From a virus (Duplodnaviria > Caudoviricetes), in the IMG/VR virus record IMGVR_UViG_3300031555_001441, positions 32,001 to 96,000 of that record: a DNA stretch of 64,000 nucleotides; one strand, given 5' to 3'. The position numbers and the translations under genes were made by a program. Shown one piece after another: positions 1 to 64,000 of this stretch (position 1 is the first letter of the stretch; the number at the start of each line of letters is the position of its first letter). The notes beneath the pieces are model-generated. The model worked only from the letters and a program-made list of their open reading frames with translations. It was not told where the DNA came from and did not search any database.

Positions 1-815
1 TCATCATCGCTTATATGACCCTCGGCATCTGGTACTTCTATGAATTCAGACAACCACTCTTCTAGATCATCTGCAATCTTTTCAGCTACTCTGCTCAACC
101 GAGACAGCTCACTTGCGGAAGCACTCTTTATGTTGCAACCTTCGATATCTTCGTCATCAACACCGTCTGCAAATCTCTCTTCCTCGCCGTCATCGCATAC
201 AGGGCAACTGCCCATATCTGTGAGCTTACGGCCACATTTCTTGCAGCAACCTTCTTCATCATAGTCATCTTCATCAGATGCTTTGATTTTCTTCTTGCCA
301 CAGCCGGACTTGATATCTTTCTTGTCTTCACGATCTTTGACGAAATCGGGATCTCTTTCGGCATCTTCGTCGTAGTAGTCGACTTTCTTATTTGTCTTCT
401 CAAGCTCCTCTACGACAGCTCTCGCAAGTTTGCTATCACGATGTTTCTTTGTTATCTCGTTCCAGATAGTTGAGAGCGGCTTGCCTCTGACATAATCATC
501 TTCATAATCTTTGACGAGTTTGTCGATGAGTTTGTAATCAGTTGAAGCTTTGATCGATGATTTGACATCATCACCTCCATGAGAACACTCATCATACATG
601 TCCCAGTACTTTCGAAAATCTTCTTCAGTTACACTGTAACCATCATCTGAAGCAAGCTGTCTAAATTCATCAAAATCGTTTACAGGTAGTCCATTCTGTG
701 CATCGGTACAAGCCCATTCGTGCAAAAATTCAAACGGAATAGAATCTACTGCAGCCTTGACTGAAGATGCAGCTTTGATTTGATTCTTCGGCTGAACTAT
801 AAAGTTCTTTTTCAT
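1..815 (-). CDS. Partial (runs off window start) acidic multi-module protein with repeated (I/V)K(A/S)(A/S) motifs; putative virion-internal protein
   Basis: Not in the ORF track. My translation from ATG at 815 is MKKNFIVQPKNQIKAASSVKAAVDS...VKSSIKASTDY...IKSGCGKKKIKASDE...CKKC...CPVC...IKSAS, open to position 1. Confidence 0.8.
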   Translation of the reverse strand, partial: MKKNFIVQPKNQIKAASSVKAAVDSIPFEFLHEWACTDAQNGLPVNDFDEFRQLASDDGYSVTEEDFRKYWDMYDECSHGGDDVKSSIKASTDYKLIDKLVKDYEDDYVRGKPLSTIWNEITKKHRDSKLARAVVEELEKTNKKVDYYDEDAERDPDFVKDREDKKDIKSGCGKKKIKASDEDDYDEEGCCKKCGRKLTDMGSCPVCDDGEEERFADGVDDEDIEGCNIKSASASELSRLSRVAEKIADDLEEWLSEFIEVPDAEGHISDD

Positions 816-842
816 ACTTTTATGTTACCTTTCTACTGTGTT

Positions 843-1736
843 TTATAATGTAGGCGAATTAAACGCATCGTCAAATCGCTGTGTTTCATTTTGAAGATAT
901 TCAGCAACTTTCTTCTTTGCTCTTTGTATGTTGTTAAAGCAGTCATGTAAGATGCCGAGCACATCTGTTTCATATGTTTCTTGAAGCATCCCGACTGTAT
1001 CACCGTTTTCATCTACCAGGAGATATGCTGTCTCTGTTGGACCATATGGATCATTCTTTGTTGTCCACTCTTGGATGCGATATCCTAGCATCTTTGCAGC
1101 TTCTCTCAAGAGATATTCGACCTTCTCGTCAACATGTAATTCGTGATCAGGTAAATGCTTGTATTTATATGGATCATGTTCACATACAATGTCCTTCGTT
1201 CCTTCAACATCTGCGAATACTTTATATGTAGAATCATCTATCTCACGAGCTCTACCCTGATAGCAGAGTCCTTCGAGCGCACGTAGAAGATCCCACATAT
1301 CTATACCGATACGATCTGCTTCAAATATGAGGCCGCCAGGCTCTTCTGCTGTATCACGTCTCTTAGATACGGTCTTTCCTGCAAGCTTTTTGACAATGAG
1401 ATCACCATATTGATCTGCTTCTTCTTTGCCGAAGTACCAATCAGAAGCAGCTTTTACCGAAGTATTCGCTTTAATTTTATATTTACCTTCGAGCATCTTA
1501 GATAACTCGTCTAACGATGTCTGTGGAACTAGAGTTTCTATAATTGCATCAAGCTTCTTCTTTGCATCACGAGCAAGCTCCTTATCGCCATCTTTCTTAT
1601 ACTGAACATAATTATCAGCATATTGATTGACCATACGCCGCCAATCATTGTTGAAATACTTAGTTAACTTTGTTGTCAGATCACGAACTAACTTATCGGA
1701 AGCAGCTGTTATCTTCGTGTTCTTTGTTATCTTCAT
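843..1736 (-). CDS. Hypothetical protein with ITAAS/IKAN/VKAAS motifs, putative internal head protein
   Basis: 297-aa ORF co-oriented with neighbours; shares the motif. Confidence 0.7.
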   Translation of the reverse strand: MKITKNTKITAASDKLVRDLTTKLTKYFNNDWRRMVNQYADNYVQYKKDGDKELARDAKKKLDAIIETLVPQTSLDELSKMLEGKYKIKANTSVKAASDWYFGKEEADQYGDLIVKKLAGKTVSKRRDTAEEPGGLIFEADRIGIDMWDLLRALEGLCYQGRAREIDDSTYKVFADVEGTKDIVCEHDPYKYKHLPDHELHVDEKVEYLLREAAKMLGYRIQEWTTKNDPYGPTETAYLLVDENGDTVGMLQETYETDVLGILHDCFNNIQRAKKKVAEYLQNETQRFDDAFNSPTL

Positions 1737-1748
1737 ATTCGCTCACTC

Positions 1749-2120
1749 TTATCCTTTATATCCAGTAGCGTACATCGCTCTGCGTTGAGCATCTGCTTCT
1801 TTCTTTGTATCAAATTCACCGTGTTCTTTGCCGGTGTCTCCTCTGTTGACCCATTTGCCGTTGTTCTTCTTAACGGTATCGGCTTTAACATTGCAGCTTT
1901 CTTCAATGTCGTTAGATACGCTCATCGTATTCGCACGCTTGCGGGATAGTTTGATATATCTGATTATGCTGTTGATACGTCTCTGAGTCTCTGTCGGCGT
2001 TAGTGTCCAAAACTGATCACTGAGATGTGCCAGTTTATCCTCGGCATCTTGTAGAATATCGTACGATTCTGTGCTACCAGTGGCTGACGCTTCTGCTGCT
2101 CTTATTATTCTTCTTTTCAT
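1749..2120 (-). CDS. Hypothetical protein (MKRRIIRAA N-terminus)
   Basis: ORF with AAGGAG RBS; shared N-terminal motif. Confidence 0.7.
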   Translation of the reverse strand: MKRRIIRAAEASATGSTESYDILQDAEDKLAHLSDQFWTLTPTETQRRINSIIRYIKLSRKRANTMSVSNDIEESCNVKADTVKKNNGKWVNRGDTGKEHGEFDTKKEADAQRRAMYATGYKG

Positions 2121-2162
2121 ATTCTCTCCTTGATCTTTTCATTACTCTTTATCAACATGATC

Positions 2163-2390
2163 TTAATTGTATCCTTTAAGAGAATCTATGCACTTGATAG
2201 CTTTATCAACAGCTTTCAGTGCATTATCTATTCTGTGATAATCTAAGCTATCGCTGAAAACAGATTCAGTCAGCTGTTTCAGACAACGCTTGCTCTCATT
2301 TAATTTATCTTTTACTTCTTTTACATCTTCAGCAGTGTAGTCACCAGCTACTTCCATATATTGTTTGGCTGCTCTTATGTATCTCTTCAT
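2163..2390 (-). CDS. Small hypothetical protein (MKRYIRAA)
   Basis: AAGGAG RBS; ATGA overlap with upstream gene. Confidence 0.7.
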   Translation of the reverse strand: MKRYIRAAKQYMEVAGDYTAEDVKEVKDKLNESKRCLKQLTESVFSDSLDYHRIDNALKAVDKAIKCIDSLKGYN

Positions 2391-2737
2391 ACATTTCTCC
2401 TTAAATATTCTACTTGTTTCATCGACAGATGTTCTCCATTGACGATAAACAATTTTATCTCATCTCTGTAGTAATCTTGTTTACCCCAGATGATTGTATG
2501 ATCTTTGCCATATCTTCTTATCGGTGACGGGCAACTGTCGATCATATCTGCATGAGTTATGATACGATCTTCACTCTCATGCGTATATTTATTGTATTTG
2601 TATGTTGTTGTGTAAAAGTATCCACGAAGTACATTGTCGTAATTCTCTGAATATTCTTCGAGTTTCGGCATCTGTATGAGTATGAATTTACTCAGTAGTA
2701 TGTCTCCGGCAGATGCTGATTTGATATATCGTTTCAT
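2387..2737 (-). CDS. Hypothetical protein (MKRYIKSAS)
   Basis: Start reassigned to ATG 2737 after GGAG; shared motif. Confidence 0.7.
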   Translation of the reverse strand: MKRYIKSASAGDILLSKFILIQMPKLEEYSENYDNVLRGYFYTTTYKYNKYTHESEDRIITHADMIDSCPSPIRRYGKDHTIIWGKQDYYRDEIKLFIVNGEHLSMKQVEYLRRNV

Positions 2738-2821
2738 TTCTGCTCCGCATAACAAATATTTATGTATATATCAATAATATGTAAGGTTATTCTCTTATAT
2801 ATGTTATAACGATTTTTCTTC

Positions 2822-4202
2822 TTATAGTGTGGCCATGTTTTCTTCGGATGTGATAACAGGTATGCCGTATTTGTCTGCGTATTCAAGAGCTATTGGATTG
2901 TCTGAATATATCACAACATTCCGGCAACCTCTGAAGATGCCGCTGTTCATACTGCGAACACTCATCGGAATGTTTATTCTTTCTAGTTTAGTGCATCCTT
3001 CAAATACAGCAGAATCGATTGAAAATACACCTTCCTCAATGCGAACATATTTTAGTTCTCGACATCTGCTGAATGCATCCCACGATATATGTTGAACACT
3101 TCCTGGAATTACTATCTGTTCTAAGCTCTCACACTCTATGAATGCATGACCTCCGATATATTCAAGACCTGACGGAAATACTACATTGGTTAATCTGTGA
3201 CAATATGCGAAAGCTCCTTGGTCTATGAAGGTAACACTGTCAGAAAAGTCAACCTGCTGTAAACTGACGCAATCATAGAAGGCTTCAGATTCAATTTCTA
3301 TAACAGTATCAAGTATCTTAAGAGTTTCAAGATGTCTGCACTCTCTGAATGCGTTTCGGTCAATGCTGTCTACGCCAGATACTACTGCATGTTTGATATG
3401 TGAACGAATTGCATCTGGAATGTAATCACCTATATATTCATATATTGAATTTTCTGTATCGCTGATATCAATTATTTGTGTTGGATCTATCTTCATGAAG
3501 AAATCTCTTAGGCCTCTACTGTCATCAAGAAATTCATTTACATCAATCGGATCGTCATTTCTGTCCATGAATTGTTCAGATTCAAAATGGAACTGGTACT
3601 TTATGCTAGGCACATGTTTGTTGATAATTACATACAATGGACCTTGCTTGGTATAATATTTGTAATAGTAATCATCTTCTGTTGAAGCTGTACACCATGT
3701 TGTACCTTCGCCTAGCTTACATGCAGCTGCATATGTCTTTGGAACATAAACTATCCACTCGCTATCTTCATACACCCTATCTGCATCTTTTTCAAGATCA
3801 ACATCGCGTCTATTCTTCTGACGCTCTCTCACCTCTTGACGATGCGTTTTATTCTTGTAAGACGAATCATCGTTCAGCATATTTTCGACGTCAGCGATAG
3901 ATTTGTATTTCATTATATCGCGATTGACAAGATTCTGCTTCTCAGATTCAAATCGAGTGAGGACATCAGTGAGATGACCTTCATTCACTATGGGGACCTC
4001 TATTAGCAAGTGTGAGTATCCATCTACCATAAGTTCCTAACTGCTTGCTTCCTTCTTTGTATGTTGGATCTAATTCAATCAGACGCTTTATATTAGTTGG
4101 TTCAACGTTCGGATAATATTTGTTTGTCATCTCATCGAACTCAGGAGTGCCGATCGCAGCTGCAAATATTTCTGACTGAGGATATTTGATAAATTTTTTC
4201 AT
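2822..4202 (-). pseudogene. BspA-type leucine-rich-repeat protein with N-terminal WCTA-motif domain, frameshifted (+1 in a C4 run at 3992-3995)
   Basis: ORFs 3981-4202 and 2822-4030 join at NRGP/IVNEGHLTD, which is contiguous in the paralog (NKGPIVNEGHLTD). The C-terminus has IGxxAFxxCxxL repeats. Confidence 0.8.
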
Positions 4203-4228
4203 GCGGAACTAGCTCCTTTACGCAATTA

Positions 4229-5536
4229 TTATAGTGTTACCAGATCTTCATCTAAAGGAACAACAGGTATTCCTTCCTGTTCTGCATATTCAATTGCTAT
4301 TGGATTGTTTGTGTGTATTGTAAGATGATCACAAGCAGCGAACGCACCTTCGTCTATTGACGTTACGATGTCCGGTATCGTAACGCTTGTAAGACTGCTG
4401 CAGTCAAAGAACGCCCTCCAGCCTATACTCGTAACACCGTCAGGTATCGTTATGCTCGTAAGATTGGTGCAACCGGAGAACGTCTTATCACTTATTTTCT
4501 TCACGCCGTCCAGTATGTTTATACTTGCAAGACTTTCGCAGCCGGAGAACGCTCGATCACCTATACTAGTAACACTGTCAGGTATCATAATGCTTGTAAG
4601 ACTGCTGCACAAGGAGAACGCATATTGACCTATTTCAGTTACGCTGTCCGGTATCGTTACGCTCTTAAGATTAGTGCAGCCGTTGAACGCATGATCGCCT
4701 ATACGTTTAACTCGGTTAGAAATAGTAACCTTTTTGATGTATGATCTCACATTTTGTGGTATTGACTTGCCATCATATTCATATTTAACATATTTGCTGA
4801 TATCAATAACTTCTTCTGGATGTTTCTTCATGAAGAAATCACGGAGCGCATGATCTTTGTCTAAAAATGAATTTAAATTGATCTTTTTGTCGTTCTTGTT
4901 CACAAACTGCTTTGACTCAAAATGAAATTGATATTTTTCACTTGGATCTTTTTTGTTTATTACGATATAGTATTCTCCACCATATCTTGATTTATAATCA
5001 TTATAGTAGAAGTCACTTTCTGTTGAAGCAGTGCATCATTTTGTGCCTTGACCCAGCTTGCAAGAAGCCGCATACGTGTGAGGTACCCACGCCTCCCACT
5101 CGCTATCTTCGAAGACTTTCTCTGCATCCTTATCTAAGTCTGCATTCTTTCTATCTTTTTGTCTCTGCCTTACTTCCTGTCTATGAGATAAATCTTTATA
5201 AGAATTGTCGTCATTCAACATGTTTTCGACATCATCTACAGATTTGTATTTCATTATGTCTTTATCTTTGAGGTTCTTTTTCTCGTCCTCAAATCGGATA
5301 AGGACGTCTGTGAGATGTCCCTCGTTCACTATTGGACCCTTATTCGCCAGGTTGAGTATCCAACGTCCGTAAGTACCTATCTGATTACTACCCTCTTTAT
5401 ATGTCGGATCCATCTGTATATATTTCATTACATCTTCTACATTTGGATAGTATTTTTTGAATATGGCCTCAGCTTCAGGCGTGTTAAGGGCAGCAGCTTG
5501 TATGTATGATTGTGGATACTTTACAAAATGATGCAT
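4229..5536 (-). pseudogene. Paralogous BspA-type LRR protein with in-frame TGA at 5036-5038 (Trp position)
   Basis: Reading through TGA gives GQGTK*CTASTE...KYQFHFESKQF, matching the paralog's GEGTTWCTASTE...KYQFHFESEQF, in frame with the LRR ORF 4229-4903. Confidence 0.8.
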
Positions 5537-5619
5537 ATTGTCACCTCTATGAGTACAGTTACTAGTATATACATTATAGAAGGTTATAACATGTAAAAAG
5601 AACATTTAAGATTAACAAT

Positions 5620-5645
5620 AAAATGAGCTAGTAGACACTAGCTCA
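5620..5645 (-). terminator. Intrinsic terminator
   Basis: TGAGCTAGT-agac-ACTAGCTCA stem with T tract on the minus strand. Confidence 0.55.
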
Positions 5646-5697
5646 ATTTAACTTGCGGAATAAATGATTCTCCACGTTGATCTAATCAGCGACTGAG

Positions 5698-6351
5698 CTA
5701 ATCAGTAGAAGATGCACTCGTTTTGCCAAGTTCACTCATAGTTTGATGCAATGTGTTGAAGTAGTCATTAAACCATCTGTCAGACTTCACAAGTTCAACT
5801 GTAAGCTGTTTCATTATTTCACAAAGTTCAGATACACTGAAATTCAAACAACTATTTGAAATTACATTCGGTATGGAAGGAGTTCTAAAAATCTGTCCAT
5901 GATACACACTGTTAGATTTCACTTTCATATTTTTCATCTCAATATCTGAGATGTCGAACATAGATTGTAAAGATGAATATCGAATGTGGCATCGCAGCTC
6001 AACATTTTTACAGCTCAGTGTTTGATTTTCAATTGTCCACAGATTTGTCCATCTGTGATCAAATAAATCAGATAAAGGATGAACAACATCTACTCCCATA
6101 TCTGCTGGACGTACATTTACAAACGTAATAACGTCATCTGTATGATGTTTGACATAGTGCGAAGCTAGCGCTTGATTCATAGCGTATTCTAATGTAGGCA
6201 GCTGAATGTTGTAGTAGTGCATAACAGCATCTGTAAGCTGATCCAGATATTCATTGTCCTCCTCTGTGAGATCATCTGCTGTGATTTTGTTTGTGCTGCT
6301 ATTAACTATTCGCAGTACATTTGCCCATACATCATTCATACTAGTATTCAT
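5698..6351 (-). CDS. Hypothetical protein
   Basis: 217-aa ORF with AAGGAG RBS. Confidence 0.6.
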   Translation of the reverse strand: MNTSMNDVWANVLRIVNSSTNKITADDLTEEDNEYLDQLTDAVMHYYNIQLPTLEYAMNQALASHYVKHHTDDVITFVNVRPADMGVDVVHPLSDLFDHRWTNLWTIENQTLSCKNVELRCHIRYSSLQSMFDISDIEMKNMKVKSNSVYHGQIFRTPSIPNVISNSCLNFSVSELCEIMKQLTVELVKSDRWFNDYFNTLHQTMSELGKTSASSTD

Positions 6352-6518
6352 ACTTTATATTTCTCCTTATCTCTGATATAATTACTTATAATTTCCGCAA
6401 CAGCATACAAAGTAGGCACACAGTGCTCCTCAACAGTGAGACGATCATTTGATTCTATTCTTACACGATACTTTTGATTCAGGTTATCAACATGTATTGT
6501 TAGATCTGAAGCTGTCAT
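6348..6518 (-). CDS. Small hypothetical protein (56 aa, MTASDLTIHVDNL...)
   Basis: Own translation. AGGAG RBS lies 7 nt upstream and the stop overlaps the next start; below the ORF-track cutoff. Confidence 0.45.
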   Translation of the reverse strand: MTASDLTIHVDNLNQKYRVRIESNDRLTVEEHCVPTLYAVAEIISNYIRDKEKYKV

Positions 6519-6561
6519 AGGCCATCTCCTTATTTGTGTTACATATTATATAACGATTCAT

Positions 6562-6593
6562 AAAAATAGTTGAGGATTTCTCCTCAACTATTT
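6562..6593 (-). terminator. Intrinsic terminator after tail sheath
   Basis: AATAGTTGAGGA-tttc-TCCTCAACTATT stem with T tract. Confidence 0.7.
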
Positions 6594-6605
6594 GTTATAA
6601 TCTGA

Positions 6606-8486
6606 TCACGAAATGAACTGATCAAGAGATACTGTGGGCGGAAGTGCAATCAGATCTATGTAGATATCATTGATCACACCAGGCACTACAAGATATATCT
6701 TTCCGATAACTGTATTAGCAGCAACTTGATCTTCTGCATTGATATCAGCAGACATCTTGATGTACCAATCCAATATAGCACCTTGATTCTTCATTGTATC
6801 AAGAAGTGGTGCACATCCTGCATAGAATTTATCATAAGCTTGCGAATTATTGTACTGGAATGTAATTGCAATCCCGCATCTGTATGCAATATCTTTAACA
6901 GCATTGACGAGATATCTAGTAGACATATTTGCAAGCGCTTGATATGTTGCGGGAGGTAGATCAAACAATGTTGAATTACCCCATATGACTGTGCCTATAT
7001 CAGGTATAGGTGTAAGAATATTCACACCAACACCTTCTTGTTTCTGCCACTTATCAAGAATAGACTTTGTTATTGTATAATCAAATTTTGTTATCTTGAC
7101 ATTGTGTTTCTTGTTACTAGGAATAAGCCATTCATACTGAGCAGCTTGATTCAATATCTGCGCTCTACTTATTATCAACGATAAGAACGACGGTGGCATA
7201 TGAACAGCTTTTGTCATGGTCACTAATGTAAAATATGCCCAGTTGAAGAGAATGCCCGAATTAGTATTAAACAATATTCCGTTGACATCATTTCCGCCTG
7301 CAGCTTGAAACTTGGACAGCTGTTGAACATAACCGCCCTCTGCTGTCTCTTCGTTGTAGAACCATACAGGCGGGCAGCTGCGAGGCGCATCGAGCATACC
7401 AGCACCGCATCTGCTGTAATATGCAACTTCCATTATCTTTTTATGAAGAGGTGATACTTCAAGAGGCGATACTGCAGATGTTTCCTCAGATGGATCTTCG
7501 TACTCAAACAAATCTTGATCATCCCAACCCGGAGAGATGATTCTCTGAGGATTATAAGACAACTTGTCTTTCAAAAGATCATATACTCTATAAGCTGCTG
7601 TGTAAACCCACTCAGTATAATATATCTTTGCAAGTTTAGATTCATTAGTGGCATAAGCTGCTTTCAATTCTGTAACTTTAGCATTTACTTTCGTCACATA
7701 CTTTGCTGTACTATTTGAACCATATCTAGATGTAAGAAGAGCACTAACTGCATTTGATATATCGGCTGCCTCAGGAGTTGCAGGCCAATCTTCACCACCT
7801 ATAAGAGATAGTTTATCTGAACCTGAAGCGGGTGCATAAGTATCGTCATCACTGATACTACCCGAAACGGTAAGATCTACAAATTTAGATTCTACTTCGG
7901 ATACAAGTGGAATGTTAGTTTCAACTTCCGGAACATTGAATGTAAAAGAAAGATTTTCAACAGCATTAGATACACCTGTTAGAGGATCTTCTACACGGAT
8001 GATAAGATTCCAATAGTGCGAAGTACCTAGCGGCTTTTGAGATAAGTAGCATCTTAGTGTATTGCCGAAGGTGCCAGGATACTTGGCCTTGACTGCAAGA
8101 CTGCCTTGATCTCCTATTTGAAATACGCCATCAGCTTTTGCTCCAGGAGCGAGACGACACACTAATACGTCATATCCAACAGATAAGAGGGTCAATGCCA
8201 TCTGATACGAATAGTCGTTTGCTAATCTATAGTTAGCAGCTGGACCTCTATATGTAGCTATAAATTGCTCCATACCTGCTTGATTAGACGAGAATCTGCT
8301 CCAAGCTACATCGGCAAGGTCAGCATCTGTTTCCGAAGCAAGTGTCTGAATGCCTGATAACGTAGCTGGATCAACATAACCGGGTCCCCAACATGCTGTA
8401 ATAGGTAACGCTATCGTTGCATAAGCATTGTTACCTATTGCATATGTGTAATTTTGAGAAATTTCGTTGATTACTATGTTTGCCAC
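6606..8486 (-). CDS. Contractile tail sheath protein
   Basis: AKYPGTFGN, PPS, GVNIL...IWGNSTL...LANMSTRYLVN and ending VPGVINDIYIDL are typical sheath C-terminal motifs; GTG start after GGAGG. Confidence 0.85.
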   Translation of the reverse strand: MANIVINEISQNYTYAIGNNAYATIALPITACWGPGYVDPATLSGIQTLASETDADLADVAWSRFSSNQAGMEQFIATYRGPAANYRLANDYSYQMALTLLSVGYDVLVCRLAPGAKADGVFQIGDQGSLAVKAKYPGTFGNTLRCYLSQKPLGTSHYWNLIIRVEDPLTGVSNAVENLSFTFNVPEVETNIPLVSEVESKFVDLTVSGSISDDDTYAPASGSDKLSLIGGEDWPATPEAADISNAVSALLTSRYGSNSTAKYVTKVNAKVTELKAAYATNESKLAKIYYTEWVYTAAYRVYDLLKDKLSYNPQRIISPGWDDQDLFEYEDPSEETSAVSPLEVSPLHKKIMEVAYYSRCGAGMLDAPRSCPPVWFYNEETAEGGYVQQLSKFQAAGGNDVNGILFNTNSGILFNWAYFTLVTMTKAVHMPPSFLSLIISRAQILNQAAQYEWLIPSNKKHNVKITKFDYTITKSILDKWQKQEGVGVNILTPIPDIGTVIWGNSTLFDLPPATYQALANMSTRYLVNAVKDIAYRCGIAITFQYNNSQAYDKFYAGCAPLLDTMKNQGAILDWYIKMSADINAEDQVAANTVIGKIYLVVPGVINDIYIDLIALPPTVSLDQFIS

Positions 8487-8579
8487 GTATGTGTACCTCC
8501 TAAGAATATACAGTGGTTATTTTCTTTTCTTATTGTGATTATCTACTATGTTTTTATACAAGGTTATTATTTTTTTTTA

Positions 8580-8981
8580 TTATGAAATCAAATTCAATAT
8601 GTATTTAAGGTCTTCAATCGAAGCATTGTAGAAATCATGATTCCATATCCAAAAGTCCTCGTGTTCTTTACGTCTGAAGCGATGAAGTGATTCATCTGCC
8701 CAAATGAGTTTCCAACGACGTTTATATTTACGCGCTGAATTTTTCTCATTATCTGACCTCAGCTTATCTTTGATCTTAGTGATGAGTTTGCCACGTTCAA
8801 GTCCACATCCATCATCATCTCGTGCAAAGTATGTGTAAGCGATTTCAGATGTTGTTAAACAGATCGGCTCATTGTTGATAGCGATTATATTTTTGTACGT
8901 ATATGCTTGTGTACCACGAGTGAGATGTGTTTCTCCCCGTAGTACTAGCGCATTCATATCTTTATGAACAACATAATCCAT
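8580..8981 (-). CDS. Hypothetical protein directly downstream of the DGR RT
   Basis: 133-aa ORF (YFARDDDGxGxERG, WIWNHDFYNA) 19 nt after the RT stop. Confidence 0.7.
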   Translation of the reverse strand: MDYVVHKDMNALVLRGETHLTRGTQAYTYKNIIAINNEPICLTTSEIAYTYFARDDDGCGLERGKLITKIKDKLRSDNEKNSARKYKRRWKLIWADESLHRFRRKEHEDFWIWNHDFYNASIEDLKYILNLIS

Positions 8982-8999
8982 AAATACTATGTTATTATC

Positions 9000-10130
9000 C
9001 TACCCTTTCACAAAAGTTTTATGAAACACGTTGTGACCAAATCTATGCAATTTGAGCCACTTGTGGTGATCATCATAATTGTTATAGTATGCAAATGAAC
9101 TCTGTATAGAATCACGAATATATTTCTGTTGCGAATCGTCTGACCATTTCTGTACATATATAAGAATACGCCTTCGAAAACGACGTACACTGTCTCGATT
9201 TCCGTGTGACACTACATAGGACGATTTGGTTGCGATGAAAGTAGCTTTGCAGAATCTTATTGGACGCACAATTGATTGTATTATACATTTGCTCGAATTG
9301 ATTGTGAATCCAAGTTCGGCTGCTTTCTTAATTATACGCTCTAGCATCTGTTTTACATCTCTATGCGGTGGTACAAACACAATGTAGTCATCCATGTAAT
9401 GTCCACATCCTGCAAGATGCAGTTGACAAGCGATGTAATGATCTAACTTTGATGGAGCTGCAACCATCTCGGCTTGACTTGGCTCTACCCCAATAGGCAT
9501 TCCACATTCACTAGATGTAGATTGAACTATTAGATCTACTAAATGACGAATTCTATCATTCTGAAATACATATCTATGCTGATTATACAATAACGAATGT
9601 GGAGCTGTCGGAAAGAACTGCTTCAGATCAAGTAGAATTACACTACCTTCATCATTGTACTTTCTCTGAAATTTCTGTATGTTTGTTTTAACTTGCCGAA
9701 ACGTGAAGTGTAGTCCTTTACCTTTGAGGCTTGCTCCGTTGTTATATAACAGATACTTCTTGTATCCCTTGAGCAGTATATCTTGAGTAATGACCTTTTC
9801 AACTTGTCGGTCACGTACATCTGGAGATTCAATGTGACGCAGTTTACCACGTTCATGTATCCAGAATGATTTTCGCTTTCTCGGTTTCCATGTATCTGTC
9901 AGCACTCTGAATAGTGCAACTGCAGTTATTGAGAATAAGTGACGTTCAAAATTCTGAATGCTGTACTTCCATCTGACGTTTCTACAGCATTGTTTTCCCG
10001 ATCTAAATAGACGATGATATGTGAATATTTCCTCAATTGTACCAATTGCATCTGAATTTTGCTTTCGTTTCAGCTCTCTGCGAAGTCGTCTTCGTTGATA
10101 TCTTTGCTCATGTCGTTCTGAACTTGTAAT
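9000..10130 (-). CDS. DGR reverse transcriptase
   Basis: ERGKLRHI, DRQVEK, LDLKQFF, PIGVEPSQ and HYMDD motifs. The frame is open upstream to ATT at 10130 with a GAGGTG RBS 7 nt before (ITSSERHEQRYQRRR...). Confidence 0.92.
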   Translation of the reverse strand: MTSSERHEQRYQRRRLRRELKRKQNSDAIGTIEEIFTYHRLFRSGKQCCRNVRWKYSIQNFERHLFSITAVALFRVLTDTWKPRKRKSFWIHERGKLRHIESPDVRDRQVEKVITQDILLKGYKKYLLYNNGASLKGKGLHFTFRQVKTNIQKFQRKYNDEGSVILLDLKQFFPTAPHSLLYNQHRYVFQNDRIRHLVDLIVQSTSSECGMPIGVEPSQAEMVAAPSKLDHYIACQLHLAGCGHYMDDYIVFVPPHRDVKQMLERIIKKAAELGFTINSSKCIIQSIVRPIRFCKATFIATKSSYVVSHGNRDSVRRFRRRILIYVQKWSDDSQQKYIRDSIQSSFAYYNNYDDHHKWLKLHRFGHNVFHKTFVKG

Positions 10131-10354
10131 AGATATTCACCTCGTGCATAACTTATTTACTACATCGGTAAGTTACATAACAGTCAACACATGAAATAGA
10201 AATGATGCAGAAGTTTCTACCATGCAAGAAGCGTCCGTGCTGCTGTGTCACGAAGTCATTTTGGATTGATAGCATCACTATCAATCTCAGGAAGCATTTC
10301 TCCTTTTGTAAATGGTCATATATCCGCACGCATACAGATATGTTCAACCTATGC

Positions 10355-10481
10355 AAAATCGGGGAGCACCCATACGAATTGTTGGCGTTGTTATTGTTGG
10401 CGTTGCCGCTGTTGTTGACATTGCAGAAATTGTTCGTGTTAGAAGCATTTGGCGAACGAAGCCACCAGTTGACAGCAGAAT
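10355..10481 (-). repeat. DGR template repeat (TR)
   Basis: 127-nt copy of the VR; all 18 mismatches are at TR adenines on the coding (minus) strand; 15 AAY codons in the target frame. Confidence 0.95.
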
Positions 10482-10516
10482 GCTATACAGAAATACACCT
10501 GAATTAACTTACCTAG

Positions 10517-11047
10517 TTAGATCAGAACATTGTTCGGATCATAGTCAGGCAAGTTGACTCCGTTTAGAATTGATGAGAGTTTCTCCATATCTGAACGAAT
10601 TACGCCATTAAGCAAATTGAGGAGCTTTTCATATGCAAGACCACAGTCTGTTGAGAGCTTATCTAACTTTTTAATGGCGTCATCTGCTGATAGAGAGTCA
10701 CCATGAGAATTGCTGAAACAACCTTGAGGATTATTTACCAAAACTTCAAAACATATGCCGAGCTGCACATCTAATGAGAGCAACTTACCACGTGCTTCCA
10801 ACAGATGTGTTCGGCGTTGTAGCATGTCCTGTTTAAATGCTACAGATTTAGTTGATGGGACAATTGAGTTTGCTTGTTCACATTCCGATATTACTGCTAC
10901 AGATAATGATTTGATGTCATCCGCAAGTAGCCGAGAGTACCGTGCTGACAGCCGCGATATCAACTCCAATACATGATTGTTGAGCATATATGCGGCATTG
11001 ACATATTCGGCTTTACTCTCATGACGCTTGTAATAAGGAACAGACAT
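10517..11047 (-). CDS. avd: DGR accessory variability determinant (Avd-like four-helix bundle)
   Basis: MSVPYYKRHESKAEY N-terminus, EQANSI...RRTHLLEA, located between VR and TR. Confidence 0.8.
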   Translation of the reverse strand: MSVPYYKRHESKAEYVNAAYMLNNHVLELISRLSARYSRLLADDIKSLSVAVISECEQANSIVPSTKSVAFKQDMLQRRTHLLEARGKLLSLDVQLGICFEVLVNNPQGCFSNSHGDSLSADDAIKKLDKLSTDCGLAYEKLLNLLNGVIRSDMEKLSSILNGVNLPDYDPNNVLI

Positions 11048-11080
11048 AATTCATCCTCTGTGACAGTAAGTTATTATCTA

Positions 11081-11125
11081 GGTGCGGCCCACTCGGGGAG
11101 ACTTTCGTCTCCCCTAAGCCGCACC
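11081..11125 (-). promoter_or_regulatory. DGR target-recognition hairpin downstream of VR
   Basis: GGGGAGAC-GAAA-GTCTCCCC inner stem (11095-11114) inside a GGTGCGGC/GCCGCACC outer stem, 5 nt after the target stop. Confidence 0.8.
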
Positions 11126-11130
11126 GGAAA

Positions 11131-12483
11131 TCAGACGACAAAAAGCGGGGAGCACCCATACGAATAGCCGGCGCTGCTACCGGCGGCGTTGCCGCTGCTG
11201 TTGACATAGCAGAAACTGGTCGCGGTAGAAGCACTTGGCGAACGAAGCCACCAGGTGACAGCAGAATTGGGTGATGACACATTGTACTTTTTCGTTGATC
11301 CACCATTGATATAATATTGATATTGCGCTTGATGATTTTGCTCTTCGGCATTAGCATAAGTTCGTGTGCCAAAGACTTCTTGTTCTGCAAGGAGCGGCAG
11401 ATAATCAACAAGAGCAGATACATTTCCGGCAATACTAGAAGAACCGCCGACATTATCTGTCCACTTGATTACAGGTTTCATCACTGCCCGAAGTGCAGCA
11501 GGTAAAGCAGCCATGAATGTATTCGCAGCAGGTGAAGTTGCAGTTGTCGATGATGCATCACTCTGTGCTGTATCTGTTGAACCAAGCAGATTATATCTCA
11601 TTCTTGAATCCTTCCAACCACCTGCGTTGCTGTTAGTGTTGTTCATGCTGAAATATGTATCTGCAGACACACTGCTTCCACCTTTTGAATCGTACAGAGT
11701 TATGTCAATACTTCCTGGATTTGCAGTTTTAAAAGTGCCGAAGGTGATGCTGTGCGAGTAACCAGACGCTTCAACTGCGATGTTGTGATCAAATCCCATT
11801 ATAAATGTGTATAGAGTTGTATCTGACGAAAATGTCAAACCGTCTCCAATCTTGGTTCCAGAAGGAATTATGATTGATTTAACATCGCCTACTGACCACA
11901 ACGACGAAGCTGTTCCAGCATCTGACGCAGCACGAACAACATTCCAAGAAGCTGTTTCAAGATCTACGAAATCAACGTAAGCTGCCCAAGCCGACAGGTC
12001 TGTTGACGGCGTAAATGGGAATACTAATCTTGTCGAAGCATCACCTTTTGTAGTATCCCATCCGACGAAGTGGTAATCTTGTTTAGTGGGTGAATCTGGT
12101 GCGACAACACGCTCACCCGATTTAACTTGATGTATTGCATACATCGAATCGTCGTCATCGTAGAATGTTAATGTCTTACCACCAGGTATTGTCGACCCTG
12201 TTTCTAATGATCCAACAACACCGCCGATGTTGACATCTTTTTTGATGTTTCCTGCAATCAGTGTATCTGGTTTAGTGATTGTTACTTGAGTCAATACCTT
12301 TCCAGAATCGGGAGTTATTGTTTGATCTCCAGAAGCCATATTCAATGCAGTCGTCTTTGTTTGTTCAGGTTTCTCAGAACCTAGAGTAAATGCAACATAC
12401 TCACCGGGAGTATCTGCATTTTCAATTTGCACAGTTTCGACGCCTTCAATAACATCGTTACCGAGTTTTACCTTTGCGCTCAT
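11131..12483 (-). CDS. DGR target: tail-fibre/adhesin-like protein with InlB B-repeat and C-terminal C-type-lectin-like (DUF6273-type) domain
   Basis: PTKQDYHFVGW B-repeat, GGWKDSRMR, C-terminal WWLRSP...GCSPLFVV containing the VR. Confidence 0.88.
   Translation of the reverse strand: MSAKVKLGNDVIEGVETVQIENADTPGEYVAFTLGSEKPEQTKTTALNMASGDQTITPDSGKVLTQVTITKPDTLIAGNIKKDVNIGGVVGSLETGSTIPGGKTLTFYDDDDSMYAIHQVKSGERVVAPDSPTKQDYHFVGWDTTKGDASTRLVFPFTPSTDLSAWAAYVDFVDLETASWNVVRAASDAGTASSLWSVGDVKSIIIPSGTKIGDGLTFSSDTTLYTFIMGFDHNIAVEASGYSHSITFGTFKTANPGSIDITLYDSKGGSSVSADTYFSMNNTNSNAGGWKDSRMRYNLLGSTDTAQSDASSTTATSPAANTFMAALPAALRAVMKPVIKWTDNVGGSSSIAGNVSALVDYLPLLAEQEVFGTRTYANAEEQNHQAQYQYYINGGSTKKYNVSSPNSAVTWWLRSPSASTATSFCYVNSSGNAAGSSAGYSYGCSPLFVV
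11141..11267 (-). repeat. DGR variable repeat (VR)
   Basis: Aligns ungapped to TR 10355-10481. Confidence 0.95.
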
Positions 12484-12521
12484 AACTATCTGATTATTAT
12501 CTCCTTAAAAATTGATATGTG

Positions 12522-12746
12522 TTATAATATTGTTATTGTCGAGTTTTCAAATGAATAAGGTGCTTTAAAAAGTCGAACTGTAGATCCTAACACTTCATAA
12601 CTATATGGATTCTCGGGCTGTCCTCCAGAAGAGTGTCCTGTAAATGCAGGGCTATCTACGTATGACATCTGTCTAACAAAATAGTTTGGAATTTCATATT
12701 TTGTTTTTCTTGCTTTTACTTTTACTTTTCCATAGAATTCTCTCAT
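12522..12746 (-). CDS. Small hypothetical protein, paralog of 12743-13000
   Basis: YVDSPAF / YEVLGSTVRLFKAPY. Confidence 0.65.
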   Translation of the reverse strand: MREFYGKVKVKARKTKYEIPNYFVRQMSYVDSPAFTGHSSGGQPENPYSYEVLGSTVRLFKAPYSFENSTITIL

Positions 12747-13000
12747 GTTATTTTCAATTGACCTCCTACTGTTTCATATGGTGCTTTTATCAATGTTAAT
12801 ACAGATCCTAATACACGATAAATGTAAGCACGAACAATATAAAATATTACAATGTGTTTAGATTCCTGTTCAGGATTGTCAAATATCCGAATGAACGCTG
12901 GATCATTTATATAATTAGGAACTGTAATAGTACCACCAGGATCAACTGTTTGCCCATAATACTGTTTTGTTACAGCACCATAGTTCTTATACGTGATCAT
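12743..13000 (-). CDS. Small hypothetical protein, paralog of 12522-12746
   Basis: YINDPAF / YRVLGSVLTLIKAPY. Confidence 0.65.
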   Translation of the reverse strand: MITYKNYGAVTKQYYGQTVDPGGTITVPNYINDPAFIRIFDNPEQESKHIVIFYIVRAYIYRVLGSVLTLIKAPYETVGGQLKIT

Positions 13001-13045
13001 TAAAAATACCTCACCTACTAGTTGTATTATTATTAATATGTAAGG

Positions 13046-13648
13046 TTATTTTATTATAAATGTAGGATCTTCAACAGCTTTAAGTCTTACCGGAGTATAC
13101 TCAACAAGTACAGCACCTTCGCACTTCAATGAAAGTATTGTTTGATATAGTTGACCTCCCTCGAGATATTCAGTTACACCTGATTTTCTTTCGATACTTG
13201 CGTCCCTATCAAGAGCAACTCCAAATCGAACTTTACGTTTTGCTTCATAAGGAAGTGTTATTGTCAAGAAATACATGTCTGAATATTTGAACATCAGTTC
13301 TCGAATCATTTCATCCATATCTGCGACATTTGTAGTCATTACAGTAACATGATATCCAAGATGAATTGGAATTATTTTTTCGTGATACAAATAATTAGAA
13401 GTGGGATCTATAACAGCAGCCACACCTCTATGTGTCCATGTGAAGTTTGATCGAGATGTATCAATAGAAGTATCTGAATCTCTAGCAACGGCTACAAGTG
13501 GAAACTGAATATCATCGTTTTGCAACTGAGCTGCAAGTCCTATTATCTGATCAGGCTCGACTATCTTAACAACAGGATTAGAAAGAGCATCTGGATTAAA
13601 AGATTTTCTTAGATCATCGCAAAATGATTTATCATATACATATATCAT
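13046..13648 (-). CDS. Putative tail terminator/completion protein
   Basis: FPLVAV...IPIHLGYHVTV...DMDEMIRE pattern; structural context. Confidence 0.45.
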   Translation of the reverse strand: MIYVYDKSFCDDLRKSFNPDALSNPVVKIVEPDQIIGLAAQLQNDDIQFPLVAVARDSDTSIDTSRSNFTWTHRGVAAVIDPTSNYLYHEKIIPIHLGYHVTVMTTNVADMDEMIRELMFKYSDMYFLTITLPYEAKRKVRFGVALDRDASIERKSGVTEYLEGGQLYQTILSLKCEGAVLVEYTPVRLKAVEDPTFIIK

Positions 13649-14190
13649 TTCCCGTCCTCCTGAGTAGTATGATAGTGTCCTCTATAATCAGTCTGCGGTT
13701 TCAAAAAATAATTAGAACTATTAAATTTCTTCTCTATTTCTTTATCTGTTTGCCCTACAGGTTTCTTGTCATATACGGGAACAACTTGGCATACTAAATG
13801 ATCAGGGGCAACCATGTCGTATGTAATTTCAGTCACTCTGAAAAGTCTATCAGGGAGTTCACTATATTTACCAGCTATTCTGAACAACGAATCTTTCTGA
13901 ACATAAGGGAGATTGAAGCTGCAATGAATAAGAAACGGAAGATTTTTATCATTTTCAACAACCCATCCATAGCGTTTGAACGTTTTTATCTTAGGATTTC
14001 CATCAAAGAAAATATGCGTTTCTATAAAATCAGAGTAGCCATCAACAACAGATTCACCTTGATCATTACTAGCAGCAAGATTTGGATATTGATATGTAAC
14101 AGGTATTCCACGCATCTGTAAAGCTTCATCATATCGAGCGCGCATCAGCTTTATATCTTCACCAATTAAGTTTATGGACATCAATGTCAC
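13645..14190 (-). CDS. Putative neck/head-closure protein
   Basis: EALQMRGIPVTY pattern; position near portal. Confidence 0.45.
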   Translation of the reverse strand: MTLMSINLIGEDIKLMRARYDEALQMRGIPVTYQYPNLAASNDQGESVVDGYSDFIETHIFFDGNPKIKTFKRYGWVVENDKNLPFLIHCSFNLPYVQKDSLFRIAGKYSELPDRLFRVTEITYDMVAPDHLVCQVVPVYDKKPVGQTDKEIEKKFNSSNYFLKPQTDYRGHYHTTQEDGK

Positions 14191-14191
14191 C

Positions 14192-14842
14192 TCATATACT
14201 ATAGGAATAATCGGGACGTATGCTAGAATTATCTCGAATTATATCATCGATGTTAGCTACAAAATCAAGCCAAGACCAATCATAATGCTGAGTCTCAGAT
14301 ATCTCTGAAATATTGATAGCTGTTCCATGATACAATGCATACTCTAACTCTTTCTTACGGATCAAGTATTTGTTGTCCAACCATTGCGGATTTGACTCGA
14401 TCTTAAAAGCTATGACGATTGTTTTTCTGTCTGTTTCAGATCCCTTAACTGATTCTATTGAAACTCTGCGCAGTTTATCAAAGTGCAGATCTCTTAAGGT
14501 CATTAAATACTGTATCTGTTGTCCAGACAGATTAGAATGCTGCGCAACCGTAACATAAAATCCGAACTTAGCTATCTCATTCAAAATAGTAGCAGGCGTT
14601 ATTGCATCTTCAGTATGCACATAATCTGGAACAACTATGTCTCCAGACGGATCTATTATCGTTGCAAATAAAGTTCCAAAATCTGTGTGCACAACTGCAA
14701 TTCGTAGGCCACGCAACTTATCATTTTGAATAAAGTTTGTAACTTCGATACGCAGATCTCTGCTAGCATTTGATTTGCAATTTACAAGTTGCGTCCAATT
14801 TGATATTCGATATCTAAGAGGCAACTGATTCATTGATATCAC
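14192..14842 (-). CDS. Hypothetical protein
   Basis: ORF in the head operon. Confidence 0.6.
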   Translation of the reverse strand: MISMNQLPLRYRISNWTQLVNCKSNASRDLRIEVTNFIQNDKLRGLRIAVVHTDFGTLFATIIDPSGDIVVPDYVHTEDAITPATILNEIAKFGFYVTVAQHSNLSGQQIQYLMTLRDLHFDKLRRVSIESVKGSETDRKTIVIAFKIESNPQWLDNKYLIRKKELEYALYHGTAINISEISETQHYDWSWLDFVANIDDIIRDNSSIRPDYSYSI

Positions 14843-15179
14843 CTCTACATTCTCTTACATATTGTTTTAACTCTAGCTGAAATGCTTCGAGTAACTTAAG
14901 ATTGACGTCAGGATATTCTGAAAAATATCGTGCGATCATATCTATCTTTAGTTTAAAATACAGTATACGTTTATCTGCATCAGATATCTCCGGATGTCGT
15001 TCTGCAAATATAAAGTATCGAGTTACTACAGACGAAAACGCCTTATGAACAGTTGCATCATCTTTAGAAAGATCAGCACGCTCTATAGTTTTAAAATTTG
15101 TGCTGTTATAGTTCTTTAGATCATGGAAAAATAAGCGTGTAAGCTCTAAACTAGATAGCACCTTGATCACCACCTTCAC
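14814..15179 (-). CDS. Hypothetical protein
   Basis: ORF in the head operon; start uncertain. Confidence 0.55.
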   Translation of the reverse strand: MKVVIKVLSSLELTRLFFHDLKNYNSTNFKTIERADLSKDDATVHKAFSSVVTRYFIFAERHPEISDADKRILYFKLKIDMIARYFSEYPDVNLKLLEAFQLELKQYVRECRGDINESVAS

Positions 15180-16650
15180 TAGAACTCAAGTCAATATCCC
15201 AACTCATTGCATCTGCACCCATCTGAGGAAATACTTCTGTTAATATTTCAGTCAATGCTTTATGATAAGATTCCTCATCTTTCATACCCATTTCTTTCAT
15301 CAGAGCTACAAGCGCAGTAGCTTGATTGAGTGCTGCATCTCGTTTATCAAATTGAACAGTTGACTGCACTGTAAGTATTGGATTCATATGAAGCTGGAAT
15401 TTATCAATAAATCCTGACATATTTCGCATCTGGAAGTAATTATTCAAACCTGATCTCCAGCCTTCCATGTATGCAGTTTCAAGTCTCTGTAACTTGTTAG
15501 CATATACAATAGAACGTTGAGATAAAACAGCTCCGGCACCTCCTAGACCTTCATTCGACGAGTAGTTCAAATTTTCTTTAGGTACGCCTAATACCGAAAG
15601 CTTTTTATTTTCATAGTGTTCGAGTAACTTGTATTCGGCTTCTGTAGCTTCTGCCATGTTGAGGTCTGTTATCTCAATCGGAACTGTGCCATTAACTTTC
15701 GGTAAATAAATCAAATTGTTAGGACTTTGCGGATTTACAAAGCTTTGAACATCTCCTGTTTGTGTATTGAGAGAAAGTTGCTGCTCAACAGAATCTTTTA
15801 GCTGCTGTAAATTATCTCGAATCTCATCTTCTTCAGTACCTGCTTCAGCTGAAATGAACTTAATAGTTCTAGATAACGAAGAAAGCAGAAGAGCATCTTC
15901 TAACAGACTAAGAGTCTGAGTTGGCTGTGTAGCTTGTTCAAGCAACGGTTGCGCAAACTGAATATCATATGTAGATACAGTTCCGTCTTTATCAGCACCA
16001 TCTATTGTATATGTTCCTAGCAACCCACCTAACGAAAAATGGATAACAGCTGCATTTGGAAGAATGAGCGTTTCATTCAATCGCTTGTCATCAATGTCCA
16101 TTATATATCCTTTAGGTTCACCCTGTTGCCATAGATGTATAATAGTTTCAGGAGGTATCTTGTATGACGGTATGATGTCATAATCAGGTTCCGCTATCGT
16201 ATTGTTATCAAGCACAATACCTTTCTTCGAGAAGGTATCACTAGATTCTTTATAGAGATAAGTTGTTGGAAGATATAAGTTACCAATAGTCGCTAACTCT
16301 AATATGTGCTCCCGTACATATTTGTTTATCTCCCAACGCTTAAACAAAGCGTTTACAACTTCTGCAACATCTGCATATTTATCTTCAGTTGCAGTTGCCC
16401 AAATAATATCACCTGTTGTATTTGGTGTAGTTGCATCTGTGGCAAAATAATCAAGTGCTGTGCTTATTTGAGAATCACGTGCAAGAGCACGCATTGTGTC
16501 AATCTGTGTTTGTATATCAGAAACACTAGTATTGCCTCGTATATCAGATACTTTGTACAACGAACCTGTTACAACATATCTGAGAAACGACATTGCTTTT
16601 TGTACTTTGCCGCCTCGAGGAACTAGCCGATTTAACCATCTGTTGGCCAT
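15151..16650 (-). CDS. Portal protein (T4 gp20-like)
   Basis: 499 aa; DSQISTALD, LSLLEDALLL..LSR, IYLP, KLSVLGVPK motifs; near terminase. Confidence 0.8.
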   Translation of the reverse strand: MANRWLNRLVPRGGKVQKAMSFLRYVVTGSLYKVSDIRGNTSVSDIQTQIDTMRALARDSQISTALDYFATDATTPNTTGDIIWATATEDKYADVAEVVNALFKRWEINKYVREHILELATIGNLYLPTTYLYKESSDTFSKKGIVLDNNTIAEPDYDIIPSYKIPPETIIHLWQQGEPKGYIMDIDDKRLNETLILPNAAVIHFSLGGLLGTYTIDGADKDGTVSTYDIQFAQPLLEQATQPTQTLSLLEDALLLSSLSRTIKFISAEAGTEEDEIRDNLQQLKDSVEQQLSLNTQTGDVQSFVNPQSPNNLIYLPKVNGTVPIEITDLNMAEATEAEYKLLEHYENKKLSVLGVPKENLNYSSNEGLGGAGAVLSQRSIVYANKLQRLETAYMEGWRSGLNNYFQMRNMSGFIDKFQLHMNPILTVQSTVQFDKRDAALNQATALVALMKEMGMKDEESYHKALTEILTEVFPQMGADAMSWDIDLSSSEGGDQGAI

Positions 16651-16683
16651 TTAAGGATTCACCTCCATCATTTACCAAATATA

Positions 16684-18276
16684 TTAAAGGTCCTGCTTAA
16701 GATCCGAATCAATATCAAATTTGTCAAAGAACTCTTGTTCTCTTATTACAGGAATACCTAACTGTCGAGCTTGCTGAATTATTCTAGCATCTACCTCTTC
16801 ATTCAAATCGCCTACTACAACACATGTAGTCTTGTCACTGATAGCTACTGTAACATCTGCGGAGTAGCTTCTAAGTATCATTGCAATTTCAGTATTAGTT
16901 CCATGCGAAAATCTACCTGTCAAGCAAATAGAGTCGTTTCTCAATATAGGAAGTCCATTAAATTTTCTTTCGGAAACTACAATAGTAATATTACTGAAAT
17001 GAAAACTAGAAATCAAATCAACAGTATTAGCCGGTTCAGATGCCCACATGACAAAATCAACAATGTCAGATTCTTGTATATGTAGCTGCTTAGAAATCAA
17101 TTCAGGATGAACTAAATAATATTCAAGAGTAGTCACCGAATTATTGCACTCATTGCACAGCCGACGAATTGTATCTTCTGTGATAGAAAGATTCGCAGGT
17201 ACAAAAGCTTCTATGAGCTTCGAAAATGTTGTTGATACCTTAGTATCTTGATATTCAGGATATGAAAATAAATCTAGCACAGAAAATAATGACTTAGTAG
17301 TGCGAACAATTTCTTTATATCTATCATAAGAAATTGTCGGAAGATCTAACACTTCTAGGAAATGAATAACTTCCGGATATCTATGAGAAACGCATTGTGG
17401 GTCGTCGCAAACAAATTGCCCGAAGGTAGGAACCGGTACTACTTTGTGACAGATCGGACACGTTATCATAGTAGGCTGAGAACCATACACATCAGTCAGT
17501 TTAATTTGTTGATCGTTCGTCATTTCTACATAAGAATGAACGACTCTAACTATCGTATCAAATCGGTTGTAAATCAGCAGGCTATTAGGCTGAATGTTAA
17601 ATTTTACTACATCCACCCATGAGGTATCAAATATCTTTTCACCGCAGGTTATTTTACCTCTGAAAAATCCACCTATAGATTGATACATCTCAATGTTAGT
17701 TACAATCGTAGATTTGAGTTCTAATGACGGACACTTGAACTGATTTCCTCTAAATATCCAATAATGAGATGGAACGCTGAAAAGATATTTGCTATTTTGA
17801 ACTGTTTGTAAATTAAATGTTGCTTCTGACGTAGCCGCCGATACTAGCGTAGCAGGAAGTAGCTCAAAGCCTGCCATCTTTAACCACTGACGAGCTGGAT
17901 GACCTCCGCGGAACATTGTAGCATAACTAAATATATTACCAGCATAAAATTGAATATCATTTGAATTGTCCTTAATACATTGCTTTATGAGTGAATAACA
18001 TGCATCAGGAATATCTCCAACACACTTTATATTTTCAGAAATACAGAACACACCTGTTATAAGAGTTGTTCCTTGTTTAACTGTAATATGAAGGGGCACT
18101 AACAGATGCTCACGAATAGCTGGTAAAATATCTACAGATATATCTTTACCAGTGTCTTCGTATCCTTCTGTAATACGATGCAATCTTCCTTCTTCGTCAT
18201 ACTGAAGAATAACAGGAAGGCCTGTGGGGACTACAGATACTAAATCGCCTGCGTTCAAAAGGTTTTTGACGTACAT
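16684..18276 (-). CDS. Degenerate NAD-dependent DNA ligase homolog (OB, Zn finger, HhH-like region, BRCT; no KxDG)
   Basis: PTMITCPIC...CDDPQC zinc finger, C-terminal BRCT (ICLTG...KTTCVVVG...ARQLGIPVIREQEF); the motif I position reads VVPTGLPVILQY. Confidence 0.7.
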   Translation of the reverse strand: MYVKNLLNAGDLVSVVPTGLPVILQYDEEGRLHRITEGYEDTGKDISVDILPAIREHLLVPLHITVKQGTTLITGVFCISENIKCVGDIPDACYSLIKQCIKDNSNDIQFYAGNIFSYATMFRGGHPARQWLKMAGFELLPATLVSAATSEATFNLQTVQNSKYLFSVPSHYWIFRGNQFKCPSLELKSTIVTNIEMYQSIGGFFRGKITCGEKIFDTSWVDVVKFNIQPNSLLIYNRFDTIVRVVHSYVEMTNDQQIKLTDVYGSQPTMITCPICHKVVPVPTFGQFVCDDPQCVSHRYPEVIHFLEVLDLPTISYDRYKEIVRTTKSLFSVLDLFSYPEYQDTKVSTTFSKLIEAFVPANLSITEDTIRRLCNECNNSVTTLEYYLVHPELISKQLHIQESDIVDFVMWASEPANTVDLISSFHFSNITIVVSERKFNGLPILRNDSICLTGRFSHGTNTEIAMILRSYSADVTVAISDKTTCVVVGDLNEEVDARIIQQARQLGIPVIREQEFFDKFDIDSDLKQDL

Positions 18277-18319
18277 AATGATTACCTCATTTCTTTATAT
18301 TTATTCAATATTTAATGTG

Positions 18320-20662
18320 CTAAAATTTTCGAATGTTTCCGAACATATTGTACTTACTATTATTTAGAGTATTAGATTTTGGTGTATTTACTGCAGATAT
18401 TGCAGATACTACTGATTTAGGAGTTGTAGGAAGTACTTGTGTATTTAACATAGCATTCCACATCGCACCAATGAATGAGTCAGAAGCATCTTTACTTTCG
18501 CCTTCAACATGGTCAACTTTACCTGTTGAAGCATCTCGCTGCAAATGAGTCAACTCGCGTTCAAGTAGCTCGTTATGAAGCATCTCAACACGATCTTCAA
18601 TCAAAATAGCCCTACCAGCAATATATCCGTCTGGAGTTCGGTCTAGTGATATTTTATCACAAGGAAAACCTTGTGCTTCAAGTAGCTGACCTAGATATTC
18701 ACTTTGAAATTGGTCTCGACTGATACGTGATATGTTGAAATGTTGACGTCTCAACCAACAGATGAATCTCAGTATTTTATCATATGCAATTTTATCACCA
18801 CGAGGTGCTTGAATTGCAACTGTGAATACATGAGCATAAACAGGAAGAGATATTTTCTTACCAGTTTCATCTGCAATATCTTTACGACCTACTATAGATA
18901 CTCCAGAGATACCAGTTCGGTCTGTAGTAAGAGACAAGTCTAGATGTATGTACATAGGAGCTTTTCGGACAACATCAGGCGTAGCTTCCATATGATAAAA
19001 TTCTTCTATGGAGAGCGAATCTTTTGTACCAATGGATATAATATCGGTATAAAACGGATTTCGTCTTGTATTTGTTATACACTTGTCCAGTACATCTTGT
19101 GTAATAAATGAAAATGTACCTGGAACAGAAATGCCAGCGATATCACGCAAAGCAATATCTATATCAGCTAAGAACCTTGTTTTGTTATCTTCAGGTACAT
19201 CTAATATCTTGAATCCTTGAGCTTCAATATCTGCAAGACTTTGAGGATCTGTTTGATCATCAGGAACAACAAAGCTGCGAAGATGCTTTCCACCTAGAGC
19301 TAACTTGAATTTCTTATCTGAAGTATACTTAGACGCCGGCCAGACCTCCCACTGCGGCTTATCAAACACATACATGTGCTCGTTACCGGCTTCTTTTTGT
19401 GTAGCAATGTACTCTTCCATGAAGTCTGAATCGCTATTCTTAGAGCTGATAACATACAAGCGACCAAATACTTCACCATGTTTAACAAAAGTACCGGTTA
19501 CACGAGCAACGAGTGTGTCATATTTTGCTTTCATGCGGACTTTTGCTTTATTGATATCTTTAATACCCGCTGCTGCAAAGTTACACTCATCAAAAACAAC
19601 ACAGTTATGCGCAACTAGCTGACTGGGTCCATTTACTACAATAAAATTATGATATGGTTCTGCATTTACAACATCGAATACTGGAATCTCGTGCTCATAA
19701 TGACATCTAACTTTATTTGAAAGATAAATAGGTCCAGGATATGATGGATCTAGTATCTTAGATTCATACGTGATGTTTTGAAGCTCTTCATACGAACCAT
19801 CATACAGCTGTATCTTGTGATCTGGTGTGCCTTCTATGTAAGTATAATTATTAAATTCTAGCTTCAATGTGTCTTTAACATATTTTGTTAAAACTACACG
19901 AGCATCTGAATACATCATACCAGTCCCTGACCATTGACAAACACGACACGGTCCAGTACACGATGCAATGCGTCGTATACCACGATCAGTTAGAATCTTC
20001 GTATCTCCTACTAAACAGAATGTTGCCTTACCTAATGCGTGCGATGCATCAGATCCATATTCAATGGTGATTAGACCACCGTCCGGAATATATGTAGGGA
20101 CAGCCTCGCTGTCATTCATATGACCATGTTTAAGAAACCATGGACTATTCGCCATAAGAGAATTGAACTCTTTAAAAGCAACACCGCGAGCGAGTGTTTG
20201 TGTTATGTTGAAGAAAAAGATTGAAATGTTAGTGATTGATTTCAAGCCGAAATAAGATTGCGGATCACGTAAACACATTAACCAATAAAACATGTATGCA
20301 GCATCAGAAACAGCAGTACTAGTTTTACCTGTACGAGTAGCTCCCGTAAATACAATCTCAGTGTATTGGTTACCTGCCTTCTCAAGCTCTAACATAGTAT
20401 TCATCCATGCAGGATAAATAGACTCACCATTGTTGTTTGTCTGCCCTAAGTAATAAGGATCTGTTAAAAATGTATACTTATCAACAGGAATCTCTTTGAA
20501 ATCTGTCATCCATATGTTTTCATATGTAGGTGAATATCCGTAATCTGCGATCTCTTTGACAATATTTCGAAGCGTAACTTGTTCTTCTGTTGAAAACTTA
20601 TCATATCTAGCTTTTATACGTGATAAAACATCTTCCCAATCAGTCATCAGTTTTGTCCTCAT
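18320..20662 (-). CDS. terL: Terminase large subunit with intein
   Basis: Walker A GATRTGKT, Walker B VVFDE, ISS motif, nuclease HLDLS..D and KDASDS. Confidence 0.9.
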   Translation of the reverse strand: MRTKLMTDWEDVLSRIKARYDKFSTEEQVTLRNIVKEIADYGYSPTYENIWMTDFKEIPVDKYTFLTDPYYLGQTNNNGESIYPAWMNTMLELEKAGNQYTEIVFTGATRTGKTSTAVSDAAYMFYWLMCLRDPQSYFGLKSITNISIFFFNITQTLARGVAFKEFNSLMANSPWFLKHGHMNDSEAVPTYIPDGGLITIEYGSDASHALGKATFCLVGDTKILTDRGIRRIASCTGPCRVCQWSGTGMMYSDARVVLTKYVKDTLKLEFNNYTYIEGTPDHKIQLYDGSYEELQNITYESKILDPSYPGPIYLSNKVRCHYEHEIPVFDVVNAEPYHNFIVVNGPSQLVAHNCVVFDECNFAAAGIKDINKAKVRMKAKYDTLVARVTGTFVKHGEVFGRLYVISSKNSDSDFMEEYIATQKEAGNEHMYVFDKPQWEVWPASKYTSDKKFKLALGGKHLRSFVVPDDQTDPQSLADIEAQGFKILDVPEDNKTRFLADIDIALRDIAGISVPGTFSFITQDVLDKCITNTRRNPFYTDIISIGTKDSLSIEEFYHMEATPDVVRKAPMYIHLDLSLTTDRTGISGVSIVGRKDIADETGKKISLPVYAHVFTVAIQAPRGDKIAYDKILRFICWLRRQHFNISRISRDQFQSEYLGQLLEAQGFPCDKISLDRTPDGYIAGRAILIEDRVEMLHNELLERELTHLQRDASTGKVDHVEGESKDASDSFIGAMWNAMLNTQVLPTTPKSVVSAISAVNTPKSNTLNNSKYNMFGNIRKF
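19604..20017 (-). mobile_element. Mini-intein (138 aa) in terminase
   Basis: F|CLVGDTKI...GTPDHKI...VFDV...LVAHN|CVVFDE; no endonuclease domain. Confidence 0.9.
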
Positions 20663-21137
20663 CTAGCATAAGAAGTAACTCTTGAGCTGCTTTTCGAACA
20701 TTGTCTCTAGATGTTCTATCTAACAAGGACGGAGGTGCATCTGTAGCTACAGTTTCAATCCCTTCAATATTCATCTCAGGTGTGGCTCCGATGTAAGGCT
20801 CCAACAACTTATGCGATTTTATCATATTATCTTGAAGTCGTTCTTGAATTGATATTAAGACCATCCACGTTGTAGGATCCATAGTATCTTGTGTAAGCAC
20901 TGTATTCTCGATTGATTCATAGAGTTTGTTTTCTATTTTATCCATCAACTCCGTATATCTTACAATACGTGTAAGCTGATGATATATTCGCTTTATAGTA
21001 AGTTCACGCACTGCTTGAGCGGGATTATCAGAACATGCTAATAAGGACGTCCGCATCTCTGCGACGCCCTCATTCTGCTTTCTTAGTAGCGGATCTTTCT
21101 CGCGGATCTCACCTTCAACAGTTTTGAAGTCGTCCAT
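20640..21137 (-). CDS. Hypothetical helical protein, possible terminase small subunit
   Basis: Overlaps the terL start; positional inference only. Confidence 0.4.
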   Translation of the reverse strand: MDDFKTVEGEIREKDPLLRKQNEGVAEMRTSLLACSDNPAQAVRELTIKRIYHQLTRIVRYTELMDKIENKLYESIENTVLTQDTMDPTTWMVLISIQERLQDNMIKSHKLLEPYIGATPEMNIEGIETVATDAPPSLLDRTSRDNVRKAAQELLLMLDEDKTDD

Positions 21138-21150
21138 ATCAATTCTCCGA

Positions 21151-21348
21151 TTATTTATTCAGGTCTAAAAGTACTACTCCTAAATTTGCAATTGATTCTT
21201 GAGCTAATATATCATCTTTTGCGTCTTTACCTAGTTCATCAATTGCAGCTCTTATGCATTTAATGGCCTTAGTGTAGCTAGAAGATTCAACAGCTTCACT
21301 CACTTTGTTTTGCTGTATCTGTGTTTTCGGCGACTTTGCGACTTTCAT
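21151..21348 (-). CDS. Small hypothetical protein
   Basis: ATG 21348 after GAGGAGG. Confidence 0.55.
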   Translation of the reverse strand: MKVAKSPKTQIQQNKVSEAVESSSYTKAIKCIRAAIDELGKDAKDDILAQESIANLGVVLLDLNK

Positions 21349-21643
21349 TAGGTACCTCCTCATTGACTTTCAAAAGTTTAACATATGTAGATTCTTCATC
21401 TTTTAAAAGATCATAGAAACTATCAAACGCTTTTTTAAGATCTTCATCATTCTTGATTACATCTCGAGCATACATATTAAGCTTATCTAAACATGTACGA
21501 ACTTTATTGATATCCGCACATGCTTCATAAGAAGCGATTTCTAGATCGGCAAGGGCATTAGCTGCGTCAAATCCCCAGATGTATCTACGAAATTCTGTGT
21601 ACAATGTATTATATGCATTTTGCAGCGCAGAAGAACTTATCAT
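21296..21643 (-). CDS. Hypothetical protein
   Basis: 115-aa ORF with RBS. Confidence 0.6.
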   Translation of the reverse strand: MISSSALQNAYNTLYTEFRRYIWGFDAANALADLEIASYEACADINKVRTCLDKLNMYARDVIKNDEDLKKAFDSFYDLLKDEESTYVKLLKVNEEVPNESRKVAENTDTAKQSE

Positions 21644-21653
21644 TTTATCACCC

Positions 21654-22349
21654 TCATTCTATAATTTCTTTAGCTTCATTGCTCTTTGAAATTTCAAACA
21701 CAATTGCATTATCAGTGCGAGCTAATCTATTAAATGATAAACTTGCATATCCAGATAATTCTAGAAGCTGAATCACCTGTTCCATCACGTTATTAAGGTT
21801 GATGTTATCATTGTAATATATCCATAACTCGTTGTTCTTAATAGATACCCGAGATACTCCCATACAATCTGTTCGATTATTAAGTGTGCCTTTGATAACA
21901 TCAGGTGATATCTGAGGTTCATCATCAAGATAAGTAGTACCGATCATCGCTTGTATCTTGACCGACTCGGATACAGGTTCTTCTGAAGTTGATTCTTCAG
22001 CAACAGGCTCCTCAGATTCTGTTTCCTCATCAAGAGTTTGCTCTTCATCAGGAAGAGGTTCTTCTTCTAAAGAATCATCAGGCAAGCTTGATGGCATTGA
22101 AGGGGCTGACCTAGGTGCAAATTCAGGACCACCTTCAAATAAAACATCGGTTTGACCCTTCTCATCTGGCGTTTTCTCTTTCTTTTGGTCACTTTCACGC
22201 AAGACATATTCAGGCTTGAGATATTCTTTATCAAGATACCTACGCAGTTGTTGAACTAACTCTGTGTTGATAGGATTTTCAATTGCAGCTTTCAACGCAT
22301 CTTTACGTGGACTTGTTTTGAATAATTTACTGCTATATATTGCTTCCAT
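21654..22349 (-). CDS. Hypothetical protein with acidic linker
   Basis: 231-aa ORF with AAGGAG RBS. Confidence 0.6.
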   Translation of the reverse strand: MEAIYSSKLFKTSPRKDALKAAIENPINTELVQQLRRYLDKEYLKPEYVLRESDQKKEKTPDEKGQTDVLFEGGPEFAPRSAPSMPSSLPDDSLEEEPLPDEEQTLDEETESEEPVAEESTSEEPVSESVKIQAMIGTTYLDDEPQISPDVIKGTLNNRTDCMGVSRVSIKNNELWIYYNDNINLNNVMEQVIQLLELSGYASLSFNRLARTDNAIVFEISKSNEAKEIIE

Positions 22350-22361
22350 CTATGTTACTCC

Positions 22362-23420
22362 TTAGTAATCATATCCAAATCGACTGAAATCTGTACGATA
22401 CCTTTCCATATCATGTTTAAGTTCTGTAAGTGTATCTGCCCTGAATTCTACTTCTGTATTTTCGTCATATCGAGGATCTCCTTCGAGGGCATCCATGTAC
22501 ACTACAAAAGGATCTTCGTATATAGGATTACCACCATCTCTGAAGTAACTGACGAGTGATCGACTCCATTCAGGGAGCTTCATCAACTTGGCCTTATCGC
22601 CTCTGAAATATGGATTAGCTACAATCTTCGCAGAAGCAATATCATCCTCTATCTCTTTACGAATGTTGTACCACCAGTCATATATTTTCTGGCGCATAGA
22701 TTTAGATAATCTAGGTATATCAGATTCGGTTGTTGTAGGAGATATTTTCAAAACAAATTGATGTGACACTTTAGATTGATAATGAACATAATATGCAGGC
22801 ATATCAGGGCGCTGAGTATTTAGCTCAATATCTATTCTGAACTTTTCAGTAAACGTATCCGTCTGTTTACAACCTGTCATATATGCTGAAAGTATAAGAT
22901 CTGAATATTTAGCGGTCAAAGCATCTAAGTAATCATCTATATCATTGTGAACTGTTGGCCACATATCAGCGATGTTAACTTCATAAATATTTGGAGTATT
23001 TGGCACAGTTGCGACATATCCGACAATAGAATTTCTTGAATCCCAGCTATCGTATAGATCTCCATCTATAACACAGCACATGTGATCCATTACAAGGTTC
23101 TCTGCTTCTTTTGCATGTTTGCGAGAATCTGTTAATAACAGATACGTTCCGCTAGAATGCGTTTCATAGAATTCACGAGTTGTCAAACGCTCCGATGTCT
23201 TTGCAAATTGAATTCCGCGTGTTTTAAGGTATGCTTCAAATACTCGAGGAACGTTATACTTAATAGCACCTAAATTACGTTTAGTTGCATTCAAATCAGA
23301 TCTAATGATGTCGTATGGCTCACCTAACGCAAGCGATATACTACGAACAACACAATCACCTACGTTATTATCATGTGTATTAGCATTGTAGTACTTAATA
23401 TCAGCGAATACATTCTTCAT
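22362..23420 (-). CDS. Protein with N-terminal putative papain/C39-like Cys-His-Asp domain
   Basis: GDCVVRSIS...HMCCVIDGDLYDSWD. Confidence 0.5.
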   Translation of the reverse strand: MKNVFADIKYYNANTHDNNVGDCVVRSISLALGEPYDIIRSDLNATKRNLGAIKYNVPRVFEAYLKTRGIQFAKTSERLTTREFYETHSSGTYLLLTDSRKHAKEAENLVMDHMCCVIDGDLYDSWDSRNSIVGYVATVPNTPNIYEVNIADMWPTVHNDIDDYLDALTAKYSDLILSAYMTGCKQTDTFTEKFRIDIELNTQRPDMPAYYVHYQSKVSHQFVLKISPTTTESDIPRLSKSMRQKIYDWWYNIRKEIEDDIASAKIVANPYFRGDKAKLMKLPEWSRSLVSYFRDGGNPIYEDPFVVYMDALEGDPRYDENTEVEFRADTLTELKHDMERYRTDFSRFGYDY

Positions 23421-23884
23421 GACTTATCCTTCGACGCTTGACACCCTTGATCAAAATATTCACGAATTGTCTTCATATAATCATAAGGCCTATCAGGATT
23501 ATCATTTTGAATGATATAGCTGAAATAAAGAGAAACTACATCATCTGTAAATCTATTTACAAGTTCTATTTTATATAGATGAAATCCTACAGTTTGATTT
23601 ATCTTATCGGTAAGTATCTTTATCCAAGGACGATTCTTTTCTCGTGTGACAAATTCTGTAATATCACAATCACTGGGTGCTTTATCGTAATCATCGCACA
23701 TCTCAAATACGCCGACAAGACGAAAATCGCGACTCATATAATCCGGTATTTTGACCCACAAGAAGTATTCAATTGTTCTGAAATTGATAACCTTTCCGTG
23801 CTCCGGCAGCTTATCATATGTATCGGCTACTAAACCGAACACTGGATATTCCATAGAAACAGACCTCATATACTTTATACACAT
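23417..23884 (-). CDS. Hypothetical protein
   Basis: ORF downstream of a class-B promoter motif. Confidence 0.6.
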   Translation of the reverse strand: MCIKYMRSVSMEYPVFGLVADTYDKLPEHGKVINFRTIEYFLWVKIPDYMSRDFRLVGVFEMCDDYDKAPSDCDITEFVTREKNRPWIKILTDKINQTVGFHLYKIELVNRFTDDVVSLYFSYIIQNDNPDRPYDYMKTIREYFDQGCQASKDKS

Positions 23885-23917
23885 GTATACAAGGTTGTTT
23901 ATATTTATTCAATAATA

Positions 23918-24589
23918 TTAGTTAAACGCAACTAACACGTCTTCATACTGAATATCTTGCTGTTCTGGTTTATTTTGTTGCGTCCAAATTGCTCCGAAGA
24001 TGTTCCACAAACACGCACGAATATGAGGTTCATCGTTATCTCCTCTACGTGCTTTCAGATAATGCCGAATTGCGCTATCAATGAAACTATGAAGCGGAAT
24101 ACCTTTTTCCCAGTTGTGCTCACCATATTTAACTGCTCCGCCTTCATATTGTTTTGCGGCATCAAGCACAGCCGACCACTTGTCTGGATAGAAAAGTTCA
24201 GTGAATCTATCTGCTGCAGAATATAACGCGTGGATATCACCTAGCTTCATATATTCTGCAAATTTACTGAGCACAGGATCGTCGTTTAGGAAAGTTTTTA
24301 TAACACTCAAAGGCATCAAATCACATCTACCTTTGCCTTCAACAATATCGCGAACAGCACCGCTTTCAAATACTCTGCGTTGCCCGCTATCTTTTATCTG
24401 GTTGACTCCATCAACAGACTCAGCAATATTTGAAAGTTCAGCTTCCGTAGCTTTAAAATCTTTGCAGAATTCTTCAACAGTACCATTCAGAAAATTTTTG
24501 TTTGCGTATATCGTCTCCATTGGATTAAATGTGCACGTATGTTTACATTCTTCCGTTTGATACTTTATGCAATCCAAACATTTCATCAA
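23918..24589 (-). CDS. dATP/dGTP diphosphohydrolase (DUF5664-like)
   Basis: SGAVRD...GKGRCDLMP...GAVKYGEHNWEKG...SAIRH...EPH...WN. Confidence 0.8.
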   Translation of the reverse strand: MMKCLDCIKYQTEECKHTCTFNPMETIYANKNFLNGTVEEFCKDFKATEAELSNIAESVDGVNQIKDSGQRRVFESGAVRDIVEGKGRCDLMPLSVIKTFLNDDPVLSKFAEYMKLGDIHALYSAADRFTELFYPDKWSAVLDAAKQYEGGAVKYGEHNWEKGIPLHSFIDSAIRHYLKARRGDNDEPHIRACLWNIFGAIWTQQNKPEQQDIQYEDVLVAFN

Positions 24590-24631
24590 TTGTATCTCCT
24601 CAAAATAAATATCTGTATGTATGTTTATGTA

Positions 24632-25810
24632 TTAAAAATGTGATTTCACTAGTCCGTTAACATTGAATATTTTCGCTTTGTTACCTTTGTTGAGTGTCAC
24701 TTGATTTGCAGTTATCTTCAATAACTTTTCAGGAACTGAACGCATACGTCCTTTGGGATGAGTGTATGCAACTTGACGGGCTACACTTTTAACACGGCCT
24801 AAATTCGATACCTGATACAGTCCCTCATACTCAACAACATCTTTCCAAATTTCGTTTGGAAGATTCAAAACAGTGCCGATATCATAATCAGGCTGAGAAC
24901 TTTCTACAAAATGTACACCTGCACATATGGTATGATTACGCACTGATGTAGATACATCTATTGTAGACACTCCGAAATGCGAAGCTGCAGCAGACTGCGA
25001 ATCAAACTCTTCTTGAGTCTCAATACAGCGTACTCTGACTTTTTGCTTTTCATTTGATACTGCGTTCCATCGAATGATATCTTCCTGTGTCCAATTAGTA
25101 CGAGTTCGGAGTCCCAACTGAATTGCATGCGCAACATTCTCTTTTGGTGTAACCCATTCGAGATTTTCAACACGATTGTTCTTCTTATTTCCATCTTTGT
25201 GATTGACTTGTGTTTTATTGTCAGGATTAGGAATGAACGCTTTAGCAACTAAGACATGCACCATCTTCATTTTTCCAAGATGTGTATTCTGACTTTCGCT
25301 ATCATACAAGCCTACTTGCAAATATCCATCTTTAGTTTCATCAAATGCTCGCATTATACCTCTAACGAGTCGATAACTGTTATTTTTAGCAGATACATAA
25401 TGATCTAAAGACCGAACGTCGCCATATCTAGATACTTGATAAATACCTTCATATCCTTCAATGTCCTTCCACGCAGGATCACTATAGTATTCGGACGATA
25501 ACATGAGATTGTCAGCTCTATTGTTATGATAGTCGCCGTCTATATGTGATACACATCTGTCTACTGGAATATTCAAAAAGAGAAGTGCAACTAACGGAGC
25601 AATATAGACGTTTGTATACTTGCCGTCTTTATGTAAAACAACATAATCTAACGAAGTTGATTCTGTATGCACTTTGATATACATTGAAGGTACTTTGGTG
25701 TGAGCCCCAGAAACATTAGTAAAATGTCGTTCACAGCTCTGCACTGTGCCGTAATTACTGATCATGTACAGACCTTCATATCCTGGTATAGATCGCCAAA
25801 TAATATCCAT
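24632..25810 (-). CDS. NUMOD4-HNH homing endonuclease (three NUMOD4 units)
   Basis: WxxIxGYEGxYxxSxxG three times; [13 protein letters not shown]...[18 protein letters not shown]. Confidence 0.88.
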
Positions 25811-25819
25811 CTACTCACC

Positions 25820-26779
25820 TCATAGATCGAATAGTTTTCTAGGTCTCTTCACTCGATTTTCATTGTATTTGTATCGAGTAGCCAACAACTTCTGAATGTT
25901 ACGCATTGTTACAACTACTCGAGCTGCTGACGATTCTTGAATCTGTTCAAGTGTAAATCCTAGAGCTTCTATCTCTTCCGTTAGTTTCTTGATGTTGTAT
26001 TCGTCAGCAGTCTCTAGAAAACTCATGTTTGATTTGCTTTTTGACGTTCGGTCTCGTTTAGATACCGAAATCACGCCGAATTGTGAAGACAATATCTTGC
26101 AGTATCCGGAAATAAGTCGATGGCTTATACTGTCCGCCGAATAGCACGGATACTTAGACAATGCATCCAGACTGGTCATACCATATAAGTGTGTCTTGAC
26201 ATCCGGATTAGAAGATTTCGCTATGTGATCAGCAACTTCTCTTAGATATATGTTCTTTTCAGCTTGAGAAACATCATTAGCAGGTGATATTCCACAGTAA
26301 TCCAGTTTCTCATTGTTGGAGCTCCTCCAATTTAACATGTTCTCAAGAGCTGAGAATGATTCCCCAAAATGGAAAACAGGCATCAACTTGTTAGGGGATT
26401 TGACTCGCTCTCTCATGTACAGATAGTTTTCCCACGATTTACGAGCTGACTCTTCGTAGTCTTCCTTACTTTTGGGCTGTCCGAATTTACCTGGGATAGT
26501 ATCCAGCTGAGCAAATATATCAATATCAGCATCAATGCTGTTTACATATTCAATATATTCATCAACAGTTGTATTTGCGTTTCCTGTATGGATACTAAAT
26601 GCTCCCGAATCAATGAAAAGAGATCTGCAGAATCCTTCGTGCTTCCATTGAATAGCTCTAGGAATAGCACTGCGATCTAACTGCGATATCAGTATGTCAA
26701 TCGGCTGAAAATCCGGCATCGCAAGCAGCATATCATGCATCTCTTGTGTTAATGATCCGCTAAAATAATATCTCTCCAT
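25820..26779 (-). CDS. dpdA: DpdA/TGT-like 7-deazaguanine transglycosylase
   Basis: FIDSGAFS, LDTIP, PVFH, HLYG, YSADS motifs of the TGT/DpdA fold. Confidence 0.7.
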   Translation of the reverse strand: MERYYFSGSLTQEMHDMLLAMPDFQPIDILISQLDRSAIPRAIQWKHEGFCRSLFIDSGAFSIHTGNANTTVDEYIEYVNSIDADIDIFAQLDTIPGKFGQPKSKEDYEESARKSWENYLYMRERVKSPNKLMPVFHFGESFSALENMLNWRSSNNEKLDYCGISPANDVSQAEKNIYLREVADHIAKSSNPDVKTHLYGMTSLDALSKYPCYSADSISHRLISGYCKILSSQFGVISVSKRDRTSKSKSNMSFLETADEYNIKKLTEEIEALGFTLEQIQESSAARVVVTMRNIQKLLATRYKYNENRVKRPRKLFDL

Positions 26780-27141
26780 TAGTATCTAACTCCTTGACGT
26801 TGATATGTAACATTTGTAGGTATAAGTCGTAATCTGAGATTATCAATACGATTGTTCCATATGTTGCCATCTATGTGATCAACCTGCGGAAAATAATAAA
26901 TACTTATCTCAGGATATCTAAAAGCTTGCATAACTAAATGCGATACGCTCGCATCGAATGAATGTCCTTTACGGTATAAAACAACGCTTACTGATCCTTT
27001 AGTATATTGAGGCTTCTTGATACCTTGAGGATCTTTACATCTGTGTGAACCACATAGACTTCTAACCTGTCCTAAATTTGATATTTCATATCGGTCCTCA
27101 AATCCGGGTATAGGTCTCCATTCAACTGCAACTTCAAACAT
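26779..27141 (-). CDS. Short NUMOD4-HNH endonuclease
   Basis: WRPIPGFEDRYEISNLG...VDHIDGNIWNNRIDNL. Confidence 0.8.
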   Translation of the reverse strand: MFEVAVEWRPIPGFEDRYEISNLGQVRSLCGSHRCKDPQGIKKPQYTKGSVSVVLYRKGHSFDASVSHLVMQAFRYPEISIYYFPQVDHIDGNIWNNRIDNLRLRLIPTNVTYQRQGVRY

Positions 27142-27186
27142 AATTGATCTCCTTGATATTTATTGATATGTACATTCTATAACGAT

Positions 27187-27966
27187 TCAAGATTTATATT
27201 TACAATTGAATACAAAATGAGCTAGAACTGCATGCGCTGCAACTCGGCTAGTATCAAGTTCAACTAAACATTGTAACGCATATTTTTTCACTAGTTCATT
27301 TCTAGTTGTTCCATATATGTATCTAATTACAAATATTGTAGGGCTCTCCGTATTGTCGTTGTAGTGCCCGAGTTTCCATGTTAAGTTAGATACATTATCT
27401 TTGAAGTTGATATTTGATAGATCATAGAAATAATCAAGCTGCGGTTGAGTCATCTGAAAAATAGCATCAATATCAGCAAATGATCGACACATTGTCCACA
27501 TGACAGAGTTCTTACGCAAAGCATAAAGTGTAGGATCTTTTTGAGCTCCGTAAGTCTCTAAATCAATCGGAGTAGGTTGACCTATACTTACACAAACACT
27601 TCGACTTAAAATAGTATCAGGAACACCTCGAATATTTCTGCAGGTAACTACAATATATACATTTGATTGAGGTTCTTCTAAAAATTTCAGAAGTGTATAT
27701 GCAGCTGCCGGCACACCAGTATCTAGATTCTCAATGCAGATAAGCATCGGATTTGACAAGTTCGCGACACTATTCATCATAGAACGAACCGCTGAAACAG
27801 TAGGCTCTACAAATGAAATGTCATCAATATTTAGCATTTTAGCATATTCACTTGCAAGATAAGATTTTCCGCAACCTGCCGGACCTTCTATCATAACGCT
27901 GTGACGATCCGAAGTCGCAACCTGACGTAATTCAGATACGGCTTCAGATTGATATATAAACTCCAT
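27187..27966 (-). CDS. Clamp-loader delta-prime-like AAA+ subunit
   Basis: GPAGCGKS, LLKFLEEP, TILSRS. Confidence 0.75.
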   Translation of the reverse strand: MEFIYQSEAVSELRQVATSDRHSVMIEGPAGCGKSYLASEYAKMLNIDDISFVEPTVSAVRSMMNSVANLSNPMLICIENLDTGVPAAAYTLLKFLEEPQSNVYIVVTCRNIRGVPDTILSRSVCVSIGQPTPIDLETYGAQKDPTLYALRKNSVMWTMCRSFADIDAIFQMTQPQLDYFYDLSNINFKDNVSNLTWKLGHYNDNTESPTIFVIRYIYGTTRNELVKKYALQCLVELDTSRVAAHAVLAHFVFNCKYKS

Positions 27967-28874
27967 CAAGATTCCTCCCACATCGGTATGTGTTGAAACT
28001 GTGTTAAACTGAACAAGTATATTAAACTATTGTATGGATCACCCACATTAGATCTAAGCTGACATAATTCGTGAAATGTATGCTCAAACATGTTGTAAAC
28101 ATCAGAACGAGTCCATCGGCTAGCGTATTCACGCAGCGGACTCGATGTGTATTTGTTATCTAATAGCTTATCTAATTCAATCAACATTGATAATATTGAA
28201 TAAAATATGTTATCAAGTTGAGGGCTATCCTCTAAGACCTTGATACATCTTTTGAAGCTTCGAGCAGCTACAGCTTGTTTTATCAGAGCATCAGAAGTTT
28301 CAGAAACTACACCAAATAAATGTGTTATATCTCTTTCATCAACTTTGAACAGATCTTGTTTATCTAAATATGTGAGTGATCGGCACATCATATTTGCTTG
28401 ATGATAATTGACTGCGTATTTAACTATATACGATATCAACATATCCGGAAGTTCGCTGTAATCACGTTTTAAGTATTTAGCTATAAAATGAGGAGCTACT
28501 GTATCAATACTCGTTGTTGTGTCTGGTAAGAATTTTTCCAGCTTAGCCGATTGTTTAGCATCGCTGTATATGCAAATCAGCGTACCCACTATCTTTAGTT
28601 TGCGTAACTTCTCAGCCACTATCTCATTTAGACCGGAAACAAACTCATCGTCATATCTTACAACATATACGCAAGGAATCAGCGGAACAAGATGCTTAAC
28701 AGACATCAAACTGATAACTTCAGACACTTTCTGCATCTCTTTGATGTCGCCATAATGTGTTTTTAATGCATCTATATATGCTGCTTTGATTCCATACTCA
28801 GGACCTGTAAGTATGTATAACGAATGCGGCTTACCTGTGAGTATCTCCGTTCCTACTTCTTGTAGTGATTTCAT
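27966..28874 (-). CDS. Clamp-loader delta (HolA)-like subunit
   Basis: LYILTGPEYGI N-terminus; adjacent to the delta-prime-like gene. Confidence 0.55.
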   Translation of the reverse strand: MKSLQEVGTEILTGKPHSLYILTGPEYGIKAAYIDALKTHYGDIKEMQKVSEVISLMSVKHLVPLIPCVYVVRYDDEFVSGLNEIVAEKLRKLKIVGTLICIYSDAKQSAKLEKFLPDTTTSIDTVAPHFIAKYLKRDYSELPDMLISYIVKYAVNYHQANMMCRSLTYLDKQDLFKVDERDITHLFGVVSETSDALIKQAVAARSFKRCIKVLEDSPQLDNIFYSILSMLIELDKLLDNKYTSSPLREYASRWTRSDVYNMFEHTFHELCQLRSNVGDPYNSLIYLFSLTQFQHIPMWEES

Positions 28875-29377
28875 TGCTGTTCTCCGAATAATTGTGCAAA
28901 ATGTGAAAATCTCAACAAATGACAGTGTTCGCCATGCCAAACAAGATCAATGTAATTGTACTCCCAGTTGTTTGAATCATTGTAATCATGAAGATATCTT
29001 CTGACGCAATTAGCGATGAATGACAAGTTTCTTCTTATCGAAAAATTATGTATATGTGGAATTTCAACAGCTGTTCCCTCGTGATCAAATGCAGGTATCA
29101 AACACCAGGTGTATTCTAGAAGTTGGGAGCCATCATCTACAAACAGTACAGGACGCTTAAATTTAGATGTTGCTTCCTCGCATATCTTCTTCCAATGATC
29201 ATACTGAAATACAACTTGAGGGATGCGCTTAACATGTGTTTTGCATTCGCCTAACCACTCCATGCCCTCCACGTCTCCGGGTAAACAGCTCCGAGCACCG
29301 CTTCCTGACACACGTTTCCAACCTAATGAGCCTGATATCTTGATTTCTTGTACTTCACTAAATGTCTTTGTATTCAT
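28871..29377 (-). CDS. Holliday-junction resolvase-like PD-(D/E)xK nuclease
   Basis: QE...SGSGA...PGDV...ECKT. Confidence 0.65.
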   Translation of the reverse strand: MNTKTFSEVQEIKISGSLGWKRVSGSGARSCLPGDVEGMEWLGECKTHVKRIPQVVFQYDHWKKICEEATSKFKRPVLFVDDGSQLLEYTWCLIPAFDHEGTAVEIPHIHNFSIRRNLSFIANCVRRYLHDYNDSNNWEYNYIDLVWHGEHCHLLRFSHFAQLFGEQQ

Positions 29378-30542
29378 CTGACAGATCGTCTCCTTCTGCA
29401 TCTGATGCATCTTTTCCTGAAATATCTGCTAGTATGTAATCTGTAAGTTTCTGATAATAATCAGGATGTGATTGTACATACTCTAATACTTTTGCAAAAC
29501 CATTTATTTTCAGCGGTTTACCTGATTCATCTTCGAGTATCTCTCCGTTTGACGGATCAGTGAGTGTAAACCAAGCACCTGCTTTGCGAATGATGTTATA
29601 CTTGCTTGTAGCAAGCTGCGTCATGTCCATATCAACACGAATTCCGGAATGCGCCATTAAATAATAGGACCCGTTGCGTCTATCATTTGGCGCGCTCTTT
29701 TGTTTTACTATTTTTGCAGTAACTTTATAACCTGCCGGATTCTCTATGTTCGCAGGCAGCTCATTGCCTAAGAAGTCTACCGGAGCGCCTATCTTGAATA
29801 ATATCCTCAACGAAGCATAAAATTTAACAGCTCTACCTCCCGGAGTATTTACCACATAAGGATTGTCCATGTTATCTCGTGTCTGATTAATAAATATCAT
29901 AGTTGTATCGTATCGAGTAAGAAGCGGTACAATCTTTCGACAAAATGTGGTAAGAAGTCCAGCAACAGGTGCTACAGTTCTTTCACCATACTTTTTTTCT
30001 AGCTCACTTTGTGTGACCAGCGAAGGAATGGAATCTAGTACAACTAGTCCAATTTCACCTGTTTCTACTAACTCTTGCAGTGTTTGCAGAAGAGTTTCAG
30101 CGACAACATCAGGCGGCTGCATTATATCAATCGCCTCAGGTTCAATACCAAGCGTGCTCGCCCAAGCGCTATCAAATGAATGCTCAAGATCCAAATAGAG
30201 AACTCGCTTTGGACCACGTTCGATAAGATCATCAAGCTCAATTGCTGCTGCTTTACTTTCGGCTGCCTTCTTCTGCAGAGCTTGAATCTGAACATCGTGT
30301 TCGCGGACAAATAGATCGTGTGCGTTCTTGCAAATATCTACAGCTGTTGTTGACTTACCTCCTGAAGGTTCACCAAAGAACTCTGTAATAGCACGCCGCG
30401 GAATGCCTCCATATGTTGAATAGTTAAGAAGCGGACTAGAAAAGGGAATCTTATCCCCGCGCTTTGTCATTGCAGCATCCATGAGTGATTCACAATTCCA
30501 AGCTTTTTTCCTTGAATTTATTATATCGGTATATCTTGACAT
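29358..30542 (-). CDS. recA: RecA/UvsX recombinase
   Basis: GGIPR, EFFGEPSGGKST, LVVLDS, FINQ, TPGGRAVKFYASLR. Confidence 0.92.
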   Translation of the reverse strand: MSRYTDIINSRKKAWNCESLMDAAMTKRGDKIPFSSPLLNYSTYGGIPRRAITEFFGEPSGGKSTTAVDICKNAHDLFVREHDVQIQALQKKAAESKAAAIELDDLIERGPKRVLYLDLEHSFDSAWASTLGIEPEAIDIMQPPDVVAETLLQTLQELVETGEIGLVVLDSIPSLVTQSELEKKYGERTVAPVAGLLTTFCRKIVPLLTRYDTTMIFINQTRDNMDNPYVVNTPGGRAVKFYASLRILFKIGAPVDFLGNELPANIENPAGYKVTAKIVKQKSAPNDRRNGSYYLMAHSGIRVDMDMTQLATSKYNIIRKAGAWFTLTDPSNGEILEDESGKPLKINGFAKVLEYVQSHPDYYQKLTDYILADISGKDASDAEGDDLSDEYKDI

Positions 30543-30551
30543 ATTTTACTC

Positions 30552-31151
30552 CTATTTAATATATACGTTAGTTGATTTAGATATTTCTTGATAATCAGGT
30601 AACTCGGTGCTGGGAACCACCTCACTTATAGGATTAACTGTTTCAGTAGCACGTCTGCCGTCCCATATTTTCTTAGCTCCCATTATAAGTTCACGACTCA
30701 TTGAGATTTCGTGTTCAATTCGATCAATGATTGTATCGTATGCGGATATAAGAACTTCATGATCTGTCATCTCAGCTGCAACACACTTAAGTATCCAATC
30801 TCGTTTATCAGTAGCTGATAATCTTACATTACCTAAGAGGACTTCACCTTCTGAAAGTTCTACAATACGTTTGTGCCGATGCTCCTTCATACGAAGTTTA
30901 ATAGTTTGTTGTTCTAGCTTAATTGCATTAAGATTCTCAGATACCTCAAATAACTTGAGAGGGAGCGTTGTGAGAATTTCTGTAAGTTCAGAATCTGTTA
31001 TCGGATTGCTATCAGATTGCATCCGTGCTTGCAACTGATAAACAAGTTCAAATGAACTCCTAAATCGAGAGTCATATACATCATTGCAGAATTGTGAAGT
31101 TTCGGAAATATCTTTCTCATAACTATTAAGTGCATCAAACAATGAACCCAT
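30552..31151 (-). CDS. Hypothetical helical protein (possible recombination mediator)
   Basis: Coiled-coil character; next to recA. Confidence 0.5.
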   Translation of the reverse strand: MGSLFDALNSYEKDISETSQFCNDVYDSRFRSSFELVYQLQARMQSDSNPITDSELTEILTTLPLKLFEVSENLNAIKLEQQTIKLRMKEHRHKRIVELSEGEVLLGNVRLSATDKRDWILKCVAAEMTDHEVLISAYDTIIDRIEHEISMSRELIMGAKKIWDGRRATETVNPISEVVPSTELPDYQEISKSTNVYIK

Positions 31152-31152
31152 C

Positions 31153-33498
31153 TTAGTTACCTTCCTTCTTTATAGGTTGCTGACACAAATATGTAAGTGC
31201 TAACTCTTGCTGATATTGACTTACTTTTAACTCTGCGTTCATCTTAACAAGAATGTTTGCCAATCGCAAACAAATTGCAAGATGTGGTTCACTGTACTTG
31301 CTTATTTTATCAGCATAGTGAGCAGGTATCATTGTAGATTCAATGTCTTTCAACAAGATGTATTTAACAACATTCATGATGAACGAATGAAAACTTTCAA
31401 ACCATTTGACAAAGTTAACTCCTGAATTATAAACAACATTCAATATGCTTGCAACAGACTTGTTATCTCGCTTCGCATATGCAGTTAATAGTGCAAAACA
31501 ATCATCGTAATTAGGAAGATTGAGAGCAGCGGTTACATTCTCAGAAGTTAATTCATTGCTATAAGCGAGTGCCTTATCTAACAATGTGAGTGCATCTCGC
31601 ATACCGCCTGAAGCGAGTTTTGCAATTAAACTGATTGCATCTGGAACATACTCTATATTACGACCCTCAGCATTTTCACACTTGATAACGTGCAGAAGCC
31701 TGTTGTAAATACCCTCAGTACTTATTTTAGATAATTGAAATACCTGGACTCTGGATATGATGGTTGCAGGTATTTTCTCTGGGTTTGTAGTGGCAAACAT
31801 GAATACGCTCTTAGCCGGAGGGGCTTCGATAGTTGTAAGCATACTTTGCCAGGAAGCCGAACTGAACGCATGACAATTATGAACTAGCAGCTCATTTGCA
31901 AAATACGACGGATGTCCTGATATCTCCAGGTCATACATTGTTACATACTTTGAATGTAATTCTGAATCTTTGAAACAACTTCGGAACAATTCTTCATTAT
32001 TTCCGCGTTGGTAAATCTCAACACTGTCCACCCTAAATTGTTTAGACATTGCACTTTCTTTGCATCCAACAACCGATGCGATTTCATATTGTGATCTACA
32101 CCATCCACCTCTATTCCGAGAAATATTTCGGGATATGCTAGGTCGAGTGCGTATTTCGAAGGATAGTGATTTGGATTGTTTTTTCGATCTATACCCACAG
32201 TCACGGAGTACTCTAATTTCCATTGAGGTCCTAGCTGAGATTTGAGCAGCATCTGCGGCTTGGTGAAGTGTCCGTTCCCACCACGTGCAACAGGCGGCAT
32301 ATGTAAAGTACCATTTTGCTCTCGCGTCTGGATCATCTTCGCTACTACATCTGGATTGCTCATCGGATTGTGTTGTTTCATACGTTCTGATGCCTGTGGG
32401 CTGGGCCTTCCTATGCTGTAACTGGTTGTCAATGCATAACGACAAGTATTGGAACATGTCTTCTTGTTCAGATTGGAAGAGTTCACTACAAATGAATTTC
32501 CACACCAAGCGCACACACGAGTTATCACAAGTTTCGCAGTTTGTTTTCGCATCCGAATCAGATGATTCGCACATTTCGGAGAGCAGGCTGTTCGTGGATC
32601 GCTGTTTCGAATCTCCATCTGCTTCCCACAAACTGGACAGATAAACATATGCCAGTGTTTTGAATGTTCCTCCGATAATCGTTCCAAATTTGGATTCTGC
32701 GCTCTCCAAACTCCTCCGCACTGCGGTGAGCACGTGATTGAATTCACGCTCTGTGGTGTCCAGAACATCTTTCCACATATTGGACACTTTTTCTGTATCG
32801 AACCAGGATGACGATTCGACATTTCGTTGTGCATATAGATCGCACGACACGCCTTGCTGCATAGCACTTTCTGATCGCTGGCATAACGCACCTCGAACAT
32901 TTTGCCGCATTGTTTGCAACGACGTTGAATCATATAGTTGATCTCCTTGTTGTAAATATTTAGCAGGTATCCACCCGTCATTAGTAAAAAACAAGTGATC
33001 TTGAGTTGTTACTAATCTACGACCTCCTACTGATATAGATATAAGGTTTTCTGGTTTCACTCTGTTCTTGAATACCTGTGTCACCGTCGCTTGACCTGTC
33101 ATGTTATATATGAGGTCTCCCGGTTGAATATCCTTGATTTGTATTTTACCTGCAGGTGTTGATATCCATGTATTTCCAGGAAAACATTCATCGATGATGA
33201 ATACCTTGTAATCACATCCTACTGGATATGCTCTCGCTTGCTGCATTATATCACGAACAGTGTCAACACCACTGTGTGAGGCAGCATCTAGCTCAATAGG
33301 CTCTCCTTTGCCGTTGTTTAAAACACGAGCCATGCATTTTAACAAAGTGGTCTTACCACAACCTGCTGGTCCAATCAACAGGAAATTTCGAAGTTCTAAC
33401 GGCTTAGTTTCACATATGGATTTTAGTATCTTGACCACAGTTCCCTGCTCTGTAACATCATCCCATGTTTTTGGCCTGTATTTATTTGCTAAATTCAT
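31153..33498 (-). CDS. dnaX: Clamp loader gamma/tau subunit (DnaX) with intein
   Basis: LANKYRPKTW, GPAGCGKTT, ELDAASHSG, IIDE|intein|CH, ATTNPEKIPATIISR, GGMRDAL. Confidence 0.92.
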   Translation of the reverse strand: MNLANKYRPKTWDDVTEQGTVVKILKSICETKPLELRNFLLIGPAGCGKTTLLKCMARVLNNGKGEPIELDAASHSGVDTVRDIMQQARAYPVGCDYKVFIIDECFPGNTWISTPAGKIQIKDIQPGDLIYNMTGQATVTQVFKNRVKPENLISISVGGRRLVTTQDHLFFTNDGWIPAKYLQQGDQLYDSTSLQTMRQNVRGALCQRSESAMQQGVSCDLYAQRNVESSSWFDTEKVSNMWKDVLDTTEREFNHVLTAVRRSLESAESKFGTIIGGTFKTLAYVYLSSLWEADGDSKQRSTNSLLSEMCESSDSDAKTNCETCDNSCVRLVWKFICSELFQSEQEDMFQYLSLCIDNQLQHRKAQPTGIRTYETTQSDEQSRCSSEDDPDARAKWYFTYAACCTWWERTLHQAADAAQISARTSMEIRVLRDCGYRSKKQSKSLSFEIRTRPSISRNISRNRGGWCRSQYEIASVVGCKESAMSKQFRVDSVEIYQRGNNEELFRSCFKDSELHSKYVTMYDLEISGHPSYFANELLVHNCHAFSSASWQSMLTTIEAPPAKSVFMFATTNPEKIPATIISRVQVFQLSKISTEGIYNRLLHVIKCENAEGRNIEYVPDAISLIAKLASGGMRDALTLLDKALAYSNELTSENVTAALNLPNYDDCFALLTAYAKRDNKSVASILNVVYNSGVNFVKWFESFHSFIMNVVKYILLKDIESTMIPAHYADKISKYSEPHLAICLRLANILVKMNAELKVSQYQQELALTYLCQQPIKKEGN
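31876..33186 (-). mobile_element. 437-aa intein in the DnaX Walker B (DE|CH)
   Basis: CFPGNTWIST...TTQDHLFFT.DGW...MYDLEI...YFANELLVHN|C. Confidence 0.9.
31941..32933 (-). CDS. Zn-finger-repeat / Vsr-like (DUF559-type) endonuclease overprinted inside the dnaX intein in another frame
   Basis: Four CxxCG(K/N)..CSxxC units, ERMKQHNPM linker, LDLAYP..GIEVDGVDH...D..K..L...GWTVLRFTN; AAGGAGA RBS ahead of ATG 32933. Confidence 0.85.
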   Translation of the reverse strand: MIQRRCKQCGKMFEVRYASDQKVLCSKACRAIYMHNEMSNRHPGSIQKKCPICGKMFWTPQSVNSITCSPQCGGVWRAQNPNLERLSEEHSKHWHMFICPVCGKQMEIRNSDPRTACSPKCANHLIRMRKQTAKLVITRVCAWCGNSFVVNSSNLNKKTCSNTCRYALTTSYSIGRPSPQASERMKQHNPMSNPDVVAKMIQTREQNGTLHMPPVARGGNGHFTKPQMLLKSQLGPQWKLEYSVTVGIDRKNNPNHYPSKYALDLAYPEIFLGIEVDGVDHNMKSHRLLDAKKVQCLNNLGWTVLRFTNAEIMKNCSEVVSKIQNYIQSM

Positions 33499-33544
33499 AT
33501 GATTTCTCCAATCATGAATAGTGATGTATATGTACTATAACGAT

Positions 33545-34324
33545 TCATCGTCCATACTCCTTGCATTTCTTGTGGTAAGGACAGTAGTTGGGCGAACACC
33601 ATTTGTCGCCTTTTGGAAGACCTTCAGGTGCTAGATTTTTGTCAACCATGTCGAGAACATACTCTAATCGATGCTTGATTTCATCTTGTTGTGCAAGTGA
33701 CACTGATAACGAATAACATTTCAGATCACCATACCATCGGTCTTGATAAAGAAATAAAACATCATTAAGATTAAGAAGTGTTGCGTACAGCATCGCTTGA
33801 TCAATGTGTTCTGCTTTTGCGAATGTTAAATCTTGCCAACTAGCGTATTCACATGTTTTTATCTCTAGAAGTGTGAGCTTATCTTTCCAACGAATGATTC
33901 CATCGCATGCGAATCGTATTGGAGGTCTAGCTATCTCAATTTGAGTTTCTAACTTGTTACTAGACTGTTTCGCTGTATACTCATACGAAAAATTTATTGA
34001 TTTTAGATAAGTACAAACATCTATCCAATCTTCTTTCAGAAATTCTCTTAGATCAGACTGAATTATTTCATGACAAGCTGTTCCGATTCTTGATATGAAA
34101 TCTAAGCCCTTATCAGGTTGTTTCAATTCATCAGGCTGAACACCTCTGAGCCGAAACCACGAACGTCTATCACATCTGAAAGAAGAAGCGGCGAAAGTCC
34201 TGTGAGAAGGCTCCGCCGCTTGTCTTACTATCTTTTGATTCAGTTCGTTTTCGTAAAATTCAAGTAGTTCCGCACTGGCGGTTGAATTGAAAGGTGCAAC
34301 ACTATCTAATTTACGAAACGCCAT
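33545..34324 (-). CDS. Cas4-like / PD-(D/E)xK exonuclease
   Basis: SSFRC, GTACH, CDG..LEIKT, QAMLY, C..xYCPY..C. Confidence 0.8.
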   Translation of the reverse strand: MAFRKLDSVAPFNSTASAELLEFYENELNQKIVRQAAEPSHRTFAASSFRCDRRSWFRLRGVQPDELKQPDKGLDFISRIGTACHEIIQSDLREFLKEDWIDVCTYLKSINFSYEYTAKQSSNKLETQIEIARPPIRFACDGIIRWKDKLTLLEIKTCEYASWQDLTFAKAEHIDQAMLYATLLNLNDVLFLYQDRWYGDLKCYSLSVSLAQQDEIKHRLEYVLDMVDKNLAPEGLPKGDKWCSPNYCPYHKKCKEYGR

Positions 34325-34330
34325 AGTAGA

Positions 34331-35446
34331 TTACTCCGCTACACTTGAAAGCATTGACGTGCAATCTTTGTTCCAGAAGAGCAGTCCGATGACTACAGAT
34401 TCCTCAAGCATCGGATATATGCAAACTTTATCACCATCGACGTAGTTAGCTACAATGGATTTAAGAGTATCTACTCGGAATTCACCTGTGTATACATCAG
34501 GAGTAATACCAGTTGCAGCTACCTCGCACTTGAGCGTATCTGTATAAAGTTTAACTTGTCCATCTCCTACGGACACAAATATCGTATCTTCAGTCGAGGT
34601 AGAAAGCAATGTTGCTTGCCCTAAGAACTTATTGATTGCAGCTGCGCTCGTTTCAACATAATTCGATACTGGATGCTTCATCATGTTGAGGAATATTGCA
34701 GAGTTATAACTACCTACGCCTTCATCGGTTTCATACTGAGGCTGGAATTCTGATACATATGAATAGCTGTCCAGCTGAAGAGATATCAGATAGCTGCGGT
34801 CATAGCGTGTTAATTTTGCACCTTCAGGAAGTGCATTGAATAGATTCACTATTGTTTCAGAAAGTAGACAAGTTGTCCCAAGATTGCTTCTTTTAGAATG
34901 TGTAAACAAGCTGTTATCAAAATCGCCGACAAGAACATCACCGGTATCACCTATCCACACTTTAGTATATACAGGATGCGTGAAAGACATTGCTATTGCA
35001 AACATCTGATGATCTTTGACAAATCTCCATGCATCTTTGTCAATATCAACAGAGACTCCGGACTGATCTGATACATCCTTTGGGCTATTAAGTTCAAGCT
35101 CAATGCTATCTATCATCTTCGGAAGTGTAAATTTGGATTTACCTGAGTGTAAAACGAGCCCATTCTCTATGAACTCAAGTGTGACTGTCGCGGTTTCAAA
35201 TGTAGACACAAGCTGTTTCAATAAGAGGCTGTCTACAAATATAGATTCAGATGCATCTGCATCGCCAGCACCCTTTACAATCAGTTGCGTTACAATAGAT
35301 TCAGCTTCTAGATTAACTCTGAGCGATGTCTTTGTAGCAGTCAGCTGAGCTAAACAGCTCTTTCTGTAGTACTTTGACACGTTTGAATTGATGATTCCGA
35401 GATTGAGTGCATCGGAAAGCGGTTTTGTGTTGCATGTAAACTGCAT
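34331..35446 (-). CDS. Sliding clamp (beta/DnaN-like)
   Basis: 371 aa; MQFTCNTKPL N-terminus, GKSKFTL; context with clamp loader. Confidence 0.65.
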   Translation of the reverse strand: MQFTCNTKPLSDALNLGIINSNVSKYYRKSCLAQLTATKTSLRVNLEAESIVTQLIVKGAGDADASESIFVDSLLLKQLVSTFETATVTLEFIENGLVLHSGKSKFTLPKMIDSIELELNSPKDVSDQSGVSVDIDKDAWRFVKDHQMFAIAMSFTHPVYTKVWIGDTGDVLVGDFDNSLFTHSKRSNLGTTCLLSETIVNLFNALPEGAKLTRYDRSYLISLQLDSYSYVSEFQPQYETDEGVGSYNSAIFLNMMKHPVSNYVETSAAAINKFLGQATLLSTSTEDTIFVSVGDGQVKLYTDTLKCEVAATGITPDVYTGEFRVDTLKSIVANYVDGDKVCIYPMLEESVVIGLLFWNKDCTSMLSSVAE

Positions 35447-35451
35447 AACAT

Positions 35452-38426
35452 TTAATCTCCTTGTAAAACTTTTCTTTTGATATGAGAAGTAAATTCTTCT
35501 ATATGTATTCTATAACGATTCATGTATTCTACGATGCGATCCTCCAGTTCCTGTGTAGCTTTACCATTCACGCCATGCGCAGCGTCGCCTCTAGGTTTAC
35601 TTCCATCTTCTTCTTTGAATACTGGAAGTGTAAATTCTAGATCGACCAGCTGGTACTGTAGCCACTTTAGATGTTCCGGATCCATTGTATATATGTCTTG
35701 TATGTTTTCAAGTTTCTCAACTTCAGGATATGGGCACGGATATTCAAGTCCATACCAACGAATTGTTGTGGTTACATCACAGCTTATCGGGAACGGTAAG
35801 AAACTACCAGCTTCACTCATAGTAGTACTGAGTATGTTAGCACCTTCTTCTGCATACTGTATTGGAACTTCTGCAATCAATTCATCATGAACAGGAAGCA
35901 AGAATCGACCTCCTATAGATTGCCACGTTGGATTGTTTTCCAGCTGAATCATAGCAAGTTTGGTCATTTCTGCTGCAGACCCTTGAATTATACTGTTTGT
36001 GCATTGTCTAGTTGCTTCAGTTATCTTTGGTCGATTGTTGATAACTTTAATGTGCTCTTCGTATAACTCTTTAGTTCTCCGAGCGATTTGACCGAAGTAC
36101 TTGTATCCTTTGAATTCTCGCATGAGCTCTTCGACAATACGTTGCGGAATTTCATTTTTAGTGTTCTGCAAAGTAGATACATCTAATGGATCAACATCTG
36201 GGTTGACGTATCCCTTCATCGGTAAAAATTCAAATTCAGGCAACTGCATATCTGGTATGTGACGACGACGTCCTAATATAGTTTCAACATATCCATGCGT
36301 CCTTGCCATATTTTGAGAACTCAACATCAACTGACGCAAATTTGGAAACGCATTCAGAACAGCATCATATATCTTTTGTGCTTTAGAAGTTTTATCATCT
36401 TCAGTCATATCATCACGTGTACCAAACAATTGCTCTGCAATTGACGGAACAGATCTTCCGTAACATATGCCCAATACAATAACTTTGGCTTCTCCACGTC
36501 TGGCTTTACCATCAGGTTGATATTCATGTGTTTCTGGATGAAACTCCAAACATTTTTCATATGGAAGATTAAATGCTAAACTTGCTATTGTAGCATATAT
36601 GTCCTTGCCCTCTTTAAAAGCTTTTATCATGTTTGGATCTTGAGATACAAATGCTGTGATCTTTGGTTCTTGCTGCAACTTAGTTATGTGCTCGCTACGC
36701 ACTTCTCTTATTGCTAAGAGTGTCGGACTATCTCTTGAACAAATGATTCTGTTACCAAATCATCTGCACCTACGAATTTCCATTTAATGGATTTACTATG
36801 AACTAATATCATTCATAAACCAACTCGCTTGAGCTGTACTCTACTCACTTGGTTATCTTAATTCGCCTAAGTTATCACTTATTTATGTATTTCTACAATT
36901 GCGAATATCTAGCTTTCGATAGTCTCTACACACGATATATCCATTTGAATCTACAAATAAATTGATTAGTTGAATATGAATATATCTTGCTCGATATTGT
37001 CCTGTATCTTGAACCAATAAATACAGGAGTTCATCGACTTAACGTAGTTTTATACTACAGCCAACCTCTGTAAACTGTAGTCGCTACTCATCAGTACATA
37101 TCCAGGAGTAGCTCTGAATATATGTCGAATATCTTCTGCATGTGACGGGATATTCTGAAGATTCGGCGAAGCTGAACTCATACGTCCCGTTGCAGCTCCA
37201 ACAGAGTTAAATACTGCATGAATTCGGCTATCTGGCGTAGTCGCTTTCGGCAATTTATCAACATACGTTGATATCAACTTATCTGCATTTCGCATCTTAA
37301 CAATCTGCTTTGTTACAGGTAGATTGAGATCGTTGAGAACATTCTTGTCAACACTTTTACCGATATCAAGTTTCATCAATTCCTTCAACAAATAAGGAAC
37401 ATGTATATTGGAATTATGATTGAAATCCTGCCCGGATTTGAAAGGACATTTAATTCTCAAATTATAAAGACTTGTGTCTAATATAGACTGAACCATATCC
37501 GCAAGCACTTGCTGTTCATTCTTCTGAATAGCTTCATACTTGATCTTTATTCTAGATGCAACTTCTGTGTCAAGATACATTCCGCGTCTATGCAGATTCT
37601 GACAAACTCGTATCATCGGAATCTCTACGTTCCACACAAGATCAGCTACAGCTTCAAGATGAGCTTTCTGACATTTTGGATGTTCTTTAGTAACATAAGG
37701 AAGTTGCCACTTAAATAACTCAAATGTTATTTTAGCATCATTGGCTGCATAAAGTTTAGCAACTTCAGGTTTACAATATGGAAACAGTTCAGGTGTGAAG
37801 AAATCTGAGAACTTCTTCGGATCTCCCTTACCTTTAAGAACATATTTGTTGTAGAGCCCCTTTAATGAGTTATCCTTCTCATTTTCTTTGAGGCACCTCC
37901 ATGCAAGGATAACATCATAATAGCAACTGTCCAACAAGTCTACTTTAAGATCTTTATAAATCATAGATAAGTCGAAATCTGCATTTGCAAATATCAACTT
38001 AACTTTATTATCAGCTAGACGCTGAAATTCTTGACCAATTTGTTCATACGATAATTGATCTTTGTAAGGTTCATCAAATATCGGAATGAGATGTTTGCTA
38101 GGTATGTAGCATTCTACACCGTTAGGATAATAAAGTGAAGCACCTACAATAGTATCATGTATTCTATCAAGACCTGTAGTTTCTGTATCAATACCTGCCC
38201 ATCCGACTTCAATACATTTATCGACATATTCATGAAGCTGATCAACTGAGGTGATGAGTATTGCGGGCGAATCTTTGAAATATTCTTTAACAGTCTCTGA
38301 AATTGAATTCAACTCAGAATTCATGCCCTTAACAGATGTTTTTGATGGCGGGGCAGTTGGTACTAGCTGACTCTTAGCCGCAACTTGATTTATTGCATCA
38401 ATTTGAGCTTGATTAAATAATGGCAT
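35452..38426 (-). CDS. polA: Family A DNA polymerase (3'-5' exo + pol), join(37074-38426, 35452-36675)
   Basis: DTETTGL, NADFD, YAAND, TGRMSSASPNLQNIP, motif A DYS|QQEP, KVIVLGICYG, NSIIQGSAA, VHDE. Confidence 0.9.
36676..37073 (-). ncRNA. Group I self-splicing intron (398 nt, no ORF) in polA
   Basis: Exon ACUACAGU pairs with intron GCUGUAGU (U-G at the splice site); GAGACUA and AAGAGAUAGUCC P7 elements; terminal G; removal restores DYSQQEP in frame. Confidence 0.88.
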
Positions 38427-38520
38427 ATAGTTTTCCCCCTTTCTCAATTTATTTATTCATATATCCAATATGCCGATCACACAAAGTTTGTGCAGATCGG
38501 CATTATTGTTTGAAAAGCTA

Positions 38521-39228
38521 TCAGAAGTCTACAGGTTCGTCATCAAGAGATTCAACGTTTTCAAACTCAGTTGAATCGTCAGGAACACTTATAGTCGGTG
38601 CAGCAGCTGTTGTGATTGAACGAGGCTGAATCTGATAGTTCGGAAGCGAACTGTTGCTGTAAGCTTCGGTAGACCCTTCTGACGTAGTTAGATGCGTCGA
38701 AAGCAAGTTGGTCAGTTCAGCGGCAGACAGTTCTTTACAGATGTTGGAGTAATAGTCCGGGAATGTGATGTTGTTTGCTTTCAGGATATCATCATACTTC
38801 AGAACGGAGTTTCTGCCGATAGCTGTTATCTGATAAACAGTATTTACGTCTCCGGCAGCCCCTTTACGAGTGATTCTGAATACATATTCAGACGGATTCG
38901 GAAACTTAGTAAATACATCCTGACTGAACTGTGCCTCGAACCTAATACCTCTGTCCCAAAATTCAATTGCATTTGTAGACAGATTGTAAATCGGTATGAA
39001 GAGCTTAGTTTGAACTCTGATGCCTTTGGCACACGCCGGACATCCACGACCACAGCAGTGTACATATCCGCTGTAATCAGCAGACTTTATGTAGTGCGTA
39101 TCCGCAACTAACACATCATCCAGACTCTGATACAGGAAGATCACATCTGCGTAATCGCCGTCGTTTCTTAGCAGAAACAATCCGCCAAATTTTTCTTCAT
39201 TGTAAGCTTTTACTGATTTGAATGCCAT
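38521..39228 (-). CDS. Single-stranded DNA-binding protein (Zn-binding, acidic tail)
   Basis: H...CCGRGCPAC, ITRKG..DVNTVY, C-terminal LDDEPVDF. Confidence 0.7.
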   Translation of the reverse strand: MAFKSVKAYNEEKFGGLFLLRNDGDYADVIFLYQSLDDVLVADTHYIKSADYSGYVHCCGRGCPACAKGIRVQTKLFIPIYNLSTNAIEFWDRGIRFEAQFSQDVFTKFPNPSEYVFRITRKGAAGDVNTVYQITAIGRNSVLKYDDILKANNITFPDYYSNICKELSAAELTNLLSTHLTTSEGSTEAYSNSSLPNYQIQPRSITTAAAPTISVPDDSTEFENVESLDDEPVDF

Positions 39229-39276
39229 GATATCATTCTCCTTTGATATAAATTGATTTATGTATTCAATAACGAT

Positions 39277-39720
39277 TCAACATTTTGCAGTGTAAGTTGC
39301 ATATGAATCGGCATTTTCTCTTAATCTCATCTCTGTTACAACTACTCCAGGTGAGTATGCATCTAAAGTAGCTTGCAACTGCAATGCTATTTGTTCGCAT
39401 ATAGTTTCAGCACTTACTACACTGCTATACGCCTTTGTGGGAACACCTAATCCGTCAAATGTAGCTGCGACGGATTGTGCTTGTAGATCTTTGTGATAGT
39501 ATAAAAATGTATGATTTGGAACACATGCGCTTAAGTGAGCGCGCAGCATCTTGAATTCATATACAAGTGATGACGCATCGGACTGCAACGTGTTCTGAAC
39601 TGTAGCTTCAACTAAATATCGACAGCCTTGTAACATGTACTTATGAGATAAGATATCTTGTACTAGATACACACAGTCAAACTCTATTCGTTGTGTAACT
39701 GTATTATTTTTTGTGATCAT
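39277..39720 (-). CDS. QueD/PTPS-like T-fold protein lacking the Zn-binding histidines
   Basis: VTQRIEFD...QGCRYLVEATV...VYEFKMLR...NHTFL...SAETI...MRLRENADSYATY follows the QueD layout. Confidence 0.55.
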   Translation of the reverse strand: MITKNNTVTQRIEFDCVYLVQDILSHKYMLQGCRYLVEATVQNTLQSDASSLVYEFKMLRAHLSACVPNHTFLYYHKDLQAQSVAATFDGLGVPTKAYSSVVSAETICEQIALQLQATLDAYSPGVVVTEMRLRENADSYATYTAKC

Positions 39721-40222
39721 AGCTGACCTCCAGCGCATGTAATCCAGATATCGTACCACACCAATATTGATCTGCAGGATTATCTACAGATGTTATAACA
39801 TATATTCCATTTGATGTGCAATGTAACGCAAGCGGTACATCATCAATCTCAAATCCGCCTATATAGTCGTTATCGTCTAACGGTACGATTTGATCAGGAT
39901 GCTGTCTTAACATATTGTATTTATCACTCAACAGATCGTCTATTAACTCATGTTTGCGTCTGTTCTTTGTCGATACACTGAGCAATGGTAAATGTGAGTT
40001 ATCTATCATAAACTGAATCAGCAAACATATCGCACCTAATACTCCAACACAGACGGCACCTCCGATCCATGTCATAACACTTGTATCCGATGTCATCTCG
40101 GATAAAGTAATTTCTCCGGACTGGAATTTCTGTTCCTCAGTATCAATACGCAGTACAACAAACAGTGCACATAAGATAGCAGCTATTATGAATACAATTC
40201 CCACAACTTTAAATATTTTCAT
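39704..40222 (-). CDS. Membrane protein (2 TM)
   Basis: Two hydrophobic segments. Confidence 0.6.
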   Translation of the reverse strand: MKIFKVVGIVFIIAAILCALFVVLRIDTEEQKFQSGEITLSEMTSDTSVMTWIGGAVCVGVLGAICLLIQFMIDNSHLPLLSVSTKNRRKHELIDDLLSDKYNMLRQHPDQIVPLDDNDYIGGFEIDDVPLALHCTSNGIYVITSVDNPADQYWCGTISGLHALEVSYDHKK

Positions 40223-40250
40223 GATCTTAACTCCCTATAATATATTACAT

Positions 40251-40901
40251 TCAATTAAATACATCAAGATAATCAGCTAACTTGATTCGAAGTTCGGCGA
40301 TTATTTCCTGTTTCCTGGATTCAGATACTTTAGGAAGCGACGGATCCGACCTACCTAATAACTTAGAAACAACAGACATTGTATCTTCTCCCATAGATTC
40401 TATCGTAGCCCAGAACTCTTCACGAGACTTTTCTTTAGTATAATCAGTAGTATCTGGAATTGTATCGAATAAATCAAGCTCATCGCCTGTTTCACTGATA
40501 ACGATATTGCTGCTTTCAAGCTGATACCTCTCACGATCTCGCTTTATATCATGGCAGATACAATACATACAATTGTATGCTACTCGATATACATAAGATG
40601 CTGAAAACCTCTCAGGCTTCGCTTTGATTACAGGTACATTTTTCATCAAGTACTGGAGACAGGTACTTACGCCATCTTCTTCTGTAGTATAGAAACTTCT
40701 TGTTTTGAACCATGCAAGTGTTATCTGATCGTAGAACTGAACATACAAAGCCGCTGCCTTAGAATCATCTGCTAACGCAGACCATTCATCAAAAGACAGC
40801 GGACTTTCATATCCGAGAAATGATTTGAAAGAATTGTAAGTAGCTCTCAGCGGCGACGTGCAGGTAGTAGTTTCCATCTCTGAAATGTTATTCTGTGCCA
40901 T
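40251..40901 (-). CDS. Putative sigma-factor-like protein
   Basis: EDGVSTCLQYL...FSASYVYRVAYN region-2-like; GDELDLFDTIPD. Confidence 0.45.
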   Translation of the reverse strand: MAQNNISEMETTTCTSPLRATYNSFKSFLGYESPLSFDEWSALADDSKAAALYVQFYDQITLAWFKTRSFYTTEEDGVSTCLQYLMKNVPVIKAKPERFSASYVYRVAYNCMYCICHDIKRDRERYQLESSNIVISETGDELDLFDTIPDTTDYTKEKSREEFWATIESMGEDTMSVVSKLLGRSDPSLPKVSESRKQEIIAELRIKLADYLDVFN

Positions 40902-41016
40902 GACACTATTCTCCTTGATATGTGTTGATGTATTTTGATGTTTGAACTGTTATATATTGTACATATATTATAAGCGATACATGATTAAAAAATCTTTATT
41001 TTTATTTTAAATAAAT

Positions 41017-41241
41017 TTAAATTATTTTGTTTGTCTTAACAGATGAGCTCTCATCTATCACTGTTGCATATTCAGCTGTTCTAGTAAGCGCATTGAATCC
41101 TTCATCGTATCCGTGCTGATATCCATCTGAGTATCCGTCCGAATAACCAGAAGCATACGCCTTATGAAGCTCCTGTTTGAAATTATCTGTTTTGCAATAA
41201 TGAGCACAAAAACGACTGAAAAGTCTTTCACGTAGTTTCAT
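41017..41241 (-). CDS. Small protein with GYxxG repeats
   Basis: SGYSDGYSDGYQHGYDEG. Confidence 0.5.
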   Translation of the reverse strand: MKLRERLFSRFCAHYCKTDNFKQELHKAYASGYSDGYSDGYQHGYDEGFNALTRTAEYATVIDESSSVKTNKII

Positions 41242-41461
41242 CAGAACGATTCCTCCACAATTTATAAAGTTTGATGATGTGAACAATTACGCATACACCA
41301 TTCAATAACCATACACTAATAGATCCAATCAAAAATCCATACACTACAAAAACAATCGAACCTAGTATGTTTATGCGCCGAATATTTACTTCAGATTTCT
41401 GTAAAAATGATAACAGCACTAAACATGTTGCAGCTATTCCTACAAGTTCAATCCAATTCAT
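41228..41461 (-). CDS. Small membrane protein (YgjV-like)
   Basis: ELVGIAAT..LLSF..IRRINILGS..FVVYG..WLLN. Confidence 0.65.
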   Translation of the reverse strand: MNWIELVGIAATCLVLLSFLQKSEVNIRRINILGSIVFVVYGFLIGSISVWLLNGVCVIVHIIKLYKLWRNRSDETT

Positions 41462-41796
41462 TGCTTGTCTGTGTTGAGTTCTGCATTCCATGCATCTACA
41501 TCAACACCTTCCTCCTTCAATTTGTATTTTGCTAACCACACATACTTATCTGGTGCTTCATAATGTTCAATCAATTTTTTATATTCTGCTCTAACTGACT
41601 CCCAAAAATCACGAAGACGTTTCTTCTTCCAACCTTGCGTTACCATTAAAGTATACAGAACCATTGCATCTAAGTTTGAAATCAACTCATCAGAAGCCTC
41701 AATTATCTGTCTATTGACTTCAATATCAATCGCCTTCTGTTCATCTGCAGTAAATTCGGCACCATATACCTTACCCTTATATTTCTTTACAAACAT
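41458..41796 (-). CDS. Hypothetical protein
   Basis: 112-aa ORF in operon. Confidence 0.6.
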   Translation of the reverse strand: MFVKKYKGKVYGAEFTADEQKAIDIEVNRQIIEASDELISNLDAMVLYTLMVTQGWKKKRLRDFWESVRAEYKKLIEHYEAPDKYVWLAKYKLKEEGVDVDAWNAELNTDKQ

Positions 41797-41801
41797 ATAG
41801 A

Positions 41802-42794
41802 TTACTCCCGCTGTTCATATAATTTTTTAAAAGTTGCTTCATCACAATCATTTACATCTTTCCCGTCTGGCATCGGTATTGTCCAAACAATCGCAACCGA
41901 TGACAAATATCTTTTCAGTTTAGCTGCACCTTTGCGACCGGCATCATCACCGTCTGTAGCAATAACGAACTCTGATGCACCTAGCTCTTTGAGCTGCTGA
42001 ATTTGATATGAATTTCCTGTTCCTAACAATGCTACTGCCGGAAATCCATATTTTACTGCAACTAATGCATCTAGACAACTTTCACAGATTATAACCGATT
42101 TGCAGCAATATGGAATCATCTCAATTCCATAAACAGGTTTTGTGACATTCTCGGGATAGTTGAACAATTTACCTTCAATAGATCTTCTACATAAGAAGAG
42201 GGTTCTTTTTTGTTTGTCTCGAACTGGAAATGTAATACATGGTACAGGCTTTTTTCGTCCAGGAGGTACCCAATTCATATCAACACCGATGTCGTAATCA
42301 GCAATTATCTGATCAGTCAGTCCTCTTTGATACATGTAAGGAACAACATAGCGGTAAGTTGCGAGCTCTTCTTCTGAAACATATTGTACTGCAGATTGAG
42401 TTTGAGCTGATATATAATCAAGTGCAAATTTATTTGAAACAGCTTCCATCAAGTTATTTGGTATCAGATCTTCATAATCAACTTCTGCTTCAAATCCAGG
42501 GACATTTGCACTCAACCATTCTAGTCCGGATGATCCAATCGACTTACGCTTAAGAATTTCGGTAATCATATCAGGAAGCGGTCTTGCAAATCCACAACTG
42601 AAACAATGTGCAAAACCTTCGGGGTACTTCTGTCCATTCTTATATTGAGATCTGATCAGAATTCCAAATGACGGTTTTCGTTCATTTCCATCGCTATGAA
42701 ATGGACAAAAACATTGATACCAGTCTCCTGATACTTTGTGTGTCCTTATTAGACCATGCTGAGCAAGTGTATTAACTATCAGTTCTACGTCCAT
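41802..42794 (-). CDS. dnaG: DNA primase (CHC2 Zn finger + TOPRIM)
   Basis: CPFH...PSF...HCFSC; ICES.LD; TDGDDAG; KDVND. Confidence 0.88.
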   Translation of the reverse strand: MDVELIVNTLAQHGLIRTHKVSGDWYQCFCPFHSDGNERKPSFGILIRSQYKNGQKYPEGFAHCFSCGFARPLPDMITEILKRKSIGSSGLEWLSANVPGFEAEVDYEDLIPNNLMEAVSNKFALDYISAQTQSAVQYVSEEELATYRYVVPYMYQRGLTDQIIADYDIGVDMNWVPPGRKKPVPCITFPVRDKQKRTLFLCRRSIEGKLFNYPENVTKPVYGIEMIPYCCKSVIICESCLDALVAVKYGFPAVALLGTGNSYQIQQLKELGASEFVIATDGDDAGRKGAAKLKRYLSSVAIVWTIPMPDGKDVNDCDEATFKKLYEQRE

Positions 42795-43113
42795 TGAATC
42801 TTACCTTACTATATCCACAACAGCCATATAAAGCATTATGAATAACTTTGAAATTGTGCACTATATTTACTGGTAGATCATTATTTTTAATAAGCGAAGT
42901 TACAAATGCAATTGTTTCATTGAGCACAACAGAATCTATAGGAACATGACGTTTATGTCGCGTGTAACAGCCTAGCACATGTAGTATTGCCGACAATATA
43001 TTTAGCTCATACAGAAATTCATAACTATTAGATGCAGAATCTAAGCTATTCCACATATCAGATATCATTTCAAATGATTTATGTATATCGTCAGCAGAAA
43101 TCGATTGAATCAT
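42772..43113 (-). CDS. Hypothetical protein
   Basis: ORF between helicase and primase. Confidence 0.5.
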   Translation of the reverse strand: MIQSISADDIHKSFEMISDMWNSLDSASNSYEFLYELNILSAILHVLGCYTRHKRHVPIDSVVLNETIAFVTSLIKNNDLPVNIVHNFKVIHNALYGCCGYSKVRFNGRRTDS

Positions 43114-43126
43114 ATCTACACCTCAA

Positions 43127-44479
43127 TTAAAATTCAACATCTTCGTAGTTATCATCCCAAGGCATTGTACTTGAATCTGCAAGAGTTGCAGATGTATTTG
43201 ATGTGATAGTTGGCATCTGAACAGATGGTTTTATCATTGTCGTAGCAACGTCATCATCACCTCCAGGTAGATACTGCATGTTTCCGGTATTAACATCCCA
43301 AGCATAACTGAGAACAGGTTTCTGATTGTTTGCTGTACGAGACTTCTCTAATCGAATGTCCAGGACATGTTTATCAAATATTTGTCGGATCGCAAATGCT
43401 TGCGTAGCAATTCGTCCTGGATGGTCACTTCCTTCAATGTTGTATAATGACGGAAATGGATCACCTTTATCATCTCTACATTCTTTGGTTTCTCTATTTG
43501 CTTGCATAGCAACTACAACAACACAACCATATTGTTTACTTAATTTAAATAAACTAGTACATATATTCTTATATCGAATGTAATCTGTATCGGCTTTGTT
43601 AACATCGGTCATATAAGATAGACCATCAATGATGAGTAATTTAATTCCGTGCTTTTTCACAAGCTGCTCAAGCCCTAAGATGTTTACCTCATTTGAAGGC
43701 ATATCCTTATCTTCTAGTACAAAAACACTTGTATCTTCTTTCATCAAATTTTTGATATATTCATAATAGTTAGCATCATATTTTCCCTGATGTAACTGAC
43801 TATTCTGAAAGTGCCCGCGCCATGTATCAAATCGAGTTCCAAGATAAGAAGCTTGCATCTCCGGAGAATAATAGAGGACCGGAAATCCATGTTTCTGCGC
43901 AGACTCCATTATCTTTGTACAGACCCAAGATTTACCTGTATTAGTACGAGCAAATATCAGCACTAATTCCTCAACTGTTGAAAATCCTCCATACATCAAT
44001 TTATCAATCTCAGCAAATCCAGTAGGAATTCGCGCTTGCTTGTTAAATTCAACTATCTGATCACTTCTGAGTTTAGCATCTTTGACAATGTCCATTGGAT
44101 GCGTATTTGATAATTCAGAAACTTTATCGCATTGTCTAGATAAATATTGCCAAGCTTCCGTTACATCTCCGGCACCTAGATCCTTCAACTTATTAAAGGT
44201 CTCAATCAGCATTATGTGCTGTTTGTTTTTTCGCATCTCCTCAGACAAGTAAGAGAGCGGTTCAGCAACTGATACTAGATTAATTTCTGGAAATTCTGAC
44301 TGAAAAGTAAATACATCCGGTACAGATCTATATTGTTGCCTGTGCTGAAATATAAAATGAATATGCGGTTTGAAAACTGAATAATATGACTCATCGAACT
44401 CAAGCAACGAATCTACTTCAGATTCGTCAGTGCTTGTAAGAATTTTTGATATTACTTGCAGCTCTATAGATGTGATCAT
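43127..44479 (-). CDS. dnaB: Replicative helicase (DnaB/SF4)
   Basis: IPTGF..ID, ARTNTGKS, YSPEM, IIDG, QANR, KSR. Confidence 0.88.
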   Translation of the reverse strand: MITSIELQVISKILTSTDESEVDSLLEFDESYYSVFKPHIHFIFQHRQQYRSVPDVFTFQSEFPEINLVSVAEPLSYLSEEMRKNKQHIMLIETFNKLKDLGAGDVTEAWQYLSRQCDKVSELSNTHPMDIVKDAKLRSDQIVEFNKQARIPTGFAEIDKLMYGGFSTVEELVLIFARTNTGKSWVCTKIMESAQKHGFPVLYYSPEMQASYLGTRFDTWRGHFQNSQLHQGKYDANYYEYIKNLMKEDTSVFVLEDKDMPSNEVNILGLEQLVKKHGIKLLIIDGLSYMTDVNKADTDYIRYKNICTSLFKLSKQYGCVVVVAMQANRETKECRDDKGDPFPSLYNIEGSDHPGRIATQAFAIRQIFDKHVLDIRLEKSRTANNQKPVLSYAWDVNTGNMQYLPGGDDDVATTMIKPSVQMPTITSNTSATLADSSTMPWDDNYEDVEF

Positions 44480-45099
44480 GATTTCACCACCTTAGCTGCT
44501 TCAATGAGCTTTGTTTTTAGAAGAGAGAAAAATCTACTGGACTTACTGCTTACTAAATTTCCTAACGGAGGAGACACTATAAGTGTTGTATGTTCACCAT
44601 CTTCACGTAGTTGCAGAAGATTGAGTAATGTTTGCGATTCAAAGTCCCCGAAATTGACATAATCAATACCAGATATGATAAGTACTTTTGCTGACTCTGC
44701 CCATATCTGCATATATTCAAGAGCTTCCATATCAGTTTTAGCTGACCAACTCTTCTTCATATCATCTAAGTATTTAGCGTACTTTAAATTGTATACAGTG
44801 CAATGAAGCCTACTACCTTGCCAATTACTGCATATAGCAGAATACGTAAATATGTCTGAATATTGAGCAGTTGTTCTGCGAGAAGACGACCCTACAACAT
44901 ATACTCCTGTTTTGTTTTCAATCTGAGACAACAAGGCCAAACTAGCATCATAATCAATTGTCATATCTGAAAATACAAAACTGCTTAGAGATATATTATT
45001 TCGTTCTAGAAGATACGATGTCTCTGCTAATGTAGGGCAAGACTTATCACAGAATGGTTCAATACAGTACGGAGTAAATATACAGTTATGCATTTTCAA
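44476..45099 (-). CDS. DnaC-like helicase loader with degenerate Walker A
   Basis: Cys-rich N-terminus, VLIISGID, LLQLR...HTTLIVS; directly upstream of dnaB. Confidence 0.5.
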   Translation of the reverse strand: MKMHNCIFTPYCIEPFCDKSCPTLAETSYLLERNNISLSSFVFSDMTIDYDASLALLSQIENKTGVYVVGSSSRRTTAQYSDIFTYSAICSNWQGSRLHCTVYNLKYAKYLDDMKKSWSAKTDMEALEYMQIWAESAKVLIISGIDYVNFGDFESQTLLNLLQLREDGEHTTLIVSPPLGNLVSSKSSRFFSLLKTKLIEAAKVVKS

Positions 45100-46198
45100 T
45101 TCTCCTTAGTACTGGATTTCGTGTTTGCTTGTATGATACACGAGCGCGCACACACTGACGTGCTATTTCAAGTATATCTGAATATCCGTATCTTATGTAG
45201 CTGGATATAGGCATAAACAATGTTAAAAACGGATCTAGAGAACCATACAGTGGATATTGATGTTCGATGTGTTTAACATCTCGTTCTAATAGATAACGTC
45301 TTACAACATATTCTTTGATATACTCAGATGTAAATGGAATTGTTTTAGATTCAGGAAGTGCATTCCAAATATCTGCAGTTCTGTATAACTGACCGTCTAC
45401 TTCTATGTGTGAATAGAAACTCACAAGCTCATCATCAATTACTCGATACAACTTGAAAATATGTGGATATTTTATTAGATTGTCAATAAGTTGATTTTTT
45501 GTATATCCTTCAATTGGAAGAATACTGCCGAGTTCATCATCATTGTCTAACGTTGGTTGATATTCGTAGAGAGTAGCTGCACGCGTTTGAATGAATCTGT
45601 TCGGAAACAGTTTATATAGATCATCTGCAGTCATCTTAGAAACATCAGTTGTGCATGATATTTCATTTTGACGTTTTGGTATTTCAGGATATGATCGATA
45701 TATTACATACGGAGTATTATCAATTAGTTGTGCTTTCCATGGATCTTTGATGTTAAACTGTGGAACTATAGGTGGCCTTAAATACAAGTCCTCTTTAGGC
45801 GTCGGAGGTGTGTCAAAAGAAGTTATCGGTACTGCGGGTTGAATAGGGCTGACCGGCTCTTCAGTTTTTGCTTCGTAGCTATCTACAATTGCTATGTCCC
45901 ATATTATATCTTTTTCATTTATATATAGATCTTTAAGAATCGCTCTACAGATACTATCATCAGATATTTCACAATTGAGTACTTCCGCCGATTTCATTAT
46001 TTCGGGTATGACATCATTAGAGATAACTATCAATGAGATTGAATTCATCACAGCTACAATGTGTTGACGCTGTCGATAGATTCCTGAATACACTTTAATA
46101 GCTGCAGAAACTACATTAGCGTGCAACGTAGAGAGCTGAGCTCTGCACGATGGCGGATATTTTAATTTATCTGGAATTTCAGAAAACTTTATTTTCAT
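45086..46198 (-). CDS. Hypothetical protein of the replication operon
   Basis: 370-aa ORF overlapping the next gene. Confidence 0.65.
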   Translation of the reverse strand: MKIKFSEIPDKLKYPPSCRAQLSTLHANVVSAAIKVYSGIYRQRQHIVAVMNSISLIVISNDVIPEIMKSAEVLNCEISDDSICRAILKDLYINEKDIIWDIAIVDSYEAKTEEPVSPIQPAVPITSFDTPPTPKEDLYLRPPIVPQFNIKDPWKAQLIDNTPYVIYRSYPEIPKRQNEISCTTDVSKMTADDLYKLFPNRFIQTRAATLYEYQPTLDNDDELGSILPIEGYTKNQLIDNLIKYPHIFKLYRVIDDELVSFYSHIEVDGQLYRTADIWNALPESKTIPFTSEYIKEYVVRRYLLERDVKHIEHQYPLYGSLDPFLTLFMPISSYIRYGYSDILEIARQCVRARVSYKQTRNPVLRRIENA

Positions 46199-46203
46199 AT
46201 TAT

Positions 46204-47082
46204 CTAGTCCTTAATCAATTTACACTTTTTAAGCAACTCAGAATTCATCTTGTAGTCTTCATAAGCATCAAGAACTCCGGGATTGTATTGTCCACACAAT
46301 CTGTATACACAATCTTCTGTAGGATACATCTCGTTATCTGATAATGAACATAACTGAGATAAACCATTATCTAACAATACATCCCACAAGACTGCAGCTG
46401 TTAGTGTAAGTTGTGAAGCGTCAGGATATCTGTTGAAAGAATATATGAAATACGGAACTGCATAAACATTAGAAGTATCTGTTTCAATAGATCTACACCA
46501 TTCTTCAAATTTCTGTATGAATTGATCTTCTGTATCTACGTTTACATTGTATCCATATACAATAACGATATCTCGGATCCAACCTGGAACACGCTTCATA
46601 TTATAATGAAAATTTGAACATGATTTTGTTAAGAATCTTGTTTTGAACCAATAATCTAATAATTCAGCACATTTTTGTGCACTGCGCAGTGATATGTGTT
46701 TAGTTACTAGAGTTTCAAACACCTTTGCATATTCTACTAACGCTTGTTTTCTTGATACTGAAGCTGTGTTAGATGTCGATACTGCAGAAGATACAGAAGA
46801 CGTCGAAACAAATGATTTCAATCGATTAAGTTCAGCTTGCATACCATCTAAAACAGCAGCAATATCTGGATTTGAAGATTGTGAAAATTCGACTTCATCC
46901 ATGTTAGATAAAGTTTCATCTTCAAGTATTGTATAGATGATTCTAACAACTTCGCTGCAAGTAGCTGCAACTTCTTTCAGACGAGCTTTCGACTTTCCAT
47001 ACATTGTATGCGAACTTTCTGAAATATCTTTAACATATCCTAACAGACGCTTCACCTGGAGTTCAGCACTGTTAATATCCAT
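46204..47082 (-). CDS. Hypothetical protein, first gene of the replication operon
   Basis: 292-aa ORF with AAGGAGGT RBS. Confidence 0.65.
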   Translation of the reverse strand: MDINSAELQVKRLLGYVKDISESSHTMYGKSKARLKEVAATCSEVVRIIYTILEDETLSNMDEVEFSQSSNPDIAAVLDGMQAELNRLKSFVSTSSVSSAVSTSNTASVSRKQALVEYAKVFETLVTKHISLRSAQKCAELLDYWFKTRFLTKSCSNFHYNMKRVPGWIRDIVIVYGYNVNVDTEDQFIQKFEEWCRSIETDTSNVYAVPYFIYSFNRYPDASQLTLTAAVLWDVLLDNGLSQLCSLSDNEMYPTEDCVYRLCGQYNPGVLDAYEDYKMNSELLKKCKLIKD

Positions 47083-47124
47083 TGAGGCAAGTTACCTCCT
47101 TTGCTACAAGATGATATTAAAAAT

Positions 47125-47263
47125 GAGTGTGACGTTCGTTTAGGCTACCTCATCAGCGAGCTACACACGATATCGCTACATATGGATCGGCACACTCAAT
47201 AGCTGATGATGCAGATTGTAGTGCGGCCACTTTCTGCCGATAGCCCAAACGAACGCCGCACTC
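47125..47263 (-). ncRNA. Putative structured leader RNA / small RNA
   Basis: 23-bp closing stem (2 G-U pairs and 1 mismatch on the minus strand) plus internal 7-8 bp helices; GC-rich island directly behind a sigma70 promoter. Confidence 0.6.
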
Positions 47264-47291
47264 GTTGTTTGTATTTTGTATCTTCAACATT

Positions 47292-47320
47292 ATTATAAGA
47301 TAGATTGAATCATAAATCAA
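47292..47320 (-). promoter_or_regulatory. Sigma70/SigA-type promoter
   Basis: TTGATT-17 nt-TATAAT. Confidence 0.7.
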
Positions 47321-47439
47321 TATTATTTGATTAAGATTTTATTAAATTATTTTTTCGCCATATGATTGTGTGTACAGTTTATAACGATTTGCATAATTGG
47401 TAAAAATTAAATACGCTATAATAAATATAATTCATTTTA

Positions 47440-47729
47440 TTTCATATATAAATTCATATATTTCATATTTGTATTCATATATTTCATATATTGTTCGTCA
47501 ATATACCCAATTTTGATTAAATTGATCTACAAAATACCCGGTTTTGGCCAATTTGATGATTTACAAAATACCCGGTTTTGGCCAATTTGATGATTCAATG
47601 ATACAATAGCATTTTACAAAATACCCGATTTTGGCGAATTTGAAATTGTAAAAACACCCGGTTTTGGCGAATTTGAAATTACTTATATTATATAACGAAT
47701 CTACAAAATACCCGGTTTTGGCCAATTTG
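47440..47729. repeat. Iteron-like direct repeats and AT-rich region, putative replication origin
   Basis: Five ~28-nt TACAAAATACCCGGTTTTGGCCAATTTG-like copies at 47528, 47562, 47615, 47649 and 47702, plus five TTCATAT units at 47440-47490. Confidence 0.7.
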
Positions 47730-47803
47730 TAAAACAATAATTTCATAAGATTTTCATAATCAGATATTGAATAAAAATTTAAAAATAAATTTTTGAATAT
47801 CTA

Positions 47804-47832
47804 TTGACTTTTTTATAATAATAATATAAAAT
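47804..47832 (+). promoter_or_regulatory. Sigma70/SigA-type promoter for the plus-strand gene
   Basis: TTGACT-17 nt-TAAAAT. Confidence 0.6.
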
Positions 47833-47912
47833 AAACTTGTAGATAGAAGAAGATTGATCAAAAAATTTACGAAAAATTTTAACATACATAATCACATTAT
47901 AGGAGGGTTGAT

Positions 47913-48677
47913 ATGAGTACATATTCAAGAGATTACATCAAACAGCGTACACTCGAAATATATAAATCTATGCCGCAAAACAAAGAGCAGCGCAAAGCTT
48001 GTTTGAAAGAACGTGATGAAATCATTGAGTTGAATTACACATTTTTTGGATACATAGCATCACATACATTTATAAATAATCCTTCTGTTACATATGAAGA
48101 TAAATTGCAGTCAGCTCTTATGCACTTCTGTGAATGTTTTTGGTGGTACATGTGGGAGGGTGATGAAACACATAAAGGATATAGAACAGATTTGGCTTGG
48201 ACTGTTTTCTTCAAACCGCGTATAGGTGAAATGATAGAGCGAGAATTGAATGAAGTAAAATATTCAATTCGACGCTCTTTATGTATGAAAGCCGGAGCAC
48301 AGCTTGGTAAGCACTGGGCACAAGTCAGATATGAAGATCTTGATAAAGTCAATCTTCCGCCGGAGGAGATGGCTTCACTTAAATCAATGTTTGGTACTAT
48401 GTACTGGGCAGATTTATCTGAACATGAATTGTATATTCCGGCTCCAACAGAACGTGAATCCGAATTCGCAAATCCTTCAGATAATTATAATACTGTGGAA
48501 GAACTTCTTATTCATGAAATGGTTGTGGAAGAGAAAAAACTTACAGATTCAGATCTGTTGCAGATTGCTGATATGTATGGGCTTGATTACTATGAATTGA
48601 AACGTAAACTTCCTGAATGCGAAGCTACACTGTATAAAAGATTAAAAGACAGTTTAGATCTGTATAATATGGATTAG
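47913..48677 (+). CDS. Putative phage sigma factor
   Basis: ERDEIIELNY..FGYIA...YEDKLQSA...FFKPRI region-2-like; C-terminal HTH (LLQIADMYGL); AGGAGG RBS; the only plus-strand gene. Confidence 0.65.
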   Translation: MSTYSRDYIKQRTLEIYKSMPQNKEQRKACLKERDEIIELNYTFFGYIASHTFINNPSVTYEDKLQSALMHFCECFWWYMWEGDETHKGYRTDLAWTVFFKPRIGEMIERELNEVKYSIRRSLCMKAGAQLGKHWAQVRYEDLDKVNLPPEEMASLKSMFGTMYWADLSEHELYIPAPTERESEFANPSDNYNTVEELLIHEMVVEEKKLTDSDLLQIADMYGLDYYELKRKLPECEATLYKRLKDSLDLYNMD

Positions 48678-48694
48678 ATAATTGAACAAAAAAG

Positions 48695-48729
48695 AAAAGC
48701 GCCTGATGCTGTTCAGACGCTTTTTTTTT
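48695..48729. terminator. Bidirectional terminator between convergent genes
   Basis: AAAAGCG.CTGA...TCAG.CGCTTTTTTTTT. Confidence 0.7.
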
Positions 48730-48741
48730 GTTGTATGAGAA

Positions 48742-49710
48742 TCAAACAGCGATTTTGTCCATCACTTTCAACAGCTTTGCTGAAAGATTAGGTTCAGTTG
48801 AGATAGAAAGTCCGGGTATAACTTTCATTCGTCTGTTAAGGTCATATACACTTTCTAACTTGACAAAGTAGTGCTGTTCGTAGTCGAGTGCAGCTTGAAG
48901 CAGCTGATACCGCGTTCCATGATAGTTTGCAAGATTATCCATCTCCATACAATTCATGAAAGTTTCTCTCTTTACTGAAATTGTTTCATTAGCTTTGTTC
49001 TCCAACGGAGTTCCGTCTGCTATCTGATATGGGAACAGGATATCAAGCGCAGTATTGATGTAACTTTCGGATGTTTTCTCCTTTAACAGATTCGCAGCAG
49101 ATTTGTTGAGTGCTAGAATTGCCCTATCAACCGAAGAAAGAATCTGACTTGCGATTGCTTCATTTTCATCTTTAGTAGTTGCCAACGGAACTCGGAGGCA
49201 ATATGTGTTTTTAGATAATGCTTGATTGAGAGTATTCTGACACACTACACGAATGGGTGTGTTAAGAATAGTTATGCGTCCGTCTGATTTAGTATGATCA
49301 TTTACAACAACGAAATAATGATCAACATCATCATCGACAACTTTGAACTGATCTCGAATCTTGTAGCAAGCAAACACGTTTTCACCTCTGCCTAAACTAG
49401 CAGCTGTCTCTACATCGAGAGATTTTCCTACAAGAAAATCAAAAGTTTCGAATGCATCAATGTTCTGAATGAGCTCCGGAACTTTATTTACAAGAGCTAA
49501 TACAGCATCATTATCTTCTCTGTAGATCGCATGGTAGCTCTTTATGTGATCGTGGCGATCAGTGAAGATAGGTAACGCAGCTACGGTCCAGTCAAACTTG
49601 CCAGCTGCAACCAGCTCGCGGGCTGATTTCGGGCTTTCAGTTAATATCTGACCTTCTCGATGCCAGGGCACTTCTCCTACGTATATCATGGAATCAATGT
49701 TTGCACTCAT
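48742..49710 (-). CDS. DUF932-family protein
   Basis: VPWHREG, IQNIDAF, ETAASL, TPIRVVCQNTL, GTRYQLLQA. Confidence 0.8.
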   Translation of the reverse strand: MSANIDSMIYVGEVPWHREGQILTESPKSARELVAAGKFDWTVAALPIFTDRHDHIKSYHAIYREDNDAVLALVNKVPELIQNIDAFETFDFLVGKSLDVETAASLGRGENVFACYKIRDQFKVVDDDVDHYFVVVNDHTKSDGRITILNTPIRVVCQNTLNQALSKNTYCLRVPLATTKDENEAIASQILSSVDRAILALNKSAANLLKEKTSESYINTALDILFPYQIADGTPLENKANETISVKRETFMNCMEMDNLANYHGTRYQLLQAALDYEQHYFVKLESVYDLNRRMKVIPGLSISTEPNLSAKLLKVMDKIAV

Positions 49711-49756
49711 GTGTGAGTACCTCCTTCATATTTGTTGTGTATTCTATAACGATTCA

Positions 49757-49788
49757 TAAAAAAAGAACTGAGTTTTCTCAGTTCTTTC
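49757..49788 (-). terminator. Intrinsic terminator
   Basis: AAAGAACTGAG-tttt-CTCAGTTCTTT. Confidence 0.65.
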
Positions 49789-49789
49789 A

Positions 49790-50239
49790 TCAGTCAATAT
49801 AATCTAGATCTCGTGCAGCTTGTACGACCTCTTGGAATGAATGACCGTCATTGAGTAATTCTAACACTACATTATCTAAATCAAACTGATCGGATAGTTC
49901 GTATTCAGTGATATATTTATGCACTGTTTTGCTATCTGCGTTTTGAACAAGACCTAGTCGATCTAGAGTTTCAACTGAAAATCTATCGAGCATTTCTTCA
50001 GGCTCAACTTCTTCGTTGTTAAGATCAATAGGTTCATAATTAGATTCGCATACTATCAAGTTATCATCATCGTCAATGATTGCGCTGATAAATGCAACAT
50101 CTAGATCTCTTAACGCATTCCAGCCGACATCTTGTAACCTTTGAATGAGGATAATGTTTGCATTTTGTCTGCGAAGATCTCTGATTGTATCCTCAAGATT
50201 AAATCTGTAGAATATTGTCTCTTGTACATATTCTCTCAT
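49790..50239 (-). CDS. Hypothetical acidic protein
   Basis: ORF with AAGGAG RBS. Confidence 0.6.
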   Translation of the reverse strand: MREYVQETIFYRFNLEDTIRDLRRQNANIILIQRLQDVGWNALRDLDVAFISAIIDDDDNLIVCESNYEPIDLNNEEVEPEEMLDRFSVETLDRLGLVQNADSKTVHKYITEYELSDQFDLDNVVLELLNDGHSFQEVVQAARDLDYID

Positions 50240-50250
50240 GTTTGTTCTCC

Positions 50251-50634
50251 TTAGTTTACGGCATTCGGCAACTTACCACGTTTATCACCTGTAAGTTTGC
50301 TGTATTTAAAGTTATTGCGTAAATTAACGTAGTAGAAATGTCCCTTGCTAGGAGCTGTCACCCATTTTCTATATAGAGATATCGGCACATCATATAATAC
50401 GTATATATCACCTGGACCACCCGTTTTGTCTGCTTTGAACTGAACATATACGTCACCTGTTTTATCGTGTCTATCTCGTATGTTGATGTTGTAACCCCAT
50501 ACATTGCTGGATTTAACTCTTACAATGTGCGTCATTATATCTTTTGTCGAGATCGACGCTTGTATTATTGATTTTCTTTCAGCCGAATCGCAGAAGCAGA
50601 TTTCTGCAATTGAAGCTCGAATCAATCTTTTCAT
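50251..50634 (-). CDS. KTSC-domain protein (MKRLIRAS N-terminus)
   Basis: VKSSNV..Y...YVQFK...Y..VP...Y.....APSKGHF. Confidence 0.75.
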   Translation of the reverse strand: MKRLIRASIAEICFCDSAERKSIIQASISTKDIMTHIVRVKSSNVWGYNINIRDRHDKTGDVYVQFKADKTGGPGDIYVLYDVPISLYRKWVTAPSKGHFYYVNLRNNFKYSKLTGDKRGKLPNAVN

Positions 50635-50647
50635 TTAATTTAATTCC

Positions 50648-51136
50648 TTATGTAGATGTAAATATTATATGCAATTGAGCTGCGATGTCATCTGCAGTCA
50701 TTTCGTTTGATGCAGATACTATATCAACTGCAATTGAGATAAATTGTTCTCGTTTTTCATGTGTGCGTTGAATCAACTCTGGTGTTATCTTGAACAAAGG
50801 ATATTTGTTTGGTCCCGTCTGTGTTGCTTTGAAATATCCAAGATCCGCACGCGCATCTTTCAACGATTCGCCTAACTCTTTTCTGAATAACTTCTCATAT
50901 GTATTGATGGATAACTTCTTGTTATTCGGCTTCACCTCATAATCATTGATGATGGATACGAATTCGGACAATTCGTCTATCCAGTGATTCAAATCTCGAG
51001 TGCTATCATCATATATCAATACTTTCAGAAGATGCTCGTGTATAGCAGGCATTAGATGCTCAATGCGATCCTCTACTATCTTGCGAGGATGTGCGAATGC
51101 GAATATATTTTGTTTTAATCGTATAAGTCGTTTCAT
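50648..51136 (-). CDS. Hypothetical protein (DUF29-like)
   Basis: IHEHLLKV...HWIDEL. Confidence 0.5.
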   Translation of the reverse strand: MKRLIRLKQNIFAFAHPRKIVEDRIEHLMPAIHEHLLKVLIYDDSTRDLNHWIDELSEFVSIINDYEVKPNNKKLSINTYEKLFRKELGESLKDARADLGYFKATQTGPNKYPLFKITPELIQRTHEKREQFISIAVDIVSASNEMTADDIAAQLHIIFTST

Positions 51137-51156
51137 CTGTGCATCTCCATCCTTTA

Positions 51157-51975
51157 TTATAAAAGGTCCATCATTTGTTGACCGGCAGTGGTTTGATTGC
51201 GTAGCTGCTGCGTTTGAGAGATATTAAGACTCAATTCAGGATGTTCGTTGTAACATCGTTGAATCCAGTATGTCTCTCTGTTCAGCAAGTTCTCCGTCAA
51301 CGAAACTATCTCGATTATCTCAAACAAATAATCTGTAATATTATCGACCGGGAAGCGATCCGTTTTCATGTGCTCTGCCCATCTGAACATAGGCATATAT
51401 TTTGTTTGGCCTACATAAAACTCTCGTGTAGATTTCTTTGTTATCTTATATATGTATCCAGCTATTTTTGATGTGAACATATCGCGTGTAACAAAGAACT
51501 CACTGTCATCTTCTGGTTTCAATTTGAGTTTTTCGTCATACTTGTATTGATCTTTACACTTTGTGCAACAGAACCGCTTGTATTTGTAGTCCTGAATATT
51601 GTAGAAATCATGACGAATCTCATAGTCCTCAAAGGCGATAGGCCTGCTGTAATATGTGGTCACATGTGCGTGACAGTTATCGCATTCAAACTCAATTCGG
51701 TTGAAATATCGCTCAGTTGTAAAGCAATGTTCCCCGATTATGATGCAATACATATCGCCGGGCTGAAGTTTCTTGCTGTATGCAAAAGGAATATTACCGT
51801 ATGTATCTCGTATTATAGATTTAAATTGATCTCGACTGTCGCACACTATCACATCCATCAATAACTCGATGTTAGATCCCTTACTAGCACTTGAGTAAAA
51901 TCCAAAGGCGATCTCATCAGTTGACGAGATCGGCTCTTCAGGCACTTGATAGATTCTGTATATTATTTCAAGCAT
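51157..51975 (-). CDS. Zn-finger + GIY-YIG endonuclease
   Basis: CDNC/CCTKC; GYIYKIT...YVGQT...RWAEH...RETYWI. Confidence 0.75.
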   Translation of the reverse strand: MLEIIYRIYQVPEEPISSTDEIAFGFYSSASKGSNIELLMDVIVCDSRDQFKSIIRDTYGNIPFAYSKKLQPGDMYCIIIGEHCFTTERYFNRIEFECDNCHAHVTTYYSRPIAFEDYEIRHDFYNIQDYKYKRFCCTKCKDQYKYDEKLKLKPEDDSEFFVTRDMFTSKIAGYIYKITKKSTREFYVGQTKYMPMFRWAEHMKTDRFPVDNITDYLFEIIEIVSLTENLLNRETYWIQRCYNEHPELSLNISQTQQLRNQTTAGQQMMDLL

Positions 51976-51976
51976 A

Positions 51977-52249
51977 TTATTCGGACGCTTCCTCTATACT
52001 GTCAATGGCTGCTTGAAGCGTATCCGCGGCATCTTCAAGCGAAGAGAGCGCTTCCTCCAGGTTGGAAACTGCGGCATCTGCTTTTTCATATCTTTCAGAA
52101 TTCTGAAAACTTTCAGGAATGTTGTCGCGACACTCTTCCTCTTCATCCTTTATGGATTCAAGATCATCTTTGGTAGATTCAATATCTCCGAGTATACTTT
52201 CAATTGCACTGATTACATCAGCAAGTGATTTACGTCTTACATCGTTCAT
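51977..52249 (-). CDS. Small coiled-coil phage protein
   Basis: MNDVRRK...DEEEECRDNIPE. Confidence 0.65.
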   Translation of the reverse strand: MNDVRRKSLADVISAIESILGDIESTKDDLESIKDEEEECRDNIPESFQNSERYEKADAAVSNLEEALSSLEDAADTLQAAIDSIEEASE

Positions 52250-52677
52250 TTTATATTCTCCTCATTTTTATGTATTTCATATTCACTGATAGTAGGCCAA
52301 TTTTCATCAGGCCAATCCATTCCAGGGTCATCTGCCCAAGGTTGATATGATTCTTCTTCATGAATGTAGTCAGCATACAACTGCTTCAACGAATCATCTG
52401 ATTCTGAATCCTTCTGGGCAGCTCGAATCAATGTGTCATCCGAATTGACAACTGATCGAGTTGTAGACACATCGTAGTATTCATCTTCTTCTGTATAAGG
52501 ATCAATTAGATCGCTTGGATCTTCCTCAAAGTATGGACAATGTAATACACCACCAAACTCTTCATATTCTGCAAACTCGAGATCCGTCATCAGATCCTCT
52601 TTAGTGCACTCTGAATAGCCCACACTGTAATCTTTAAACAGGTGTTTGCACCTACCGCACTTGATGTACTCAGTCAT
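52246..52677 (-). CDS. Hypothetical Cys/acidic protein
   Basis: ORF with AAGGAG RBS. Confidence 0.55.
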   Translation of the reverse strand: MTEYIKCGRCKHLFKDYSVGYSECTKEDLMTDLEFAEYEEFGGVLHCPYFEEDPSDLIDPYTEEDEYYDVSTTRSVVNSDDTLIRAAQKDSESDDSLKQLYADYIHEEESYQPWADDPGMDWPDENWPTISEYEIHKNEENIK

Positions 52678-52695
52678 TGTATCGTTCTCCTTCGC

Positions 52696-52902
52696 TCATC
52701 TCCCGCACAAGCTATCGTACTGCTTCTTTGTCATCAACACGATGTCATCTGAATGCTCTGCACGTCCGGTTTGAATCAGGTCTCGAACCTCTTCTTCGTT
52801 TATCTTAGTATCATTAAACAGGGCTACCAGATTCATCGAATACTCTCCACCGATAACTCGTGTGAATTCTATCATCATTATATGTTCAGTCATGTTGATC
52901 AT
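52696..52902 (-). CDS. Small hypothetical protein
   Basis: ORF with AAGGAG RBS. Confidence 0.55.
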   Translation of the reverse strand: MINMTEHIMMIEFTRVIGGEYSMNLVALFNDTKINEEEVRDLIQTGRAEHSDDIVLMTKKQYDSLCGR

Positions 52903-52908
52903 CGCTCC

Positions 52909-53196
52909 TTATCTATCGCCGAAGTATTCACCGTTCTCAATGTCGCGGACGCATCTGAGCAGTTCCTCAAGTGAGTTGCTGTTCATGATATCTTCCCACT
53001 CTCGAGGGCTGAGGACCTGACATTCTCTGTATCCGACGCGGCAGATGGTTGTCCACATCCAATCCTGACCCAGGTCAAGATAGACATCTTCGACTGTGTA
53101 AGTTGCGTTGTGCTTGCTGTCGTAAGTGAGCATCCGAGCTACTATCTGTAACTTCTTGTATTCTGGTTCGGTTTCTTTAACGATTCTGTATTTCAT
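52909..53196 (-). CDS. Small hypothetical protein
   Basis: ORF with GGAGG RBS. Confidence 0.6.
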   Translation of the reverse strand: MKYRIVKETEPEYKKLQIVARMLTYDSKHNATYTVEDVYLDLGQDWMWTTICRVGYRECQVLSPREWEDIMNSNSLEELLRCVRDIENGEYFGDR

Positions 53197-53197
53197 G

Positions 53198-53374
53198 TTA
53201 GTTGTCCTCCTTATAGATGAGATCGGCGAGTAGCTTGTCTACGGGCTTGCCGGTTGATTTTGATTCTTCAAATAACTTATTAGCGATTTTCTCGCTCTCA
53301 TTTCGCGTGTAGTTACCGACATCTTGAAGAATGTCGATAACTAACGCGAAGTTCTTAGTTGTTTTCAGCTTCAT
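53198..53374 (-). CDS. Small hypothetical protein (58 aa, MKLKTTKNFALV...)
   Basis: Own translation; GAGG RBS; fills the gap in the operon. Confidence 0.5.
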   Translation of the reverse strand: MKLKTTKNFALVIDILQDVGNYTRNESEKIANKLFEESKSTGKPVDKLLADLIYKEDN

Positions 53375-53603
53375 GTTCTACCTCGTCTCTGATTTCGAGG
53401 TCTATGTCTATGATTTCGTCCATTTCGACTCCGAGCTCTTCGAGCTCATGAATCAACTTTGTGACCTCCTGGCCGCCTTCAGATGTCTGATAATAATGAC
53501 GAGCAGCTTCTTTGAACTGATCAATTGTGCAATCGATAGCGTTGAGTCTCATCTGCTCCATCATGTAGTTGGTTCTGAGAACCATTCGGCTCAACGTCAT
53601 CAT
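53355..53603 (-). CDS. Small hypothetical protein
   Basis: ATG 53603 after GGAGG; overlaps the upstream stop. Confidence 0.55.
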   Translation of the reverse strand: MMTLSRMVLRTNYMMEQMRLNAIDCTIDQFKEAARHYYQTSEGGQEVTKLIHELEELGVEMDEIIDIDLEIRDEVEHEAENN

Positions 53604-53887
53604 ATCGCCACCTCCATTTCTACGATCTCTGAAGTAGATTTCCAGAAGTCTGTGTTCTCGGGATTCTTGTATGCGTAAGCTCTGACAACGTCGCACTTGC
53701 GAGTGTAACCATATGCTTTAACTGCAGCAGCATGAAGTTCTTTGTACATCCCGGTCTTCTTCGGATGGTCACCTAAGTAAGCGATAAGAGCTTCGTTTCT
53801 GCCGATGTAAGCGATTGCAGTCTCGCCTGCGAAGTTCGGATTCTCTAAAGTTGCGATAGATGTCTCTTTCACCATGTAATACTTCAT
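53600..53887 (-). CDS. Small hypothetical protein
   Basis: ORF with AAGGAG RBS. Confidence 0.6.
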   Translation of the reverse strand: MKYYMVKETSIATLENPNFAGETAIAYIGRNEALIAYLGDHPKKTGMYKELHAAAVKAYGYTRKCDVVRAYAYKNPENTDFWKSTSEIVEMEVAI

Positions 53888-54006
53888 CTTGTAAACTCCT
53901 TCTCTTGAAGAATTGATTTATTTTACAAGTATATTATAAGCCCTTCTGATTAAATCAGTATTATATATTTATTAAATTTTTATAAATTTTAAAGATCAAT
54001 ACATAG

Positions 54007-54033
54007 AAAAAGCTCCGATGTATTTCGGAGCTT
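54007..54033 (-). terminator. Terminator after amidase
   Basis: AAAGCTCCGA...TCGGAGCTTT. Confidence 0.65.
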
Positions 54034-54037
54034 TGTT

Positions 54038-55510
54038 TCATATTACTCTATTGAGTGCTTTATCATACGACCAAGGCTGTATTTGTTCAAATGCATGTGC
54101 AATAGCAAACACATCTTCATCTTGATACTGCTTTCCGATGATCTGCATCCCTACCGGAAGCCCATCGTTTGTCATACCTGCCGGAACAGATGCAGCTGGA
54201 TATCCGACGAAGTTGACCAGGGGTGTTTCGGCAAATGCAATGAATCCTATATTTGGATCAATTGCAACTCCGTCTACTTCCTTTACACATCCGTTGTCTT
54301 CATTGCGAAGCGGCGGACATATTGATGTCGGAGAGACGATTGCGTAATATCCTTGATCAAATACATCTTCAAAGTTGTCAAGAATATCTGTCCGAATCTC
54401 ATTGAACGTGCGCATGCTGTGAATATCAGTATCATATGCGATTTTATTGAATTTTATAAACTCTTCTGGTAGCTCATCTCTGTGATCCTTAACCAGATCG
54501 AGTCCTTGACCTCTCCATAACTCTAAGTCGAGAGCGGTATCAAGCGATATTGACCATGCCCAGCAATACATTATACTGTATGCGGGAAACTTGAAGTTGA
54601 AATTGACGAAGTCTACGTGTGCTCCAGCTTCTTCAAGTCGTTTAGCTGCATTGAATACTATTTCACGAACTTCACTATCCGTTGAGAAAAGATTGAAGTC
54701 ATATGTAAATGCGATCTTCTTTCCCTTGATCGGCTTCTTCATCAACTCTAAGAAATCCTTATTGTTGTTGATCGGAAGACTGATCGGATCTCTCGGATTG
54801 TATCTCGCCATTCCGTTGAGCATCTGCGCGCTATCTTCAACTGTTTTTGTAAGTGCACCATTGAAACAATATGGATGTGTAGCTGACCAACCATCTGGCC
54901 TACAGTAACTTGGAATAGTTCCCAGCGATGCTTTGAAGCCGAAAAGATTGCACCAGCCTGCGGGAATTCGTATAGATCCACCTGCATCTCCACCTTCCCC
55001 AAGAAGAATGAGACCGTCTGCAACAGCTGCTGCGGTACCGCCAGAAGATCCACCTGACGTTCTTCCGGTATCAAATGGATTCTTAGTAGCACCATACATC
55101 TTGTTGATGCAAGCTCCACTGAATCCAAATGCCGGCGCATTTGTTTTTCCTACCGCTATAGCACCAAATTCTTTTGCAGCGGTGTAAAACATAGAATCTG
55201 CATCGTCAACTGCAACGAGTGATTTTACGCCGCCGTGAGAATTTGTCCACCCCTTCTTAGATGGTAAGAAATCTTTAAGGGCAACAGGAACTCCAGCAAA
55301 AGGTCCACAGTATTCTCCTGACTGAATACGCTTTTCCAGCTGACGTGCTTCCTCCATTGCATCCTCAATCTTTGTGTAGGTAAATGCATTGATTGACGGA
55401 TTTCTAGCTTGTATGCGTTCTGCAAAGTAGTTGATTACTTCCGTAGGTGAAACTTGTTTAGTGTTAACAAGCTCACCTAACTGTACTCCGGATAATCTTT
55501 CCAGCTCCAT
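54038..55510 (-). CDS. Amidase-signature family enzyme (GatA-like fold)
   Basis: GVPVALKD, GKTN, GGSSGG, DAGGSIRIPA (intact Lys-Ser-Ser triad), GYPAASVPAG..GLPVGMQ. Confidence 0.9.
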   Translation of the reverse strand: MELERLSGVQLGELVNTKQVSPTEVINYFAERIQARNPSINAFTYTKIEDAMEEARQLEKRIQSGEYCGPFAGVPVALKDFLPSKKGWTNSHGGVKSLVAVDDADSMFYTAAKEFGAIAVGKTNAPAFGFSGACINKMYGATKNPFDTGRTSGGSSGGTAAAVADGLILLGEGGDAGGSIRIPAGWCNLFGFKASLGTIPSYCRPDGWSATHPYCFNGALTKTVEDSAQMLNGMARYNPRDPISLPINNNKDFLELMKKPIKGKKIAFTYDFNLFSTDSEVREIVFNAAKRLEEAGAHVDFVNFNFKFPAYSIMYCWAWSISLDTALDLELWRGQGLDLVKDHRDELPEEFIKFNKIAYDTDIHSMRTFNEIRTDILDNFEDVFDQGYYAIVSPTSICPPLRNEDNGCVKEVDGVAIDPNIGFIAFAETPLVNFVGYPAASVPAGMTNDGLPVGMQIIGKQYQDEDVFAIAHAFEQIQPWSYDKALNRVI

Positions 55511-55513
55511 AGA

Positions 55514-56251
55514 TTACACCTTCACATTGTATTTGTTGAGATATTCCGCACCGACATCTTCTTTCTTCCACTTCCTCGCTATCTTGTAGCCTAAAGGGGA
55601 GAAGATGGCTTCTATAGCGAGTTCCAAAAGCATCATCAAGAATGAACATACAAACACCTGCTGAATTGTCCATCCAAAGAAGATGAATGATACAAACAAT
55701 GCAAATATGAAGTTATCTACAAACTGACCGGCAGCTGTTGAAATGAAACTTCTTACAGCAAATCCGCCGAAAGTATCTTTCTTGTCAACAAGTTTACCTA
55801 TCCCTTTGTTGACAAGAGAATTAACTAGACCTCCAAGGAACATCGCCGCCGCTGAACCGACAACTACATACCATGTTGATGCAAACGTGGAATCCAGCGC
55901 AGCGTTGATAGCAGCACTGATTTCAGGGGTTGCTCCGGCATAACTAGATGCCCAGATTCCGGGAATAGAAACAATTGCAGCATATAGAAGTGCAGTAAGC
56001 AAACTTATTATTGTTGCAATTGTGTTGAGTATGGTTGCAGCTTTTGGTCCAAAGCGTTTGCAAACTGCATCCATACACAGAAATGATATCCATGAAACAA
56101 ATATGCCTGCAGTCGATGCTAACCACGGAAGGTTGAAAATCGACTTGTTGGCCAGTAAATTCATGGATATCACGGATAGAATGAATACTGCTGTTACGAT
56201 ACCTGGTATCGCTCTCATAGTGTCTTTGACTTGTGTTAACAATTTCTTCAT
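55514..56251 (-). CDS. VUT/YhhQ-family (queuosine precursor) transporter
   Basis: MNLLANK, ISFLCMD...FG, VGS..A...VNS, RSFIST..GQFVDN.IF; ATG 56251 after GGAGG. Confidence 0.85.
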   Translation of the reverse strand: MKKLLTQVKDTMRAIPGIVTAVFILSVISMNLLANKSIFNLPWLASTAGIFVSWISFLCMDAVCKRFGPKAATILNTIATIISLLTALLYAAIVSIPGIWASSYAGATPEISAAINAALDSTFASTWYVVVGSAAAMFLGGLVNSLVNKGIGKLVDKKDTFGGFAVRSFISTAAGQFVDNFIFALFVSFIFFGWTIQQVFVCSFLMMLLELAIEAIFSPLGYKIARKWKKEDVGAEYLNKYNVKV

Positions 56252-56260
56252 GTTAACTAC

Positions 56261-56314
56261 CTCCATTATTTTTATTTTAAGACGGGCTGTCAGGATGTTA
56301 CAAAACCGTCTTAT
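56261..56314 (-). promoter_or_regulatory. Candidate preQ1-I-like riboswitch
   Basis: AAGACGG/CCGTCTT stem with GGUU...CCC at the stem-loop junctions, then an A-rich tail running into the transporter RBS. Confidence 0.4.
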
Positions 56315-56332
56315 TTGCATTCTTCGTATTGA

Positions 56333-56839
56333 TTATTTGTTTCTATCTAAAACAGAAGAGTAGTCGCCTACACGAAGATCGTTGCAGATATCTCTGACCT
56401 TCTTGAGCAGATGCCGCACATTTCGACAATCTTCTTTATTAATCAATACAGTGTATATGATAGGGCTATCTGGTTGCAGATCTGTAAGCTTCATAGGATG
56501 ATCAGATACTCTGAATTTGACTTCAACAGGTTGTCCTAGTATATCTTCAAGACCTTCATAGTACTCCGGTTTAACTGCAATGTAGTACGAATAGCTGTCC
56601 CCACTTTGATATTCGTGCAGTATTTGCAAACCATGATGCAGTATGATCTGCATCACGTTGTATATCAAGTCGTTGTATGCTGCTCTTTGTTCTTCAGTTA
56701 TTTGATATTCTTGCTGAATACTAGATCGACGAGTTAAGTAATCAACAGTTCGTGCTGCAGCTACATCATCCGAGTAATGATTCAAAATTACATCAATGCA
56801 AATCAAGTATCGTGGAGCATTCTGTGTTGATCTTTTCAT
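56333..56839 (-). CDS. Hypothetical protein
   Basis: 168-aa ORF; FRVSDH motif. Confidence 0.6.
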   Translation of the reverse strand: MKRSTQNAPRYLICIDVILNHYSDDVAAARTVDYLTRRSSIQQEYQITEEQRAAYNDLIYNVMQIILHHGLQILHEYQSGDSYSYYIAVKPEYYEGLEDILGQPVEVKFRVSDHPMKLTDLQPDSPIIYTVLINKEDCRNVRHLLKKVRDICNDLRVGDYSSVLDRNK

Positions 56840-56881
56840 TCTTATTTCCTACTTCAGTTATATATATACTATAACGATTCA

Positions 56882-57325
56882 TCAATAGTGACCATACAAA
56901 TCTTCGTCAGTTTCTTCTTCCTCACTACGCCATTCAAATTCAAACGGACCGTCACATTCATATATAGATCCACGTTTACCTACATCATAGCTGCTGAGAT
57001 AGTCTTCATCAAGACATTCATCTGCAAGTTTCTTAAGCAAGTCCTCGTAATCGTCTTCGCTGTGGCAATCTTCGATACCTTCAAGTATGTAGCGCGCGCC
57101 GTCTGCATATTTGTAGAGCCAGTTAGCATAATCAGACAGATCGTTTGCCCAGCCCTCAAGATCATATGTGTTATCAAATACGTCACCGTCATTGTACCAT
57201 TTGTAAATCAACTTGTTGATAGCAGTGACGATTTGATTCATCATCTTTTCGCCTTCGCCACGGTCTGGAAGATACTTATTAAGTATATCTTCAAATTTAT
57301 TGTAGTAACTCCATTCAACTGACAT
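56882..57325 (-). CDS. Hypothetical acidic protein
   Basis: YKWYNDGD motif; AGGAG RBS. Confidence 0.65.
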   Translation of the reverse strand: MSVEWSYYNKFEDILNKYLPDRGEGEKMMNQIVTAINKLIYKWYNDGDVFDNTYDLEGWANDLSDYANWLYKYADGARYILEGIEDCHSEDDYEDLLKKLADECLDEDYLSSYDVGKRGSIYECDGPFEFEWRSEEEETDEDLYGHY

Positions 57326-57378
57326 TTGTTATTATCTCCTATTACGTTTATTTATGTATATATAAGGTATGCTACGAA

Positions 57379-58113
57379 TTAATCAAATTTATATTTTCTG
57401 CGAATTGATGCAAATACAGATCCGTCGTAATCTTCAAACAGCTCCTCAGGTGTTCCTTCAAACAGCGTGATCTCCGGTGGATTTGTTTCAGCATCATGTC
57501 CTATCCAAATACGTGCGGGCATATTATTTATATTACCGAAGGTGTCCCACATGAAGTTTTCTATTGTAGATCGCCAGTTGTATCCTTGTGAAGATATTCT
57601 GAAGTAGATAGTATCTTCTCCAACAGAATCCAATTTACCTCCAGCTCGAACCCTTAGAAAATTCTGATTCAAATAGTATGCAATCTTACCTGCAATCTTA
57701 ACATCGTCAAGTCGTTCCCAATTCTCAATGATAGCGAAACTTTCATCCTCTTTCATACCTGTCATGATATCAAGAAGAAGCGATTTTGTTGTCTCACATG
57801 GATCATAAGTATCACAGTACATGATATTGTAGAGAAGATCATCAAACGTAGCATCATAATCGGCATACAATTCTTGTGATACACGAACATACAACCAGTC
57901 TGTAGCAGCTTTACGTATTGGACCACTTAGATCATTATCAAATATCCAGTCAACAACACGTTCAATTTCTGAATAATTATCTTGAGCTGTTCCTGGATTC
58001 GGATGATATGCGTTGTCAATACAGTTATATACATCTCCGTACTTATCTAACATCACGCATTCACCATGGATGACGTATCCTGTAGGTGCTTTATTACACA
58101 GTATCTTTTTCAT
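57379..58113 (-). CDS. Hypothetical protein
   Basis: 244-aa ORF. Confidence 0.6.
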   Translation of the reverse strand: MKKILCNKAPTGYVIHGECVMLDKYGDVYNCIDNAYHPNPGTAQDNYSEIERVVDWIFDNDLSGPIRKAATDWLYVRVSQELYADYDATFDDLLYNIMYCDTYDPCETTKSLLLDIMTGMKEDESFAIIENWERLDDVKIAGKIAYYLNQNFLRVRAGGKLDSVGEDTIYFRISSQGYNWRSTIENFMWDTFGNINNMPARIWIGHDAETNPPEITLFEGTPEELFEDYDGSVFASIRRKYKFD

Positions 58114-58496
58114 CAGAATAAGAATTCATACTCCTTATATGCTTTTGAGATGCGTTTGCATATCTTTTTAAAGATCAACGCAGCCCCTTCCTCTATATTA
58201 TATAACGATTCTGGTTCATAAATATCGAAACCAAGTGTTCTCTCTTCAGGGCTGAGTTCTATCACATTGACTCTTATTTTGTTGAGATATGTCGTGATAT
58301 TGAGGTCTAACACCATTTCATGAACTTCAGGATCTGATACATTTTCCACATATGGCTCTCTATATAGTAAGGTGATGTATACATCGAATGTGTTAGGCGT
58401 AGTTTTGAATTTAAATGCACCGTCAAGCCAGTTATACATGTATCGACCTATCATGTTAACTTGTTGACTTGCAGGAATCTTCTTAAATGTTTTCAT
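58113..58496 (-). CDS. Hypothetical protein
   Basis: ORF coupled to its neighbours. Confidence 0.6.
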   Translation of the reverse strand: MKTFKKIPASQQVNMIGRYMYNWLDGAFKFKTTPNTFDVYITLLYREPYVENVSDPEVHEMVLDLNITTYLNKIRVNVIELSPEERTLGFDIYEPESLYNIEEGAALIFKKICKRISKAYKEYEFLF

Positions 58497-59776
58497 GTTA
58501 TATCCGTCCATTCTCCATTTACATATCTATGTATCTTTAGTTTGCGTTCCCACTGTCCTGCAGATGAATTATACTGCCATAAGCCTAGGCTTGATATCGG
58601 AACAGCTACCCAAGTTCCTGTAGTTGCATCATATTTATGTACGATTGAAGCTGCGGGGGTTTGTGACCAGTTAGAATACAGCTGTATTAAACTAGAATCC
58701 GACGGCAGCGGATCAGATGGCTGAATCAGCGTTCCACCAGGTGTCAGTGACCATCCGTCAAAAGTATATCCAGTTCGAGTAGGTACTGGAAGCTGTCCAA
58801 ACACAGGCTGTTGCCACTGTGCATACAATGTTAAATTAGCATTACTTGTATATGATTGTGCAACTGTGTATGTGGTTCCGGTTCCGGCTGCATTAGTATT
58901 CCAATTGATAAATGTTTTGGTGTATCGTTGCGTTTCAGGAGTTGCTACATCTGAAGGCACATTGAAATGAACAAAATATGGACCCGCAGGAACATCAGGA
59001 CCGCGTCTTATCAATATAGGGCCATCTAAAGATTTGACAGCTACATATGTAGAAGTGTTCCCGTCAAACTGTCCTCCGTTAGCATTATATGTTATCACAG
59101 CATTTTCAAGTGCATCTTTTAATGAGAATGTAGATGCCCATCCCCACCAGTCAGCTCCAGAAGTGTGTGTGGTAAATTGATTAAATTTAACATACAAACT
59201 CGCAAACGCGTTCATGGACTGATACTCTGATTTAAGATAGAAATATAATCTTTCATTAGATGTATCTGCAATGAATGTAGCTGTAGCACCATCAGGAGCA
59301 TCTGTATATACATCACCATCAGATAGTACACGAGTTGCTACCACAATGTGAGGAGGTTCATACATGTGCGAAGTTGGATCATATATCGAAGAATCTGTTG
59401 ATGCAAATATCGCATTTATACGAGGTAAAGATGCACCTCCAATTGTCCACGAATAGGGATTAACAGCTGGAAGTGATGTGATTCCATATTGACTTGATGT
59501 TATGTGATTGTATACTAGTTCAACTTCTTTATTTGTTCCTGATGTATTGACTGCGCTATCAGGAGTTAATATTAGATACAGACCAAATGGTCGCTGGTTG
59601 AGCCAGCGTGCATTATGTGCTGAATACTTAGATCGGACGAGTTTCAAATATGTGATATAGATTTTTGCAGGATTGGATTCGTCAACTTCTAAGGTAGCCG
59701 TAAGTCTATCTTCGCCCGTACCTCCTACTTCAGTCCCAACTAAATGATTAACTATCTTATATTTAAATCTTGCCAT
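58493..59776 (-). CDS. InlB B-repeat (Listeria-Bacteroides repeat) virion/adhesin protein
   Basis: ITYNANGG, FINWNTNAAGTG, TLYAQW, PTRTGYTFDGW. Confidence 0.75.
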   Translation of the reverse strand: MARFKYKIVNHLVGTEVGGTGEDRLTATLEVDESNPAKIYITYLKLVRSKYSAHNARWLNQRPFGLYLILTPDSAVNTSGTNKEVELVYNHITSSQYGITSLPAVNPYSWTIGGASLPRINAIFASTDSSIYDPTSHMYEPPHIVVATRVLSDGDVYTDAPDGATATFIADTSNERLYFYLKSEYQSMNAFASLYVKFNQFTTHTSGADWWGWASTFSLKDALENAVITYNANGGQFDGNTSTYVAVKSLDGPILIRRGPDVPAGPYFVHFNVPSDVATPETQRYTKTFINWNTNAAGTGTTYTVAQSYTSNANLTLYAQWQQPVFGQLPVPTRTGYTFDGWSLTPGGTLIQPSDPLPSDSSLIQLYSNWSQTPAASIVHKYDATTGTWVAVPISSLGLWQYNSSAGQWERKLKIHRYVNGEWTDIT

Positions 59777-59805
59777 ATGTGTTCACCTGCTGTAAATTTA
59801 ACTGA

Positions 59806-61032
59806 TCACCAGCCGATGCCGATAGAACCATCAGGAATATTAGGATCAGCTAGCGGTTCAGTTTTTGAAATATATAGACGAACTGCAGCATTAGTTCCGG
59901 GATGGAATGTTATGTATCCATTCGGCATGTCTTCTTTGATAGATTTTAGATGATATCCGAGTATATCAATAGCTTCATTGCGAGCTAGTGCATTTAACAA
60001 CATTGACCATATTATATTGTGACTGTGATCGAGGTCTCTTGCTTCAATAGTTGAAGGTGAGGAAGGAAGCGACGGTACTACAGTATTAGGATTCTCTGAG
60101 ATAGTATAATCAACACCATCTTCATCAGTGAGCGATAGTGCTTTGAATGTGTCACCAGATTGATCAAATTCTACCAGCTGTGCCGGACCTTGTGTGTGCG
60201 AATATGGATCATTATAGTTGATGCTGTTGACCAATATTTCTACAGATTCTGGAAGGTACTGTAGATAAAGATTTGGTACTGTGAATATTACTTTTGCTGC
60301 CCAAGGGAATACAGCCGGACCTAAGTAGTCGCCATCTTGCGGATCTGCAGTTGTCCAAGAGTCCATTCCAGCTGTCCCATTCAGTACGCTGCTATCTGTA
60401 AATCCTGTTAATATGATATAGGGTTCACGACCTGCTTGAATTTTAGAAGTCAGTTCTAGTCGTAATACAGGAGCTACAGAGAGGTCCGGTGTAAATGCAG
60501 ATACAGGCTCAGTAGCTGACTGAGGTGTCCATGTACCTGCTTGAAGAAGTATGCCGTCAAGTATCTTAGGATAGCTCTCATTTAATCTAAGACGTCGTTT
60601 CTGAAGCATCCATCCTGATATATCCGAAGACATCGGAAGTTGTGCGGGGTCTGCTACTGATCCAGATGGATGATTATCAGGATCATTTCCAAGCATCCAT
60701 CCGTAACTTTGAACTTTGTACGGAAAGATTGTTTCACCTGATTCAAATAGACCTTCGCCATCGAAGTAAGAAGCATATATAGTATTCGCTGCCCTCAATC
60801 TAGTATTTGTAGGTAGTTGAATATCTAATCGATATCTACGTGCAGAGCCTACATACGTACCGAGATCTGCAGGTACTCGTAGTACAAGCGACGTGCCCAT
60901 AGCAATAGACGACGATAACCATTCCTTGGGAGATGCTGGAACAGCATCAGGATCTGTAGATTTGACTTGTTTCACATACTCTTCATAAGCATTCAAGCCC
61001 ATCACACGACCTTCATCCCATAATTCTGCCAT
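59806..61032 (-). CDS. Putative tail/baseplate-associated protein
   Basis: GLNAYEEYV...EWL N-terminus; C-terminal LYISKTEP...GSIGIGW; class-B promoter upstream. Confidence 0.5.
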   Translation of the reverse strand: MAELWDEGRVMGLNAYEEYVKQVKSTDPDAVPASPKEWLSSSIAMGTSLVLRVPADLGTYVGSARRYRLDIQLPTNTRLRAANTIYASYFDGEGLFESGETIFPYKVQSYGWMLGNDPDNHPSGSVADPAQLPMSSDISGWMLQKRRLRLNESYPKILDGILLQAGTWTPQSATEPVSAFTPDLSVAPVLRLELTSKIQAGREPYIILTGFTDSSVLNGTAGMDSWTTADPQDGDYLGPAVFPWAAKVIFTVPNLYLQYLPESVEILVNSINYNDPYSHTQGPAQLVEFDQSGDTFKALSLTDEDGVDYTISENPNTVVPSLPSSPSTIEARDLDHSHNIIWSMLLNALARNEAIDILGYHLKSIKEDMPNGYITFHPGTNAAVRLYISKTEPLADPNIPDGSIGIGW

Positions 61033-61098
61033 AATATGTTAAACCTCCTAGATTCACGATTGTATACTTTTATAGAAGGTTTACATGCATATGAATAT

Positions 61099-61128
61099 AA
61101 AAAATAGAATGCTAAGTAGCATTCTATT
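61099..61128 (-). terminator. Intrinsic terminator
   Basis: AATAGAATGCT-aagt-AGCATTCTATT. Confidence 0.6.
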
Positions 61129-61159
61129 AAATATGAATATTAGCAGATGAGGAATTTTG

Positions 61160-61690
61160 TTATTCAGTAGTGACGTAAAAGTCTATTACAAAGGACGTAG
61201 AATCACCCGGGGCTAATGTAACTGGTGATTCCAATACTTCACGGTACAATAAGTATTGACTGCTATTGCCAGTTGCGCCAATAGCACTGCCGGCGATAAG
61301 TTGCGATTTATATCCGATTTCACCTATTATCATATTAGTACTACCATTATTTGTGACAATAACAGTAATTCGTTTAATAATACGATTTAGACTTTCGTCA
61401 CTGATTGGAGTTGTTGATACCTTACCTGAAATATTTGAGCCTATGGTTGACTCTAATTGGTAGTCATTAACACTCGGAGGGGTTGTACCAGAGCCTACAG
61501 ACCAACCTTGTGCACTATAATTTGTAGTGAAACTATCCATACTATCGCTTGACGGATAGGCATAGCTTTGTACGGGTACAAGATATCTTTCAACTCCGCT
61601 TATATCACGAACTTTAATGTATGTCGTTTTATTATAGTTGTTGCCGAGCATAACTATTTTTGAAAGATTTATAAAGTTATTAGTCAGCAT
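61160..61690 (-). CDS. Putative tail-fibre-associated protein
   Basis: VGSGTTPP..DYQL, IGEIG, YREVLESPVTL. Confidence 0.55.
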   Translation of the reverse strand: MLTNNFINLSKIVMLGNNYNKTTYIKVRDISGVERYLVPVQSYAYPSSDSMDSFTTNYSAQGWSVGSGTTPPSVNDYQLESTIGSNISGKVSTTPISDESLNRIIKRITVIVTNNGSTNMIIGEIGYKSQLIAGSAIGATGNSSQYLLYREVLESPVTLAPGDSTSFVIDFYVTTE

Positions 61691-61907
61691 TTATTATTAC
61701 CTCCATTTGATTATTATTTGTGACATCTTCTGCGGTAAGTATGTGATTTACTATTGGCACAACAGTTAATTCTGTTTGTACAGAACTACCTCCGTTATCT
61801 GTACTAAACGTTACATATTCTCCAGGATGATCGGCGTCTTCGAGTTGCACGTTATCTATATTTTGAATAACGTCGTTTCCTAGTTTTACATTTTTCTTAG
61901 GCGTCAT
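61680..61907 (-). CDS. Stand-alone copy of the KLGNDVI N-terminal module
   Basis: VKLGNDVIQNIDNVQLEDADHPGEYVTFS matches the N-terminus of the DGR target. Confidence 0.65.
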   Translation of the reverse strand: MTPKKNVKLGNDVIQNIDNVQLEDADHPGEYVTFSTDNGGSSVQTELTVVPIVNHILTAEDVTNNNQMEVIINAD

Positions 61908-61983
61908 ATTGTTGTTAAATAAACCTCCTCTGTTCTTATACTTGCTGCATCTATATAAGGTTGCAGTAGTAGAAAATAAATAA

Positions 61984-62008
61984 AGAGAACAACTAAAAGT
62001 TGTTCTCT
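61984..62008 (-). terminator. Intrinsic terminator
   Basis: AGAGAACAACT-aaa-AGTTGTTCTCT. Confidence 0.55.
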
Positions 62009-62031
62009 AAACCGATGATTTTTTTGTGTTG

Positions 62032-62682
62032 TTATCTTAGAGGAAGTCCGGATTCGACATTCTCATAGAGCCAATTTATAAAGGTTTCATCTGTTATGTT
62101 TTGATCACCAGATATAGTAATAGTTTTATATAATGTACTATACCAATTATTATTGGCATAAGCTATCAAAGAATTATTGTTGTTATTATTAGTAAATCCA
62201 TATTTAAAATAATTATCATAAAAATCAATATAAATAAATTCATAATTATTATATGAACTATTTTTAAAATTTATATTATATTGACCAGAAATAGAAATAT
62301 TTATATTATCTTTAAATACAATAACATCACCATCGTGTAATACTAACACATCAGTAAAATCAGCATACAACGAAACTTCATCTGATTGAGGTGTATATGG
62401 AAATGTTACACGAGTTGATGCATCACCTTTGACGCTATTCCATCCACTAAACGACGCTGAAGGCTTCGTTGGATTGACGGGAGCCGATACAGATCCACCG
62501 GACTGCACCATACTGATTGCATATGTGTTGTCATCGTAGTTTATGAATTTAACTGAATGTCCACCCGAGATTGTAGAGCCTAGCGAGAATGCGACATATT
62601 GCCCTGAGTTATTAGCATCTTCAATCTTTACAGTTTCTATATCATTGATTACATCGTTGCCGAGTTTTATGTTTCTGCCCAT
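62032..62682 (-). CDS. Paralog of the DGR target (KLGNDVI module + B-repeat) with a different C-terminal domain
   Basis: IKLGNDVI...GQYVAFSLGS...PTKP...SGW..KGDASTRV.FPYTP; AGGAG RBS before ATG 62682. Confidence 0.75.
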   Translation of the reverse strand: MGRNIKLGNDVINDIETVKIEDANNSGQYVAFSLGSTISGGHSVKFINYDDNTYAISMVQSGGSVSAPVNPTKPSASFSGWNSVKGDASTRVTFPYTPQSDEVSLYADFTDVLVLHDGDVIVFKDNINISISGQYNINFKNSSYNNYEFIYIDFYDNYFKYGFTNNNNNNSLIAYANNNWYSTLYKTITISGDQNITDETFINWLYENVESGLPLR

Positions 62683-62777
62683 AGCTGAAATCGCTCCTAG
62701 AATATAATTTGTTGTAAATATACAAGGTTGCATAATGTTAAATGCCCTACTATAGAAGTAAGGGCATCATCAACATA

Positions 62778-64000
62778 TTATGTTGCAGGAACTATTGTGT
62801 TTGATGTGTAGTATGTTGTATTAATTGTAGGAGTACTTTTAAAAGAACCACCTGTAATTGCAAACATCAGATATAAAGAATTGCTGTCAGTAGAGCCATT
62901 ACCTTCAGAAGGGATACGATATGGTGTATTATATTCAGAAGTTTGAGTATCTGACAACTTTATGGAGGTACAACCGTAAAACATACCATCATAACAATAA
63001 TCAGCCAACGTAGTAGCAGGTAAAGCAGGAAGAGTCGTAAGAGAAGTACATCCGTAAAACATCTGATAATAACAACTATTAGCTAACGTAGTAGCAGGTA
63101 AAGCTGGTACTGTTGTGAGAGAAGTACATCCCATAAACATATAACAGTAGCAGAAATTACCTAACGTAGTAGCTGGTAATTCTGGAGCAGTTGTGAGAGA
63201 GGTACAGCCTCTGAACATACTTTGATAACAATTCTCAGCTAACGTAGTAGCAAGTAAAGCAGGAGGAGTCGTAAGAGAGGTACAACCATTAAACATAGTA
63301 TCATAACAACTCTCAGCTAACGTAGTAGCAGGTAAAGCAGGAGAAGTCGTAAGAGAGGTACAGTTATAGAACATACTGTTATAACATGACAATGCCAAAG
63401 ACGTAGCTGGTAGAGCTGGGGCTATTGTGAGAGAAGTACAGTTTCCGAACATACCTTGATAGCAACGACTAGTTAATGCAGTAGCTGGTAATGCTGGAGC
63501 TGAAGTAAGAGATGTACAACCGTCGAACATATAACTGTAGCAGTTTCTAGATAACGCAGTAGCTGGTAATTCCGGAGCAGTTGTAAGCGAGGTACAACCA
63601 TAGAACATATATTGATAACAACGGTCAGCCCACATAATAGAGCCCCTCAACGTTGTAGCAGGTAATTCTGGAGCAGAGATAAGAGCAGTACAACCATAGA
63701 ACATATAACTGTAGCAGTCTAGACCCATTGTCGGGTGATTACCATCAGTTACAGTCTGATAATCTAGCAGGTTCTCAATATTTCCGCTACATGAAATATT
63801 TGACCCAGACAACACCCATCTCGAACTTAAACTATTGCTATTACCAGTTATTCCTTTATTTCCTGTACCTCTAAGGTACAGTTTATTATTAGATCCACTA
63901 CTAAGCGTTGTAGTTCCATCCCAAGTATTCCATGTTGTTGTATCTGTAGAATACTCTAATGTTCCACCCCAGTGCTTTACATTGTCATAAACATTTAATG
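62778..64000 (-). CDS. Partial BspA-like LRR surface/virion protein (5' end beyond window)
   Basis: About ten 26-aa repeats APxLPATTLAxxCYxxMFxGCTSLT; the frame is open to the window end. Confidence 0.85.
   Translation of the reverse strand, partial: LNVYDNVKHWGGTLEYSTDTTTWNTWDGTTTLSSGSNNKLYLRGTGNKGITGNSNSLSSRWVLSGSNISCSGNIENLLDYQTVTDGNHPTMGLDCYSYMFYGCTALISAPELPATTLRGSIMWADRCYQYMFYGCTSLTTAPELPATALSRNCYSYMFDGCTSLTSAPALPATALTSRCYQGMFGNCTSLTIAPALPATSLALSCYNSMFYNCTSLTTSPALPATTLAESCYDTMFNGCTSLTTPPALLATTLAENCYQSMFRGCTSLTTAPELPATTLGNFCYCYMFMGCTSLTTVPALPATTLANSCYYQMFYGCTSLTTLPALPATTLADYCYDGMFYGCTSIKLSDTQTSEYNTPYRIPSEGNGSTDSNSLYLMFAITGGSFKSTPTINTTYYTSNTIVPAT

Follow-up and report, generated by a model that had tools for sequence, protein, structure and literature searches.

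The best-characterised neighbour of the system analysed here belongs to Streptococcus phage Dp-1, which encodes a QueF-like protein (gp01), QueC, QueD, QueE, FolE, the ECF-type transporter QueT and DpdA (gp07), and whose DNA has been measured to contain dPreQ1 (PMC6884629). Phage homologues of yhhQ were noted by Hutinet et al. 2019, who found YhhQ uncorrelated with any phage group and already proposed uptake for phages that have DpdA only; where such phages obtain their base has been an unanswered question since 2019. Among bacteria, according to the account of Yuan et al. 2019 given in PMC11477304, C. difficile has a preQ1-I riboswitch ahead of queK-qrtT-queL, which encodes a transporter and enzymes that make preQ1 from imported compounds. 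Within the searchable texts, no amidase was found among the enzymes of queuosine or 7-deazaguanine pathways, nor downstream of preQ1 riboswitches, in agreement with a first-pass annotation of this DNA, which had known of no amidase-signature enzyme in described dpd pathways.

The phage described below resembles the first and the last of these in part. Its DpdA-like protein is closest, among characterised ones, to that of Dp-1, and its relatives have the same queF-queC-queD-queE-folE order together with a precursor transporter. In contrast to Dp-1, the phage has none of the five synthesis genes, which it lost or never had; its transporter is of the VUT/QPTR type, lies about 27 kb from dpdA, and is accompanied by an amidase and a riboswitch-like leader. 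The C. difficile operon, as described in that account, offers the likeness of a preQ1-sensing leader, an importer and precursor-to-preQ1 enzymes, in an organism with TGT and QueA and no de novo pathway. It differs there in its transporter family, in being bacterial only rather than phage-borne, and in using a nucleoside hydrolase and a radical-SAM lyase where the present cassette has an amidase-signature hydrolase, so that a different imported compound is expected.

Gene content and the DpdA-like protein

The window is a 64,000-nt stretch of IMG/VR record IMGVR_UViG_3300031555_001441 (positions 32,001 to 96,000), and the record was also searched as a whole (144,269 bp; CheckV 96%). The phage is of a rumen type, with rumen Firmicutes as its probable hosts; among GenBank phages there was no megablast match to 16 kb of the window and no tblastn match to its VUT protein. 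All genes that the first-pass annotation had named (DpdA/TGT-like, dNTP diphosphohydrolase-like, QueD-like, VUT and amidase) were recovered where it had placed them, and these and the other window genes named below lie on the minus strand (Table 1).

Table 1. Features of the window, with positions counted from its first nucleotide.
Feature	Position	Strand	Basis
dNTP diphosphohydrolase-like protein, accessory neighbour of dpdA	23918-24589	-	partial PF18909
HNH/NUMOD4 homing endonuclease, between dpdA and the diphosphohydrolase-like gene	24632-25810	-	PF07463 E 2.7e-36; PF13392 E 1.5e-18
DpdA-like DNA guanine transglycosylase, 319 aa	25820-26779	-	phrog_887, Dp-1 gp07 similarity, TGT fold
Second HNH/NUMOD4 endonuclease, small, adjoining dpdA on its upstream side	26779-27141	-	PF07463 E 9e-10; PF13392 E 2.8e-7
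His-less T-fold (PTPS/QueD-like) protein	39277-39720	-	PF01242 PTPS E 3.1e-7
Terminator-like hairpin, 10 bp stem, T-rich tail, directly past the amidase stop	54009-54034	-	consensus scan only
Amidase-signature enzyme, 490 aa	54038-55510	-	PF01425 E 4.8e-86, full length
VUT/QPTR (YhhQ-family, COG1738) transporter, 245 aa	55514-56251	-	PF02592 Vut_1
Putative preQ1-I-like riboswitch leader	56257-56313	-	own covariance model R1

Profile searching of the genome with Pfam families was insensitive, missing a PTPS match that hmmscan finds, and all ORFs were therefore screened by three Pfam scans. Across all 170 ORFs of at least 70 aa in the whole record, there were no matches to QueC, GTP_cyclohydroI, Radical_SAM or QueF, and targeted searches for folE, queC, queE and queF were likewise empty. 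The absence of these four genes, first reported for the window together with a suggestion to search the rest of the genome, thus extends to the entire record, and supports a phage that has DpdA and no precursor synthesis genes of its own.

The DpdA-like protein matches phrog_887 ('queuine tRNA-ribosyltransferase'; E = 1.2e-43) and is 40% identical to Dp-1 gp07 (E = 6e-49), a significant similarity to the DpdA of a phage with measured 7-deazaguanine DNA; its homologue in Bacillus phage Flasso is 44% identical. Pfam TGT did not match the protein and phmmer against PDB sequences returned nothing, making a fold search necessary. The AF2 model (pLDDT 86.1) has a TGT-type TIM barrel, and the 50 best Foldseek matches are without exception TGT or archaeosine TGT structures (prob 1.0, E about 1e-8, TM about 0.6). 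Moreover, D57 (FIDSGAFS) and D216 (SADSISHR) are invariant in 20 DpdA homologues, making them candidate equivalents of TGT Asp102 and Asp280 by motif resemblance rather than residue-level superposition.

The leader, transporter and amidase in phages and bacteria

As read from the sequence, the cassette is a bounded unit with a preQ1-I-like leader, VUT, amidase and terminator in that order. The tight coupling of transporter and amidase noted in the first pass holds: the amidase begins 3 nt past the VUT stop. The VUT ORF spans 55514-56320, and its real start, read from the sequence, is the Shine-Dalgarno-preceded ATG at 56251. The protein scores 67.5 bits against PF02592 Vut_1 (cut-off 27.2; E = 2.2e-18), the family that also contains the E. 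coli preQ0/preQ1 importer YhhQ, and 34.9 bits against the equivalog model TIGR00697, below its cut-off of 50.95. Unlike YhhQ, it consistently shares an operon with an amidase gene. The scores suggest a divergent QPTR subfamily, and its predicted substrate may differ from preQ0 and preQ1.

The amidase matches PF01425 with 290 bits over positions 1-444 of the 445-position profile, and its Lys/cis-Ser/Ser triad (K79, S155 and S179) is invariant in 34 homologues. Its best solved relative is the Bacillus sp. aryl acylamidase 4yj6 (E = 1.4e-106, aligned over residues 7-482), which has the same catalytic triad; the substrates studied for 4yj6 are xenobiotic aryl acylamides, and that enzyme has no tie to 7-deazaguanines, a transporter or a riboswitch. 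For an aryl acylamidase, the product of interest is the amine. With its triad intact and this nearest structure, the window enzyme looks active and amine-releasing.

The leader contains a P1 hairpin (GACGG/CCGUC), a long loop starting UUUUGUA and an A-rich tail that runs into a GGAGG Shine-Dalgarno immediately ahead of the VUT start. A covariance model (R1), trained on 29 homologous leaders with the window phage and its 94% relative left out, finds the window leader at 49.7 bits (E = 4.7e-8) as its sole significant match in the 144-kb genome. Across 31 leaders, P1 is paired in 98.4% of cases versus 68.9% in shuffles, an apparent pairing that is inflated by choosing the leaders through a hairpin filter; there are 38 double-sided changes versus 12 in shuffles, three of the four pairs have changed on both sides, and slid controls are paired in at most 58% of cells. 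The leader alignment (A5) has invariant G10, T11/T12 and C33/C34. Several features of preQ1-I are present: a covarying P1, conserved GUU and CC around it, the A-rich tail running into the Shine-Dalgarno, and a position in the leader of a queuosine-precursor gene. Rfam RF00522 found no match in window positions 53800-58200 at E values up to 5, and no riboswitch reached the gathering threshold in the window or in 20 bacterial loci. In E-value mode, sub-threshold PreQ1 matches appeared; for Treponema and Mollicutes leaders the best Rfam match was RF00522 PreQ1 at the same position (6 loci, 20.7-29.2 bits; gathering 39). Because even the best bacterial leaders score below the gathering value, the ligand could be another 7-deazaguanine. 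Overall, the leader is a putative preQ1-I-like riboswitch, of a variant that Rfam appears to miss.

The co-occurrence of amidase and VUT with dpdA, a check proposed in the first pass, was counted in 17 related phage records bearing the amidase. VUT is present in 16 of them and DpdA in 14, including all six that are at least 90% complete; the three records without DpdA are fragments (8-25% complete). FolE and QueC occur in 8/17, adjoining VUT or the amidase. In these eight relatives, queF-queC-queD-queE-folE clusters, with all five genes confirmed by Pfam, have the transporter and amidase inside or beside them. Conversely, five near-complete genomes (96-100%), the window phage included, keep the amidase without QueC. 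Most amidase-bearing phages fall in one related group, within which DpdA is 52-73% identical, so that the co-occurrence with DpdA is partly shared descent. Further, one phage (L015) has an amidase nested among bacterial copies and a different DpdA lineage (31% identity) about 1.2 kb downstream, suggesting that it acquired the amidase independently. A phage-like contig carrying the cassette inside a MAG (L090) has no detectable DpdA; the genes that it shares with the phages were considered as a modification module, a candidate rejected on finding DNA polymerase A and unannotated phage genes. Together, the leader, the co-occurrence with DpdA and the que clusters support a tie between the VUT-amidase pair and 7-deazaguanine metabolism.

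The same leader-VUT-amidase operon is found in more than 60 rumen and gut bacterial genomes. In 63 of 72 bacterial loci, the gene immediately preceding the amidase is VUT, and three further VUT copies are non-adjacent; a hairpin scan with visual judgement placed the leader motif ahead of VUT in about 83 of 91 loci. Conserved bacterial neighbours hinting at the substrate were not found; the neighbours are ABC transporters, GGDEF-EAL, MatE, UvrD, TetR and fumarase genes. Cultured carriers include Lachnospiraceae NC2004 and Erysipelotrichaceae NK3D112. The queuosine genotype was determined for 25 carrier genomes, of which 4 come from cultured isolates: TGT and QueA are each present in 25/25, true QueC in 2/25 and true QueF in 2/25, and 23/25 have neither of the latter two. 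Carriers with TGT and QueA and mostly without QueC or QueF therefore rely on imported preQ1, and by this genotype the bacterial operon clearly serves tRNA queuosine. The first-pass annotation had allowed that the pair might prove to be a bacterial cassette unlinked to dpdA and acting on an unrelated substrate; a bacterial cassette it is, but one linked to preQ1, so that the outcome named there as counting against the proposal did not arise.

A probable supply of the base to DpdA

Taken together, the genes identified, the conserved structured leader, the way the genes co-occur and cluster, and the carriers' Q-pathway genotype make it likely that the cassette is a preQ1 salvage module feeding DpdA. 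Neither the phage nor, for the most part, its probable hosts can make the base, hence a self-contained salvage cassette. In this mechanism, VUT would import a precursor from rumen or gut fluid, and the amidase would hydrolyse its amide bond, probably freeing preQ1 from an amide-masked form, to provide the base for DpdA and for host TGT. In the simplest chemistry, an N-acyl-preQ1 such as formyl- or acetyl-preQ1 would be hydrolysed to preQ1 and a carboxylic acid. DpdA would then swap guanine for a preQ1-type 7-deazaguanine in phage DNA after replication, and the leader would turn off cassette expression once the 7-deazaguanine pool is full, probably through occlusion of the ribosome-binding site. 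Relatives with the full de novo pathway still carry the amidase, a retention for which pure salvage accounts only as redundancy. We know of no natural rumen pool of N-acyl-preQ1. The only documented case is fdPreQ1 in the DNA of one phage (PMC10516641).

More tentatively, and somewhat short of probable, the operon as a whole may represent an undescribed salvage of queuosine precursors: an amide-conjugated 7-deazaguanine (e.g. N-acyl-preQ1) circulating in the rumen and gut would be imported by a divergent QPTR and processed by a dedicated amidase, under variant preQ1-I riboswitches missed by Rfam, with capture by large phages at least twice to feed DpdA. The cassette offers a concrete, testable route of base supply for DpdA-only phages. 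For rumen and gut bacteria, where most sampled carriers cannot make preQ1, it hints at an additional enzyme step and an unrecognised metabolite in their exchange of queuosine precursors, and it shows phages and hosts vying for one scavenged micronutrient. Identifying the amidase substrate would extend the known circulating queuosine precursors (preQ0, preQ1, queuine and queuosine), and the leaders add riboswitch variants beyond the reach of current models.

Salvage for DpdA was weighed against four other explanations. It is unlikely that the cassette acts mainly on tRNA, supplying more preQ1 so that host TGT places queuosine on GUN-anticodon tRNAs during infection. The universal TGT and QueA of the sampled carriers put the bacterial operon on the tRNA side, and the phage's six tRNAs include its own tRNA-Asn(GUU); however, each of the six near-complete relatives has DpdA as well as the cassette, and eight relatives carry the cassette within or next to que clusters like that of Dp-1, where such a cluster goes together with DNA modification. 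The tRNA and DNA uses are mutually compatible.

Slightly less probable is a suggestion of the first pass, that the amidase turns ADG into CDG, or does so with the amidine base archaeosine (G+) from methanogen tRNA, after which DpdA would insert CDG or a derivative. Aryl carboxamides are commonly hydrolysed by amidase-signature enzymes, and ADG and G+ are real 7-deazaguanines with an amide or amidine. Further, some viral DNAs contain dCDG and dADG, and it is not settled which substrate DpdA3 uses (PMC10516641). The proposal nevertheless fits poorly: CDG is a dead end for the 23/25 carriers that have TGT and QueA and neither QueC nor QueF, the conversion would undo QueC's own work in QueC-bearing relatives, and the window DpdA is closest to that of Dp-1, a dPreQ1 phage, while its relatives encode the preQ1-making QueF.

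A recent capture of a host operon whose substrate is unrelated to 7-deazaguanines, with shared ancestry as its only link to DpdA, is very improbable as the origin of the cassette. The G+C content does rise to 0.42-0.43 over 52-56 kb from about 0.37-0.38 nearby, the pair is a widespread bacterial operon, and the carrier phages are mostly related; against this, the leader is conserved across bacteria and phages, the pair joins que clusters in eight phages, and it has stayed intact among phages despite divergence to 48-66% identity. Least credible is an amidase acting as a GatA-like glutaminase that gives ammonia to QueC or a preQ0 amidotransferase, the other role suggested in the first pass: GatA is an amidase-signature protein, TIGR00132 matches the amidase weakly and phage 9g uses a Gat-QueC fusion (PMC6884629), but the enzyme matches aryl acylamidase with 360 bits, far above its 160 bits for GatA, its persistence in the five near-complete QueC-less phages and in 23/25 bacterial genomes argues against supply to QueC, and all-ORF Pfam scans found no ArcS, Gat-QueC or QueF-L in the 144-kb genome.

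The T-fold and diphosphohydrolase-like genes

The first-pass annotation had joined two further genes to dpdA and the cassette as one dispersed set, a grouping that their distribution does not bear out. The T-fold ORF spans 39277-39759, with a likely start at 39720, and its translation has QGC where QueD has the HGH zinc motif, making the label 'His-less' right. It scores 20.6 bits against the QueD equivalog model TIGR03367 (cut-off 89.25), and phmmer against PDB sequences found nothing. Phages with this gene include both salvage-type ones and de novo-type ones that have a real QueD. A role as QueD substitute was rejected, on its coexistence with true QueD in relatives and on the lack of BLAST similarity to a relative's true QueD.

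The diphosphohydrolase gene is present as claimed, but its match to the family of MazZ-type dATP/dGTP diphosphohydrolases is partial: PF18909 dGTP_diPhyd_N covers residues 138-212 only (E = 1.3e-13; 51.2 bits versus 27). A PurZ/Z-genome reading was rejected, the genome having no adenylosuccinate-synthetase/PurZ. The gene is found in 2 of the 17 relatives, in both directly downstream of dpdA.

A transporter-amidase cassette with an RNA leader

The genes for the Vut_1 transporter and the amidase-signature enzyme make up a bounded cassette headed by an RNA leader. In particular, about 80 nt separate the VUT ATG from the ORF upstream of it, and this gap contains a GACGG/CCGUC hairpin, an A-rich tail and GGAGG, while a terminator-like hairpin lies directly 3′ of the amidase stop codon. 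For 91 VUT homologues, a hairpin scan of the upstream sequence, assessed by eye, finds the same leader design in about 83: a P1 helix, a loop opening with GUU, a CC 5′ of the 3′ strand, and an A-rich tail into the Shine-Dalgarno (SD) sequence. When 31 distinct leaders were aligned by sequence alone, the four P1 pairs that aligned consistently were paired in 98.4% of cases, versus 68.9% when shuffled and at most 58% when slid, and both sides had changed in three of the four.

Treponema and Mollicutes leaders align over their full length with Rfam RF00522 (PreQ1), the top Rfam match there in six loci, although their scores are 20.7-29.2 bits versus a gathering score of 39. A covariance model that excluded the window leader and its 94% relative significantly matches a single site across the entire phage genome, the window leader (49.7 bits, E 4.7e-8). 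Because an Rfam search does not detect the window copy, we label it a preQ1-I-like variant, with a putative ligand. In long-loop phage leaders, a loop UCCU is complementary to the SD AGGA, replaced by UCAU/AUGA in one relative, which hints at a putative SD-sequestering pseudoknot. G+C content is 0.42-0.43 over positions 52001-56000 and about 0.37-0.38 in adjoining stretches, consistent with a bacterial origin of the cassette.

Features of the phage genome and of one compared contig (window positions unless labelled)
Feature	Position	Strand	Remark
RT-2 RNA	10119-10352	-	Rfam RF03077, 102 bits, E 1.6e-22
Diphosphohydrolase-like protein	23918-24589		PF18909, C-terminal 75 residues only
HNH/NUMOD4 homing endonuclease	24632-25810	-	
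DpdA-like transglycosylase	25820-26779		phrog_887, E 1.2e-43
HNH/NUMOD4 homing endonuclease	26779-27141	-	
Clamp-loader/DnaX-like gene with intein	31153-33498	-	Intein_splicing Pfam match
T-fold protein	39277-39720		above PTPS gathering score, far below QueD equivalog
Imp-YgjV (PF10688) membrane-protein match	41017-41491	-	spans two short overlapping ORFs, internal stops
Amidase-signature enzyme	54038-55510	-	full-length, intact Lys-Ser-Ser triad
Vut_1 transporter	55514-56251	-	SD-preceded ATG start
preQ1-I-like leader	56257-56313	-	covariance-model match
tRNA-Asn(GUU)	L003:15762-15837; genome ~111.7 kb		
Mom-family (PF25680) paralogues L121, L120	genome 137305-139155, 142120-144075		outside window; 616 and 651 aa
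L090	MAG contig JBGVOD010000040.1, 130 kb		phage-like, binned in Lachnospiraceae MAG; long-loop leader, VUT, amidase

Association of the cassette with DpdA in phages

The DpdA-like protein shares 40% identity with Dp-1 gp07 and 44% with the Bacillus phage Flasso homologue, and has no Pfam TGT match. Its AlphaFold model, built from 20 homologues (pLDDT 86), has only tRNA-guanine transglycosylases as top matches (Foldseek prob 1.0); two aspartates within TGT-like motifs are invariant among these homologues. The homing endonuclease genes lie one on each side of dpdA, and HNH genes of that kind are dispersed within the que clusters of relatives (cluster c2).

More than 100 amidase homologues occur at 60-73% identity, many on contigs of phage size; context look-ups place VUT directly upstream, with radical-SAM and FolE genes near on one contig. 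An alignment-based IMG/VR scan gave 17 amidase-bearing records that were searched whole, leaving out L011, a 6-kb fragment. VUT is present in 16 and DpdA in 14, among them each of the six records with a completeness of 90% or more, and the three DpdA-less records are 8-25% fragments; the co-occurrence that the first-pass annotation had named as a check holds among these related records. FolE and QueC are found in 8 of the 17, and gene-order analysis shows two layouts, queF-queC-queD-queE-folE-VUT-amidase and VUT-queF-queC-queD-queE-folE-...-amidase, each que gene's identity being upheld by Pfam. The window phage and five others (three 100% complete) have VUT-amidase and DpdA only. Because these phages are related, with DpdA identities of 52-73%, the co-occurrence partly reflects shared descent. 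However, in the amidase tree two phage copies (L015 and L090) are nested in a bacterial clade, and about 1.2 kb downstream of its amidase L015 carries a DpdA of a distinct lineage (31% identity), an independent association. As a caveat to the DpdA link, no DpdA was detectable in the MAG of L090, which has QueC and QueF on a different contig.

The que clusters of several relatives (L021:8391-8768, L019:2648-3139 and others) include two further genes: one for a small, roughly 125-aa protein whose phosphoribosyltransferase motif is weak (PF00156, E 1e-4, below cut-off), the other of the dCMP/cytidine deaminase family. Both are absent from the window phage.

The bacterial operon and the role of the amidase

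Scanning one genome for each species gave 80 bacterial loci, including four cultured isolates, from rumen and gut Lachnospiraceae, Erysipelotrichaceae, Oscillospiraceae, other Clostridia, Treponema and Mollicutes. In 63 of 72 loci VUT immediately precedes the amidase, and in three more it is present but non-adjacent; the remaining neighbours are unrelated housekeeping genes. All 25 carrier genomes sampled have TGT and QueA, and true QueC and true QueF occur in only two, the same two for both, so that these bacteria depend on external preQ1 for queuosine. The operon lies downstream of a preQ1-type leader, an arrangement like that of the riboswitch-queK-qrtT-queL operon for salvage in C. difficile (PMC11477304). 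Overall, the cassette is likely a module that salvages preQ1 or a 7-deazaguanine for DpdA.

Within such a module, the favoured though tentative role of the amidase is to unmask an N-acyl-preQ1-type precursor: amide hydrolysis yielding preQ1 directly is a de-acylation at the aminomethyl nitrogen, the closest relative with a solved structure, an aryl acylamidase, has the amine as its product of interest, and N-formyl-preQ1 occurs naturally in one phage's DNA (PMC10516641). Two roles suggested earlier fare less well. Ammonia supply is disfavoured because the amidase persists without QueC in five near-complete phages, including the window's, and in 23 bacteria, and conversion of ADG to CDG because carriers lacking QueC and QueF cannot use either compound. 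Published work already covers DpdA-based 7-deazaguanine modification, phages with DpdA only, and occasional YhhQ homologues in phages (PMC6884629). In open-access text, we found no description of an amidase that acts in DpdA/7-deazaguanine pathways, takes part in queuosine salvage by bacteria or lies behind a preQ1 riboswitch, in agreement with the first-pass annotation, to which no amidase-signature enzyme was known in described dpd pathways.

Genome-wide gene content

The window spans positions 32001-96000 of one IMG/VR record, which is 144,269 bp long and 96% complete (CheckV), and almost all genes are on the minus strand. Among all 170 ORFs of at least 70 aa, a Pfam screen identified T4-like capsid, portal and baseplate proteins, a family-A DNA polymerase, the intein-bearing clamp loader, RecA, ThyX, RecU, CHAP and Amidase_2 lysins, and BspA-type LRR and Listeria-Bacteroides repeat proteins; this content makes the phage a large myovirus, with a Gram-positive bacterium of the gut or rumen as its probable host. 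No close relative was found among GenBank phages. Every gene named in the first-pass annotation is present at its place, and the missing synthesis genes it reported for the window are missing genome-wide: the Pfam screen and targeted searches found no QueC, FolE, radical-SAM QueE or QueF in the 144,269 bp.

Two proposed members of the modification set exist as genes, but their place in it is putative. The diphosphohydrolase-like gene occurs in just 2 of 17 relatives, both times immediately downstream of dpdA; the window has the same order, but with an HNH endonuclease inserted between, and the genome has no PurZ. It is an accessory neighbour of dpdA. The T-fold protein lacks the HGH zinc motif, occurs in salvage-type relatives as well as in de novo-type relatives with genuine QueD, and has no similarity to a relative's genuine QueD. 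About 1.3 kb from its gene, the Imp-YgjV match represents a second membrane protein whose gene is either broken or split.

Several LRR/BspA proteins and a reverse transcriptase (RVT_1) are also encoded in the genome; alongside the RT-2 RNA, they suggest some RT-associated system, such as a diversity-generating retroelement. One of its six tRNAs, tRNA-Asn(GUU), has a queuosine-target anticodon. The Mom-family paralogues score 29.3 bits (above cut-off) versus 20.9 bits (below), and the Pfam screen places two DUF7487 proteins, which may be these same proteins, in that part of the genome, a hint of a second, adenine-directed DNA modification.

Follow-up and report, generated by a model that had tools for sequence, protein, structure and literature searches.

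A phage dnaX gene is interrupted at its Walker B motif (DE^CH, the caret marking the junction) by what is very probably a composite selfish element, in which a class-1 intein is overprinted in the +1 frame by a separately translated nuclease that would confer homing on the whole. The stretch genuinely codes twice, and selection acts on it: both open reading frames (ORFs), the intein boundaries and the catalytic residues are present, each frame bears its own mark of selection, the splicing domain and the nuclease are both predicted to fold with confidence, and the arrangement recurs among relatives alongside intein-less alleles. The element lies in a window of 64,000 nucleotides (the whole stretch analysed here, positions 32,001 to 96,000 of IMG/VR record IMGVR_UViG_3300031555_001441) that belongs to a 144-kb phage.

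The 781-aa host ORF is assigned to the clamp loader/DnaX family by its matches to phrog_5846 (2.5e-70), PF13177 and PF22608, and it contains intein or Hint signatures, namely PF14890 at residues 136–541 together with PF07591, PF14623 and PF13403 (Table 1). The intein boundaries read IIDE^CFPGN ... LLVHN^CHAF, and joining IIDE to CHAFS restores the host Walker B motif. Both nucleophiles of a class-1 intein are found, Cys105 directly after IIDE and the +1 Cys542 of CHAF after VHN, as are the block B motif T61-Q-D-H64 and the C-terminal pair H436-N437 (intein numbering); among 52 aligned inteins, C1, H64 and N437 never vary and H436 almost never does. In the AF2 model, intein residues 1–100 and 381–437 form a β-rich Hint fold (pLDDT 86–98), and the host frame is confidently folded in these two halves only, the block means of the intervening linker being 36–77. 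Residues 190–500 of the DnaX ORF match no Pfam or PHROG family. The linker is stop-free, so that the precursor would be translated as one chain in which a structure-poor segment separates the Hint halves, and the intein would then splice itself out to leave a working DnaX of about 344 aa. A split intein, or fractured gene, was rejected for the window, as the host frame has no stop across 31876–33186; an in-frame endonuclease was likewise considered and rejected. The C-extein is 60–69% identical to those of related phages. The dual-coding stretch has a GC content of 44–47%, against 33–41% in flanking dnaX.

Table 1. Features of the dnaX locus and its nested nuclease gene, in window coordinates
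Feature	Coordinates	Strand	Basis or remark
dnaX-like clamp-loader precursor ORF, 781 aa, unbroken across intein	31153..33498	-	ORF, PF13177, PF22608, phrog_5846
N-extein, aa 1–104, ending in Walker B motif ...FIIDE	33187..33498	-	Translation and boundaries
Class-1 intein, 437 aa (DnaX aa 105–541): Cys1, T61-x-x-H64, His436-Asn437, then +1 Cys	31876..33186	-	Boundaries, PF14890, PF07591
N-terminal Hint splicing subdomain, intein residues 1–100	32887..33186	-	Block-mean pLDDT 86–98
Shine-Dalgarno-like AAGGAGA, 8 nt upstream of ATG 32933	32942..32948	-	Made by host-frame Q-G-D codons of Hint "L..GD" strand
Nested homing-endonuclease gene, +1 frame, 330 aa from ATG 32933	31941..32933	-	ORF, conserved Met, fold, dN/dS
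Four CxxC...CSxxC zinc-ribbon modules (aa 22–180 of 346-aa ORF)	32442..32918	-	Translation; zinc-ribbon/treble-clef matches, phrog_1271
Host-frame linker, intein residues ~101–380: stop-free, low-confidence fold, without family match	32047..32886	-	Block-mean pLDDT 36–77, mostly ≤55
Vsr/DUF559 (EDxHD-type) nuclease domain	31944..32219	-	PF04480, invariant residues, structure matches
C-terminal Hint splicing subdomain, intein residues 381–437, ending VHN	31876..32046	-	pLDDT 89–98
C-extein, aa 542–781 and stop, beginning CHAFSS	31153..31875	-	Translation and boundaries

Between the splicing blocks of this uninterrupted frame, the same strand encodes a complete endonuclease in another frame. The longest form of the nested ORF comprises 346 aa (ATG 32981; 31941..32981, minus strand), lies wholly within the intein and overlaps the host frame for about 1 kb, up to its stop at 31941; the distance between the two starts (33498 − 32981 = 517; 517 mod 3 = 1) places it in the +1 frame. 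Its C-terminal part matches DUF559 (PF04480, 1.6e-11, residues 275–343), and D280, E291, D293, H297 and D306 (346-aa numbering) are invariant in 58 homologues. The predicted fold has a mean pLDDT of 87, with 89–98 in the catalytic domain. Foldseek retrieved 3hrl (target TM 0.68) and 3r3p (0.66), both at probability 1.0 but, owing to the multidomain query, at an E-value no better than 0.014, as well as 1vsr at TM 0.42. Profile comparison gave 2e-12 for 3hrl and 9e-4 for 3r3p, with IEVDG..H aligned to EV(D)G..(H) of the latter, so that by sequence the nested nuclease is nearer DUF559 (3HRL) than 3R3P. The 3R3P structure is that of I-Bth0305I, the prototype EDxHD homing endonuclease (Taylor et al., 2011, PMC3239194), with which the nested protein shares a Vsr-like catalytic domain with conserved acidic and His residues (the catalytic Glu/Asp/His/Asp) and a bipartite organization of N-terminal DNA-binding part and C-terminal nuclease. 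Whereas I-Bth0305I is intron-encoded and carries NUMOD/HTH elements, the window's family is intein-nested and has one to four CxxC...CSxxC zinc ribbons in their place; these show weak similarity to FCS/MYM-type fingers in profile comparison and are presumed to be the DNA-binding part. With its different DNA-binding module, the nested protein therefore represents a distinct subfamily of EDxHD nucleases.

To this point the original prediction has held up well. The 437-aa intein with splicing blocks at both ends of a continuous DnaX frame, the middle lacking a recognisable domain, the 330-aa ORF running from 32933 to 31941 with four zinc modules and a Vsr/DUF559-like nuclease, and the ribosome-binding site AAGGAGA made from Q-G-D codons of the intein (32948–32942) are all as it described them.

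Selection on the two frames takes different forms. The number of stops expected in the host frame was obtained from synonymous-codon shuffles of the nested ORF; the window has none against 20.6 expected, not one of 200 shuffles was stop-free, and the third frame of the same stretch contains 30. Pooled over 76 loci, the host frame has 0 stops against 899 expected, and the third frame 1443 against 1296. Codon choice in the nuclease frame mirrors this. Third-position T before AA/AG/GA codons occurs in 0 of 84 cases in the window, compared with 36.7% T elsewhere, and in 0 of 3958 across nested genes, compared with 27.7% elsewhere; in free-standing and fractured relatives, by contrast, T stands before AA/AG/GA at 26.8%, and the corresponding frame holds 9–29 stops. 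The host frame is kept open purely by synonymous choices in the nuclease frame, namely by using no T-ending codon ahead of an AA/AG/GA codon, and over 57 genes the stops that no synonymous change could avoid number 0 in the +1 register and 191 in the other.

Amino acid replacement tells the two frames apart. Between the window and locus L008, substitutions at nuclease codon positions 1, 2 and 3 stand at 0.31, 0.30 and 0.51, and the same bases yield an amino-acid identity of 58% in the nuclease frame versus 38% in the host frame. Within the overlapping stretch, dN/dS is 0.12–0.27 for the nuclease frame and 0.9–1.4 for the host frame, values that are rough because dS is near saturation (pS ~0.7). 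These figures support purifying selection on the nuclease frame and a host frame that is relaxed, near-neutral apart from stop avoidance. They also bear on the reading of the nested ORF as a relic, a gene once free-standing or once active that has since lost its expression or activity, such that only dnaX and the intein frame matter now. Decay after fixation is what the homing-cycle model predicts, the genome holds a single copy of the nuclease, and no promoter was detected above chance; nevertheless, we consider a relic improbable, as the 330 codons are intact with every invariant catalytic residue, the substitutions keep to nuclease codon periodicity at low dN/dS, the fold is confident, the start Met is conserved, and intein-less target alleles still circulate in close relatives.

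The nuclease is most likely translated separately: ribosomes would initiate internally on the dnaX mRNA, at ATG 32933, after a Shine-Dalgarno sequence that the Gly-Asp codons of the Hint domain would supply. The Met encoded there, by an ATG that overlaps a host-frame TAT (Tyr) codon, is the conserved start in all eight aligned dnaX-intein loci. At the Shine-Dalgarno position, GGAGAT is also found in loci L010, L014 and L015, the match is weaker in other loci, and in certain dnaX relatives it is reduced to GGTGAT or GGTTGT; a Shine-Dalgarno-like motif was scored in 58 of 81 loci, which is a weak test since the start was chosen as the best of several candidates. A promoter scan returned 5 sites where 8.6 were expected, below chance, so that no separate promoter is indicated, and RNA folding around the Shine-Dalgarno sequence gave a hairpin that is not significant (z = −1.14) and hence no indication of a regulatory one.

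Programmed +1 ribosomal frameshifting, which would produce a fusion of N-extein, Hint-N and nuclease with no independent initiation, could account for the +1 register of every nested locus and for the poor or missing Shine-Dalgarno sequence of roughly one locus in four. It appears slightly less credible even than a relic. Nearly all loci have a start codon a few codons ahead of the first CxxC, with its Met conserved among the dnaX members; in free-standing and fractured relatives the gene opens at the equivalent point, where no frameshift is called for; the codon structure described above (0 versus 191 unavoidable stops) explains the constant register; and no slippery motif is apparent at 32931–32960.

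Taken with internal initiation, the architecture suggests how the element may propagate. The zinc ribbons of the 330-aa protein would bind DNA, its Vsr-like, EDxHD-type domain would cut intein-less dnaX near IIDE^CH, and repair would copy the entire element into the cut allele. Among the 15 closest dnaX relatives, 12 are intein-less and have an uninterrupted DECH, DEVH, DEAH or DESH (e.g., IIDECHSLS), a sporadic distribution that fits a mobile element. An unbroken DECH allele is present in L091. The coexistence of such relatives, which retain the target motif, also suits a nuclease that mainly serves the phage, for example by cutting the DNA of co-infecting, element-less relatives (competitive exclusion), and phage homing endonucleases can indeed cause marker exclusion of co-infecting genomes. 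We regard this as no more probable than frameshifting, however, for it would be a consequence of the same cleavage activity and not a separate mechanism.

The overprinted arrangement is widespread among relatives. A single-protein scan of IMG/VR found no match, and GenBank phages yielded none to the gene at the nucleotide level; an alignment-based scan of IMG/VR was needed, which gave at least 597 matched stretches, at least 287 of them confirmed, and the best 80 were analysed. The nested layout is present in 75 of these best 80 loci, always in the +1 and never in the +2 frame, within genes for DnaX, SF2 helicases and SNF2 helicases; the intein model is matched by 46 of 55 hosts, and the junction invariably reads E-C. 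Eight dnaX loci carry the intein at the same site with both frames open. All five GenBank phage helicases examined have the same +1 layout, with the nested gene unannotated. In the nuclease tree, sequences cluster by host type with some switches. The exteins themselves separated when C-exteins alone were clustered (with N-flanks included, all hosts merged into one cluster). The hosts of L074 and L084 had been taken for terminases, an assignment that was dropped after a PHROG search gave no family. Although the window derives from a metagenome-derived viral contig, the chance that two compensating indels in sequencing or assembly displaced an in-frame endonuclease domain is minute, given some 20 stops expected in an unselected host frame and none present, T avoidance of 0/84, and an identical layout in the 8 dnaX loci, among related contigs (75 of the best 80) and among GenBank genomes of cultured phages that come from several laboratories.

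These results support what the original prediction proposed about selection, and the comparisons of homologues that it called for agree with it. Conserved dual open frames in homologous dnaX inteins, the frame-specific dN/dS, and a host frame maintained as a stop-free linker with selection on both frames are all borne out. Its description of the DNA as AT-rich needs a small correction, the stretch being richer in GC than its flanks. Among the ways in which it might fail, it had named host-frame stops in homologues and compensating indels. Homologues with host-frame stops do exist, L075 being a true split intein and L052 having one such stop, but they are a minority and the window intein is not split; compensating indels are contradicted by the stop counts and by recurrence in independent assemblies and isolate genomes.

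For the family at large, a broader proposition can be framed: the sense +1 zinc-ribbon/Vsr-like overprinted intein would be no rare oddity but the long-lived default form in a large, probably monophyletic family of mobile elements that target the DE^CH of Walker B in phage clamp loaders, SF2 helicases and SNF2 helicases, with a register fixed by the genetic code and with transitions to free-standing and fractured genes. We give this roughly even chances. The +1 register throughout the family may exist because only this register lets stop avoidance cost the nuclease no amino acid, or because of common descent; common descent alone, not codon structure, could account for it. If the proposition is true, the family offers a natural series in which to follow the entry of endonucleases into inteins and the breaking of genes.

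The concept of an out-of-frame intein endonuclease is already known from preprints of 2025 and 2026, and the dnaX element represents a variant layout and not a new kind of element; the novelty implied by the original prediction was too high. Such endonucleases are attributed to Gorbalenya (1998), as cited in Phillips et al. (2026; bioRxiv 10.64898/2026.09.14.751524). A close parallel is described in that preprint (Phillips, DeSimone, & Gogarten, 2026): a dnaX intein of cyanobacteria whose LAGLIDADG endonuclease is out of frame. The host gene is dnaX in both, a likeness at the gene level, and both combine a contiguous intein and a low-confidence host-frame linker with a confident endonuclease fold in an overlapping same-strand ORF that has a Shine-Dalgarno-like motif; both also show frame-specific dN/dS, a sporadic distribution and intein-free alleles. 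Theirs, however, is a LAGLIDADG enzyme of cellular cyanobacteria, whereas here zinc ribbons are joined to a Vsr/DUF559 (EDxHD-type) nuclease in a phage, and the window's family extends to SF2 and SNF2 helicases.

The non-canonical inteins of actinobacteriophages (Gosselin, Arsenault, & Gogarten, 2025; bioRxiv 10.1101/2025.01.02.630785) likewise encode their endonuclease between the splicing blocks but not in the frame of the intein. That study proposed that a free-standing endonuclease gene invaded an intein and that nucleotide-binding motifs are a route for extein switching. Its VSR-like endonucleases are antisense, its same-strand case is Endo VII-like and in frame 3, and its hosts are polymerase, minor capsid, terminase and thymidylate synthase genes; the sense +1 VSR-like form is absent from its list of architectures. 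Such architectures are called rare there, whereas in the present family the nested one is the majority state.

Two further systems resemble the overprinted intein in part. In fractured genes, a free-standing Vsr-like endonuclease gene sits between the halves of a split intein (Dassa et al., 2009, PMC2677866). These share with the window's family a nuclease superfamily, the coding strand, an occurrence in phage replication and helicase genes, and an endonuclease 3′ end that overlaps the C-intein coding region, and L075 is a fractured gene of exactly this type. There the host frame is broken and the intein halves splice in trans, in contrast to the continuous frame and ~1-kb overlap here, and the accompanying model foresaw in-frame insertion, not out-of-frame overprinting (Dassa et al., 2009). 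In the ShiLan-type insertions of phage methylases (Arsenault et al., 2025, PMC11855218), the insert again stays stop-free in the host frame while concealing an endonuclease ORF in another; there, however, the nuclease is of the HNH type and neither Hint nor any other splicing domain is present, and the insert therefore stays in the protein.

Since the concept is already in the literature, the value of the locus lies in a well-characterised further member and in the codon-register argument. Few gene overlaps in phages reach about 1 kb with selection that can be demonstrated in each frame, and a second frame selected only for openness provides a clean case of synonymous-site selection that obeys a simple rule, no T before AA/AG/GA. 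Overprinting constitutes a third route by which a free-standing endonuclease gene can join an intein, beside in-frame fusion and gene fracture, and the nuclease/intein family contains all intermediate forms. As the nested genes lack annotation in those GenBank phage genomes that were examined, homing endonucleases of a common class are being missed, and these zinc-ribbon/Vsr nucleases are predicted to be an untapped set of site-specific enzymes directed at conserved ATPase motifs.

The dnaX gene examined here sits within a replication module, with a UvsX-like recombinase on one side and a Cas4-like exonuclease on the other, in an IMG/VR viral record of 144,269 bp (rated 96% complete) of which the window is part. 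The original prediction described a continuous DnaX intein with a nuclease overprinted one frame over; the 437-aa intein has the limits that it gave, within a 781-aa ORF, and the nested ORF is confirmed in the +1 frame (see table). Hint/intein models match between the DnaX ends (PF14890, aa 136-541), and aa 190-500 have no match in Pfam or PHROGs. The intein contains TxxH (T61..H64) and terminates in His-Asn; C1, H64, and N437 are invariant in 52 related inteins. In a model of the intein in the dnaX frame, built from a 52-sequence alignment, residues 1-100 (pLDDT 86-98) and 381-437 (pLDDT 89-98) are predicted to form the two Hint halves, and the blocks of the intervening linker, residues 101-380, average pLDDT 36-77, most of them no higher than 55. 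This is the only intein in the genome, and the nested gene its only DUF559 gene. The genes flanking the dnaX/Cas4-like pair, 30552-31151 and 34331-35446 (-), have no PHROG match at 1e-5; the 371-aa flanking gene is a suspected sliding clamp, from its position only.

Coordinates and descriptions of the dnaX locus and of relatives departing from full nesting
Feature	Coordinates	Strand	Description
dnaX/clamp-loader ORF	31153..33498	-	781 aa; ends match phrog_5846 (2.5e-70), PF13177, PF22608
Intein	31876-33186		437 aa; Cys105 (after FIIDE) to Asn541 (before CHAF)
Nested ORF	31941..32981	-	Same strand as dnaX, +1 frame
L036, L037, L080			Free-standing nuclease genes adjoining helicase genes
L075			True fractured gene; split-intein halves flank the nuclease gene
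L052	3357-4178		SNF2-type host, intein after DEAH/C; exactly one host-frame stop, within the linker

The double open frame exceeds chance. When synonymous codons were shuffled 200 times with the amino-acid sequence and codon usage of the nested gene held fixed, 20.6 dnaX-frame stops were expected over the nested ORF and none is observed (stop-free shuffles, 0/200); in the third frame, 24 were expected and 30 are present. A stop appears in the host frame only when a nested codon with T in its third position precedes a codon beginning AA, AG, or GA; in the window, T occurs in 0/84 such contexts versus 36.7% elsewhere. Across 76 nested loci, host-frame stops number 0 versus 899 expected, with T in 0/3958 of these contexts. 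In free-standing and fractured relatives, where T is present at a normal rate (26.8%), the equivalent frame contains 9-29 stops; the stop-free host frame is therefore no by-product of the protein sequence. GC content of the dual-coding stretch (window 32000-32900) is 44-47%, versus 33-41% in the flanking dnaX exteins, which fits stop avoidance, foreign origin, or both.

Both frames are likewise open in seven further phage dnaX genes with an intein at the same site (DE/C...VHN/CH) and the same nested ORF (L008-L015, the identical L011 and L012 counted once), the outcome of a check that the original prediction had called for. Between the window and L008, one of these loci, differences at nested codon positions 1/2/3 are 0.31/0.30/0.51, and over the same bases 58% of amino acids are identical in the nested frame versus 38% in the host frame. 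Nei-Gojobori dN/dS for four divergent pairs, rough figures because dS is close to saturation, is 0.12-0.27 in the nested frame versus 0.9-1.4 in the host frame. These patterns place the nuclease under purifying selection, the host-frame linker being selected only for staying open; the predicted selection on both frames is thus borne out, in a different form for each.

The arrangement is widespread. A tblastn search of GenBank phages with the nested protein matched 40 records, and among the matches listed 30/30 coincide with a CDS whose annotated product is a helicase or an unnamed protein. Five were examined (Vibrio CP-T1, Pseudomonas MR14, Corynebacterium phi673, Vibrio 1.088.O, and Vibrio 104E43.1), and in 5/5 the matching ORF, 215-263 codons long, reads in the +1 frame relative to a host CDS for an intein-containing SF2 helicase. 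Annotation in these records (JQ177061, MT104474, NC_042354, MG592463, MW824411) covers the helicase CDS alone, the nested gene having no feature. An alignment-based scan of IMG/VR confirmed at least 287 relatives; in the best 80 of these, the nuclease lies fully inside a longer same-strand ORF in the +1 frame in 75 and in the +2 frame in none, and five loci are exceptions (see table). The single stop in L052 may reflect a break that is still recent, a split intein in the making, or faulty sequencing. Hosts comprise DnaX clamp loaders (18), SF2 helicases (27), SNF2 ATPases (14), and a few unclassified proteins, and the junction is nearly always DE/C...HN/CH, the Walker B/DExH box. Four loci (L024, L046, L054, L055) have the intein one turn further into the motif (DEAH/CFP... 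or DEIHK/CFP..., +1 Ser or Cys), and the family therefore has more than one insertion point around this box. A related dnaX of 1202 aa (L010:1724-5329, IMGVR_UViG_3300045988_107230) holds two inteins, a LAGLIDADG-type in the P-loop (GCGK/...) and one at Walker B with an overprinted Vsr-like nuclease.

The register is constantly +1. Adjacent amino-acid pairs in 57 nested nucleases impose 0 host-register stops beyond those that synonymous choice avoids, versus 191 in the other register (5 in the window) that are unavoidable at the amino-acid level, for example at Met followed by an A-initial residue. Thus +1 is the sole register in which a nuclease can be overprinted without cost to its own sequence. 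Either this constraint or common descent of a Hint-plus-nuclease unit may account for the constant register.

The nested protein comprises four CxxC...CSxxC zinc ribbons and a C-terminal DUF559 domain (PF04480, 1.6e-11), modeled from a 58-homologue alignment at mean pLDDT 87 (catalytic domain, 89-98). Structurally it comes closest to 3HRL, a DUF559 protein (target TM 0.68), and to 3R3P, the catalytic domain of the homing endonuclease I-Bth0305I (0.66), both at probability 1.0; Vsr itself matches more weakly (0.42), and a nuclease-family profile finds 3HRL at 2e-12 and 3R3P at 9e-4. D280, E291, D293, H297, and D306 (346-aa ORF numbering), unchanged in 58 sequences, agree with the composite EDxHD motif reported by Taylor et al. 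2011 (PMC3239194); the DNA-binding part of I-Bth0305I is NUMOD/HTH rather than zinc ribbons. Outside the window but in the same genome, a 626-aa open frame (L007, G000:C1:137422-140580) has a zinc-ribbon stretch that resembles the nested nuclease over its aa 111-165 (E 1.3e-5) and may encode another nuclease sharing its DNA-binding module.

In an alignment of the dnaX-intein loci, the Met encoded at ATG 32933 coincides with the first Met in 8/8, and the predicted ribosome-binding site, AAGGAGA (32948-32942), is indeed built from host Q-G-D codons 8 nt upstream. Three other dnaX loci share GGAGAT, and the rest have weaker motifs; 58/81 loci have a Shine-Dalgarno-like motif by a lenient test in which the start was the best among several candidates. 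Because a promoter scan gave no signal above chance for the nested gene and no RNA hairpin was significant, internal initiation on the dnaX mRNA would be the most economical reading.

The idea of an out-of-frame intein endonuclease is already known. Actinophage inteins carry antisense LAGLIDADG, antisense VSR-like, and frame-3 Endo VII-like endonucleases (Gosselin, Arsenault & Gogarten, bioRxiv 10.1101/2025.01.02.630785, where the Synechocystis dnaX intein is cited to Gorbalenya 1998); cyanobacterial dnaX inteins have an out-of-frame LAGLIDADG gene with frame-specific dN/dS (Phillips, DeSimone & Gogarten, bioRxiv 10.64898/2026.09.14.751524); and split inteins have free-standing Vsr-like genes between their halves (Dassa et al. 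2009). In the literature searched, no contiguous intein was found to contain a zinc-ribbon/Vsr-like endonuclease in the +1 frame of the sense strand, nor was there mention of how prevalent this arrangement is at DE^CH in clamp loaders and helicases, or of the codon-register argument.

A quick maximum-likelihood nuclease tree groups the nucleases by host type (14 label changes versus 32 in shuffles) and, with only moderate support, places free and fractured forms within nested-form clades. Three dnaX relatives (L092, L101, L103) have an unbroken Walker B yet long ORFs (691, 494, and 640 aa versus about 345-360), a hint of additional upstream insertions, possibly inteins at a different site. Among the 15 IMG/VR dnaX genes nearest the window's C-extein (60-69% identity), 12 have no Walker B intein and an unbroken DECH, DEVH, DEAH, or DESH motif, so empty target sites exist; such sporadic presence in dnaX is the pattern expected of a homing element.
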